Below are positions 1 through 32,000 of a stretch of 32,000 nucleotides of DNA, one piece after another. The position numbers and the translations under genes were made by a program. Under the pieces are notes generated by a model. The model was not told the origin of the DNA. It worked only from the letters and a program-made list of their open reading frames with translations, and made no database searches. Positions within the stretch are counted from its first letter, which is position 1. Each line of letters opens with the position of its first letter. Origin of the DNA: Acaryochloris thomasi RCC1774 (GTDB taxonomy: Bacteria; Cyanobacteriota; Cyanobacteriia; Thermosynechococcales; Thermosynechococcaceae); NCBI RefSeq assembly GCF_003231495.1, contig NZ_PQWO01000009.1:183314-215313 (forward strand), written 5' to 3'.

Positions 1-1760
1 ACGCATTCGTACATCACGCCGCTGCGTAAGGTGCCCTGCTCCACCGCGTTAGCAATACTGCCGCAGCGACGAATGGCGTTAATCGCCTTGAGGTGATGAC
101 GGTGCCCGCCATGAACGGAGACGCCCCGCTTCATATCCATCCCCAGGGAGGTGCCCATCATGGATTGCTCGATGTCGTGAACGGCGATCGCATTTCCCCC
201 CAGAAGCGCATGAACATACCCCTCTCGAATCAGCCTGTTGAGATGCTCACTACCGCCGGTATGGATGACCACCGGCCCCGCCGTCACCACGACTTTGCCG
301 CCCTGATCTCGAATCCGGCGCAAGTCCCAGGCAATTTGTTCGACGACTAATTCCACGCGACGCTCACTGGAAACGCCAGCGCCCATGAAGCCAAATTCTT
401 CCGATGCGCCTTTTTTGAGCGTTGTCGCTGTGCGCTTGGTGCGAATGCCCTCACTGCCGACCACAACTGATTCGCCGACCTGTAAATCTCTCAGTAGCTT
501 GCAGCGGGCAGCGATACCACTGTTAGTTTGAGTGATTGCGATCGCACCATCCATCCGCTGACCTTGAACCCTGATCCATTGCCCCTCGATCAAGACTTCG
601 GTGGGATAGATCGCCGTCACATAGAAATCATCCGGCGCAACGCCCGCCTGAACAACGGCCTCTAGCTCAGCATCAACCGCTTCTTCCGTGACGCTCACCG
701 CACCGAGGTCCACTAACTGCCCCATAATGTCGGCAATGACGTCCGTATCCGGGGCTGAAACCTTGACTTCTGCAGTCGAAATATCCTGACGCTGTTCGCC
801 CAGATCAAAATTTAGAACCTGGAAACTGCCGCCCCCCGCCACAATCGTATCCAGCGCTCGATTGACTAGACCCGTATCGAGTAAATGGCCTTCAAGATGA
901 ACAATACGACTTTGAATCGTGGAAGCCTGGGGCGAAGCGTGGCGCGGCTCTGTGGTCCTTAGAGTCAGACATTTGGCAGCCCCACCCGCCTTCAGAAATT
1001 CTGTGAGGGGCGTTTCAACCACGGTAAAGCCACAATCGCCGAGGCTTTGCTTGAGGCGATCGCTAACGTGGTTCATCACCACCACGCGATCAATATTTAC
1101 GGCGTTACAGGCAAAGGTAACGGCATCTACCTCCTCAACCGCAATTCGCTTCTCAGCCGGGACACGCCGCTCAATCAAGTGATTGGAGTAGGTGTCAAAA
1201 GCTGGCGGATAGTAGAGCAGATACCCGTCCGTAAGCGGACAAAAGCAGGTATCTAGGTGGTAGAAGCGCCGGTCGACTAACCGCAGGGACAGCACTTCTA
1301 CATCTAACCACTGGGCCAAATAAGGGTGGGAGTCCAGTTCAGAGCGAAACCCGTAGCCCGCCCATAGCCAGCCTCCGGCCCGATCGAGCAGCGCATCTCC
1401 GGCTCCTTCAAAGGGCAGGCTTTTGGGCAACGTATGCACGGTGTAGCCCTGATCTGTAAACCACTGTTGGAAATAGGGTTCTTCACCCTGCCGTTCAGGA
1501 TGGAAAAAACGACTGAGCACGACGGTGTTGTCTAGAACCAGCCCTGCATTAGCGGTAAAAACCATATCTGGCCACCCCGGTTGAGGCTCCACTAGATCAA
1601 CCGTCGCGTAGGTTTTCAAGACCCGATGCAGCTCATCCCACTGCAGTTCAGCACGGTCCCGCGACGAACGATGGATATTGCCCTCCATCCAAGGGTTGAT
1701 CACGTAATCGACATCATAATGATGCGGGGCACACATCAAAATTCGTACTGAATCGGTCAT
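1..1760 (-). CDS. argZ: Bifunctional arginine dihydrolase / ornithine cyclodeaminase (ArgZ/AgrE family), first ~586 codons; the 3' end lies beyond the left window edge
   Basis: Absent from the ORF track because it runs off the window. A reverse-strand ATG at 1760-1758 opens an uninterrupted frame to position 1. The N-terminus (MTDSVRILMCAPHHYDVDYVINPWMEG...MVFTANAGLV...FLKAGGAAKCLTL) matches the guanidino-group-modifying (amidinotransferase/DDAH-like) fold with a C-terminal catalytic Cys. It is followed by a LOR/SDH-like domain (HLEGHLLDTGLVNRALD...KVVVTAGPVVIHTGG...). Confidence 0.8.
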   Translation of the reverse strand, partial: MTDSVRILMCAPHHYDVDYVINPWMEGNIHRSSRDRAELQWDELHRVLKTYATVDLVEPQPGWPDMVFTANAGLVLDNTVVLSRFFHPERQGEEPYFQQWFTDQGYTVHTLPKSLPFEGAGDALLDRAGGWLWAGYGFRSELDSHPYLAQWLDVEVLSLRLVDRRFYHLDTCFCPLTDGYLLYYPPAFDTYSNHLIERRVPAEKRIAVEEVDAVTFACNAVNIDRVVVMNHVSDRLKQSLGDCGFTVVETPLTEFLKAGGAAKCLTLRTTEPRHASPQASTIQSRIVHLEGHLLDTGLVNRALDTIVAGGGSFQVLNFDLGEQRQDISTAEVKVSAPDTDVIADIMGQLVDLGAVSVTEEAVDAELEAVVQAGVAPDDFYVTAIYPTEVLIEGQWIRVQGQRMDGAIAITQTNSGIAARCKLLRDLQVGESVVVGSEGIRTKRTATTLKKGASEEFGFMGAGVSSERRVELVVEQIAWDLRRIRDQGGKVVVTAGPVVIHTGGSEHLNRLIREGYVHALLGGNAIAVHDIEQSMMGTSLGMDMKRGVSVHGGHRHHLKAINAIRRCGSIANAVEQGTLRSGVMYEC

Positions 1761-1878
1761 GGTTCACTCATTGAAAAATTTTTCTAGACTGAAAGCAACG
1801 GAGCGCTTCCCTTCATAAAAGGCCTCATTAATAGTAGCGATTCGTGCTCTGCTCGAATACGTCGAATCGCTGAATTTT

Positions 1879-1914
1879 CCCTTCTAAAGTCAAAAGTCTA
1901 TGACTTTAGAAGGG
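1879..1914. repeat. Perfect 14-bp inverted repeat CCCTTCTAAAGTCA-N8-TGACTTTAGAAGGG between the DUF2283 gene stop and the argZ start
   Basis: Arms at 1879-1892 and 1901-1914 are exact reverse complements. No U-tract follows on either strand, so it is not a canonical intrinsic terminator. It could be an operator or an RNA stem. Confidence 0.6.
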
Positions 1915-1953
1915 ATGACGATCTAAGTTGAGGGATAGGACAAGTGTTGTTGC

Positions 1954-2187
1954 CTAACTTTTTGCACTGGGCTGAGGTTTGTTAACGTTCGCTTCGCCCA
2001 CCAGATAGGCAATGGAGTATGGATTATCAACCTTTGTCGAAGCTTTTCTGATCTCTACGCCCACAACGGTACCGTCTTCGTCATAGTCTAAGACCAAGCC
2101 TGGTGCGATTTGCGTCGTTTCCTCAATGACGGTTGTAATAAAGGCAATTTGTAAAATATCTTTGTCTGGGTCGTAAACAACTTTCAT
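1954..2187 (-). CDS. DUF2283-family small protein
   Basis: 77-aa ORF with an ATG start. MKVVYDPDKDILQIAF...LVLDYDEDGTVVGVEI matches the DUF2283 pattern (Y-D-x-x-x-D-x-L-x-I ... D-x-D-x-x-G-x-x-V-G-I-E-I). Confidence 0.75.
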   Translation of the reverse strand: MKVVYDPDKDILQIAFITTVIEETTQIAPGLVLDYDEDGTVVGVEIRKASTKVDNPYSIAYLVGEANVNKPQPSAKS

Positions 2188-2458
2188 GCAATATGATGTC
2201 CTTCATCTTGATAACGCACTGTTCGCCAACATGAACGGGGCAGAGTCGAAGCTCTGGAAACAGCCCATGTTTGATAACCCCAATTACAAACAATGAGCAT
2301 AAATCATACGGATAGACCGGATCAATCAACTGCATCATCCATCACATAAAGGAAGTCTCTCGCGTTTGCTTCCAGCAGGATCCTTCAACCCCTGCGGGGA
2401 CAGATTTGTATTGACAGCGGAGGCTATAGTATTGAGTGATCCTGAGTCTAGTTAATTT

Positions 2459-4171
2459 ATGTCGAAGCCTGAATGCATGTCTCCCGATGCTTCACTGCAG
2501 CATTCTACCGTTCGTCCCATCGGTGTATATGCCCTCACAGGACTGACGACGGATGGCGATCGCATCTTGGCCGTTGATACCGTTCGGGGCTACCTGCTCT
2601 CTATTGATCCACTCACGAATAACACCATTATCCTGAACCCTCATCAGGTTTCAGACTGGCTCGATGTCACGGGATTAACCCTGCACCAGGATACGTTCTG
2701 GTTTGCGAAGGATCAGGAGGTGTTTTGTTGCGATAGCCAAGGGCTGCTCGGAGACCATCGCGCGCCCCTAGAACAAAGGCATTTTGCTCACCTACCGTAT
2801 CCTGTCGCCGGGGTGGCCGTGGGGCCGTCAGCGATCTATGTGAGCTGTCAAAAGTCTGGCTATATCCATGTTTTTGACCCCGCCACCGGCAAACCGTTAG
2901 ATAAATTTCCTCAGCCCGGTGTGGGTTCTGAAACATTGACGGTGGCGGATGAACGGCTGTGGGTTTGCGATCGCGATGAGCAAACGGTTTATTGCCTCGA
3001 TCCCGCCACTGGAGCCATTCAGTACAGCGCTCTAACCCCCTTCAGCTCCCCTACAGGAATCGCATTTTATACACCGAAGAATCAAGTGCCCATTTGCTAT
3101 GTGGTGTACACCGATGAAGAACCCTATATACGGGATGATCCCAATGCCGAATCGCCCTATCAGCTGACCTTTCGCGATCGCACCTTTATCCATCCCCTGT
3201 GTCTCCACCACAACCCAACAGAACATTACACACTCTCCAATGGTTACTTGGTAGAGCTGTCCTACGTCGAAGAACTGCTCTCCATCGAAGACGTAACCCT
3301 CAATAACGTTGAGTGGCGCATTGCCCTACCTTCTGAGACACAGCGTCAGCGCATCCGCCATATCGAGCCAATCGGCCATCCGTTCACAATCGAAGAACAG
3401 AATGGGCAAAAGGTGGCCGTTTTCAAATTCGACCAGATCAAGCCCGATCAAGGCGGTCTTTTGGGCTGGAAAGCCACTGTTGAAATGTATAGCCTCAAGT
3501 ATTCTCTAACCCCCGACGATATCGACTCGAATCTGACACTTGCTCCCGAGCTGCAAGCGCAATATTTGGTCGATGACGATGATCTGGCAATGGATACGTT
3601 CACTATTCAGGCCGCTGCGAAAGAGGCCGCAGGCACAGAAACAAACGTGCTACGGAAGATGCTCAAAATCCGCAACTACGTCTACGATCGTCTTTCCTAC
3701 GGCATCCGGCCCAAAATTGATACGCCTGATGTGGCCTTGGAGCGGGGCATTGGCTCCTGCGGCGAATACGTCGGGGTCTTGCTCGCCCTAGCTCGCCTGA
3801 ACGGAATTGCCTGTCGCACCATTGGCCGCTACAAATGTCCTCAACATCCTGAATATCGCCATCTGCCCTTAGAGCCAGACTTTAACCATGTGTGGCTAGA
3901 GTTTTATGTTCCTGGGATTGGCTGGCTACCGATGGAATCCAATGTCGATGACGTCATCGATCGCGGCCCGTACCCTGAGCGTTTCTTCATGGGCCTATCC
4001 TGGTATCACACTGAACTGGGCAAAGGTATCCCCTTTGCAAAAATGAAGGCTGACAACAAGCCAGAAGGTCTTTCCATGGGAGACTTAGCCATCAATCATA
4101 TTCGCTTTAGGATTTTAGATGAGCTAATTCCTCAGCCTGTTGGCACAGACTCGGGAGTTGAGAGTCGTTGA
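2459..4171 (+). CDS. Transglutaminase-like (Cys-His-Asp core) protein with N-terminal beta-propeller-like repeats
   Basis: 570-aa ORF. The C-terminal core reads GIGSCGEYVGVLLALARLNGIACR...DFNHVWLEFYVPGIGWLPMESNVDD. The N-terminal half has repeated 'xxIYVxxxxxGxIxVxDPxTG' strand motifs. Confidence 0.8.
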   Translation: MSKPECMSPDASLQHSTVRPIGVYALTGLTTDGDRILAVDTVRGYLLSIDPLTNNTIILNPHQVSDWLDVTGLTLHQDTFWFAKDQEVFCCDSQGLLGDHRAPLEQRHFAHLPYPVAGVAVGPSAIYVSCQKSGYIHVFDPATGKPLDKFPQPGVGSETLTVADERLWVCDRDEQTVYCLDPATGAIQYSALTPFSSPTGIAFYTPKNQVPICYVVYTDEEPYIRDDPNAESPYQLTFRDRTFIHPLCLHHNPTEHYTLSNGYLVELSYVEELLSIEDVTLNNVEWRIALPSETQRQRIRHIEPIGHPFTIEEQNGQKVAVFKFDQIKPDQGGLLGWKATVEMYSLKYSLTPDDIDSNLTLAPELQAQYLVDDDDLAMDTFTIQAAAKEAAGTETNVLRKMLKIRNYVYDRLSYGIRPKIDTPDVALERGIGSCGEYVGVLLALARLNGIACRTIGRYKCPQHPEYRHLPLEPDFNHVWLEFYVPGIGWLPMESNVDDVIDRGPYPERFFMGLSWYHTELGKGIPFAKMKADNKPEGLSMGDLAINHIRFRILDELIPQPVGTDSGVESR

Positions 4172-4367
4172 AAAGTCAATCAGAGAGGACAGAAATCTAG
4201 ATTGCTTTCTATGAAAAATGCTGCTGCTGGCACAATACACTTGGGCAAAATTTACTGTCGAAAGAATAGATCTTCAACTCCCCTAGAAGGGAAGGTTTTG
4301 GGGCAAGATGTAGCAGACGGGAGGTTGACCCTACAACCTTTTGGGGCCAAAGCATCCAAACACTCTG

Positions 4368-4597
4368 TAAGTAGCGAGGCAGAATCAAGTTAAAGATCAG
4401 ATATTAGCAAATGCTCTACATGGCCCTCACCCCCAGCCCCTCTCCCAATGTTGGGAGAGGGGAGAAAGATCCCCTCGCTATCTGCCTTTCTCCCCCTTCG
4501 CCCAGTATTGGGAGAGGGCGGCTGGGGGGGGTGAGGGCCAATGCAACGATATTGAATTTAATCAGGAATCTTCAAGTCAATTAAGCCTATCTACTTA
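4368..4597. mobile_element. MITE copy A: 226-bp element at 4370-4595 flanked by TA/TA, with imperfect terminal inverted repeats AGTAGCGAGGC / AGTAGATAGGC
   Basis: It is collinear with the reverse complement of 19531-19702 over both ends. The centre is a G/C-rich palindrome (GGCCCTCACCCCCAGCCCC...GGGGTGAGGGCC). In this copy the centre is expanded by a second CCCAGTATTGGGAGAGGG sub-hairpin. Confidence 0.75.
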
Positions 4598-4624
4598 CTC
4601 ACTTAGTTCTTTACTAAATAAGCA

Positions 4625-5557
4625 ATGTCAAATTCTTATTCCTTGATGATTCATGGTGGTTCAGGTTCTTTGGAGGATCTGAAATACGAGGCAGGCGAAG
4701 CCGAGTTCAGGGAGAGCATCAACACAATTCTAGAGAAGGGCCGTCATCGCCTAGAACAAGGAGATAGCGCCCTAGATGTGGTGGAGTACTGCGTAACGCT
4801 TTTAGAGAATGATCGACTTTATAACGCAGGGCGAGGATCTGTTCTCAATGCCAAGGGAAAAGTAGAAATGGATGCCGCGATCATGAGCGGGAGAGATCTA
4901 GGGGCAGGGGCAGTAGCCTGCGTTGAGCAGGTTAAAAACCCGATCGCTGTGGCGCGTCGCGTGCTGGAGAAAGGAGAGCATGTCCTGCTGATGGGGTATG
5001 GAGCATTAGAATTTGCAAAATTGTGCCAGCTCGAAACCTGCCCTGAGGATTATTTCATTACTGAAAACCGGATTCAGCAGTTAGCAGAGGCACAGGCTGC
5101 AGGGCGAATTACGTTAGACCATGAGCGCGTCAAGCCACACTCCGAAAAACTAGGAACAGTGGGAGCTGTTGCCCGCGATCTGCAAGGTGATCTTGCAGCG
5201 GCAACTTCTACGGGGGGATTGGTGAACAATCACTGGGGCCGAGTCGGGGATACGCCAGTCGTTGGGGCGGGCGTATATGCCGACAACCAAAGCTGTGCAG
5301 TCTCGGCAACTGGCTATGGAGAGGAGTTCTTGCGCACGGTGTTAGCGAAAACAATTTCTGTGTTTGTTGAATTTAAGGGCATGGATGCTGAGGCGGCAGC
5401 GAAGGCCGGGGTTGATTATCTAGTCAGGCGCGTGCAGGGAGAGGGTGGAGTGATTGTTATTGATACTGCGGGGCGTTGTGCTGCAGCTCAGTCAACGTCG
5501 GGCCTGATTTGCGGCTGGATTGAGATGGGGGGAGAAGCACACTGCACCTTAGGTTAA
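4625..5557 (+). CDS. iaaA: Isoaspartyl peptidase / L-asparaginase (plant-type asparaginase, Ntn hydrolase); candidate beta-Asp-Arg dipeptidase
   Basis: 310-aa ORF with an autoprocessing/nucleophile site (HSEKLGTVGAVARD), plus YNAGRGSVLN and GDTPVVGAGVYAD motifs typical of the family. Confidence 0.9.
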   Translation: MSNSYSLMIHGGSGSLEDLKYEAGEAEFRESINTILEKGRHRLEQGDSALDVVEYCVTLLENDRLYNAGRGSVLNAKGKVEMDAAIMSGRDLGAGAVACVEQVKNPIAVARRVLEKGEHVLLMGYGALEFAKLCQLETCPEDYFITENRIQQLAEAQAAGRITLDHERVKPHSEKLGTVGAVARDLQGDLAAATSTGGLVNNHWGRVGDTPVVGAGVYADNQSCAVSATGYGEEFLRTVLAKTISVFVEFKGMDAEAAAKAGVDYLVRRVQGEGGVIVIDTAGRCAAAQSTSGLICGWIEMGGEAHCTLG

Positions 5558-5734
5558 ACGTATTAGCAAGCTTACAAACTTGAGACTATATTTTGAATCA
5601 CCCATAGCTGCCTTGTCATCCCTAAAGCATTTCTAGGGATGGCCTGACTGTCGTGCGAGTGTTACATCTTTTGGGCCATTTCTGACAAAAGCCCACGAGT
5701 TCAATACTGTGTCTGCTAAGGCTCAGAGCACAAT

Positions 5735-7687
5735 CTAAATCAGCTCTGGATCAGACATGATTTCTACTAAGGCAGGCCCTTGGTGCGTTAGCGCTTGAGC
5801 GATTGCGTCATCAAGTTCGTTCTGCTGTGTAACTCGGATACCGAACCCACCGCAATTCTGAGCATATTTAGAAAAATCAGGATTGTGCAATGAGGTTTGC
5901 CAGACATCCCATTCGCCTGCCCGCTGCTCTTTAGAGATTTTACCCAACTGATCGTTATGGAGCAGGATATGGGTAATGTTCATCTGGTATTTTACGGCTG
6001 TTGTAAATTCAGCCAAATATTGACCAAAGCCTCCATCTCCTGAGACTGAGATAATGCGGCGCTCATGGCCTGCGGCGGCCCAAGCTCCCATCGCAGCAGG
6101 GAAGGCAAATCCGATGGAGCCAAGGTAGCCCGACATTAAAACGGACTGGGCCTGACATTCAAAGTAGCGACCAAAGGAGTAGGTGTTGTTACCCACATCT
6201 ACGGCAATCACGGCATCGGCAGAGACTTGGCGGGTCATGGCAGCAAAGATAGAGGCTGAGTTTAACCCTTGGCCTCGATCATCGGCTTCGCGACGAGCTT
6301 TTTCAGTTCGCCAAATGGTCCAGTGGTCTTGAATTTGCGATCGCACATCCTCTGTATCCACCTGCCCTGTAAGCGCTGTATTCAACTGCTCCACCACAAC
6401 GCTGATTTCGCCCCAAACCGGCACCTCGACGGGATGGAATTTCCCTAGCGCCAGCGGGTCAAAATCCACTTGGATAATCGGCTTACCAGGATAAATTCCG
6501 GTGTGATTAGAAAACGAGGCTCCTAACACCAGCAACACATCAGCCTCATTCATGAACCAACTGGCAATGGGGGTGCCACTGCGTCCCAAGACTCCGCAGC
6601 CGAGGGGGTGACGGTCCGAGATCTGTCCTTTCCCCTTAAAGGTCGTGAGAATAGGCGCTCCCAATAGTTCTGCAAGTTCCGTAATAGCAGGCATATGGAA
6701 ACGGGCACCATGCCCAACAATGATCACCGGGCGGCGGGATTGCTTGAGGCGATCAATAGCCTCAAGCAACGACTCAGGCGGCGGCGCAATCTGTAAGGGT
6801 GTCATCCGTCCGGCGGGGTTAGAAGCAGGTACATCCACCGCAGGCTGCATCTGAACTTCATCAGGAAAAATCAGGTGAGAGACATTTCGCTCTAATAGGG
6901 CATGTTTGACGGCTAGGGTCATTAACTCAGCGTGTTGGCTGTGGCTGAGCACCGTTTGGCTCCAAGCAGCTACGCCACTGAAGGCGGCCTGTAAATCACA
7001 CTCTTGAAAATTGCCTGTGCCCAAAACCTGAGAATTGACCTGTCCCGTCAAGGCTAAAATCGGAGCGCGATCGACTTTTGCATCCCACATGCCCGTGAGT
7101 AGGTTTGTTGCACCCGGTCCGGCAATAGTTAAGCAGGCCGCAGGTTTACCTGTCAGCTTTGCGTAGGCTGAGGCGGCGAAGGCAGCAGCTCCTTCATGGC
7201 GAATGCCGATATAGGTGAGCTTACCTTGTACCTCTTGACGGCGGAGTGCGTCTGCGAGGCCTAAATTAGAATGACCCACCATGCCGAAGACATGGGTGAT
7301 ACCCCAGTTCACCATCGTTTCCGCCATCACATCACTCACGGTGCGGGTGTGGGGTTGTTCAACGGGTAAGCCGACGTATATGCCATCCGCACGCACCTCT
7401 ACTGGAAAGGTTGCGAGGGCATCATCAACGTCCAAAGCGTCGGGGGACTTGCCGGTTAGCGGGCAGTAGTCCCACCCGTGCCAAGGGCAGCGTAGGAGAC
7501 CGTTTTCAATGGAGCCCTCACCGAGGGGACCGCCTTGGTGGGGACAGCGATTATCGAGGGCACCATATTGGCCTTTGTAATGGGTTAAGGCAAGGCTTTT
7601 ATGGCCCGCCACTACAGTTTTGACACGGCTCTCAGGTAATTCGTCCAAACCTAGAACGCGGTACCACTGGGTTGTTATCTCCGGCAT
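5735..7687 (-). CDS. Rieske [2Fe-2S] domain fused to a thiamine-diphosphate enzyme (pyruvate oxidase / acetolactate synthase-like)
   Basis: Rieske motif CPHQGGPL-x-CPWHGW (CxH-X16-CxxH) in the first ~110 aa. It is followed by ThDP N-domain (GITHVFGMVGHSNLGL...IRHEGAAAFAASAYAKLTGKPAACLTIAGPGATNL) and a ThDP-binding motif (GDGGFGQY...LLHNDQLG). I prefer the ATG at 7687, which is preceded by GAGGAGAGAG, over the TTG at 7702 used by the ORF track. Confidence 0.85.
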   Translation of the reverse strand: MPEITTQWYRVLGLDELPESRVKTVVAGHKSLALTHYKGQYGALDNRCPHQGGPLGEGSIENGLLRCPWHGWDYCPLTGKSPDALDVDDALATFPVEVRADGIYVGLPVEQPHTRTVSDVMAETMVNWGITHVFGMVGHSNLGLADALRRQEVQGKLTYIGIRHEGAAAFAASAYAKLTGKPAACLTIAGPGATNLLTGMWDAKVDRAPILALTGQVNSQVLGTGNFQECDLQAAFSGVAAWSQTVLSHSQHAELMTLAVKHALLERNVSHLIFPDEVQMQPAVDVPASNPAGRMTPLQIAPPPESLLEAIDRLKQSRRPVIIVGHGARFHMPAITELAELLGAPILTTFKGKGQISDRHPLGCGVLGRSGTPIASWFMNEADVLLVLGASFSNHTGIYPGKPIIQVDFDPLALGKFHPVEVPVWGEISVVVEQLNTALTGQVDTEDVRSQIQDHWTIWRTEKARREADDRGQGLNSASIFAAMTRQVSADAVIAVDVGNNTYSFGRYFECQAQSVLMSGYLGSIGFAFPAAMGAWAAAGHERRIISVSGDGGFGQYLAEFTTAVKYQMNITHILLHNDQLGKISKEQRAGEWDVWQTSLHNPDFSKYAQNCGGFGIRVTQQNELDDAIAQALTHQGPALVEIMSDPELI

Positions 7688-7709
7688 AGTCTCTCTCCTC
7701 AATCAAAAT

Positions 7710-8441
7710 TTAGATTAGCAATAGCAAGCCGGTATAGAGCGCAATCCCACCGATAAAAGATCCGAAGCAGCTCTTCTTTTCGTCCGGCAATTCTCGCGCC
7801 AATATGTTGAGAATGAGGCTCCCGGCCAAAAAGGACCAGACAATCGAAACGGCTGCTTCATCAAAGCGAGTGGCTTGACCTGCGATCGCACCTACCATAA
7901 TTGCAGCTGTTAAGAGCCAGCGACCTAGTTTGTCATAGGGCTTTTTGTGGTGCTCCCGCAAGCTGTGATCAATGATGAAAAAGTGCAGAGCCACCGCGAT
8001 GAAATACAGAGCGCACTGCAGCAAGGTGTGGTCAGCGATATCTTGGAGCAGGTAACCGAAAATGATGTTCAGTACCGCAAAGGCTGAGATATGAATCCAA
8101 AATACAGCGGGGCTGGTAGTATCAACATCGTTTTCAAAGCGATTTTGCCGTCGAGAAGTGAGGGCCAGAATATCTAGGCCGTAAAACACAAGCAGTCCAA
8201 GGAGGGCCAAGATATAAACGTGATTTTCTAGGTAGGCCACGAAGGGCAAGGCGGAATGTTCTAGCTCTTCCTGGGCATGACTGAGTTCTGGAAAGATTTC
8301 TAGAAAGACATAGCCAATGGAAACGCCGCCGGCAAAGGACATCCAGCGATGTTCAGGGATAACGTTGACAACATTCAGTTTCGAGATGAAGGCATGCATC
8401 AACGCTAAGCCAATCGCTAAATAAAGACCGGGGCCTTCCAT
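7710..8441 (-). CDS. Polytopic membrane protein with His/Glu-rich motifs (possibly a ZIP-like metal transporter)
   Basis: 243-aa ORF with at least 6 hydrophobic helices and LHFFIIDHSLREHH and FPELSHAQEELEHS segments. It lies 22 nt upstream of the Rieske-ThDP gene on the same strand. The family assignment is tentative. Confidence 0.6.
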   Translation of the reverse strand: MEGPGLYLAIGLALMHAFISKLNVVNVIPEHRWMSFAGGVSIGYVFLEIFPELSHAQEELEHSALPFVAYLENHVYILALLGLLVFYGLDILALTSRRQNRFENDVDTTSPAVFWIHISAFAVLNIIFGYLLQDIADHTLLQCALYFIAVALHFFIIDHSLREHHKKPYDKLGRWLLTAAIMVGAIAGQATRFDEAAVSIVWSFLAGSLILNILARELPDEKKSCFGSFIGGIALYTGLLLLI

Positions 8442-8557
8442 GATGCATTGCCTCTAGATTTTGATCGGATGTTGATCGTGCTTTCACGAATTTACTGGAG
8501 AGTGTTGACGATTCAGCACTTTCCCCACAAGACTTATGCTCTGCAATCAACGAATTG

Positions 8558-10105
8558 CTAGAGCCTTTGGCTTTTGATGTGCTCAGCCACTCTTAGGGTT
8601 TGGGCAATGATGGTGAGTGTAGGATTAACAGCACCTGCAGAGACAAAAAAGCTGCCATCTGTGACAAAGACATTATCTAGTTCATGGGGTTTACAGTAAG
8701 GATCCAAGACAGACTGACTCGCATCTGTTCCCATTTTCATCGTGCCCATCGTGTGTCCGAGTGGGACGCCCACCATGCTGCCTAAGTACAAATCAACATT
8801 GTGAGTGCCGGGGTGACAACCAATGCAGTCCAGGAAGTCAGTGAGTCGTTTTTTGAGCTGAGTCGCAGGTTCTACATTATTGGCTTGGTAGTCAAAGACC
8901 ACCTGACCTGAGCTGTCGTAAGAGATCCCGTTTTCGATTCGGGGCAAATCTTCACTTTGGAGCCAAAAGTCTAAAGAGTGGGACGCCATTTCGGCATGGG
9001 TCATCCCATTTAGGGGTTCTGGAGACTCTAATTTCATTAGGGCTTCGTTAAAGTTACCCAGCATTTGAATCAGGCCCATTGGATATTTAAATTCGTCATC
9101 CCCCCAGTAGTAATCGGCCAGGGCTAGCGTTTTTTCAAAGGTGGCATCATTGGGTGTTTTGCTAATGGCGATCAACGTCGCGTTGTTGTGTCCCATAAAG
9201 TTGCGCCCCACTAGGCCCGTGGCGTTGGCGAGACCGTTGGGGTGTTTGGGATGTTGCGATCGCAAAAACAAAAGTGCCGACCCCAAAGCTCCCGCCGCCA
9301 CAATCACTAGGTCTGCCTTATATTCAATCGTTTCCCCCGCCTCAGTTTTCACCACCACTGTCTCCACCTTTCGACCAGAGGCATCGACTTCAAGACGCTC
9401 CACAGGGCTATTGGTTTTCAGAGTCACGTTGTCGTGCTGCAGCGCAGGGCGAATCCCGACAATGTGAGAGTCTGCCTTGATCTCATAGGGATCAGGGTAG
9501 CCATCAAATTGCGGCCATAAATCTAAGCTACTGGTGGCTCCATCTTCTCCGTCATGGCCCATTCGCATTCCCATCGGAATGGGGAACGGATGCAGTCCCT
9601 TGTTCGCTAAATCATCATTGAGTCGCTGAATGCGAGGCTCATGCTGCAGCGGTTCATAGGGATAGGGAGAACTGCGCTTCGGTTCAGTGGGATCGGCTCC
9701 GTCTTCACCGTGAACGTAATACCATTTTTCACTGATCGCGTAGTAAGGCTCTAGATCTGTGTAGGAGATGGGCCAAGCTGGGGAAATGCCGTCATGGTGT
9801 TCAACTTCTTCAAAGTCTTTTTCCCGCAGACGGAAGAGGGCTGATCCGTAGAACTTGGTATTGCCGCCCACGTAGTAGTGGGGGTGGCTAGGGCGGAAGG
9901 GTTCCCCCTCGTGATACCAGGTAACGTCGGGAGTGTATCGCTTTTCCACCCAGTTCACATGAGGGTCAAAGTTGTCCATCTCACGAGGGATAAAACCTCC
10001 TTTTTCTAGAATTAAAATACTTTTTCCGGTAGGAGCTAGCGCTCTAGCCATTGTGCCGCCGCCTGCGCCCGTGCCAATGATGATGATGTCGTATTGGTTA
10101 TCCAT
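8558..10105 (-). CDS. GMC-family FAD-dependent oxidoreductase
   Basis: 515-aa ORF. It has an N-terminal dinucleotide fold (YDIIIIGTGAGGGTMA) and a C-terminal GMC signature region (HTMGTMKMGTD...VLDPYCKPHELDNVFVTDGSFFVSAGAVNPTLTI). Confidence 0.85.
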   Translation of the reverse strand: MDNQYDIIIIGTGAGGGTMARALAPTGKSILILEKGGFIPREMDNFDPHVNWVEKRYTPDVTWYHEGEPFRPSHPHYYVGGNTKFYGSALFRLREKDFEEVEHHDGISPAWPISYTDLEPYYAISEKWYYVHGEDGADPTEPKRSSPYPYEPLQHEPRIQRLNDDLANKGLHPFPIPMGMRMGHDGEDGATSSLDLWPQFDGYPDPYEIKADSHIVGIRPALQHDNVTLKTNSPVERLEVDASGRKVETVVVKTEAGETIEYKADLVIVAAGALGSALLFLRSQHPKHPNGLANATGLVGRNFMGHNNATLIAISKTPNDATFEKTLALADYYWGDDEFKYPMGLIQMLGNFNEALMKLESPEPLNGMTHAEMASHSLDFWLQSEDLPRIENGISYDSSGQVVFDYQANNVEPATQLKKRLTDFLDCIGCHPGTHNVDLYLGSMVGVPLGHTMGTMKMGTDASQSVLDPYCKPHELDNVFVTDGSFFVSAGAVNPTLTIIAQTLRVAEHIKSQRL

Positions 10106-10123
10106 TGCGTGTTTTCTAATTGT

Positions 10124-10870
10124 TTAGTGATCTCGAGCCGTCAGGGGAATGCGATAGCGATCTCCGAAAGGAGGCAGATAATCAAGCTGCAGCGTTTTCC
10201 AGGCATAGGCTCCTGCAGGAATACCGATATCCGCCAGAGTGAGTTCTCCTGTTCTCTCAGGCAAAAGACCTGTTTTCGGTAGGGCCAGCGTCATCGTCCC
10301 CTGGGCATGAATAAAGGCTCCCGGCGTGTCTCCAGTCGTAGAATCAACCCCAGAAGGGATATCAAGCGATAAAATGGACGCATCTAAACGATTGGCCCAC
10401 TCAATTAAATCTAAAGCATTACCTCGGGGAGCCGCTCGGAGACTGTAGCCAATCAAGGCATCAAGAATTAGATCGATCGGTTCATCAGTCGCGAGAAGAT
10501 CCTCAATGGCAATCTCTTGACCATTTGTGGCTTGAAAAATCCGTCGCTGCCAAGCAGGAACTTCTTTGAGCCGCTCAACGGAGGATAGACACAGCTTTAC
10601 GTTGGCTCCTCGGTTGGCTAAATGTCTGGCGGCACAAATGCCACCGCCCCCATTGCCACCGCTTCCAGCCAAGACAATGATGTTGGCCTGCTGCCACTGG
10701 CCGTTGAGAGTTGAGATCGCCTGCAGCGCTAAATTGCGTCCTGCATTTTCCATCATCTGAAATAGATTGGGGCCAGTCTCCTCTGTTGCCACACGGTCGA
10801 CTTCAATCATTTGCTCCGCCGTCACCGAAGGTATTTCCAGGCCCGTATCTGTAAAGAATTTCAGTTCCAT
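10124..10870 (-). CDS. YjeF-N-terminal-domain protein (NAD(P)H-hydrate epimerase-like)
   Basis: 248-aa ORF. LMENAG-like MMENAGRNLA, then VLAGSGGNGGGGICAARHLANRGANV, corresponding to the GxGNNGGDG loop of YjeF_N. The loop Asp is not conserved. Confidence 0.7.
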   Translation of the reverse strand: MELKFFTDTGLEIPSVTAEQMIEVDRVATEETGPNLFQMMENAGRNLALQAISTLNGQWQQANIIVLAGSGGNGGGGICAARHLANRGANVKLCLSSVERLKEVPAWQRRIFQATNGQEIAIEDLLATDEPIDLILDALIGYSLRAAPRGNALDLIEWANRLDASILSLDIPSGVDSTTGDTPGAFIHAQGTMTLALPKTGLLPERTGELTLADIGIPAGAYAWKTLQLDYLPPFGDRYRIPLTARDH

Positions 10871-10926
10871 TACTCAGAATATGTGCCGTTTTTTCAATCG
10901 TTACCACTTGTGACAGCAGAACTAGC

Positions 10927-11340
10927 TTAGTAATTTACAGTAGGGTAAACCACTGTCAGATCATCATTTTCCCAATGAGTATCGGCATTGGCTTTACGAG
11001 TTTGCCCCTCCGCCTCCCATTGAGGTTTCGTGTCGCCTAGCCGACCGTTATAAAAAAGGTACAGCTTGTCATTTTCGACAATGTAACTCTTGGGATCAAC
11101 GGGAAAGGTTTTGCCTTCTGAAACCGCTACAGCACAAAAACCACCGTACTGCGGGGCATATTGCGAAGGTGCAGCATCAAATGTTGTCTTATTAGCTTGG
11201 CTACTGAAGTAGTAAATTGCACCGTTATGCGTTGAGGAGATTTCGGTGCTTCCCTCAACGGGTTGATTCTCGAAGTAAGAAACAGGGTCATATCCTTGAA
11301 TTGCAACCCCTGTTTCATTGAGATTTTGCAAGTGTGCCAT
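10927..11340 (-). CDS. YHS-domain protein
   Basis: 137-aa ORF. GYDPVSYF...YAPQYGGFCAVAV...KLYLFYN is the characteristic pattern of YHS-domain proteins. Confidence 0.75.
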   Translation of the reverse strand: MAHLQNLNETGVAIQGYDPVSYFENQPVEGSTEISSTHNGAIYYFSSQANKTTFDAAPSQYAPQYGGFCAVAVSEGKTFPVDPKSYIVENDKLYLFYNGRLGDTKPQWEAEGQTRKANADTHWENDDLTVVYPTVNY

Positions 11341-11454
11341 AAGTAGTACCCTTTCGATGACTAGTGCTAATTGAGCTGAATTTTGTGCACAGATACCATG
11401 CCTCTAGAGCATATTGAGCTAAAGAAGAGGATTACAGAGTATCGATGTATTGAG

Positions 11455-11850
11455 CTAAAATTTAGCCTCGGCTAAAGGAACACCAAATTTCTCACACCAA
11501 ATTGTGAGTTCATCGTAGTTGCCTACATCTAGAGTTGCAGGCAAACGATAAATTTGCTTGCCGCTGTCAAGGTTAAGTCCTGAGAACGTACTAGCACTCG
11601 CAAACGAATCATTGTTTGAAAAGCCCAGGCGAGGGTCAGGGGCGCCATCAAATGAGAAGTCCTCGCCCAATATTAGATAGTAGATATCACCTTGTTTGAC
11701 AATCTCAACTTTGCCGCTGACGGTATGATCGTTTTCCCCAGTGAAACTGGAGGATTGAATCAAACTTGCTCCTTCCAAGACATCAGCCGCTTGAATAACG
11801 GTTGGCGAGAAAGCAAGGATTGTACCGGCTAAAAGTAATGATTTAAGCAT
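11455..11850 (-). CDS. Secreted DM13-domain protein
   Basis: 131-aa ORF with a signal peptide (MLKSLLLAGTILAFSPTVIQA/AD). The DM13-like core is HTVSGKVEIVKQGDIYYLILGEDFSFDGAPDPRLGF. Confidence 0.7.
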   Translation of the reverse strand: MLKSLLLAGTILAFSPTVIQAADVLEGASLIQSSSFTGENDHTVSGKVEIVKQGDIYYLILGEDFSFDGAPDPRLGFSNNDSFASASTFSGLNLDSGKQIYRLPATLDVGNYDELTIWCEKFGVPLAEAKF

Positions 11851-12618
11851 ATCTAAATTTTCCTCTCTCTATGGAGTTTTGGATTGCATTTTTTGAAAAA
11901 CGATATCTTGCACTAGTGGTGTAGTTATCGTGATGGAGTTTTACTTTCTCAGCTACTAATGGCTTAAAGAAAGTCAGCGCATCTTTGTGGTTGCCAGCAT
12001 GAGGTACCTGCAATTCATACATGCAATAACAGCATTATCTATACAGAAGATTAGAAAATTAATTTAATCTGAGCTTGAGGTGAAGAATTCTTAGGATTTA
12101 TTTATGAGTGGGATGTACAAATGATGATTCTTAGTTAGTCTCTTGATTTATTGGCCACTCATCGAGGAGTATTGAGTGGCTACAGTAGCACGAGGGAGCA
12201 TGTCGCCTTTTTGAGAGGAAAATGTCTCTTATACTCATGCTGCGGCGGATTTTGTGGTCTTGACGGGTATCAAAGTCAGCTCAGAAACGTAGCAACGTTT
12301 GGTTCATCGACAAATCTTCGGTCCATCGCCTGAGGAGAAAGAGGTCACACAGCTTAGATGGCGGCAATATTCGTCTCCTTACTCCCAGGGGGCGACCGTG
12401 CCAGTAGCGCAGTTACAAGGCCATTTGGAAACGGTGATGGGGTTGGCCTTGCTGACTATCGAGACAAGGTCAGATTCATACAGAACAAGTCAAGGGTGTG
12501 AAGAAAGCAGATGCCATAGGACAGCTCTCTTTTTTCAATGAACTCTTCGGAGGGGCGGCTTAGGACCTAAACTGGTCAGGGGATTCTTCCACCTAGACGG
12601 ATGATTTGCGACACAGCC

Positions 12619-15600
12619 CTAATTCTCAATCAACCGTTTTTGATAGTCTTGGACCGTCAGTTTCTGCTCAATATCGGCTCTGACCCGAACGACGCGCTTA
12701 TGAATCTTGCTCAGGCGATGGACAAAGCGAGTTTTCACGTCAGGATTGAGCTTCCTATTAGTGTAAACAGGTGTTCCATTTTTGAGATGAACATCAACGC
12801 CTCTGTTCGTCTGTTGAAAAATAAACACTTCGCCTTCAAATCGTCCGTTTTTACCCAGTATATTGATCACATCTTTCAGCGCAGGATCGAGAGTGTTGGA
12901 ATCAACTGATGGCACGGTTTTCTCAGGCTTCTCTCGGGCGATCGCACCTAATTCTCTGCCCATTTCGAAGGTCATCTTGGCTGCGATGCGAGTAAAGACA
13001 AATGAGATCGCAACTACTGTCCCTCCAATATCAAGAACCTGTTCAGCAACCTGCTTCGCAACGGGTGCTTTTTCTTTAGTCCAGCGCCTGATCTTGACCT
13101 CTTGCTGAGCCTCCCACGCTTTGATATCGTGCTGCTTAATAGCCTCAGACAACGCAGCCAATTCCTGACGTGCTCGTTCAGCCGTCTTCTCCGCCGCACT
13201 GACTTCAGACTGTATTGTCTCGATCTGAGTGCGGATCAGACTGCTCTTCTTCTGCTCCAAATTTGTTTGCGCTTCTGGAGAATCGAGTTCTTCAGACACA
13301 GCGAGAGCAGGAGCAACGGTCGTTCTTTCAGGCGCAGCAACAACTGCAGAGGCCTGGGAAATATAGTTCTGCAAAACAGTCTGTGGCTTAAGACCATTCT
13401 TGAATTGGACCCACAGATTCGTCGGATCATTTTGATCGGACAACTGTGAATCTTCTGTACTTAAGTCACTTTCAAGATCTAGATTTTCGTGAGCGATGGC
13501 AGATTCCTTTCTTTGTTGCTCCTTCTCAGAGACGATTTCAGTCCTAGACTCTGCATCTGATGCCCTCGGTTCTACCGCAAGAGAATCTGTGGCCGTGAAA
13601 GTCCCCCAGAATTTGAAGCCGTTGAGTTGTGTAGGCTTCTGCACTTGTACTAGGAGCTGTGGATTGGATGGGGCATACCGGAACGCTGGATACTCTTGAC
13701 ATAGCTCTCTAACTTGTTGCGCTGCCGACGCATCGCAAAGCAGCGGCAATGGCTCTTTAGACGTCGTTAGCACCACGTCTTTTAAGTTTATATATCGCTT
13801 AGGCACATTCGGCTGACTATCATCATCGAAAAAGTCCGCTGGCTCTGACGGTTTCTGATCGAAGCTGCGATAGGTCTGCAACGCTGCCCGGATCTGCTCT
13901 ACTGTTACTCCTTGCACATAAGCAGTCAGGCTTGCGGCTAAGGCAGAGGCAATGGCAGCCGGCGAACAGCCACGGACTGTCAGCGGCAGATGTGCAACTT
14001 TTTCAATCCGCTTTACTTCGTCTTGCTGCAGAATCGAGAGGTAGCCCTGTTCATAGACGGCAGCGATTCCACCCTGCTGGAGATGAGATCGCAACACCAA
14101 ATTCTCAGGATCCATCGAGAAGTAGGCAACCTGGCCCTGAACCTGCTCCGCCATCGTGACAACCCGCTCGTCATCAGCATTCAGCACAGCATAGCCATCT
14201 GCATGGACAGCGCCAGAAATCACAGATAGCGCTCTCGCCCTGTGGTCAAGCGTACAGGGACTTTGATCCGATGGCACATTCAGGACCACCCCCACATCAC
14301 AGTGCGAGAAGCCTAGCCCCGATCGCAAAATGCTGCTGTGGGAAGTCTCCAAAACAGCCATATCCACCGTCGGATCTTGCAAAATTATCTGAGCGCTTTG
14401 AGCGTCGGTCGCACGGCCCTTTTTGACAGGATACTGACCAATAAAAGCACCATCTGCCGTTGTATAGCCCACAGAGTCCTTCACTTGACCTAAGATATGC
14501 GAGATCAGAGGCGTAGGCGTTTCTGAGCCCCCCGTTTCTGCCACCGCCACCACCGGAATCTGAGTCGGCGCGCCGGCTGGGAACAGCATGTCGAGAATTG
14601 GAGCTGCAACATTTCGGGCCACACCTTCGCTGGGGGCCATATGCATGCGCAGCCCAGGAGCCGCATTGACCTCCACAATCACGCCATCCACGTCTTTTAA
14701 CGGCTGGGTAATATCGGTCGTAATCACATCTATGCCAACAATATCGAGATCGATGATCCGTGAAGCCCGCTCTGCCAGCCACAGCGTATCTGGATGGATC
14801 TCATCAGTCCGGTCAATTGCAGTCCCGCCCGTACTCAGATTGGCATTTGCCCGCAGGTAGCAAATTTGGTCCGGCTGTAAAACGGTATCAAGGGTAAACC
14901 CTTGACGGCTCAGCATTTCATCGGTAGCGTTATCGAGCTTTATTTTAGTGAGCGGCGTATCGTGGCCTTCGCCCCGACGAGCATCTTTATTCTCTAGTTC
15001 AACCAAGTCAAAAATTGTGCTTTGGCCATTACCAACGATATGGGCAGGGACCCGCTCGGCTACCGCGACAACCTTGTGATTAACAACTAAAATTCGATGA
15101 TCTCGGCCCTGATAGAAATGCTCAACAATCACGCCATCAGAGATATCCTTAGCTCGGTCATAGGCAAACTCTGCCTGCCGCCAAGAGCGAATATCAATTG
15201 TGATCCCGCGACCTTGGTTCCCGTCTAGAGGCTTAACCACAATGGGATAGCCGCCCAGGTCATCAATGGCCTCTTCTAGATCGCGAAAGGCATAAATGAC
15301 CTTCCCTAATGGAACGGGAGCGCCCATGCTCGTCAAAATTTCTTTGGTTCTTTCCTTATCACAGGCCAGCTCCACACCCAGAACGTTGCTGTGAGATGTT
15401 AGCGCTGCCTGAATCCGCTTCTGATGCTTGCCGGAACCAAACTGAAACAGATCACAGGTCTCTAGGTGTGTCCAGGGAATGCCTCGGTTTTCTGCTTCTT
15501 GAATCAATGCCTCAGTACTTGCTCCCTGAGCGGCTTCACTCCGTAAATTTCTCAGATCATCTAGATCTATTTGTAGTTCAGATTTGGGATAAACGCCCTT

Positions 15601-16014
15601 ATCAAGGATACTTTGGCATAAACGCAGCGCAGCTCGGGTTGCATAGCGTCCGGCGTCTTCATTTTGGTACTCAATGGCAACCTGATAAGCGTCAGGAGAA
15701 GCTGTCTCGCAAGTACAGCCAAACGCCACTGGCATATCGGCCAATACCTGAAGTTCTAAAGCGACGTGCTTCAAAATATGCCCCATCATGGAGCCTTGTA
15801 GTTCCTGATCTAGAGATGCTCCTCGATATTCTGGGGCATAAAGTTTTTGTTTCAGGCTGGGTAAAGTCTGCGTGAGACCATCCAAAAAGCCTGGAAGAGT
15901 ATTAGAGGGACCATCGGAAACATCCTCCAAATCCAGCAGCACAACGATGAGCTTTGAGCAGCTAACGCTCCAATAGTTTGGACCTCGAAGCGTCTGAGTT
16001 TGAAGGATTTTCAT
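12619..16014 (-). CDS. Cyanophycin synthetase paralog: N and ATP-grasp domains retained, Mur-ligase-like M domain catalytically degenerate and truncated, fused to a ~410-aa uncharacterised C-terminal tail
   Basis: Start set at MKILQTQTLRGPNYWS (ATG 16014), the same N-terminus as cphA at 25484; the track ORF extends 39 codons further upstream. It is collinear with CphA to about residue 720. The P-loop reads VAETGGSETPTPL instead of VTGTNGKTTTTRL. Sequence after ...ALQTYRSFDQKP is unrelated to CphA. Confidence 0.85.
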   Translation of the reverse strand: MKILQTQTLRGPNYWSVSCSKLIVVLLDLEDVSDGPSNTLPGFLDGLTQTLPSLKQKLYAPEYRGASLDQELQGSMMGHILKHVALELQVLADMPVAFGCTCETASPDAYQVAIEYQNEDAGRYATRAALRLCQSILDKGVYPKSELQIDLDDLRNLRSEAAQGASTEALIQEAENRGIPWTHLETCDLFQFGSGKHQKRIQAALTSHSNVLGVELACDKERTKEILTSMGAPVPLGKVIYAFRDLEEAIDDLGGYPIVVKPLDGNQGRGITIDIRSWRQAEFAYDRAKDISDGVIVEHFYQGRDHRILVVNHKVVAVAERVPAHIVGNGQSTIFDLVELENKDARRGEGHDTPLTKIKLDNATDEMLSRQGFTLDTVLQPDQICYLRANANLSTGGTAIDRTDEIHPDTLWLAERASRIIDLDIVGIDVITTDITQPLKDVDGVIVEVNAAPGLRMHMAPSEGVARNVAAPILDMLFPAGAPTQIPVVAVAETGGSETPTPLISHILGQVKDSVGYTTADGAFIGQYPVKKGRATDAQSAQIILQDPTVDMAVLETSHSSILRSGLGFSHCDVGVVLNVPSDQSPCTLDHRARALSVISGAVHADGYAVLNADDERVVTMAEQVQGQVAYFSMDPENLVLRSHLQQGGIAAVYEQGYLSILQQDEVKRIEKVAHLPLTVRGCSPAAIASALAASLTAYVQGVTVEQIRAALQTYRSFDQKPSEPADFFDDDSQPNVPKRYINLKDVVLTTSKEPLPLLCDASAAQQVRELCQEYPAFRYAPSNPQLLVQVQKPTQLNGFKFWGTFTATDSLAVEPRASDAESRTEIVSEKEQQRKESAIAHENLDLESDLSTEDSQLSDQNDPTNLWVQFKNGLKPQTVLQNYISQASAVVAAPERTTVAPALAVSEELDSPEAQTNLEQKKSSLIRTQIETIQSEVSAAEKTAERARQELAALSEAIKQHDIKAWEAQQEVKIRRWTKEKAPVAKQVAEQVLDIGGTVVAISFVFTRIAAKMTFEMGRELGAIAREKPEKTVPSVDSNTLDPALKDVINILGKNGRFEGEVFIFQQTNRGVDVHLKNGTPVYTNRKLNPDVKTRFVHRLSKIHKRVVRVRADIEQKLTVQDYQKRLIEN

Positions 16015-16144
16015 AGTGATAGATGAGTTTCTAATGATGCTACATAGGCCGTTCAAGCCTGGGCTTTGATAAACCGACAGGACTTCAATATAGGCTGAAA
16101 GATTTGAACCCTGAAGTTCACCGGGATACAAAACTCAACAATTA

Positions 16145-16160
16145 TGTCGTTTTTATGACA
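16145..16160 (-). promoter_or_regulatory. Dyad-symmetric box TGTC-N8-GACA (CRP/NtcA-family geometry) upstream of the cphA paralog
   Basis: The plus strand reads TGTCGTTTTTATGACA. The GT-N10-AC core (16146-16159) starts 132 nt from the ATG at 16014. This is the same offset as the GTA-N8-TAC box upstream of cphA. Confidence 0.35.
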
Positions 16161-16267
16161 TCTTTATGAGTGATTGCTGCTGTTTGCGATCGCAAATGAG
16201 ACTAACCCTGAACGAAGCGAACAAAACCGGGAAAGGCTCCAAACTCATTTCAGATCAGTGAAGCTAT

Positions 16268-19200
16268 CTACTCTATGCCCTCAATCGGAGCAAAGCCCTG
16301 TCGCTGAATATTCTCTGTAACAGTACGGGGATCAAGAAACTGTAGTAAATAATCTGGCCCCCCAGCTTTAGAGCCAACCCCTGAAAGCTTATATCCCCCA
16401 AAGGGTTGCCGAGCGACGATCGCACCTGTAATGCTGCGATTGATGTATAAATTCCCTACTTCAAACTCCGTTTTGGCTTGTTCAATATGGGATGGGGTGC
16501 GAGAGTACAGTCCACCCGTGAGCGCGAAGTTCGTGTTGTTTGCGATCGCAACTCCCTCTTCAAAACTCTGCGCCTTAATCACTGACAGAACCGGACCAAA
16601 AATTTCTTCCTGAGCCAGCGAACTGTGCGGATCAACCTCAGTAAAAATCACTGGCCCCACAAAGTAACCCGTCTCAGGCGCAGGCAATTGCAAAGCCAGA
16701 TTAGCTTCCGTCTTACCCTTATCAATCGTTTCACGAATTCGCTGCTGGGCTGCTTCATCAATCACGGGGCCAACCTTGGTCCCCGGATCGGCGGCAATGC
16801 CAACATTCAGCGATTTTGTCGCTTCAACTAGCCGCGCCACAAACGCGTCGTAGACGGATGCTAGAACGACTACCCGAGAGCAAGCTGAACACTTTTGGCC
16901 GCTATAGCCAAAGGCGGAATACACAACTCCCTGGACCGCCTGGTCTAAATCAGCACTTTCATCAACGATTATGGCGTTTTTACCCCCCATTTCAGCTACC
17001 ACACGCTTCAAATGCCTTTGACCGGGCTGCAGAACAGCAGCGTTGGCGTAGATTTCGCACCCCACTTCTTGAGAACCCGTAAACACAATCATCTGGACTG
17101 CGGGATGTTTGACGAGGTGAGCGCCTACGGTGGAACCGCTACCTGGAACGTATTGAAATACCCCTTTAGGTATCCCGGCTTCCACAAGAATTTCGCTAAG
17201 TTTAGCCGCGATCACAGAGGTTACAGCGGCAGGCTTTAGCAAAACACAGTTTCCGGTGACTAGGGCCGCAACCGTCATCCCTGTAGGGATCGCAAGCGGA
17301 AAGTTCCAGGGGGAAATCACCAGCACAATGCCCTTGGGACGGTAGAAGTAGCGATCGCTCTCCCCGGCCACATCGTAGATAATCTTAGGATCCAAACGCT
17401 CCATCTCTGCTGCGTAGTATCGACAGAAATCTACAGCCTCTGAGACTTCTACATCGGCTTGCTGGAGAGGCTTGCCTGCTTCAAACACCATCCAGGCATT
17501 GAGTTCATGACGACGCGCTTCAAGTAGATTTGCGGCCCGTCGCAGGATGTCGGCCCGCTCTTTCGCTGATGTGCGTTTCCAAGTTTGGAAAGCGGCTTTT
17601 GCGGCTGCGATCGCATCCTCTGCCTGAGCAATATTAATCTGCCCGACAGTCCCCACAATTTCTGTCGGATTAGATGGATTAACGGATTGAACCTTCTTCT
17701 CTGTCTGCACCCGTTCTCCATCAATTAGCGGCCAATATTGTTGACCTAACTGTTGTTTGACGGCAGTGAGGGCAGATTCGGCTTGGGTTCGGTGGGTTGC
17801 GATCGCAAAATTAGTATCTGCAGAAGGATCAATCTGAGTCGCGGTCGTCGTCACGGGCATAGGCGTCGGTTCCACTTCGCTACCGTCCTGATCGCCCTCT
17901 CTCCACTGAGGCGCTGCTAACAGTTCTTCAATCGGAGTCTCGGTTAAACTTTGCCGCAGAAAAGAGCTATTGGCAGTGTTCTCTAGCAATCGTCGAATCA
18001 GATAGGCCATCCCTGGAATCAAAGCGCCGTAGGGACAGTAGACTCGTACTCGATGCCCCTGTTTTGCTAACGCTGCTGCTAGGTTGTCGGCCATACCGTA
18101 CAAGACTTGAAATTCAATGTGTCGCTGCGGAATATTGAGGGTTTGAGCAATTGAGATCGCATGGGCCTGAGACCGAACATTGTGGCTACCGATGGCGGCG
18201 TACAGATGCTCATGATTTTCTAAGAGCAACTGTGTCATGCGCTCAAAATTGGCGTCCGTGGAAGACTTGTGATTATAGACGGGCGTGGGCCAATGATTCT
18301 GGCGAGCAATGATGGTCTCTTGATCCCAGTAGGCTCCTTTGATCAGCCGCACCGTGATCGGTTTGCCCCGCTGTTTCGCCCATTCAATCAGATCCTTCAA
18401 ATCACCGTAGCTATCCCGGAGATAGGCTTGGAGTGTGATGCCGATGTTGTTGCGATCGCAAAACTCTTCCTCCATTAACAAAGACTTTAACGTCGCTAGC
18501 GTGGCATCTTTATAGCGGTACTGTTCCATATCAAAATGAACATCGGCACCCACTTCCTGCGCTCGACGGAGGAGAATGCGGATGCGATCGCACACCGTTG
18601 TCTGAGACCCCTCTACATCTAACGGATCAAACTGAGAGTAAAACGCTGTCAACTTTAACGTCACCTGGACCTTAGCTAAATCATCCCCGTCAGCAGCGTC
18701 AATCTGGGGTACCGAAGACCACCGCCGAGAAACCTCTGTAAGCTGTCCCATTAACGCTAGATATTGATCGAGATAAGACTGAGCTTCTTTTTCCGTGATC
18801 ACTGCCTCGCCTAAAACATCGATAGCGAAGGTCATCGATTGTTTACGGAGACGATTAATGGTCTTGAGAACCTGCTTCAGCGTTTCGCCTGCGATATATT
18901 TTTGTGCCAGGGTTGCAACTGAGGTGGACAGAGTCGTCGCCGCAACTTGTCCCGGTATTGAATCGGAAGCCGTGAAGTTAAGCAGCCGTTTCAACGCTTC
19001 CGGTAGTTCTACATCAGGAACGCTCAGATACTCCTGAAGATGACGGGCCATTTCAGCTTTGGTGGTCAAAGACGGCAAACAATCGATCAGACGAAAGAGC
19101 TGCACCCGCAAACTGGGGTTGTCCATTGTCCAATTGAGCAGCTTATCGTCCCACCGGAATTGGTCTTGTATTTTAGCGAGGAGCGATCGCTTTTCTGCGG

Positions 19201-19291
19201 TCTGCGCCAACAGCTCCCGCGCAATGGCCTGGGTCTTTTCTTCATAGAGAGGCGGAGTCGTAAGTTCAGAACGAGACGGATTCACAGTCAT
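16268..19291 (-). CDS. putA: Bifunctional proline dehydrogenase / L-glutamate-gamma-semialdehyde (P5C) dehydrogenase PutA
   Basis: The ~1007-aa ORF has a PRODH barrel region (AIGSHNVRS...EFQVLYGMAD...AYLIRRLLENTANSSF). It also has an ALDH domain (FTGSQEVG, EMGGKNAIIVD, catalytic GQKCSACSR). I prefer the ATG at 19291 (MTVNPSR...) over the TTG at 19312 used in the track. Confidence 0.9.
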   Translation of the reverse strand: MTVNPSRSELTTPPLYEEKTQAIARELLAQTAEKRSLLAKIQDQFRWDDKLLNWTMDNPSLRVQLFRLIDCLPSLTTKAEMARHLQEYLSVPDVELPEALKRLLNFTASDSIPGQVAATTLSTSVATLAQKYIAGETLKQVLKTINRLRKQSMTFAIDVLGEAVITEKEAQSYLDQYLALMGQLTEVSRRWSSVPQIDAADGDDLAKVQVTLKLTAFYSQFDPLDVEGSQTTVCDRIRILLRRAQEVGADVHFDMEQYRYKDATLATLKSLLMEEEFCDRNNIGITLQAYLRDSYGDLKDLIEWAKQRGKPITVRLIKGAYWDQETIIARQNHWPTPVYNHKSSTDANFERMTQLLLENHEHLYAAIGSHNVRSQAHAISIAQTLNIPQRHIEFQVLYGMADNLAAALAKQGHRVRVYCPYGALIPGMAYLIRRLLENTANSSFLRQSLTETPIEELLAAPQWREGDQDGSEVEPTPMPVTTTATQIDPSADTNFAIATHRTQAESALTAVKQQLGQQYWPLIDGERVQTEKKVQSVNPSNPTEIVGTVGQINIAQAEDAIAAAKAAFQTWKRTSAKERADILRRAANLLEARRHELNAWMVFEAGKPLQQADVEVSEAVDFCRYYAAEMERLDPKIIYDVAGESDRYFYRPKGIVLVISPWNFPLAIPTGMTVAALVTGNCVLLKPAAVTSVIAAKLSEILVEAGIPKGVFQYVPGSGSTVGAHLVKHPAVQMIVFTGSQEVGCEIYANAAVLQPGQRHLKRVVAEMGGKNAIIVDESADLDQAVQGVVYSAFGYSGQKCSACSRVVVLASVYDAFVARLVEATKSLNVGIAADPGTKVGPVIDEAAQQRIRETIDKGKTEANLALQLPAPETGYFVGPVIFTEVDPHSSLAQEEIFGPVLSVIKAQSFEEGVAIANNTNFALTGGLYSRTPSHIEQAKTEFEVGNLYINRSITGAIVARQPFGGYKLSGVGSKAGGPDYLLQFLDPRTVTENIQRQGFAPIEGIE

Positions 19292-19440
19292 CAAACAACC
19301 TGCTTCATACAAACCTAGACAATCTTCGACAAACAGGTCGATATTTAATTGGTGTTTTAGAACTGGAGTGCCCCTCCAGCTTCATATCAATCTTAATAAC
19401 TGAAAAGGTATCCCGCACTCAGTCACGCCGTGTCTGCTGA

Positions 19441-20565
19441 TTAAATATCTAGGGGGCTACGAACGCTCAAAGTACCTTGATTGAGAACATGGGTATAAAT
19501 CATCGTGGTTTTTACGTCTTTGTGCCCTAATAAGTAGATAGGCTCAATTGACTTGAAGATTCCTGATTAATTTCAATATCGTTGCATTGGCCCTCACCCC
19601 CAGCCCCCCTCTCCCAATGTTGGGAGAGGGGGGCTGGGGGTGAGGGCCATGTAGAGCATTTGCTAATATCTGATCTTTAACTTGATTCTGCCTCGCCACT
19701 TAGCTCCTGAACGGTACGAATGTCATAGCCGTTTTGCCGCAAATGAGTCGCAAAGCTATGGCGAAGCGTGTGACAGCTTACTTTCTTAGCTATTTGAGCT
19801 TGGTGGGCTGCTTTCTTGAGCGAGTGCTGCAGAAAACCATCGCCTAAACGATGTCGCTGTTCTCTACCACTGCGAGGATCGGTGCTGCGCCGTTGAGCCG
19901 GAAAAACATATTGCCAAATCCATTCTTGTTCTGCGTTGGGATATTTGCGATCAAGGGCGTGGGGTAACGGTGCTATATCCTTGAGCTAGCTCATCTTGCT
20001 GCAGTTGCTTAACGTAGACGAGATGGGCCTGTAGGAGTTCAATGAGACTTTGTGGAAGAACGGTGATTCGGTCTTTATTACCTTTGGCATTCCGCACCAT
20101 CACTTGAGACTGACCAAAATCAAGATCTTTCACTCGCTAGGCGTAGCCCTTCTTTGACCCGCATCTCAGCTTAGCCAAGAGCTGTTGAATCCCCTCTAGT
20201 GCCTGCAATAAACGCTGAAACTCATCGGCCGTCAACACTGTAGGTAAATGCTTGGACTGTCTGGCCCGAACTACATCAATAGATTCGGCTAAAGGCTGTT
20301 TCAGTACCTGCCGATAGAGAACCAGCAAGGCACTGAGCGCTTGATTTTGGGTGGATGCTGCCACATCTCCGTTAACGGCTAAATGGGTGAAGAATGCCTT
20401 TACTTCGGCCTCGCCCATTTCTTGGGGATGCCGTTTATGGTGAAACAGAATAAAGCGCCGGATCCACCAAACATAAGTTTTTTCTGTGCGATGGGCATAG
20501 TGCTTGACTCGCAGTGCATCGCGCACCTGATCAAGCAGCTTTCTGGGCTTGGTGAGTTCTTCCAT
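19441..20565 (-). pseudogene. intI: Integron-type tyrosine recombinase (IntI family), disrupted by several frame lesions and a MITE insertion
   Basis: Pieces read on the minus strand are MEELTKPRKLLDQVRDALRVKHYAHRTEKTYVWWIRRFILFH..., [69 protein letters not shown]...[25 protein letters not shown] and [29 protein letters not shown]. The YP-A---W-WQYVFPA----DPRSG---RH segment is the IntI-specific insertion. Lesions are garbled box I with a stop at 20134-20136, a frameshift near 19966-19970, and the MITE at 19531-19702. Confidence 0.8.
19531..19702. mobile_element. MITE copy B: 168-bp element at 19533-19700 flanked by TA/TA, inserted in intI and inverted relative to copy A
   Basis: It has the same termini and flank-internal sequence as 4368-4597, in reverse complement. 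Its core at 19589-19648 is a perfect 29-bp-arm palindrome. Removing the element and one TA restores GAG CTA TTA GGG CAC (E-L-L-G-H) of the integrase. Confidence 0.8.
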
Positions 20566-20855
20566 ATGAGCTGGATAATAGCTATGGGAGGAAATTTATA
20601 TAGATGAATGCAGTCTAAATCGCTACCACTTCCTAGGCAAAAGCTTCTAAAACTCCTATGGAATGATGCATATAGCGATTTCAGGATTGGTTTCTATATT
20701 TAAACCTTACAAGATATGTATTCGTGAAGACTCAGGTGTTACTCTTCTACAAAAGCTGCCAAATTTAGACTTTAGCAGTTAATGACTCTAAATAAGCAAG
20801 CTTTTTAGTCCGCGAACTGCAGACTAAATATAGTCAGACCTTTGATATTGACATC

Positions 20856-21233
20856 ATGGATTTTGATAAATTTTCAATTAGTGAGTTTCAAAGGCGAGGT
20901 CTTAACAGTACTTCTTCTCGTAAGCTAGCAGATGAACTTGAGGAAGCTGCATTGCAAGAGATTCATAGTGTTCTAATGCCGACGATGAATAAAATCATTG
21001 ATGAGCTTAATAAACGTGGGCACCAACTGACATTTTATGAAGATCCGATACCAGGAGATATTTCATATAGACACAAAGATGGTGATGGAGAGATGGGGTT
21101 AAGAATTGCTGTTGACACTATCATTTCAACTGGATATTCTCACCTATATGACAACAATCAATCAGATGAAGAGATAATTGAAGAAGTGGTTGATAATTTA
21201 TGTAAGCTTATCGAGCCGACAGATCTAATTTGA
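20856..21233 (+). CDS. Hypothetical acidic protein (cassette-like ORF 1)
   Basis: 125-aa ORF with an ATG start, in an AT-rich segment. It points away from intI and has no motif I recognise. Confidence 0.5.
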   Translation: MDFDKFSISEFQRRGLNSTSSRKLADELEEAALQEIHSVLMPTMNKIIDELNKRGHQLTFYEDPIPGDISYRHKDGDGEMGLRIAVDTIISTGYSHLYDNNQSDEEIIEEVVDNLCKLIEPTDLI

Positions 21234-21277
21234 GAGTTTTTTTCGATTATCACAAAATCCATACTTTCTGAGCTATG

Positions 21278-21370
21278 GTTTAACTAGACCATACAGCGGG
21301 ACGCTCGAAATACCCTATTACTCAACGCTTTAAATTAATTCTCGCGCCCCTGATGGGGTAGCCGTTAGGC
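21278..21370 (+). other. attC-like recombination site (R'' GTTTAAC ... R' GTTAGGC)
   Basis: GTTTAAC (21278-21284) fits RYYYAAC and GTTAGGC (21364-21370) fits GTTRRRY. There is an imperfect internal stem with unpaired bases: CAGCGGGACGC at 21294-21304 pairs with GCGCCCCTG at 21343-21351. The next ORF starts 8 nt after R'. Confidence 0.4.
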
Positions 21371-21377
21371 ATATGCC

Positions 21378-21923
21378 ATGAATTTCGAAACGCAGATCGA
21401 AAAATGGGTTTCTGAGGACAGCTCAAGAATTCATGCTCTAGAGATAGCCTCCGAACTTAAACTCAACGATTGGTGTCTGGCTGCGGGGTTCGTAAGAAAC
21501 ATGGTTTGGGATAAACTCCATGATCGCCATTTCCCAACACCGCTCAATGACATCGATTTAATCTACTTCAATCGTGAAGAATCTTCGTTGGAAACCGACC
21601 AGGACTTGGAATCCATTCTTAAGACTAAATTGAACAAGCCTTGGTCTGTGAAAAACCAAGCGCGAATGCATCTAAGAAATAAAGATGCGTCATATACATC
21701 GACGGAAGATGCAATGAGTTATTGGGTTGAGGTGGAAACTGCAATTGGAGTCAGGTTAAGCCCTACGGACGGTCTGGAACTTGTTGCACCATTCGGACTT
21801 TCATCGCTGTTTTCAAGTACCGTTACCATTAACGATAAGCGCAGAAAGCCAAAAGAATTTTATGAGCGAGTCCGTTCAAAGAAGTGGCTGCAAACGTGGC
21901 CGAAGTTGAAAATATATGCCTAA
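21378..21923 (+). CDS. Nucleotidyltransferase-family protein (resembles the uncharacterised NTP_transf_6 type), cassette-like ORF 2
   Basis: 181-aa ORF. WCLAAGFVRNMVWDKLH...LNDIDLIYFN matches the GG-VRN-VWD ... DID-xYF pattern of that family, by eye. Confidence 0.6.
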   Translation: MNFETQIEKWVSEDSSRIHALEIASELKLNDWCLAAGFVRNMVWDKLHDRHFPTPLNDIDLIYFNREESSLETDQDLESILKTKLNKPWSVKNQARMHLRNKDASYTSTEDAMSYWVEVETAIGVRLSPTDGLELVAPFGLSSLFSSTVTINDKRRKPKEFYERVRSKKWLQTWPKLKIYA

Positions 21924-21968
21924 AAAGTCGCTGCAACGGACCCTTGCACGCTGAGCTAAGCGTTAGGC
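21918..21968 (+). other. attC-like recombination site (R'' GCCTAAA overlapping the stop codon ... R' GTTAGGC)
   Basis: GCCTAAA (21918-21924) is 6/7 complementary to GTTAGGC (21962-21968). The inner arms GTCGCTGCAA and TTGCACGCTGAG pair with bulged bases. At 51 nt it is slightly short for an attC. Confidence 0.45.
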
Positions 21969-22094
21969 TACTTTAATCGTCGGGAGGACAGTCTGAAAGC
22001 TAGTTATGGTGGAGCAGAGTCGGGTTATAGTGTGCGTTGAATATTTGCAGTCTAGCTACGTGTAAGCACTACATAGATCTTCAGAGGAGTTTTC

Positions 22095-22490
22095 ATGCTT
22101 CAAGGTAAAATTGTGCGTGTTGCTCGCCCAACTGACCAATTAGAGGAAGTCGTCAAATTCTACACAGAAGGTCTAGGGTTTCAAATTCTCGATCATTTTG
22201 AGAATCATGAAGGATTTGATGGTGTAATGCTTGGAATACCAGGAGAACCTTACCATTTTGAGTTTACACAGCAGCAAGAACACAGTGTTGGTCGTGCTCC
22301 AACGCAAGACAACCTGATTGTTTTTTACTTTCCAGATCAACAAGAGTGGCAATGTGCCGTTGATCAAATAAAAGTGAGTGGATATAAGCCTATACAGTCT
22401 TATAACCCTTATTGGGATAGAAGTGGAGTAACCTTTGAAGATCCAGATGGATACCGTATCGTCTTACAAAATGCTACTTGGGAGACATAA
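22095..22490 (+). CDS. VOC-family (glyoxalase/bleomycin-resistance/dioxygenase fold) protein, cassette-like ORF 3
   Basis: 131-aa ORF preceded by a GAGGAG RBS. VRVARPTDQLEEVVKFYTEGLGFQILDHFENHEGFDGVMLG...YHFEFTQ...VTFEDPDGYRIVL is typical of small VOC proteins. Confidence 0.8.
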   Translation: MLQGKIVRVARPTDQLEEVVKFYTEGLGFQILDHFENHEGFDGVMLGIPGEPYHFEFTQQQEHSVGRAPTQDNLIVFYFPDQQEWQCAVDQIKVSGYKPIQSYNPYWDRSGVTFEDPDGYRIVLQNATWET

Positions 22491-22602
22491 CGTGTTGGGC
22501 CAGCACCCAACAGCACCGTGCAAAGGATGCTTGAAACACACTTCTCGTTGGACATTTTTTATTCTGCTCACGCCCGTGCAGTGATCGGGGGTTGTGACAA
22601 TT

Positions 22603-22710
22603 GAGAGGGATCATATATTTCTCGACCAAGATCTTCTCATGATCGAAGACATCCATATCTTGATCGGTTACTTCCCCGTGCAGCAATAGAGGCATGCCTA
22701 CCTTTTTCAT
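22603..22710 (-). pseudogene. pyrC: Relic (~36 codons) of a class II dihydroorotase gene
   Basis: MKKVGMPLLLHGEVTDQDMDVFDHEKILVEKYMIPL parallels my recollection of the internal PyrC segment MEKIGMPLLVHGEVT-x-DIDIFDRE. A stop lies directly upstream and similarity is lost downstream. Confidence 0.5.
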
Positions 22711-22793
22711 CTACGAATATCCGTCACCTCAAAGTCTAAATTGATTGCTGCACCAACTAGAACGTACTATTCAATCCTATAGACTTTCGCTTC

Positions 22794-25484
22794 TTAAGTC
22801 TTGATTCCATCCAGGCAGATATCTGCATTTTTAAAATCGGCTGATCGTGCCTCCTCTGGCTTTTCAACAATTGGATTTCGAGCCTTAATCAATGAGATTG
22901 TTCGACTAACATTATCAGGAAAAACAACGACAAGCGACTCTTTAGGGGCATTATCTAGTGCCCATATAATGGCCTCTGCTTCGTCTAGGCGAACAGAGTG
23001 GGAGGCTGCCGACTCAGCCCCGCCCTGACAGATGCCCTGAACAATTAGCTCTGCGGCATTACCGGGAGCGCGACCCCGCCCATCATCATCTTCTTTAACA
23101 ATAATCTGATCGAAGAACGTCGCCGAGAGTTTGCCGAGATCAATTAAATCTTGATCGCGGCGATCACCCGGTCCCCCGACCACGCCAATGGCAGGGCCAG
23201 TCCAGTTTTTGACAAAGCCCCCTACCGCTTTATATCCGGCTGGGTTATGGGCATAGTCCACCAGTACGTGAAATTGGCCGAGGTTGAAGAGATTCATACG
23301 TCCCGGCGTCTGCTGTTCTGAGGCTTTAAAACTGTGCAGAGCCGCCTGAATCTGCTTGACGGTCACGCCTTGGACATAGGCAGCTAGACTTGCCGCCAGA
23401 GCATTAGCAATCATGAACGGAGCCATTCCACCCAGCGTTACCGGAACTTGTTTAACGTGCTCAATACGGTGAACCTGATCCTGCTGCACAATGGTTAGGT
23501 AGCCTTGGTCGTAGACGGCAGCGATTCCACCCTGCTTGAGGTGCGATCGCAACACTTCATTTTCAGGATCCATCGAAAAATAGGCCACTTTTCCGGGCAC
23601 CTGCGCCGCCATTGCCGCGACTCGCGGATCATCAGCATTAAGAACAGCATAGCCATCGGGATGCACCGTCTCAGCGATCACTCCTTTGACCCTGGCCAAC
23701 TGATCAACGGTATTAATATCTCCTAGCCCCAAATGGTCCGCCGCCACGTTCAGAACGACTCCCACATCACACTGTGAAAAGGCCAAGCCCGAACGCAAAA
23801 TACCGCCCCGAGCTGTTTCAAGAACCGCAATATCCACCGTCGGATCCTGCAGAACCATTTGTGCACTCAGGGGGCCTGTGGTGTCTCCCTTCTCGACGAG
23901 GCGATCGCCGATATAGATGCCGTCGGTGGTCGTAAAGCCCACAGCATCATAAACCTGACGGCAAATATGGGCAATGAGTCGCGTGGTGGTGGTTTTGCCA
24001 TTGGTACCCGTCACCGCCACAATGGGCACCCGAGTCGGCGTCCCCGGCGGAAACAGCATCTTAATGATGGGTGCTGCCACATTACGAGCGCGGCCTTCAC
24101 TAGGTGCAATGTGCATCCGTAACCCGGGTGCTGCGTTAACCTCAACAATCACGCCATCTGCCTGGCTCAGGGGTTGAGTGATATCAGTTGTAATCACATC
24201 AATCCCTGCAATATCGAGGTCAATAATGCGAGATACCCGTTCCGCTAACCAAACAGTTTCTGGATGAATCTCATCGGTGCGGTCAATGGCAATGCCGCCC
24301 GTACTGAGGTTGGCTGTTGCGCGCAGGTAACCAATTTGATTGGGCTGCAAAACAGTGTCAACGGTGAACCCTTGACGGCTCAGCATGGCATCAGTGGCGT
24401 CGTCCAGTTGAATATGGGTGAGGATGTTGTCGTGCCCCGCGCCCCGACGATGATCTCGATTCTCTTGTTCAACAAGGGCTGCAATTGTGTCTTTACCATT
24501 GCCAACTACGTGAGCCGGGACGCGCTCTGCAACCGCGACAACTTTGTGGTTAACGACCAGAATGCGATGATCTCGGCCCTGATAGAAATGTTCGACAATC
24601 ACGCCTGTAGAAATATCCTTGGCTCGGTCGTAGGCAATTTCTACCTGTTCTTTTGACTGAATATCAATGGTGATCCCGCGACCGTGATTTCCATCTAAGG
24701 GCTTTATCACAATCGGATAGCCACCCAAGTCTTCAATCGCGTTATCTAATTCGCTAAAGGCATAAATCACTTTACCCAATGGAACCGGCGCACCCATACG
24801 CGTCAGAATTTCTTTAGTCCGTTCCTTATCGCAGGCTAATTCGACCCCCAAAACGTTGCTATGGGAGGTGAGTGCTGCCTGTAGTCGCTTTTGGTATTTG
24901 CCGTATCCAAGCTGATGGAGATCGCAATTCTCTAGCTCCATCCACGGGATATTGAGGGCTTCTGCCTCGCGGATCAGCGCCTCGGTGCTCGCCCCTAGGG
25001 CGGCTTCAGTACGCAGCTCAACCAAATCTTCTAAATCCGTTTGCAGTTCAGCTTCAGGGTAGGTGCCTGTTTCAGCCAAGCTCTTACATAAACGGTGGGC
25101 AGCTCGGGTGGCATAGCGACCGGCGGCTTCATTTTGATATTCAATTGCAACTTGATAAACGCCGGGGGTTACCGTCTCGCGGGTACGACCAAACCCCACC
25201 TCCATGCCCGCTAAAACCTGGAGTTCTAGCGCCACATGCTCTAGGATATGCCCCACCATGGTGCCTTCCTGGACCCGGCTGAGAAACCCACCCCGACACC
25301 CTGGCGAGCAGTGATGCTCTTCTAGGCTAGGTAAAACCGAGATTAATCCGTTGTAGAACCCTGGAATCGTATCAGACGGACGGTTAGCCAAGTCCTCCAG
25401 GTCCAGCCGAATGAGAATCAACTTTGCCCGACGAATACTCCAGTAGTTAGGGCCTCGAAGCGTTTGGGTTTGGAGAATTTTCAT
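22794..25484 (-). CDS. cphA: Cyanophycin synthetase (CphA1 type: N domain, ATP-grasp G domain, Mur-ligase-like M domain)
   Basis: 896-aa ORF starting MKILQTQTLRGPNYWS. The ATP-grasp region includes KPLDGNHGRGITI and VIVEVNAAPGLRMH. The Mur-ligase region has an intact P-loop (VTGTNGKTTTTRL), ETARGG, NVAADHLG and DYAHNPAG. Confidence 0.95.
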   Translation of the reverse strand: MKILQTQTLRGPNYWSIRRAKLILIRLDLEDLANRPSDTIPGFYNGLISVLPSLEEHHCSPGCRGGFLSRVQEGTMVGHILEHVALELQVLAGMEVGFGRTRETVTPGVYQVAIEYQNEAAGRYATRAAHRLCKSLAETGTYPEAELQTDLEDLVELRTEAALGASTEALIREAEALNIPWMELENCDLHQLGYGKYQKRLQAALTSHSNVLGVELACDKERTKEILTRMGAPVPLGKVIYAFSELDNAIEDLGGYPIVIKPLDGNHGRGITIDIQSKEQVEIAYDRAKDISTGVIVEHFYQGRDHRILVVNHKVVAVAERVPAHVVGNGKDTIAALVEQENRDHRRGAGHDNILTHIQLDDATDAMLSRQGFTVDTVLQPNQIGYLRATANLSTGGIAIDRTDEIHPETVWLAERVSRIIDLDIAGIDVITTDITQPLSQADGVIVEVNAAPGLRMHIAPSEGRARNVAAPIIKMLFPPGTPTRVPIVAVTGTNGKTTTTRLIAHICRQVYDAVGFTTTDGIYIGDRLVEKGDTTGPLSAQMVLQDPTVDIAVLETARGGILRSGLAFSQCDVGVVLNVAADHLGLGDINTVDQLARVKGVIAETVHPDGYAVLNADDPRVAAMAAQVPGKVAYFSMDPENEVLRSHLKQGGIAAVYDQGYLTIVQQDQVHRIEHVKQVPVTLGGMAPFMIANALAASLAAYVQGVTVKQIQAALHSFKASEQQTPGRMNLFNLGQFHVLVDYAHNPAGYKAVGGFVKNWTGPAIGVVGGPGDRRDQDLIDLGKLSATFFDQIIVKEDDDGRGRAPGNAAELIVQGICQGGAESAASHSVRLDEAEAIIWALDNAPKESLVVVFPDNVSRTISLIKARNPIVEKPEEARSADFKNADICLDGIKT

Positions 25485-25615
25485 AGGTTATGGAGAGTGC
25501 TTGAGCCGATTCCAGCAGTTTAATGACAGTCTTGAGCGTTTAAATAGGCGTTGTTAAGGACTCAACTCAAGATTAATTTGTTTACGAACGCTATTATTTG
25601 TTAACCCCAAGTTCT

Positions 25616-25629
25616 GTAGTTTTAGCTAC
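25616..25629 (-). promoter_or_regulatory. Candidate NtcA-type box GTA-N8-TAC in the cphB-cphA spacer
   Basis: GTAGTTTTAGCTAC matches the GTAN8TAC consensus exactly and lies 132 nt upstream of the cphA ATG. The downstream -10 candidate (AATAAT/TAATAG region) is only approximate. Confidence 0.4.
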
Positions 25630-25870
25630 ATATGTGCGTAGTAGATTAGTAGTCTCAGGCTTTCTTAGGTCTGCTTTGAAGCACTCAAATCCATTCAGGG
25701 CTTGAGGTATCGTAACATGCTGAAATAGCCGATAAATCAGACTATTTCAATCCTATATAAGTGGCTTTGCGGGTTTTGGCCATTCGTACAGGACTATCAG
25801 ATTAACCGCATCGAGCAATTTCCCATGATTACAAATCTCGCTCTAATTCTGGGACGCTTAAAAAGCTGCG

Positions 25871-26680
25871 CTAAGACGGCAAAACAGTCCGATGCTGATA
25901 GTGGTAGAGATCGCCCCGGTTTAGAATGTGCACGGTTAGATTGTGCAAACTGAGGGGAGACGTTTCGTCTGACTCTGGGTGATTCGTATAGGCCAATTCC
26001 CCTGGATCGATGACGGTGATCGACCCCTTACCCAATATTTCAAAGCTCCCATCCCCTCTGAAGGCAGCACAGGTATCTTCGTCAATGCCCATCCCTAGCT
26101 TCTCAGGATACGTTGCGATCGCACTGAGTAATCGAGCCATCCGATTGCGATTATGGAAGTGCTGATCCACCAACACTTCAGGAATAATTCCTAACCCATC
26201 CATCAAATCGACGAGTGAGCGGTTGGGAGATTCACCACTGCTGCCCCCCGAGATCATTTTTTCGCCCATAATGGCAGCGCCAGCGCTGGTTCCAGCAAGG
26301 ACAAGCGAGCCCAGATGAAGCCGCTTTCTGATAGCTGCAATAAATTTACTATCGTTGATGAAGTGGAAAAGACGAACCTGATCGCCACCTGTCACAAAGA
26401 CACCCGTACAGTCATCTAAGATATCGAGCCAGCGCAGCTCATCACACTCATGGGGTCGCCGAATATCAAGAACCTCAACCCGGTGCGCCCCCATTCTCTT
26501 GAAGATCTGGTAATAGCGATCGCCGACCGCACTGGGTTCTTGTGAAGCGCAGGGAATAATGCCGATGGTTGCTAGCTTTCCGCCTGCACTCTCGAAAAAG
26601 GCGGTTAATATACTGCACTCATTGACCTTATCTTCTGCTCCACCAATAACCATAATTGGGTACTGGGTCGGAATTACCAT
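25871..26680 (-). CDS. cphB: Cyanophycinase (peptidase S51)
   Basis: 269-aa ORF. It has IMVIGGAEDK, VFVTGGDQ, the nucleophile motif LAGTSAGAAIMG and VDQHFHNRNRMARL. It lies upstream of cphA on the same strand, the classic cphBA order. Confidence 0.9.
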   Translation of the reverse strand: MVIPTQYPIMVIGGAEDKVNECSILTAFFESAGGKLATIGIIPCASQEPSAVGDRYYQIFKRMGAHRVEVLDIRRPHECDELRWLDILDDCTGVFVTGGDQVRLFHFINDSKFIAAIRKRLHLGSLVLAGTSAGAAIMGEKMISGGSSGESPNRSLVDLMDGLGIIPEVLVDQHFHNRNRMARLLSAIATYPEKLGMGIDEDTCAAFRGDGSFEILGKGSITVIDPGELAYTNHPESDETSPLSLHNLTVHILNRGDLYHYQHRTVLPS

Positions 26681-26841
26681 AGATTCTTACACTAAAATTT
26701 TTCTCTGGAGCACAAAGCGATCCCAGGTCACGAATTATATAACCGTGGCGGAGCAAAATCAAAGCGTCTGTTAGTCATTGGGCGCCCGATCGTTGATATA
26801 GCAGCGCCGCTGATCTCAAACAAAGGGAATAGACAAACAAG

Positions 26842-26913
26842 AGCGGATGATCGGACTCGAACCGACGACATTCAGCTTGGGAAGCTGACGTTCTACCACT
26901 GAACTACACCCGC
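26842..26913 (-). tRNA. tRNA-Gly (anticodon CCC)
   Basis: The reverse complement folds as a cloverleaf. The stems and loops are: acceptor GCGGGTG/CATCCGC, D arm GTTC-AGTGGTA-GAAC, anticodon arm TCAGC-TTCCCAA-GCTGA, and T arm GTCGG-TTCGAGT-CCGAT. No CCA is encoded. Confidence 0.85.
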
Positions 26914-27003
26914 AAGAGGTGGATACTAAGATAGCATCCGAACTTCGTCTGTAACGCCGTAGCTCATAATATTTTATGAACTTGTCGCGGTGAGAACGAC
27001 TGG

Positions 27004-28458
27004 GTGGAGCATTCATCAGCAACTGACTACTTTCAGAAGCGCCTGCATGAGCAGTGGCTATTGGGTATTGATGGCTGGACCGTTCGGACCCAAGCAAGAC
27101 TCCATCAGCTTTCTTCCTTGACGCAAGCTGGCACTCATCCAAGAATTCTATTGAACCTGCAGGACCCATTAGAGTTTCTTGCCGCCTTCATGGCTGCGTG
27201 CATAACTGAATCTCCTGTCTTTCTGGGCAATCCGAGCTGGAGTCGAGCAGACTGGGAACAAGTCATCGCCTTATCTCAGCCCCACATTATCTGGGATGCA
27301 GCAGGGCAAACGTTCACAGAAAATCCGTTTACCCCCCATCAAAAAAGCTGGATCATGGTCCCAACGGGCGGCTCGTCTGGGAAAATTCGATTTGCAATTC
27401 ACACATGGTCAACTCTAATGGCCTCTGTGCAAGGCTGCCAACAATACTTTGAGTCACCCACCATCAACTCTTGCTGTACGCTGCCTTTACACCACGTTAG
27501 TGGGCTGATGCAGTTTCTGCGCTCCTTTACGACTGGCGGTCGGCTGGCGATTCTTCCTTTCGATGATTTTTTGAACGGCGTTAGCTCCAATCCAGCTCTC
27601 GCAGCTTTTCTTGACAGTCAATCCCAAGAAGTGCAAGCGTTCTTTCTATCTCTTGTTCCTACGCAGCTTCAGCGATTGCTGCAAAGACCAGAACGCCTTC
27701 CTTGGCTAGCTCGTTTTCAGACTGTGCTGCTAGGGGGTGCCCCTGCATGGCCTGAGCTTCTCAATGCGGCCAGAAAGCATAAAGTTCGGTTGGCACCGAC
27801 CTATGGCATGACCGAGACAGCATCTCAGGTCGCGACGCTAAAGCCGGATGATTTTCTTGCAGGTCATTACAGTAGTGGACAAGTTTTGCCCCACGCTCAA
27901 GTCTTGGCTCAGGATGATGATCAGAGGTTCCTTCCTCGGAATCAAACGGGCAGAATCGCGATCCAATCTCAGTCCCTTTGCTTGGGGTATTATCCTGAAC
28001 GGTTTGCAAATCCTGAAACCTTTGTAACGGACGACCTTGGATATCTTTGCGATGAGCAACCTTCAGCCTGTAGGCAAGAGCAGGACGCTCACATCTCCGG
28101 GAAGACTCCACATTTACATGTTGTTGGCCGCGACAGCCGCAAGATTATCTCTGGAGGTGAGAATATTTTCCCGGAGGAGGTGGAGGCAGCGATTCGAGCC
28201 ACGGGACTAGTCAAGGATGTTTATGTAACAGGCGCTCCTGATTCTGAATGGGGAGAAGTTGCGATCGCACTTTACGTCCCCATCACACCGAGCAGGTCAG
28301 TTCTAGAAATACAAGCCGCACTGCAAAACACGCTCAGCAAACTCAAGTATCCAAAGCGGTGGATTGCGGTAGAACAGATCCCTCGCAATGCTCAAGGCAA
28401 AGTTAGTCAAATGCAGGTTGCAATGGAGGTGCGATCTCATCTCTCCAACGGTGGCTAG
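27004..28458 (+). CDS. menE: AMP-dependent synthetase/ligase, most like 2-succinylbenzoate--CoA ligase
   Basis: 484-aa ORF with a GTG start. It has the AMP-binding motifs MVPTGGSSGKIRFA, YGMTE and GRDSRKIISGGENIFPEEVE. The N-terminal DYFQKRLHEQWLLG resembles cyanobacterial MenE starts. Substrate assignment is tentative. Confidence 0.7.
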   Translation: MEHSSATDYFQKRLHEQWLLGIDGWTVRTQARLHQLSSLTQAGTHPRILLNLQDPLEFLAAFMAACITESPVFLGNPSWSRADWEQVIALSQPHIIWDAAGQTFTENPFTPHQKSWIMVPTGGSSGKIRFAIHTWSTLMASVQGCQQYFESPTINSCCTLPLHHVSGLMQFLRSFTTGGRLAILPFDDFLNGVSSNPALAAFLDSQSQEVQAFFLSLVPTQLQRLLQRPERLPWLARFQTVLLGGAPAWPELLNAARKHKVRLAPTYGMTETASQVATLKPDDFLAGHYSSGQVLPHAQVLAQDDDQRFLPRNQTGRIAIQSQSLCLGYYPERFANPETFVTDDLGYLCDEQPSACRQEQDAHISGKTPHLHVVGRDSRKIISGGENIFPEEVEAAIRATGLVKDVYVTGAPDSEWGEVAIALYVPITPSRSVLEIQAALQNTLSKLKYPKRWIAVEQIPRNAQGKVSQMQVAMEVRSHLSNGG

Positions 28459-28518
28459 GTTTTTAACGGTTTTGCGCCATCGACTACACTAGAAATACAT
28501 TGCTCAACGGTATATTCA

Positions 28519-29082
28519 ATGGTTGCCAATGCGGTTCGCTGGACCACTCAAGACCTAGAGGTCATGCCCGATGATTGGGGCTGGAAGCGCTACGAAATCA
28601 TTGATGGGGAATTGTTTGTGACCCGCGCTTCTCATATTAGCCATTAAGATGCAGGCGGTAACCTTCATGTAGAGTTGGCCCTTTAGTCTAGACAAAACCA
28701 ACTCGGCAGACCTATTCAAACACCCGGCGTTATTTTTACCCCTCACGATGCTGTTATCCCGGATGTAGTGTGGGTGAGCAATGAGTGTCTTGCCAGTGGC
28801 GTCGATGACGCAGGACATTTGACGGTTGCCCCTGAATTAATGATCGAGGTTTTATCTGCTGGTGAGCGCAATGAGCAACGCGATAAAAAAGCCAAGTTTA
28901 AGCTCTACTCGCTGCGTGGTGTCCGAGAATACTGGATTGTGAGCTGGCAGCAAAAAACGGTAGAGGTCTATCGCCGCCAAGAGACTCGGCTCCAGCTTGT
29001 CGCTACATTGCTGCTAGAAGATACGCTCACCTCGCCGCTGCTGCCTGAGTTTGAGCTCCCCGTAGCCCGCATTTTTCAGTAA
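28519..29082 (+). pseudogene. Uma2-family (DUF820) endonuclease gene with two in-frame nonsense codons
   Basis: One frame reads MVANAVRWTTQDLEVMPDDWGWKRYEIIDGELFVTRASHISH*DAGGNLHVELAL*SRQNQLG...PDVVWVSNE...APELMIEVLSAGERNEQRDKKAKFKLYSLRGVREYWIV. The stops are TAA at 28645-28647 and TAG at 28684-28686. Confidence 0.8.
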
Positions 29083-29310
29083 GGTTTTATTCTCTCTTAG
29101 GAATCTGAAGCTGCTGGCTCTTGCTGCTCAGAATTCGGGAGTTGCGAATTACAGAAGCTGGCCCGCTGTGCGATCGTTGGAACGAGACTTACAGCTCCTC
29201 TTAATTGGCTACTATCATCACTTGAACTACAGTTGTGTATCCTAGCCGTTTACGAGAACTCTATTCATAAAGGGATGCTGAGTTTTTCTAAACCTCGCTA
29301 CTCTATAGAT

Positions 29311-30294
29311 ATGACTATGATTACCGTTGATCAACTGGGTAAGAACTATCCCGTTGCCATAAAAGAGCCAGGATTAAAGGGAACGGTCTCCCATTTTCTG
29401 CGCCGCAAGCACCGCCTGATCAAGGCCGTGCAGGACGTTTCTTTCCAGATTCAACCAGGAGAGATTGTTGGATTTCTAGGACCGAATGGGGCCGGAAAAA
29501 CTACAACGCTGAAAATGCTCACGGGTCTCATTCATCCCTCAAGCGGGCAGGTGCGAGTGGCGGGGCATACGCCGTTCAATCGCCGCAAGCCGTTTTTAGA
29601 AAAAATCACCTTAGTTATGGGACAAAAGCAGCAGCTTCTCTGGGATTTACCGGCCCTAGATTCCCTAAGGATTAATGCGGCGGTCTACGGTCTTTCAGAA
29701 CGCGAATCTCAACGACGGATTGGTCAACTCACTGAAATGCTGGCTCTAGAGGGTAAACTCACGCAGCCAGTGCGAAAGCTCTCGTTGGGTGAGCGCATGA
29801 AGGCAGAGCTGTTGGCGGCGCTCTTGCATCAGCCCCAGGTTTTGTTCCTAGACGAGCCGACGCTGGGATTAGACGTGAATGCCCAAGTGGGAGTCCGAGA
29901 TTTTTTGCGGGACTACAATCAAGAATACGGCGCGACGATTTTGCTCACCAGCCACTACATGGCTGATATCACAGCGCTGTGCGATCGCGTCCTCTTAATC
30001 CACGAAGGCCAGCTCATATACGACGGTGCCCTAGACGGCCTACTGGAGCGCTTTGCGCCGTTCCGTGAGGTGAAAATTGAGCTAGAGCAACCTCGGACAA
30101 CAGAACAACTGTGTATATATGGCGAGGTGGAATCTATACAAGGACGTGAAGTGCGACTGCTGGTGCGACGAGAGAAATTGACGGATGCAATCGCAACCAT
30201 CCTTTCTGACCTCCCCGTTCTAGATTTGACCATCACCGATCCGCCCGTCGAAGAAATCATCGGGCGCGTCTTTTCGGCAGGACAGGTCGCATGA
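29311..30294 (+). CDS. ABC transporter ATP-binding protein (ABC-2 type system)
   Basis: It has Walker A (GPNGAGKTT), the signature LSLGERMK and Walker B (VLFLDEPT). I prefer the ATG at 29311 (MTMITVDQLGKNY) to the TTG at 29233 in the track. Its stop overlaps the next gene's start (ATGA). Confidence 0.85.
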   Translation: MTMITVDQLGKNYPVAIKEPGLKGTVSHFLRRKHRLIKAVQDVSFQIQPGEIVGFLGPNGAGKTTTLKMLTGLIHPSSGQVRVAGHTPFNRRKPFLEKITLVMGQKQQLLWDLPALDSLRINAAVYGLSERESQRRIGQLTEMLALEGKLTQPVRKLSLGERMKAELLAALLHQPQVLFLDEPTLGLDVNAQVGVRDFLRDYNQEYGATILLTSHYMADITALCDRVLLIHEGQLIYDGALDGLLERFAPFREVKIELEQPRTTEQLCIYGEVESIQGREVRLLVRREKLTDAIATILSDLPVLDLTITDPPVEEIIGRVFSAGQVA

Positions 30295-31079
30295 GCCAGA
30301 CCCTCAGGCGAGTCGGAACTTTTCTATCGGTTTACTACGCCTACATGGTGGAGTACCGCGCGGAGCTACTGCTGTGGGTGTTAGCCAACTCGCTACCGAT
30401 CATCATGATGGGCGTTTGGACTCAGGCCTCGCAAACAGGGCAATTCGATTTTGGGCCGTTGGACTTTGCCCGCTACTTTATTAGCGTCTTTCTAGTCCGC
30501 CAGTTCACCATCGTTTGGGTCATTTGGGATTTTGAGCGCGAGGTGGTTGAGGGTAAGCTTTCACCGCGTTTGCTGCAGCCCATTGATCCGGTGTGGCATC
30601 ACGTCGCAGGCCATCTATCTGAGCGGGTGGCGAGACTGCCGTTTACGCTGGCGTTGGTGGGATTCTTCTTCCTGCTGTATCCGCAGGCGTTTTGGGTACC
30701 GAGCTTAGGGCGGCTTGTGTTGGCAATATTGGGGGTTGCGATCGCATTTGCCCTACGCTTTATCATGCAGTACACCTTTGCCATGTGCGCCTTCTGGACT
30801 GAGCGAGCCACGGCTATTGAACAGTTTTGGTATCTGTTCTATTTATTTTTGTCAGGCATGATTGCGCCATTGGATCTGTTCCCAGAAGGAGTGCAGGCAG
30901 TCGTGCAGTGGACTCCATTTCCCTACCTAATCTACTTTCCAGCCAGTTTATTGCTTGGGCGATCGGTGAATGTTATTCAGGGTTTTATGGTGATGGTAGG
31001 CTGGTGTTTAGTATGGTTGGTTGCAAATCGCTGGCTGTGGAGGAAGGGATTGAAGCATTATTCAGGCATGGGAGCTTGA
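30291..31079 (+). CDS. ABC-2 family transporter permease
   Basis: 262-aa ORF with about 6 hydrophobic helices, translationally coupled to the ATPase gene. The N-terminal VYYAYMVEYRAELLLWVL is typical of this permease family. Confidence 0.75.
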   Translation: MSQTLRRVGTFLSVYYAYMVEYRAELLLWVLANSLPIIMMGVWTQASQTGQFDFGPLDFARYFISVFLVRQFTIVWVIWDFEREVVEGKLSPRLLQPIDPVWHHVAGHLSERVARLPFTLALVGFFFLLYPQAFWVPSLGRLVLAILGVAIAFALRFIMQYTFAMCAFWTERATAIEQFWYLFYLFLSGMIAPLDLFPEGVQAVVQWTPFPYLIYFPASLLLGRSVNVIQGFMVMVGWCLVWLVANRWLWRKGLKHYSGMGA

Positions 31080-31310
31080 AGGTTCACGAGATCAAATTTT
31101 CATTGGAGCGTACACAGAAAATAGAGCGACAACTAAGGTGACAAAGCTCCAGATGAATCCTGTGCTAGATTGCGATCGCACTTGCCCTAAAATTCTTGAT
31201 GCGGCATATCTCTACAGTGTGTGTTGGCAGGGAGCAAGCTACCACAATCGAGAAACTTTGATACCTGTTCTAATCCGAGATGATTGCACGATCAAACCGC
31301 CTCCCTCTGA

Positions 31311-31611
31311 ATGACGAGCTATACTTGTACCGCTAACAGTACAAGTTCCAAAAATATCATCACCTTCAGCGAAGCTCGCAGCAAGCTGAAAGCCGTTTTA
31401 GATCGCGTGGTGAATGATGCAGACTACACCATCATTACTCGCCGTGATGCTGATGATACAGTACTCATTACTCATGTCCCTTAGCACCTTCAATAGCCTG
31501 CAGGAAAGAGTTCACCTGCTGAAGTCTTCAGCCAACGCCATTCATCTAGAGCATTCCATTGCCCAATATCGGGAAGGGAAGATCGCTGAGCACGATCTAC
31601 TTGATGAATAG
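31311..31611 (+). pseudogene. yefM: YefM/Phd-family antitoxin gene, frameshifted
   Basis: Frame 1 reads ...IITFSEARSKLKAVLDRVVNDADYTIITRRDADDTVLITHVP*. Frame 2 continues LMSLSTFNSLQERVHLLKSSANAIHLEHSIAQYREGKIAEHDLLDE*. The break coincides with a near-tandem 7-nt repeat, ctcatta|ctcatgt, at 31464-31477. Confidence 0.7.
31323..31346. promoter_or_regulatory. Perfect 8-bp-arm palindrome ACTTGTAC-N8-GTACAAGT at the 5' end of the yefM-like gene (operator-like)
   Basis: Arms at 31323-31330 and 31339-31346 are exact reverse complements. The TGTAC/GTACA half-sites recall the TGTACA-core operators described for yefM-yoeB loci. Confidence 0.35.
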
Positions 31612-31865
31612 CCGAAAGCTAGTATGGACCGACGAAGCGTGGAAAGACTATCTGCACTGGCAAAGTCAGGATAAGAAGACCTTGAAGCGCATCAACAAAT
31701 TAATTCAGGCAACCAAAAGCCTACCCTTCGATGGGATCGGAAAGCCTGAACCTCTCAGAGAGACTCTCTGGCTTTTGGGCACGACGGATTGATGAAGCAA
31801 ATCGCCTGGTTTACGCAGTTGATGATGGCTACCTCACAATTATTTCCTGTCGGTGTCACTATTAA
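31604..31865 (+). pseudogene. yoeB: YoeB-family toxin gene, frameshifted
   Basis: MNSRKLVWTDEAWKDYLHWQSQDKKTLKRINKLIQATKSLPFDGIGKPEPLRE is followed by a frame change near 31763. It then reads LSGFWARRIDEANRLVYAVDDGYLTIISCRCHY*. The ATG overlaps the yefM stop. Confidence 0.75.
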
Positions 31866-32000
31866 CCCCCATAAGGATCGAGGAATAAATAATATCCAGA
31901 ACCTCAATGGAAGAATGATAGTCTGAGCATCCTCCCCTATTTGGTTTGAGATGAATCCTTACACAGTGAATATTGAGCAGCAAATGCAACGGCTCTACAA

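Follow-up and report, generated by a model that had tools for sequence, protein, structure and literature searches.

A probable decayed copy of a mobile cyanophycin and arginine gene cassette in Acaryochloris thomasi, with a transglutaminase-like gene as a probable further member

The locus in A. thomasi

Cyanophycin, a biotechnology product, is one of the main nitrogen stores of cyanobacteria. We examined 32,000 nt of Acaryochloris thomasi RCC1774 DNA (contig NZ_PQWO01000009.1, positions 183,314-215,313, forward strand), the whole of which is called the window here. It contains the following features.

1..1760, minus strand: argZ/agrE, predicted arginine dihydrolase plus ornithine cyclodeaminase, 700 aa (NF052231 above cut-off, full ORF, Alr4995 and Sll1336 matches)
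1954..2187, minus strand: DUF2283 small protein, 77 aa, a conserved cassette passenger (PF10049)
2459..4171, plus strand: tgl, five-bladed beta-propeller plus transglutaminase-like core, candidate cyanophycin-pathway enzyme (PF01841, structure model, co-occurrence, neighbourhoods)
4368..4597, no strand: MITE-like repeat in the tgl-iaaA gap (second copy inside the dead integrase)
4625..5557, plus strand: iaaA, isoaspartyl dipeptidase (plant-type asparaginase) of a cassette-specific clade (PF01112)
5735..11850, minus strand: inserted six-gene redox string, outside the cassette (without homologue beside cassette genes in fetched loci)
12619..16014, minus strand: cphA paralogue, 1131 aa (70% identity to cphA, motifs, tree position)
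16268..19291, minus strand: putA, proline dehydrogenase plus P5C dehydrogenase (PF18083, PF01619, PF00171, TIGR01237)
19430..22490 (left end approximate), no strand: broken integron integrase and three small ORFs, outside the cassette
22794..25484, minus strand: cphA1, cyanophycin synthetase (TIGR02068, primer-site and P-loop motifs)
25588..25629, minus strand: predicted NtcA-type promoter before cphA (motif search)
25871..26680, minus strand: cphB, cyanophycinase (TIGR02069)

The genes argZ, iaaA, putA, cphA, and cphB lie where an earlier note on this DNA had placed them, and family matches agree. Four of them share a strand, as that note claimed (argZ, putA, cphA, and cphB on minus; iaaA on plus), and all five orthologies hold. 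The genome encodes one copy each of argZ, putA, and cphB.

The argZ ORF starts at 1760 and runs 342 bases past the left edge of the window. Its product scores 1107 bits against NF052231 (curated cut-off 1025), matches Anabaena Alr4995 (phmmer E 2e-292) and Synechocystis Sll1336 (3e-274), and fuses an amidinotransferase-fold domain to LOR/SDH and ArgZ C-terminal domains. From orthology, we predict arginine dihydrolase and ornithine cyclodeaminase activity. NCBIfam labels the cyclodeaminase domain as nickel-pincer-dependent, and larB, larC, and larE, probably the nickel-cofactor genes for ArgZ, are on other contigs of the genome. The cyanophycin-to-glutamate route is therefore probably not self-contained within the block.

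IaaA matches PF01112, keeps the autocleavage/nucleophile Thr, and its substrate-site residues align. Its best solved relative is E. coli EcAIII, and it scores below the cut-off of NF007589, the E. coli-type equivalog (249 vs 567 bits). It differs from the usual cyanobacterial type, other cyanobacterial family members being only ~36% identical; the nearest non-cyanobacterial relatives of cassette iaaA are in Gammaproteobacteria (56-58% identity). PutA carries PutA_N, Pro_dh, and Aldedh on a single chain and scores above the TIGR01237 cut-off. CphA1 (TIGR02068, 1210 bits, cut-off 850) has N, G, and M domains with the Cx19HxxEH primer site and P-loop intact, and CphB (TIGR02069, 293 bits, cut-off 127) is an S51 family protein with a GTSAG nucleophile motif.

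Judging by protein family and by published studies of the pathway, CphA would store nitrogen as cyanophycin. In recovery, CphB would release beta-Asp-Arg, IaaA would split this into Asp and Arg, ArgZ would convert arginine to proline, 3 NH4+, and CO2, and PutA would form glutamate. The enzymes, and the route from arginine through proline to glutamate, are those of the cyanobacterial AgrE/ArgZ plus PutA system of arginine catabolism summarised in PMC8262935. The genes of that system are scattered in the complete cyanobacterial chromosomes compared from outside the cassette lineage, whereas here they are linked to cphBA.

The block is more than one operon, with two strands and two insertions. 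Before cphA there is a GTA-N8-TAC motif (25616-25629), a 22-base spacer, and a TAN3T box (25588-25593). A strict NtcA-type site occurs upstream of cphA in 10/25 related loci (2.6 expected from shuffles); before cphB it occurs in 4/24 loci and is not enriched, and there is none within 400 bases before putA (0/15 loci) or tgl (0/14). Co-regulation, which the earlier note had raised, is thus only partly supported by these predicted sites: there is one before cphA and none before putA or tgl. An Rfam search of the window found nothing except a tRNA-Gly. An RNA between argZ and tgl was considered and rejected, as the conserved stretches there are two small ORFs.

The 27-kb span of the cassette here results from a redox string, a dead integron, and a duplicate of cphA that has relocated. 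The redox string encodes a Rieske-ThDP enzyme, a membrane protein, a GMC oxidoreductase, and YjeF-N, YHS, and DM13 proteins, and homologues were not found beside cassette genes in any fetched locus. The integron integrase and small ORFs are inserted between cphA and putA; in a congener (G003), the integrase ORF that directly precedes putA is unbroken, at 323 aa. The tgl-iaaA gap is 453 bp here, against a median of 54 bp in 14 loci, and was widened by the MITE-like repeat.

The remodelled cphA paralogue described earlier is indeed present. It is 70% identical to cphA over 734 aa and nested in the cassette cphA clade. A comparison of six paralogues indicates that the ATP-grasp domain is intact, the primer-site motif and M-domain P-loop are lost, and the Mur lid is replaced by a tail. 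An inactive N domain, a damaged and truncated M domain, and an intact G domain are also the pattern of CphA2 (PMC10273328). Unlike CphA2, the paralogue arose by recent duplication of the CphA1 in the cassette itself, not by descent from the CphA2 lineage, and it carries a variable C-terminal tail; dipeptide polymerisation is only a candidate activity. A search of the A. thomasi genome for a true CphA2 found none.

Conservation and probable movement of the cassette

The earlier note had left room for the adjacency being a one-off, and gene-order comparison finds it conserved in genomes of other families. Six genomes from three other families (G099, G140, G188, G129, G149, G209) have the five genes and tgl within 13-19 kb, some uninterrupted. 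G224 has the six genes in the same order, and in G099, G188, and G224 there are no large intervening genes among the six. Another four genomes (G012, G016, G217, G232) cluster 5/6 cassette genes, and putA directly or almost directly follows cphA in 14 other genomes. As controls, cassette-type iaaA has an adjoining tgl in 15/18 loci, and the 62 loci of other iaaA genes are without any cassette gene nearby. Outside the cassette lineage, argZ, cphA, and tgl are always at least 37 kb from one another in the 31 chromosomes compared, all complete or nearly so.

The same genes, often in the same order, in other families leave next to no probability that the adjacency in A. thomasi is a chance by-product of rearrangement, a reading that the two strands and unrelated insertions might favour. 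Conserved synteny already refutes it, and the chance of three unlinked loci landing within 27 kb of cphBA is about 8e-7 (genome 5.93 Mb). We are almost certain that there is a conserved cassette of argZ, DUF2283, usually DUF4327, tgl, iaaA, cphB, cphA, and putA.

The DUF2283 gene sits between argZ and tgl in 17/17 loci. Its close type (E<=1e-25) is present in 33/251 genomes, 27 of which are cassette genomes. The earlier list of members did not include tgl and this small gene, the members that make the block informative.

Clusters of cphA1, cyanophycinase, and iaaA/iadA/cphZ genes are known in bacteria (PMC10206079, PMC9974463), with clustering that includes iaaA in 49/153 genomes having synthetase, cyanophycinase, and dipeptidase genes (Sharon and Schmeing 2023; Sharon et al. 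2023). Like the cassette, they bring synthetase, cyanophycinase, and dipeptidase genes together. The gaps to iaaA in A. thomasi exceed the 5-kb cluster definition given there. The passages available from PMC10206079 and PMC9974463 do not cover argZ, putA, horizontal movement, or a transglutaminase-like gene, and "transglut" has no match in PMC9974463.

In trees of cphA, tgl, argZ, putA, and iaaA, the cassette genomes, a group selected partly by similarity, form one clade each (SH-aLRT 96-100), spanning families f1, f9, f15, f21, and f29 (putA without f21). The trees are quick LG+G4 trees with rpoB alone as species marker. The cassette distribution needs 11 changes on the rpoB tree, AU tests reject a single rpoB clade of cassette genomes (p 5e-10), and they reject family monophyly for cphA (p 2e-107 and 2e-8). 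As five gene trees join cluster genomes across five families, against rpoB, horizontal movement is the most likely explanation; the block very likely moved between cyanobacterial families, and the word "island" used earlier for it appears apt. The GC and HIP1 density of the cassette genes are host-like, which fits an old transfer. No conserved mobility gene was seen in the cassette flanks.

It is quite improbable that the cluster is an old arrangement (or an ancient duplicate lost differentially) that was inherited vertically, never transferred, and later split apart in most lineages. This reading draws on the weakly supported deep rpoB nodes and on clusters outside the clade (argZ-putA-cphB-cphA in G060 and G042). 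Against it are the same cross-family clade in five gene trees, the AU tests rejecting vertical topologies, the inclusion of G099, whose family branches beside Gloeobacter on rpoB, and the lack of any sampled genome that keeps a copy of each type for cphA, tgl, argZ, or putA. Linkage was assessed for all but the 51-55 weakest matches per search. G026 and G108 are clade members without linkage, and G045 (an independent cyanobacterial tgl linkage), G060, and G042 are linked but outside the clade.

Overall, we consider it likely that the A. thomasi locus is a decayed copy of a mobile, compact cyanophycin/arginine cassette, with tgl a probable further member of cyanophycin metabolism. Such a cassette would be a storage pathway gained or lost as one unit and, when compact, a natural 13-kb module for expression.

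Distribution of tgl and the predicted role of its product

Of the 251 cyanobacteria surveyed, 201 carry both tgl and cphA and 46 carry neither; cphA occurs without tgl in four, and tgl never occurs without cphA, so that tgl is kept in 201/205 cphA genomes. In 9/10 cases of discordance between cphA and argZ, tgl goes with cphA. Independent pairs on rpoB agree for tgl and cphA in 6/6 (p 0.03); several of these pairs involve cassette lineages, in which joint loss follows from linkage alone. In congeners (G101 vs G011), tgl is lost with cphA even at ~2 Mb separation. Five double-negative genomes were rechecked with profiles, and four keep an unrelated transglutaminase-like ORF of ~300 aa. Joint loss by genome streamlining was rejected, since the losses include genomes of 5.1-10.6 Mb, of which four keep this other type of gene. 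Four cphA genomes lack tgl and one of these (G071) is complete, so tgl is not essential. Within Acaryochloris marina, WB4 is the single strain with cphA (PMC8949462); tgl would be expected in it and not in its sister strains.

Outside cyanobacteria, a Paraburkholderia tgl homologue (28% identical) lies between cphA and the cyanophycinase gene (cphA>tgl><cphB) in each of the two cph clusters of one genome, and 12/13 related metagenome loci share this arrangement. The Paraburkholderia CphA proteins are 41-44% identical and outside the cyanobacterial clade. A Victivallales genome with cphA and cphB has an unlinked tgl homologue, and several distant homologues are away from cph genes.

We consider a functional tie between tgl and cyanophycin highly probable. 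A reading in which the cassette is real and mobile and tgl serves some other nitrogen-related process (for example, on a protein substrate), travelling with cyanophycin genes, is unlikely. It accounts for the four cphA genomes without tgl and for tgl being unlinked from cphA in most cyanobacteria, and DUF2283 indicates that the cassette does carry passengers. It sits poorly with the loss of tgl alongside a distant cphA, with tgl tracking cphA rather than argZ, and with tgl lying between the cphA and cphB genes of a second phylum.

The Tgl structure model (pLDDT 94.8) has a five-bladed propeller and a papain-like core; a first model from a shallow alignment (pLDDT 58.5) was discarded. The PF01841 core contains a Cys434/His477/Glu493 triad that is invariant in 55 close sequences; position 493 is Asp in 35/51 distant ones. 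A PDB sequence search returned nothing close. By fold, residues 258-558 match 3ISR, a putative cysteine protease of Cytophaga hutchinsonii (VIA Z 19.9, rmsd 3.6, 257 aligned; Foldseek E 6e-12). Tgl shares the Cys and His of the triad with 3ISR and PF01841 but has Glu where Asp is usual, is only 16% identical to 3ISR, and adds the N-terminal propeller. Residues 13-254 resemble the five-bladed propellers of bacterial and plant glutaminyl cyclases (3NOK, 3MBR, 2IWA; Z 20-21, rmsd 2.5) at 11-16% identity; such folds are widespread and do not reveal a function.

From co-occurrence, neighbourhoods, and the model, we predict that Tgl is a cyanophycin-processing cysteine hydrolase. Direct action on the polymer or on fragments of it has somewhat better than even support. 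Tgl may be a cytoplasmic Cys-His-Glu hydrolase or acyl-transferase that targets polymer amide bonds handled poorly by CphB and IaaA. These could be the bonds of polymer-attached side chains, bonds within the backbone, or those of units other than Arg, and the propeller would bind the polymer or a partner.

A role as the main free beta-Asp-Arg dipeptidase is less likely, since iaaA adjoins tgl and the Anabaena all3922 mutant reportedly accumulates beta-Asp-Arg dipeptide although tgl is present in that family (all 15 sampled genomes). A replacement primer-maker was rejected, as the HxxEH site is retained in CphA from both cyanobacteria and Paraburkholderia. CphA1 by itself yields cyanophycin in E. 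coli (PMC9262961), which counts against the predicted role of Tgl.

The spread of tgl (~98% of cyanophycin-synthesising cyanobacteria, plus some Proteobacteria) and its placement in a second phylum point to an overlooked step, which might affect the length or composition of the chains or the turnover of granules. The enzymes of cyanophycin metabolism are considered known, namely CphA, CphB, and a dipeptidase. The open-access literature, including cyanobacteria, NtcA, and Paraburkholderia contexts, gave no report linking a transglutaminase to cyanophycin. We lean slightly towards the fuller proposal that Tgl is an undescribed cyanophycin enzyme, cleaving or transferring polymer amide bonds, and that cassettes carrying the whole pathway allow lineages to regain or exchange cyanophycin metabolism in a single step. 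The tgl family also includes gll4323 of Gloeobacter violaceus.

Cyanophycin and arginine genes in the window and in other genomes

The window is the terminal part of contig C9 of the 5.93-Mb genome. The genome encodes here the five enzymes that the earlier note had claimed, ArgZ/AgrE (1-1760, with argZ extending 342 bases past the left edge), IaaA (4625-5557), PutA (16268-19291), CphA (22794-25484) and CphB (25871-26680), as judged by ORF positions and family matches. Their orthology held: ArgZ, PutA, CphA and CphB score above the curated cut-offs of their families, and IaaA matches PF01112 and retains its nucleophile. Roles in the cyanophycin and arginine route are taken from PMC8262935 and PMC10206079. 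NCBIfam assigns a nickel-pincer cofactor to the cyclodeaminase type of ArgZ (see also PMC13524815), and larB, larC and larE, which make it, are away from the window on contigs C3, C2 and C8, respectively. The source genome also has a second iaaA (G000:C15:105957-106883; 63% identical), whose clade is never seen beside cyanophycin genes and is kept in the pathway-lacking relatives G002 and G013.

We searched 31 relatives and 251 class-wide genomes and then fetched loci, in which the same genes were indeed found together. In genome G099 (family f29), iaaA, a transglutaminase-like gene, tgl (2459-4171, + strand, in the window), argZ, cphB, cphA and putA lie in that order within 13.3 kb, with two small conserved ORFs as the only intervening genes; G188 and G224 (f15) repeat this order. 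All six genes occur inside 14-19 kb in G140, G129, G149 and G209 (f9), five of the six are found in G012, G016, G217 and G232, and the halves argZ-tgl-iaaA and cphB-cphA-putA are retained in many further genomes. Among the named carriers are Altericista sp. CCNU0014, Phormidesmis priestleyi ULC027 and further Phormidesmis bins. As a control, tgl adjoins cassette-type iaaA at 15 of 18 loci, and no cassette gene is near related iaaA types at 62 loci.

Beyond this lineage, the genes mostly lie apart: cphA, tgl and argZ are separated by at least 37 kb in 31 complete or near-complete chromosomes, and no cph gene adjoins tgl in 56 cyanobacterial metagenome loci. Two separate clusters occur outside it, in G060/G042 and in G045. 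The argZ-putA-cphB-cphA arrangement, as in G060 and G042, is an independent cluster of family f25 that lies outside the cassette clade and has no adjacent tgl (L213:3101-13327 and L290:285-10474). Clusters of cph genes are already known, as is the arginine route; we did not find their union in a mobile cassette, or a link between tgl and cyanophycin, in the searchable literature.

A DUF2283 ORF (1954-2187) is present in 17/17 cassette loci. A second small ORF, which we take to be DUF4327-like, is seen in 15/17; no copy was found in the source genome. An NtcA-type promoter is predicted by sequence match upstream of cphA, and 10 of 25 related loci have one there too; putA and tgl gave no such match. 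The argZ-tgl spacers of G003, G016, G099, G232 and G239 (for example, L014:6281-7416) contain a similar GTA-N8-TAC site, which precedes argZ by 180-360 bases and is missing here along with the second small ORF.

Probable horizontal movement of the cassette

The neighbourhood observation is confirmed and its interpretation supported. To these we add a probable horizontal transfer of the block and a candidate for a new enzyme. The cassette genomes, a group picked partly by similarity, form one clade in each of the quick cphA, tgl, argZ, putA and iaaA trees (support 96-100). The internal order of the five clades matches in part, and the nearest sampled relative is f11 for cphA and putA and f11 with f18 for tgl. 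On rpoB, the single species marker, the same genomes need 11 changes, and an AU test rejects one rpoB clade (p 5e-10) even with pathway-lacking kin admitted; AU tests on cphA reject monophyly of f1 and of f15. Several carriers have sisters in which the entire pathway is absent (G086, G110/G121, G013 and G002, the last just 83% complete), and G012, G016, G018 and G026 keep a non-cassette putA or argZ. This pattern fits a block that lineages may acquire, exchange and lose as a whole.

The source genus is sister on rpoB to a 7.1-Mb genome that has no cyanophycin genes and is probably Acaryochloris-like; these genes are mostly absent from A. marina (PMC8949462). Four genomes have argZ without cphA and tgl (G120, locus L270; G138; G185; G207), and the G120 gene is sister to the cassette clade.

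Insertions, flanks and the cphA paralogue

This copy spans 27 kb because it contains a redox string, a cphA paralogue (12619-16014, - strand, 1131 aa) and a broken integrase with three ORFs.

Additional features of this copy
5735-11850: six-gene redox string, inserted in the cassette
19430-22490: broken integron integrase plus three small ORFs; separates putA from cphA
26841-26913, - strand: tRNA-Gly(CCC), right flank
27004-31079, + strand: menE and ABC-2 transporter pair, right flank

No redox-string gene was found beside cassette genes in other loci, and the right-flank genes were not seen beside the cassette in relatives. At the end of the string, 5735-7702 (- strand) encodes a Rieske [2Fe-2S] domain fused to a complete pyruvate-oxidase-like ThDP enzyme. 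The three ORFs beside the integrase are cassette-like, low in GC and HIP1-free; at the corresponding position in the congener G003, the integrase ORF is uninterrupted (L015:106-1077). A MITE-like repeat (4368-4597) enlarges the tgl-iaaA gap. It has a second copy at 19531-19702, and blastn of the gap gives 21 matches across the genome. A fragment just after cphA (22474-22710, - strand) resembles the start of the dihydroorotase gene pyrC and matches a contig C10 gene at 68% over 41 aa.

In all six paralogue copies examined, the primer-site motif, P-loop and ETARGG motif are altered, the Mur lid is replaced and the G-domain motifs are retained. The paralogues form a clade nested within that of cassette cphA; in three genomes, one immediately precedes cphB. 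The sequence pattern is that of CphA2 (PMC10273328), recurring in a genome without CphA2.

Distribution and predicted role of tgl

Of the 251 genomes, 201 have a tgl match and 205 have cphA; cphA is present wherever tgl is, 46 genomes have neither and 4 have cphA alone. Discordant genomes number 4 for tgl versus cphA and 12 for tgl versus argZ, and tgl goes with cphA in 9 of 10 genomes where cphA and argZ disagree; tgl tracks cphA better than argZ. Of the double negatives, two families contribute 27, which are picocyanobacteria-like and small genomes; the other 19 are spread over at least 8 further lineages. A profile re-check of five found no cphA, cphB or full-length tgl; an unrelated transglutaminase-like ORF of 300 aa is retained in four of them. 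Independent pairs on rpoB, some involving linked cassettes, agree in 6/6 cases (p 0.03). No full-length tgl orthologue was found in 74 non-photosynthetic members of the phylum.

PMC10206079 places cphA in ~6% of bacterial genomes. In Paraburkholderia, a tgl homologue (~28% identity) has cphA on one side and one or two cyanophycinase genes on the other; P. sp. IMGN_8 has one at both cph clusters, and 12 of 13 related metagenome loci have one between cph genes. The CphA of these loci is 41-44% identical and falls outside the cyanobacterial clade, so the link there is a second, old association. Stand-alone CphA N-domain ORFs also occur in Paraburkholderia cph clusters (L328:9201-10001, L329:5220-5699); the first has HxxEH intact and overlaps tgl at its annotated start. 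A Victivallales genome has a tgl homologue apart from its own cphA and cphB, and no cph gene adjoins the other distant homologues. A role unrelated to cyanophycin is improbable for tgl.

The structure model of tgl (pLDDT 94.8) has a five-bladed propeller similar to glutaminyl cyclases (Z 20-21) and a second part resembling PDB 3ISR (Z 19.9). Close sequences all share Cys434, His477 and Glu493, together with many acidic residues that may bind the side chains of arginine. The sequence shows no evident signal peptide. Enzymes of the transglutaminase-like fold make or break amide bonds via a thioester. The substrate might be a protein of the pathway, which we consider doubtful though less so than an unrelated role. 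In Paraburkholderia-type clusters, tgl occupies the slot that elsewhere among bacteria holds a dipeptidase gene, and iaaA is seen at just one of these loci; in the cyanobacterial cassette, tgl and iaaA are co-oriented with a median gap of 54 bp. These placements favor action on the polymer, or on units poorly handled by CphB and IaaA, which we predict, with some reserve, to be the role of tgl.

Follow-up and report, generated by a model that had tools for sequence, protein, structure and literature searches.

The stretch of DNA analysed here, a window of 32,000 nucleotides from Acaryochloris thomasi RCC1774, carries on its minus strand a gene (5735..7687) in which a Rieske domain is fused to a complete ThDP enzyme, as seen from the open reading frame, its translation and a four-domain Pfam architecture. 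The frame given for this position in the initial annotation was recovered exactly: it runs from an ATG at 7687-7685 to a stop codon at 5737-5735 and encodes 650 amino acids. A Shine-Dalgarno-like GAGGAG (7695..7700, minus strand), read from the sequence, lies 7 nt 5' of the ATG, in agreement with the earlier description of a single frame with its own ribosome-binding site, and the TAA of the next gene upstream is found at 7712-7710 on the same strand. A scan for promoters and terminators gave no more matches than in shuffled sequences. The protein matches a database cluster of 650 aa at 100%, and its homologues have 72-94% identity. Pfam assigns residues 7-82 to Rieske (E 3e-16), 116-234 to TPP_enzyme_N (2e-35), 309-435 to TPP_enzyme_M (3e-32) and 497-643 to TPP_enzyme_C (1e-33), and the AF2 model of the whole chain has a pLDDT of 93.9 and a pTM of 0.90. 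Given these E-values and the conservation of the arrangement in hundreds of genomes, the fusion architecture is far beyond chance.

The Rieske-type ferredoxin domain (residues 1-105; 7373..7687, minus strand) is recognised by the Pfam models Rieske, Rieske_4 and Rieske_2, PF00355 scoring 59 bits (cut-off 20). Its [2Fe-2S] ligand box, C48-P-H50 ... C67-P-W-H70 (7478..7546, minus strand), has 16 residues between the two motifs; the ligand set CPH-X16-CPWH that had been read ahead of three ThDP-enzyme domains is therefore present, as judged from Pfam and from C48, H50, C67 and H70, all four invariant in 42 of 42 aligned fusion members. CPHQGG, a 23-residue span and then CPWHG[WYF] occur in 80 of 81 fusion loci. 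High-potential Rieske proteins of the bc1/b6f type have the boxes CTHLGC and CPCHGS with disulfide cysteines; this extra Cys pair is absent from the Rieske domain of the fusion, where the boxes are CPHQGG and CPWHGW. The solved sequences nearest to residues 1-110 are soluble oxygenase ferredoxins (E 8e-10 to 2e-7), relatives of low potential, and by this comparison the domain is a putative ferredoxin of the low-potential type. In the AF2 model it is beta-rich, with block-mean pLDDT of 88-97 except at residues 1-10 (78) and 81-90 (75), and it is followed by a short linker (residues 106-115; 7343..7372, minus strand) with block pLDDT of 93-94. The distance from H70 to the RHE motif is 88 to 92 residues in 79/80 fusion loci. 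This near-constant spacing, along with the pTM of the chain and the pLDDT of the linker, suggests that the Rieske domain is docked rather than floppy. Its closest match within its own genome is the Rieske domain of a haem membrane protein (41% identity), and Rieske domains of the same type are fused to several unrelated proteins here and in other genomes.

The ThDP body comprises, all on the minus strand, a PYR (TPP_enzyme_N) domain at 6986..7342, a central (TPP_enzyme_M) domain at 6383..6763, aligned to those of PoxB and LpPOX, and a PP (TPP_enzyme_C) domain at 5759..6199. This order of domains, with the POX fold, was found by Pfam, AF2 and Foldseek alike. All 66 sequences aligned have the cofactor-activating glutamate, E165 (nt 7193-7195), and G550-D551-G552 and N578 of the Mg-ThDP motif GDG-x26-N(N/D) are likewise invariant among aligned members; the GDG...N(D/N) motif proposed from the first reading corresponds to GDGG 550-553 and N578-D579 (nt 5951-6040). 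A Foldseek search with the AF2 model returned 2EZ4, 3EYA and 6LPI with E-values near 1e-46, and the best solved sequence match is PoxB (3EY9/3EYA, E 6e-71), residues 115-645 of the query aligning with PoxB 3-527; LpPOX and AHAS are the other nearest solved relatives. F227-Q228 align with LpPOX F121-Q122, R369-S370 with R264-V265 and E587 with E483, and these active-site equivalents (F227, Q228, R369, E587) are conserved in the fusion family. In PoxB, POX and AHAS it is the central domain that binds FAD, and since these nearest relatives are flavoenzymes, the fusion enzyme is very probably FAD-dependent too.

Two features set the ThDP body apart from PoxB. K583 (nt 5939-5941), present in 41/42 fusion members, lies in the alignment opposite PoxB F465 and LpPOX F479. 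A lysine in place of phenylalanine between ThDP and FAD means that the internal electron path may differ from that of PoxB and LpPOX, or that the flavin may have another role. The second feature is the end of the protein, which stops 5 residues past the equivalent of PoxB 527, so that a counterpart of PoxB residues 528-572 is absent. In all 80 intact fusion loci the protein ends 101 aa past GDGG and the C-terminal lipid-activation helix (PoxB 558-568) is missing. The role of the PoxB lipid tail and of F465 has been described (PMC7245740). The best NCBIfam models for the fusion are pyruvate oxidases/dehydrogenases, with scores below the cut-offs: 314 bits for the PoxB model NF006591 (equivalog cut-off 792) and 404 bits for the pyruvate oxidase model NF006377 (cut-off 742). 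As these cut-offs are missed widely, the substrate need not be pyruvate. Every ALS model likewise stays under its cut-off (TIGR00118, 292 bits against 538), and the same genome encodes separate ALS-like paralogues with 29-33% identity to the fusion.

Directly upstream of the fusion gene, 22 nt from its ATG, lies a gene for a 243-aa polytopic membrane protein (7710..8441, minus strand) with seven hydrophobic segments in a hydropathy scan. In 7 cyanobacterial loci it precedes the fusion on the same strand, mostly as its immediate neighbour, and 7 His and 6 Glu/Asp are among its invariant residues. Its ESM Atlas score of 0.97 to 'ZIP zinc transporter family' clusters makes it ZIP-transporter-like by language-model features, which we take as a lead only. 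At a separate site in the genome, a second copy of this type (76% identical) immediately precedes the FMN_red partner gene. Further upstream, also on the minus strand, Pfam identifies a GMC/FAD oxidoreductase (8558-10105), a YjeF_N protein (10124-10870), a YHS protein (10927-11340) and a DM13 protein (11455-11850). A six-gene operon DM13-YHS-YjeF_N-GMC-membrane-fusion was considered and rejected, as the block is not conserved and the 243-aa gene is the only one to recur regularly: near the fusion in other cyanobacterial loci, GMC is found only in L011, YHS in L012 and L014, and DM13 in L018 and L078, and YjeF_N in no other locus compared. The genes at 8558..11850 are loose context, not a conserved operon. 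In 24 of 81 loci the fusion has beside it a 289-aa neighbour (c7), absent from the A. thomasi RCC1774 genome. It has no Pfam or NCBIfam match, and its AF2 model (pLDDT 88.7) retrieves nothing from Foldseek at E <= 1e-3; the best VIA-align Z, 6.9 (2PLG), falls among frataxin-like and secretion-chaperone-like alpha/beta sandwiches and is too weak to name the fold.

The same Rieske-ThDP fusion, a search for the taxonomic spread of which had been suggested at the outset, was found in at least 596 species loci, the best 80 of which span 14 named phyla at 66-94% identity (66-73% between phyla). Groups of ecological importance are among the carriers: Acaryochloris, Leptolyngbya-like cyanobacteria of marine origin, Nitrospirales, Acidobacteriota and sulfur-oxidising symbionts. 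[Leptolyngbya] sp. PCC 7376 is one such carrier. The 18 cyanobacterial copies all fall in one clade, and the gene is found in none of 300 other sampled cyanobacterial genomes. An assembly or gene-calling artefact joining two genes, against which the initial annotation had already argued, was rejected and has a negligible probability: one Nitrospirales locus (L030) does have an in-frame TGA between the Rieske and ThDP parts, but the fusion is uninterrupted in 80/81 loci from independent assemblies, closed genomes such as that of Acaryochloris marina MBIC11017 included. Public databases label the protein in general terms only, as 'thiamine pyrophosphate-binding protein' or 'Rieske 2Fe-2S domain-containing protein', a literature search for Rieske- or rubredoxin-ThDP fusions found no study, and no solved structure covers the whole architecture, all of which fits the earlier remark that no characterised ThDP enzyme is built this way. 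A paper on the oxygen response of Acaryochloris mentions another, different Rieske fusion gene.

In a tree based on the ThDP module only, all 53 Rieske-fused rows form one clade; two rubredoxin-fused enzymes are its sister (joint support 100), and further rubredoxin fusions come next. This quick LG+G4 tree has SH-aLRT as the sole support of its deep nodes, and a number of its outgroup branches are long. In the nearest non-Rieske relatives, the N-terminal place of the Rieske domain is taken by a rubredoxin. Variant architectures were also found, namely Rieske-Rieske-ThDP and CDGSH x2 + Fer4_19 + Rieske + ThDP, the extra centres being N-terminal.

A recurrent partner lies next door in 44/60 fusion loci with adequate flanks. 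Genome-wide, all 30 fusion-bearing genomes checked encode either a Rieske-GltS-like FMN enzyme (20/30), the form found in most other phyla, or a 252-aa FMN_red-like protein (11/30), both being present in only one. In the present genome the FMN partner is the latter (G000:C15:52190-52945), which resembles PF03358, 'NADPH-dependent FMN reductase'. One Rieske-GltS protein (P0282) has a C-terminal Rieske domain 75% identical to that of the fusion. The haem membrane partner (G000:C5:48622-49725; L082:2620-3726) has a Ferric_reduct/MsrQ-like domain with invariant His pairs and belongs to a three-gene cassette in which an MsrP-like gene is absent; the ESM Atlas clusters matched by p253 of this cassette are all 'hypothetical'. 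Among cyanobacteria, 7/8 fusion-bearing genomes encode the haem-Rieske protein vs 1/300 sampled genomes without the fusion, and 6/8 vs 2/300 encode FMN_red; these counts include genomes that are related, and the fusion itself defines the group of carriers. The partner genes are unlinked to the fusion in A. thomasi RCC1774.

We regard it as probable that the fusion is a soluble cytoplasmic 2-oxo-acid dehydrogenase of the POX/PoxB type, the fused Rieske domain of which passes electrons to FMN or membrane partners. A small 2-oxo acid, for which pyruvate is the first guess, would add to ThDP and be decarboxylated, and the two electrons of the enamine would pass to the flavin and leave it singly through the fused [2Fe-2S] centre. 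In a dimer or tetramer, the cluster-flavin distance that matters may be one from subunit to subunit. They would then reach the FMN partner, that is, the FMN_red-like protein here and the Rieske-GltS-like enzyme in most other phyla, and, where it is present, also the MsrQ-like haem membrane protein with its closely related Rieske domain. The Rieske domain would replace the coupling to membrane quinone provided by the lipid-activated tail of PoxB, electrons from 2-oxo-acid oxidation going to flavin and membrane proteins as partners, not to oxygen or quinone. The architecture, cofactor motifs, conservation, partner distribution and sister fusions are observed, and from them we infer the direction of flow, the acceptor, the substrate and FAD binding. 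The idea, put forward in the initial annotation, that the attached Rieske centre could be a built-in one-electron relay gains comparative support, in that rubredoxin sisters, added Fe-S centres, the missing PoxB tail and an FMN partner in all the genomes checked would together argue for a one-electron exit.

The same partners could be read the other way round, with an FMN reductase feeding electrons through the Rieske domain into the enzyme to keep its flavin reduced or to drive a reductive ThDP reaction. The nearest solved relatives of the Rieske domain do act downstream of flavin reductases, an FMN reductase-like PF03358 partner is present in 11 of the 30 genomes, and certain ThDP enzymes that contain FAD, AHAS and glyoxylate carboligase among them, have non-redox reactions. 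Inward flow nevertheless seems unlikely, as reductive carboxylation of the POX type needs a far lower potential than a Rieske-type ferredoxin offers (about -150 mV), the closest sequence relatives (PoxB, POX) are oxidative enzymes, and the alternative partner has a GltS-type FMN domain, which consumes electrons in glutamate synthase. Somewhat less likely still is a non-redox decarboxylase or carboligase in which the Rieske domain would be a regulatory sensor of redox state, O2 or NO. Scores for acetolactate-synthase-type NCBIfam models not much under those of the oxidase models (none at cut-off) would suit such an enzyme, as would K583 in place of the Phe tied to electron transfer in PoxB; it leaves unexplained the rubredoxin of the sister clades, the tandem Rieske and CDGSH/4Fe-4S extensions, the FMN partner and the Rieske-bearing membrane haem protein, and the cluster loop is invariant over 14 phyla, as expected of a docking or electron-transfer surface. 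That the Rieske domain is a tethered ferredoxin for the GltS-like or haem enzyme, the ThDP body being a scaffold or having an unrelated activity, would accord with the fusion of this Rieske type to several unrelated proteins. It appears highly improbable, given that the ThDP body is, if anything, better conserved than the Rieske domain (mean column conservation 0.75-0.82 over its three domains against 0.78), that the catalytic motifs are all invariant and that linker length is fixed.

Returning to the oxidative enzyme with an outward relay, a wider reading, which we put forward as a doubtful but tenable one, is that the Rieske domain is a common 'plug' linking unrelated cytoplasmic redox enzymes to each other and to the MsrQ-like haem-Rieske 'socket'. 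Its users would be the ThDP enzyme and the GltS-type FMN enzyme, joined in this genome by two proteins of 582/606 aa and of unknown fold. Were it true, there would be an undescribed modular electron-transfer network by which 2-oxo-acid oxidation might connect to a periplasmic acceptor, or might drive GltS-like reductive amination without NAD(P)H or free ferredoxin. What is new here is the set of rubredoxin sisters, the variants with added Fe-S centres, the two near-exclusive FMN partners and the co-occurrence of the MsrQ-like cassette in cyanobacteria. The strong conservation of the family and its constant FMN partner, with as yet no assigned reaction, suggest a junction of central carbon and electron metabolism that has so far escaped recognition.

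Textbooks illustrate electron transfer from ThDP to flavin with POX/PoxB-type enzymes, and all the characterised ones known to us donate either to O2 or to quinone in the membrane. E. coli PoxB (pyruvate:ubiquinone oxidoreductase, EC 1.2.5.1; sequence from NC_000913.3), with which C. glutamicum PQO (9EV3-9EV6) is grouped among the closest known systems, shares with the fusion the three-domain ThDP fold, the activating Glu, the GDG...N motif and the F-Q-E active-site stretch, and by homology the chemistry is probably alike, namely oxidative decarboxylation with electrons leaving via flavin. The fusion differs in lacking the 528-572 segment, in having Lys for Phe465 and in the 105-aa Rieske domain in front, and PoxB falls in a clade apart from the Rieske-fused enzymes in the ThDP-module tree. 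The top Foldseek match is the L. plantarum pyruvate oxidase (EC 1.2.3.3; 1POX, 2EZ4, 4FEE), with E 9e-47 and TM 0.76-0.83 over about 545 columns. Equivalents of its E59, F121, Q122, R264 and E483 are conserved in the fusion, in which F479 is replaced by Lys and V265 by Ser; LpPOX has no Fe-S domain, and its electron acceptor is O2. A membrane-binding tail given up for a built-in iron-sulfur centre would be a third wiring of this chemistry, for which sister lineages would have chosen rubredoxin at the same position. These rubredoxin-fused enzymes (P0128, P0134, P0138, P0148 and P0149), likewise uncharacterised, have 36-47% identity in the ThDP module and, like the Rieske fusion, a one-electron iron centre at the N-terminus and no C-terminal tail, but carry Fe(Cys)4 rather than [2Fe-2S]. 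The Rieske ferredoxins of oxygenases (T4moC, the NDO ferredoxin, TodB, BphF and CarAc) have the same ligand spacing as the fusion and also lack bc1-type disulfide cysteines; they are free-standing shuttles between reductase and oxygenase, whereas the Rieske domain of the fusion is covalently attached and, in the model, apparently docked. MsrQ (YedZ) of the MsrPQ system has its Ferric_reduct/MsrQ-like membrane domain in common with the haem-Rieske partner, which differs by its C-terminal Rieske domain and by its own cassette with two single-pass proteins. In principle, the fusion may be likened to PFOR, a ThDP enzyme in which Fe-S clusters of the same polypeptide accept, singly, the electrons released as a 2-oxo acid is oxidised. 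PFOR has another domain organisation, [4Fe-4S] clusters and no flavin, and is CoA-dependent and oxygen-sensitive; the fusion would be its oxygen-tolerant functional analogue.

The Rieske-ThDP fusion gene occupies 5735-7687 as a single uninterrupted ORF encoding 650 amino acids; the coordinates of the initial annotation hold, and only the strand needs correcting, to minus. The longest frame runs from 7702 to 5735 with a TTG start, and the ATG at 7687 is the likely start since a GAGGAG read in the sequence (7700-7695, minus strand) lies ahead of it. Pfam recognises a Rieske domain (residues 7-82), TPP_enzyme_N (116-234), TPP_enzyme_M (309-435) and TPP_enzyme_C (497-643), every score being far over its gathering score. 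The Rieske ligands are C48, H50, C67 and H70 (16 residues between H50 and C67), and the ThDP motifs comprise the activating E165, GDGG (550-553) and N578. The complete Rieske set (CPH-X16-CPWH) ahead of three ThDP-enzyme domains and the GDG...N cofactor motif, both read initially from the sequence, are thus borne out by Pfam and by the ligand and motif residues.

The initial annotation had also argued against an artefact joining two genes, and had suggested examining the taxonomic spread of the architecture. Rieske-ThDP loci number at least 596 when one genome is scanned for each species, and the fusion is unbroken in 80 of the 81 loci compared, so it is not a sequencing or assembly artefact. 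The best 80 of these at least 596 loci fall in 14 named phyla (Cyanobacteriota 17, Acidobacteriota 14, Actinomycetota 9, Myxococcota 7, Nitrospirota 6, Pseudomonadota 5, Gemmatimonadota 5, Planctomycetota 3, Calditrichota 2, Deinococcota 2, Chloroflexota 2, Rhodothermota 1, Bacillota 1 and Nitrospinota 1), with identity to the window's protein still 66-73% between phyla; clustering at 50% reduces the whole family to about three full-length representatives. The Rieske boxes read CPHQGG, then CPWHG[W/Y/F], over a 23-residue span in 80/81 loci, H70 and the RHE motif are 88-92 residues apart in 79 of 80 loci, and the C-terminus lies exactly 101 residues past GDGG in 80/81. The sole locus among the 81 with an in-frame TGA in the linker is L030 (9962-11959, Nitrospirales chromosome OZ244992.1), where it separates the Rieske domain from the ThDP body; this may reflect a gene that is naturally split, a codon that is recoded or read through, or an error of long-read sequencing.

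A database record exists for the identical 650-aa protein, and fused homologues (645-660 aa, 72-94% identity), named only generically on record, occur in Acaryochloris, Leptothoe, Leptolyngbya, Adonisia, Stenomitos, Xenococcus and many metagenomes. The gene is rare within cyanobacteria, being found in 0/300 sampled genomes of other cyanobacteria. All 18 cyanobacterial copies in the tree form one well-supported clade nested amid other phyla, the nearest to the window's copy being that of Acaryochloris marina (91%). The gene is genuine, intact and highly conserved, and apparently unstudied.

The best solved matches to residues 1-110 are small soluble Rieske ferredoxins from oxygenase systems (T4moC, naphthalene- and toluene-dioxygenase ferredoxins, BphF and CarAc). 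Unlike bc1/b6f-type Rieske proteins, these are without extra cysteines, and the absence of such cysteines points to a Rieske domain of the low-potential, shuttle type. A short linker of constant length leads to the ThDP module and is modelled by AlphaFold2 at high confidence, which suggests that the Rieske domain is docked in a defined geometry.

In the nearest Rieske-less relatives of the ThDP module (36-47% identity), a rubredoxin takes the same N-terminal position. A tree built on 540 columns of the ThDP module by itself groups the 53 Rieske-fused rows in a single clade (SH-aLRT 87) with two rubredoxin-fused enzymes as sisters (joint clade 100); three further rubredoxin fusions branch immediately beyond (94), and the clade of E. 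coli PoxB is a separate one. That sister enzymes have two unrelated one-electron iron proteins in the same position is hard to explain other than by a role as electron carriers. Longer chains are seen among database proteins (P0123, P0272, P0276 and P0115), including tandem Rieske-Rieske-ThDP variants of 755-758 aa and an 873-aa variant with two CDGSH [2Fe-2S] domains and a 4Fe-4S mono-cluster domain (Fer4_19) before Rieske and ThDP. This comparative evidence, to which the family-wide loss of PoxB's quinone/lipid tail also belongs, argues for the fused iron centre as an electron relay.

Neighbours were surveyed by calling and clustering ORFs in the 81 loci. A protein of about 546 aa that fuses Rieske to Glu_synthase (FMN) domains (Rieske-GltS) is encoded directly upstream of the enzyme in 29 loci; one such protein in the databases, P0282, has a second, C-terminal Rieske domain 75% identical to that of our enzyme. 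Other recurrent neighbours are a 289-aa protein that belongs to no family (24 loci), an FMN_red-like protein of 252 aa (16 loci, of which 9 are cyanobacterial, A. marina among them), a Rieske domain fused to a Ferric_reduct/MsrQ-like membrane domain and accompanied by two single-pass proteins (8 loci, joined to one of these in 2), the window's 243-aa membrane protein (7 cyanobacterial loci), and an alpha (eukaryotic-type) carbonic anhydrase directly downstream of the enzyme in five Nitrospirales loci (L057, L066, L068, L073 and L079), which would fit a CO2-releasing reaction. A genome-wide search of 30 genomes with the enzyme found Rieske-GltS in 20 and FMN_red in 11; since one or the other is present in all 30, and both in only 1, the two look like alternatives for a single role, that of an FMN-containing partner.

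The window's genome, in which neither Rieske-GltS nor the 289-aa protein was found, belongs to the FMN_red class (contig C15, 52190-52945, 94% identical to the A. marina protein). The window's membrane gene (7710-8441, minus) encodes 7 invariant His and 6 invariant Glu/Asp across 8 sequences, and resembles ZIP metal transporters by language-model features only; its role may lie in metal transport or in electron transfer. Its second copy, 76% identical, lies on C15 (locus L090, 6989-7720, minus) directly upstream of the FMN_red gene (L090, 6188-6946, minus). Adonisia and Leptolyngbya have the order membrane gene, enzyme, FMN_red, so this arrangement is split into two loci here, with a membrane copy kept in both. 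A divergent ACT-domain malic enzyme gene (L090, 8000-9391, plus) adjoins the C15 copy; malic enzyme yields pyruvate. The haem-Rieske cassette, with invariant His pairs and Rieske ligands, is on contig C5 (L082), and its Rieske domain is the closest to the enzyme's in this genome (41% identity). Among cyanobacteria with the enzyme, haem-Rieske occurs in 7/8 and FMN_red in 6/8, against 1 and 2 of the 300 sampled without it (three exceptions, rechecked), a large contrast, in plain counts that include related genomes. Two further paralogues, 61% identical to each other, have an N-terminal Rieske domain (582 aa, contig C31, L083:2582-4330, plus; 606 aa, contig C6, L084:1784-3604, minus); the following 480 or so residues have no Pfam or NCBIfam match, and the two proteins may be further enzymes with a Rieske 'plug' of this kind.

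Most of the window is a cyanophycin/arginine catabolism island, with an ArgZ-like arginine dihydrolase truncated by the edge of the window (3-1760, minus), an isoaspartyl peptidase/asparaginase (4625-5557, plus), a 1170-aa cyanophycin-synthetase-like protein in which only N-terminal and ATP-grasp domains are recognised (12619-16131, minus), PutA (proline and P5C dehydrogenases; 16268-19312, minus), a canonical 896-aa cyanophycin synthetase (22794-25484, minus) and a cyanophycinase (Peptidase_S51; 25871-26680, minus). This context is not common to other Rieske-ThDP loci, and is therefore only a weak hint of amino-acid-derived 2-oxo acids as substrates. A low-GC stretch (0.43 at 20-22 kb) with a truncated-looking integrase N-terminal domain ORF (20137-20565, minus), a nucleotidyltransferase (21378-21923, plus) and a glyoxalase/YycE-like gene (22095-22490, plus) may be a small mobile insertion.

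The NCBIfam models that score highest on the ThDP body are those for pyruvate oxidase (404 bits) and for PoxB-type pyruvate dehydrogenases (296-321 bits), far short of equivalog cut-offs of 742-893 bits, and acetolactate synthase (ALS) models score still lower; by membership tests the enzyme falls outside PoxB, L. plantarum pyruvate oxidase (LpPOX) and ALS proper. Among solved sequences, E. coli PoxB matches best (3EY9/3EYA, E 6e-71, residues 115-645 on PoxB 3-527), followed by LpPOX, AHAS and C. glutamicum PQO. From an alignment of 66 sequences, AlphaFold2 gives a very confident model (pLDDT 93.9, pTM 0.90), and in Foldseek about 545 columns align to LpPOX, AHAS and PoxB, with no solved chain spanning the Rieske and ThDP arrangement. 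LpPOX F121, Q122, R264 and E483 are kept (F227, Q228, R369 and E587), which makes pyruvate the default guess for the substrate, with the caution that the family falls below every curated NCBIfam cut-off. In PoxB, helix 558-568 positions Phe465 between ThDP and FAD (PMC7245740). The C-terminal 45 residues of PoxB, including this lipid-activation helix, have no counterpart here, Phe465 is replaced by Lys583 in 41/42 members, and a quinone/lipid tail is missing across the whole fusion family. The enzyme is nonetheless predicted to work in a POX/PoxB-type manner.

Most likely, a small 2-oxo acid would be decarboxylated on ThDP, its two electrons would pass to a flavin (presumably bound FAD), and the fused Rieske centre would then release them singly to the FMN partner, which can re-pair them; an alternative or added exit would be the membrane haem protein, by way of its Rieske domain. 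Oxidation of 2-oxo acids is strongly reducing, and the reverse reaction is out of reach for a Rieske ferredoxin. These thermodynamics, and the fact that the nearest characterised enzymes are oxidative, point to outward electron flow. The biochemistry is plausible and the family widespread: a POX/PoxB-type ThDP enzyme with a built-in Rieske ferredoxin that would rewire it.

Follow-up and report, generated by a model that had tools for sequence, protein, structure and literature searches.

A tailed CphA1-derived paralog of cyanophycin synthetase in Acaryochloris thomasi and its relatives

Cyanophycin synthetases serve as models of template-independent polymerization and as production enzymes, and the literature searched distinguishes only two types, CphA1 and CphA2. 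The locus studied here raises the question of what is encoded by an additional cyanophycin synthetase gene that lies near a canonical cphA1 and carries a foreign tail of about 410 amino acids in place of the C-terminal third. Literature searches revealed no description of such a tailed family.

Identification of the tailed paralog

The gene occupies positions 12619..16014 (minus strand) of the window, i.e. the whole stretch of 32,000 nucleotides that was analyzed. It consists of 1131 uninterrupted codons plus stop, and the deduced protein is identical to a database entry (P0001) with the title "Cyanophycin synthetase [Acaryochloris thomasi RCC1774]". The open frame reaches further upstream, to a TTG at 16131; the start was placed at MKILQTQ because all CphA proteins share it. 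The canonical cphA1 is located at 22794..25484 (minus strand) and encodes 896 amino acids, in which every N, G, and M signature and the Mlid are present; Pfam analysis identified all four domains in its product.

BLASTP analysis of the paralog against the neighboring CphA1 gave 513/734 identities (70%), with the similarity stopping at around residue 730, which bears out the collinearity to residue ~720 proposed in an earlier note on this DNA. The peptides quoted there, an identical run of 26 nucleotides (15095-15120 and 24565-24590), and a HIP1 site at 12938 were all found; the 26-nucleotide identity is real but barely unusual, as 257 of 5000 codon-column shuffles equaled it. In Pfam, the paralog matched both the Cyanophycin_syn N domain and the RimK ATP-grasp domain, whereas the score for Mur_ligase_M (21.2 bits) was under the 24-bit cutoff and no match to Mur_ligase_C was obtained. 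Scores for the cyanophycin synthetase models TIGR02068 (841.8, cutoff 850) and PRK14016 (871.6, cutoff 877) were likewise below threshold, and the NCBIfam match was restricted to model positions 1-714 of 862; the neighboring CphA1 scored 1209.6 in the comparison with the NCBIfam CphA1 model. Together with the site comparison below, the Pfam results corroborate that the ATP-grasp half was retained, the Mur-ligase active site erased, and the Mlid replaced.

Comparison of the active sites

The active sites were evaluated in a table of 24 functional positions, each with 100% conservation across 97 canonical CphA1. In the G domain (residues 161-486, 14557..15534, minus strand), which was assigned by Pfam and the site table, E215, K220, K261, R307, R321, N392, D429, E448, G454, and R456 are retained, and the Asp-binding N392, R456, and R321 are thus the same as in CphA1. 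Two substitutions were found: Gln replaces the P-loop-G His267, invariant in canonical CphA1, at codon 267 (15214..15216, minus strand), and Asn replaces an invariant Thr of the G-omega large loop at codon 390 (14845..14847, minus strand; RANANLSTGG versus RATANLSTGG). An H267A exchange renders the G domain inactive in SuCphA1 (PMC9262961) and strongly reduces the activity of TeCphA1; other ATP-grasp enzymes have Tyr or Phe at this position. The invariance of His267 and the effect of its exchange count against a polymerase that operates with the G domain only, and Gln might or might not take over the role of His.

The N domain (residues 1-160, 15535..16014, minus strand) contains a remnant of the Cx19HxxEH motif at residues 59-83 (15766..15840, minus strand) with the substitutions C59Y, S60A, R70Q, and E82K; the sequence at E82K reads HILKH, so that the motif has lost its catalytic Glu and its Cys ligand. 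This motif represents the primer-generating zinc-peptidase site of the N domain and is found in about 80% of CphA1, and an E82Q exchange abolishes the peptidase (PMC9262961). The difference in an N-domain motif that had been noticed earlier is accordingly the loss of this site (C59Y, E82K). The assumption of functional-looking N and G domains has to be qualified by H267Q, T390N, and the missing N motif.

The Mcore (residues 487-720, 13855..14556, minus strand) has kept its predicted fold (pLDDT 80-95), with the ATP/Mg ligands substituted. Its degenerate P-loop (14506..14550, minus strand) reads VVAVAETGGSETPTPL versus canonical IVAVTGTNGKTTTTRL (N495G, K497S, T498E), and further exchanges are T520A, H584Q, and F690A; E556 and D583 are the only retained residues among eight positions that are 100% conserved in the 97 canonical cyanobacterial CphA1. 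Apart from these two residues, the reported substitution of the catalytic signatures in the M domain was thus confirmed. The roles of the M-domain ligands (P-loop Lys/Thr, Thr, Glu, Asp-His, and the adenine-stacking Asn/Phe) have been described (PMC9427784, PMC9262961): TeCphA1 variants lacking the Mlid or carrying K499A were both strongly impaired (PMC9427784), and D585A/H586A inactivates the M domain (PMC9262961).

Structure and origin of the tail

The tail begins about 10 residues inside the would-be Mlid and comprises three parts. Residues 721-920 (13255..13854, minus strand) form an acidic, Ser/Pro-rich linker that is predicted to be disordered (pLDDT 25-30). Residues 921-1030 (12925..13254, minus strand) are predicted to form long helices including a K-x-W motif region and contain the segment VLDIGGTVVAISFVFTRIA (residues 993-1011, 12982..13038, minus strand), which stays hydrophobic and Gly-rich across the tailed family; with a Kyte-Doolittle 19-residue mean of 1.7, it is only borderline as a membrane helix. 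Residues 1031-1131 (12622..12924, minus strand) are modeled as a compact basic α/β domain (LGKNGRFEGEVFIFQQT..VDVHLKNGTPVY; pLDDT >90 in a tail-only model), the fold of which had no match in PDB or BFVD. The tail matched no entry in Pfam, NCBIfam, PHROGs, PDB, or BFVD. The description as a tail without a recognizable domain is therefore correct with regard to named domains, but homologs do exist: an exhaustive search by phmmer, for which the tail served as query, yielded 36 matches (best 1.6e-54).

Among the relatives are stand-alone proteins whose genes lie between those for a TraG/VirD4 coupling protein and for an AAA ATPase, with a TrwC relaxase encoded nearby. The tail of a basal family member (P0039) is collinear with residues 117-473 of one such protein (P0128; 40% identity, E 6e-80). 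These unnamed proteins of cyanobacterial conjugative elements (such as P0128, P0131, P0143, and P0155) are collinear with the tail from residue ~117 to the C-terminus and share with it the FDLLKQ..AQGS module, the LELAQKNL..KxW helices, the KEQAPV helix, and the C-terminal GKDGRFEG..LKDGTPVY α/β domain. Judged from this alignment, the tail is nearly the whole of a conjugative-element protein minus its first ~115 residues. The fusion lacks the N-terminal domain of about 100 amino acids (IVKEYGLENARIQVGRERIYP...) of these proteins, and the tails of the A. thomasi clade lack their basic ...GRGFSR-type C-terminal end. The fusion gene is located in a chromosomal cyanophycin/arginine (cph/putA) neighborhood, whereas the conjugative-element relatives belong to T4SS/relaxase clusters. 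In its codon usage, the tail resembles the host.

Phylogeny and selection

At least 22 CphA1-derived proteins of 971-1154 amino acids were identified that lack PF02875 and have a homologous tail with an identical junction. They derive from metagenomes and Acaryochloridaceae and Thermosynechococcaceae MAGs, covering several genera and independent assemblies. In neighbor-joining trees of N, G, and Mcore, the family was monophyletic in 46/50 bootstraps, and the A. thomasi clade (clade A, 50/50) was nested within a paraphyletic basal grade; with the G domain alone, monophyly of the family was unresolved (0/50). The monophyly signal arises from the faster-evolving N domain and Mcore. The common tail and junction argue for a single origin independently of the tree.

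The family nests inside cyanobacterial CphA1, with canonical CphA1 as sister in a tree built without CphA2 sequences, and the tailed proteins evolve about two times faster than canonical CphA1. The local CphA1 is not the sister of the paralog. With saturation at the synonymous sites of the two genes (pS 0.70), the paralog is not a recent local duplicate; the recent derivation from the neighboring cphA suggested by the earlier note is not supported, given this value, the tree, and the occurrence of tailed proteins in several genera.

Throughout the tailed proteins, each G-domain ATP, Mg, or substrate residue is retained save for H267Q, which occurs in the whole clade A and in two basal members; most basal members retain H267. 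T390N is present throughout clade A. The M and N sites were progressively lost across the family: clade A has lost the N zinc-peptidase motif and the M P-loop, whereas in some basal members (P0011) the ATP site of the Mcore seems complete and the N motif is present. Other activities may therefore have persisted in the ancestral tailed enzyme.

Comparison with the closest ortholog, at unsaturated dS values of 0.36-0.54, gave dN/dS values of 0.047 for the G domain, 0.115 for the Mcore, 0.26 for the N domain, and 0.26 for the tail (0.29 for residues 721-900 and 0.21 for residues 901-1030). Values far under 1 in each segment agree with the earlier view that the gene is not a pseudogene.

Gene neighborhood

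Directly upstream of the paralog and on the same strand lies putA (16268..19312, minus strand), coding for proline dehydrogenase/P5C dehydrogenase. The spacer between both genes (16015..16267, minus strand) has ~90% identity to its ortholog in a related MAG and exceeds the synonymous sites on either side in conservation; it is probably regulatory. The window further contains cphB for cyanophycinase (25871..26680, minus strand; Peptidase_S51), a gene for an isoaspartyl dipeptidase/asparaginase (4625..5557, plus strand; Asparaginase_2) assigned to the second step of cyanophycin breakdown, and a homolog of ArgZ/AgrE-type arginine dihydrolases (3..1760, minus strand) that is cut by the window edge; such a homolog is also found near the paralog in loci L001 and L005. 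Genes of the tailed family usually adjoin cphB, cphA1, and putA, in the order paralog-cphB-cphA1(-putA) in L003/L013, L004, L005, and L014, paralog-cphB in L012, and putA-paralog with ArgZ nearby in the window, L010, and L001. One member of the family, the gene for P0039 (L002), is not adjacent to cph genes.

Discussion

What the data show directly is how the paralog is built, that it belongs to a family and evolves under purifying selection, in what pattern the sites were lost, where the tail came from, and which gene neighbors are conserved. With regard to function, we consider the chances about even that the gene is functional, like the old and conserved family of tailed proteins to which it belongs, and acts as a CphA2-like polymerase with the G domain only and an exapted tail; the substrate, the use of Gln267 in catalysis, and what the tail does are inferred. 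The ancestor of the family would have been a duplicated cyanobacterial cphA1, in which a conjugative-element protein replaced the Mlid (Mur_ligase_C) a few residues past its start (GxMNLFNL) in the common ancestor. Loss of the Mlid would have disabled arginine ligation, and the ATP site of the M domain and the zinc-peptidase site of the N domain would have decayed stepwise afterwards, to completion in the A. thomasi clade, with Mcore and N domain retained as scaffold. The G domain would phosphorylate the C-terminus of a cyanophycin primer and add β-Asp-Arg dipeptides released by CphB, so that cyanophycin would be re-polymerized at the expense of one ATP per unit. The exchanges H267Q and T390N would adapt the active site to β-Asp-Arg polymerization. 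The tail, composed of the ~200-aa disordered linker, helices, hydrophobic segment, and basic α/β domain, would place the enzyme at a membrane, granule, or partner protein or promote its assembly there; tethering by a tail that matched no fold or family is a guess.

In a tentative extension, to which we attach somewhat less confidence, the tailed proteins constitute a third, independently evolved class of cyanophycin synthetases. They would be single-site G polymerases that arose from CphA1 in the Acaryochloridaceae/Thermosynechococcaceae lineage, with the Mlid replaced by an exapted conjugative-element anchor or assembler at the membrane or granule, and the intermediate stages between an enzyme with three active sites and one with a single site would survive in living relatives.

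The conservation of the Mcore can also be read differently. A catalytically useless Mcore that is still constrained fits a structural or interface role, as the contacts in the CphA1 tetramer are formed by Mcore and Gcore. The paralog might accordingly be a non-catalytic pseudoenzyme or scaffold. Its G and N domains would still bind ATP and cyanophycin, or it would join CphA1 in a complex via the conserved Gcore/Mcore interfaces, while its tail would tether, nucleate, or regulate granules or the CphA1/CphB machinery. The tether-like combination of disordered linker, helices, and hydrophobic segment, the tight linkage to cphB-cphA1, the two dead active sites in M and N, and the exchange of a residue whose Ala mutant is inactive are all in line with such a role. 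We nevertheless regard it as unlikely: every G-domain ligand of ATP, Mg, or substrate other than H267 is invariant, and no other part of the protein is as constrained as the G domain, which is hard to explain without catalysis. Moreover, H267 persists in most basal members, and Gln is a conservative, hydrogen-bonding exchange at a position that accommodates Tyr or Phe in other ATP-grasp enzymes.

A rather improbable variant assumes an active G domain with a chemistry unlike that of CphA2, either the addition of Asp only, with Arg added by CphA1 in trans, or the use of another substrate or polymer tied to putA and ArgZ. Asp could remain the substrate, given the conserved Asp-binding residues, T390N and H267Q may signal altered specificity, and the linkage to putA and ArgZ is conserved besides that to the cph genes. 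However, CphA1 already adds Asp efficiently, so that the gain from a separate Asp-only enzyme is not evident. Conservation of the large loop is non-discriminating, since StCphA2 also requires the large-loop residues R389/N393/S395, and no positive evidence points to another substrate. A decaying duplicate or an annotation or assembly chimera, as might be suspected from three degraded catalytic signatures, ~200 low-complexity, predicted disordered residues of the tail, and the twofold faster evolution, is highly improbable and already contradicted by the 3.4-kb open frame, the same architecture in the independently assembled relatives, dN/dS values of 0.05-0.29 in all segments including the tail, the conserved junction and synteny, and host-like codon usage.

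If the preferred assignment as a polymerase with a single active G domain is correct, CphA1 would have been converted a second time, independently, to a G-only enzyme, and the tailed family would offer a natural replicate for identifying which changes (H267Q, large-loop T390N) retune the substrate from Asp to β-Asp-Arg, the determinants of which are called open in the papers on CphA2. From the graded relatives it can be read which redundant active sites decay first and which later once the lid domain is lost. In the tail, core nitrogen-storage metabolism has clearly recruited a protein from a mobile element. The tail could reveal both the cellular positioning of cyanophycin synthesis and the role of a widespread, uncharacterized conjugation protein.

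Comparison with CphA1 and CphA2

N, G, and Mcore of the paralog are collinear with cyanobacterial CphA1 (TIGR02068/PRK14016; structures 7LG5 and 7WAC) at 66-72% identity, and both have the catalytic residues of the G domain, H267Q/T390N apart, and the linkage to cphB in common. Unlike CphA1, the paralog has no Mlid, has lost the M ligands and the Cx19HxxEH motif, and carries H267Q, T390N, and the foreign tail. CphA2, the β-Asp-Arg polymerase that likewise descended from CphA1, is a G-only enzyme whose M domain is truncated and inactive and which lacks the N motif (PMC10273328, PMC9262961). The paralog resembles it in the truncated M domain, which has lost both Mlid and active site, and in the missing peptidase motif of the N domain. 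In phmmer searches, the paralog scored 889 and 879 bits with cyanobacterial CphA1 structures versus 251 (7TA5) and 226 bits (8FXH) with CphA2, and the P-loop-G region of CphA2 aligned poorly with that of the paralog (17 and 14 bits). Membership in the CphA2 lineage was rejected on the basis of these scores and of the nesting within CphA1. The proposal of a CphA2-like design with a separate origin is thus upheld. CphA2 (7TA5, 8FXH) comprises about 630-640 amino acids and has no tail, whereas the paralog reaches its full length of 1131 residues with the tail.

A second cyanophycin synthetase gene with a replaced C-terminal third

The 1131-aa product of the ORF at 12619-16014 (minus strand), hereafter the paralog, was identical to an RCC1774 database protein annotated plainly as 'Cyanophycin synthetase'. 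Alignment with the product of the local cphA1 (22794-25484, minus strand, 896 aa) gave 513 identical residues out of 734 (70%), and similarity ended at approximately residue 730. In the paralog, Pfam identified the N domain (Cyanophycin_syn) and the ATP-grasp domain, with Mur_ligase_M scoring below threshold and Mur_ligase_C absent; all four domains were found in the local cphA1. Both curated NCBIfam cutoffs for cyanophycin synthetase were narrowly missed. Since the peptides, the 26-nt identical run and the HIP1 site quoted in the earlier note were also all found in the sequence, its observation of a second cyanophycin synthetase with a replaced C-terminal third is confirmed.

Active-site residues and selection

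Experimentally important residues of SuCphA1 and TeCphA1 (PMC9262961, PMC9427784) were placed on an alignment of 120 relatives, and all 24 mapped positions were 100% conserved in the 97 canonical cyanobacterial CphA1. In the M domain of the paralog, six such invariant positions are substituted (N495G, K497S, T498E, T520A, H584Q, and F690A) and only E556 and D583 are left, in agreement with the claim of an erased active site. The N-domain difference noted earlier is equally real: it concerns the zinc-peptidase motif Cx19HxxEH, responsible for primer generation in CphA1 (PMC9262961), and the motif is destroyed by C59Y and E82K. In SuCphA1, E82Q by itself inactivates the N-domain zinc-peptidase (PMC9262961).

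The ATP-grasp half had been described as kept. This holds for ten catalytic and substrate residues of the G domain (E215, K220, K261, R307, R321, N392, D429, E448, G454, and R456), but not for H267Q and T390N, both at positions invariant in canonical CphA1. H267Q is located in P-loop-G, and H267A inactivates SuCphA1 and impairs TeCphA1 (PMC9262961, PMC9427784); T390N is located in the large loop, which binds the incoming substrate.

Selection was evaluated against the closest ortholog (locus L010), at unsaturated synonymous divergence (dS 0.36-0.54). The dN/dS values were 0.047 for the G domain, 0.115 for Mcore, 0.26 for the N domain, and 0.29 and 0.21 for the linker and the helical plus hydrophobic part of the tail, respectively; the C-terminal tail domain gave 0.19 against the relative at locus L001. 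In codon usage and GC3, the tail resembled the host. The dN/dS in every segment (0.047-0.29 versus L010) rules out a pseudogene, in line with the earlier note, which had argued against a fresh one, and by this measure the paralog is a maintained gene. Constraint is strongest in the G domain, an argument that its ATP-grasp site works. The main rival explanation, a non-catalytic scaffold or regulator, has in its favour that H267 is critical in CphA1, and with this constraint on the G domain it appears unlikely. An enzyme with altered chemistry is possible, at a lower probability still.

A family of tailed proteins derived from CphA1

The paralog is a member of a family and not a one-off. The full-length search yielded at least 22 proteins (971-1154 aa) without Mur_ligase_C whose tails are homologous. 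In all of them, the junction lies directly behind GxMNLFNL, which forms the first strand of Mlid. Members with a named source come from A. thomasi, from 'Cyanobacteria bacterium P01_A01_bin.17', and from Acaryochloridaceae, Thermosynechococcaceae, 'Thermosynechococcus sp. WC_1', and Kovacikia MAGs, the contig of the last holding the tail end only. A scan of genome contigs with A. thomasi-specific peptides gave no match; a profile of the conserved C-terminal domain identified five real loci.

In NJ trees calculated from simple distances, with CphA2 sequences left out, the tailed family was monophyletic with bootstraps of 46/50 (N+G+Mcore), 44/50 (Mcore), and 8/50 (N alone), while the G domain alone did not resolve it (0/50). 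The family fell within cyanobacterial CphA1, and its sister was a set of three canonical CphA1, not the local one. A recent derivation from the neighbouring cphA, as earlier proposed, did not hold up: synonymous sites between the two genes were saturated (pS 0.70), which together with the tree position excludes a recent local duplication. Gene conversion with the local cphA1 was also rejected, as the 26-nt identical run was only marginally unusual (p about 0.05). Because of the saturated synonymous sites and the marginal run, the duplication that gave rise to the paralog is judged to be old, not recent.

The basal tailed members formed a paraphyletic grade. Two of them (proteins P0011 and P0037) retain the full N motif (C59, H79, E82, and H83); among all 14, E82 is retained in 14 and C59 in 12, and nine have another residue in place of the zinc ligand H83. 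H267 is retained in 12/14 and the M P-loop Lys in 13/14; T498, H584 or both are lost in 10/14 (T498A, 9/14; H584Q/R, 11/14). In the derived A. thomasi clade (50/50), all M and N signatures are lost, and H267Q and T390N are fixed. Given this graded series and the strongly reduced activity of TeCphA1 after Mlid deletion (PMC9427784), the simplest history would be that lid replacement came first, followed by decay of the sites made useless by it.

Structure and origin of the tail

Searches of the tail and its stand-alone relatives against Pfam, NCBIfam, and PHROGs gave nothing significant, and a Foldseek search with the modelled tail found no match at E ≤ 0.001 in PDB or BFVD. The description of the tail as lacking a recognisable domain thus stands for families and folds, but not for sequence relatives, 36 of which were obtained by exhaustive search. 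Apart from fusion fragments, all occur as stand-alone proteins (337-869 aa) and possess an N-terminal domain of their own. A word-indexed protein search with the tail alone returned none and missed even the query's own full-length protein, and a tail profile returned two proteins; these results are prefilter false negatives, given the many relatives from the exhaustive and full-length searches. Probably, the 8000-candidate prefilter was saturated by low-complexity words, which would make word-indexed negatives on such sequences unreliable.

The full-length AlphaFold model was of low confidence (pLDDT 56.6) and was used only for the confidence pattern of Mcore, linker, and C-terminal domain. 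Approximately 200 disordered residues (721-920) and long helices (920-992) were predicted, followed by a conserved segment that is hydrophobic and rich in Gly (993-1011, Kyte-Doolittle 1.7) and a predicted compact basic alpha/beta domain (approximately 1035-1125; pLDDT >90 in the tail-only model).

In one basal member, the tail aligned collinearly with a stand-alone protein, covering the latter from residue 117 to its C-terminal end (40% identity, E 6e-80). At five loci, the stand-alone genes are co-directional with genes for a TraG/VirD4 coupling protein, a small ORF, and an AAA ATPase, with a TrwC relaxase-helicase of ~2100 aa close by; these clusters are conjugative elements. Because its stand-alone collinear relatives sit in such clusters, the tail is, judging from homology and gene context, an exapted mobile-element protein. 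In plasmids, tblastn with the tail gave no match; a G-domain query meant to retrieve CphA2 brought up CphA and GshAB from proteobacteria and Deinococcus alone.

The gene order in the conjugative elements (L006, L009, L019, and L020/L021) is TraG/VirD4 coupling protein, ~111-aa ORF, tail-donor protein (sometimes as two paralogs), ~470-aa AAA ATPase, and ~2100-aa TrwC/TraI relaxase with DUF3854. Most genes around the tail-donor had no Pfam match, and many tail-donor proteins end with a short basic ...xxR C-terminus.

Gene neighbourhood and intergenic regions

On the minus strand, cphB is followed by cphA1, an inserted stretch of ~3.5 kb, putA, and the paralog. Beyond the latter follow genes for an isoaspartyl dipeptidase (4625-5557, plus strand), a transglutaminase-like protein (2459-4171, plus strand), and an ArgZ/AgrE-type arginine dihydrolase homologue (3-1760, minus strand, cut by the window edge). 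CphB, isoaspartyl dipeptidase, ArgZ/AgrE, and PutA constitute the route from cyanophycin via Arg and Pro to Glu; with these neighbours, the paralog is embedded in cyanophycin turnover. Among loci with tailed relatives, the order paralog-cphB-cphA1-putA was found at L003/L013, L005, and L014, paralog-cphB-cphA1 at L004, paralog-cphB at L012, and putA-paralog at L010 and L001, with ArgZ nearby; one member (L002) was unlinked to cph genes.

As cphA1 and putA are adjacent in related genomes, the cluster appears to have been split by an insertion, the stretch 19313-22793. This stretch contains an integrase N-terminal SAM-like fragment (20137-20565, minus strand), an NTP_transf_6 nucleotidyltransferase gene (21378-21923, plus strand), and a YycE-like glyoxalase gene (22095-22490, plus strand). 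At L001, a metagenomic locus encoding protein P0003, the transglutaminase and ArgZ genes directly adjoin the paralog; the ~7 kb intervening in the window (DM13, YHS, YjeF_N, GMC oxidoreductase, BacA-like, and Rieske-TPP genes) may be a later insertion. The Rieske-TPP protein (5735-7702, minus strand, 655 aa) unusually combines an N-terminal Rieske [2Fe-2S] domain with a complete three-domain, acetolactate-synthase-like thiamine-pyrophosphate enzyme. At L001, gene calling split putA (5513-8546) into two ORFs of 228 and 776 aa that overlap in homology, suggesting a frameshift or assembly error, and a DUF433/DUF5615 toxin-antitoxin-like pair lies between the split putA and the paralog.

The 253-nt spacer between putA and paralog (16015-16267, minus strand) contains a HIP1 site and was ~90% identical to the orthologous spacer of the P01_A01_bin.17 MAG (L010, 690-936), with flanking synonymous sites differing at pS 0.28-0.38; a conserved role as promoter or leader is probable. 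Its folding was no better than that of shuffles (z -1.26), and Rfam gave no match in it. Promoter and terminator scans gave no more hits than expected by chance, and no NtcA boxes were found upstream of paralog, putA, or cphB. The only RNA gene detected by Rfam over the window was tRNA-Gly(CCC) (26841-26913, minus strand), ~160 nt upstream of the co-directional cphB.

Proposed function and comparison with known systems

The reading with the best support, to which we give an even chance, is that the paralog is a CphA2-like, G-domain-only cyanophycin polymerase of an origin independent of CphA2. Mcore and the N domain would be retained as scaffold, and the tail would supply localisation or assembly; the substrate, catalysis with Gln267, and the tail function are what we infer. 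Of the design proposed earlier, the dead M site and the descent from CphA1 stand, but not its recent date. Databases label tailed-family proteins plainly 'cyanophycin synthetase', and a literature search for a tailed CphA architecture found no paper describing it. Membership in CphA2 itself is rejected by the scores of the paralog, which were 889 bits to CphA1 versus 251 and 226 bits to CphA2.
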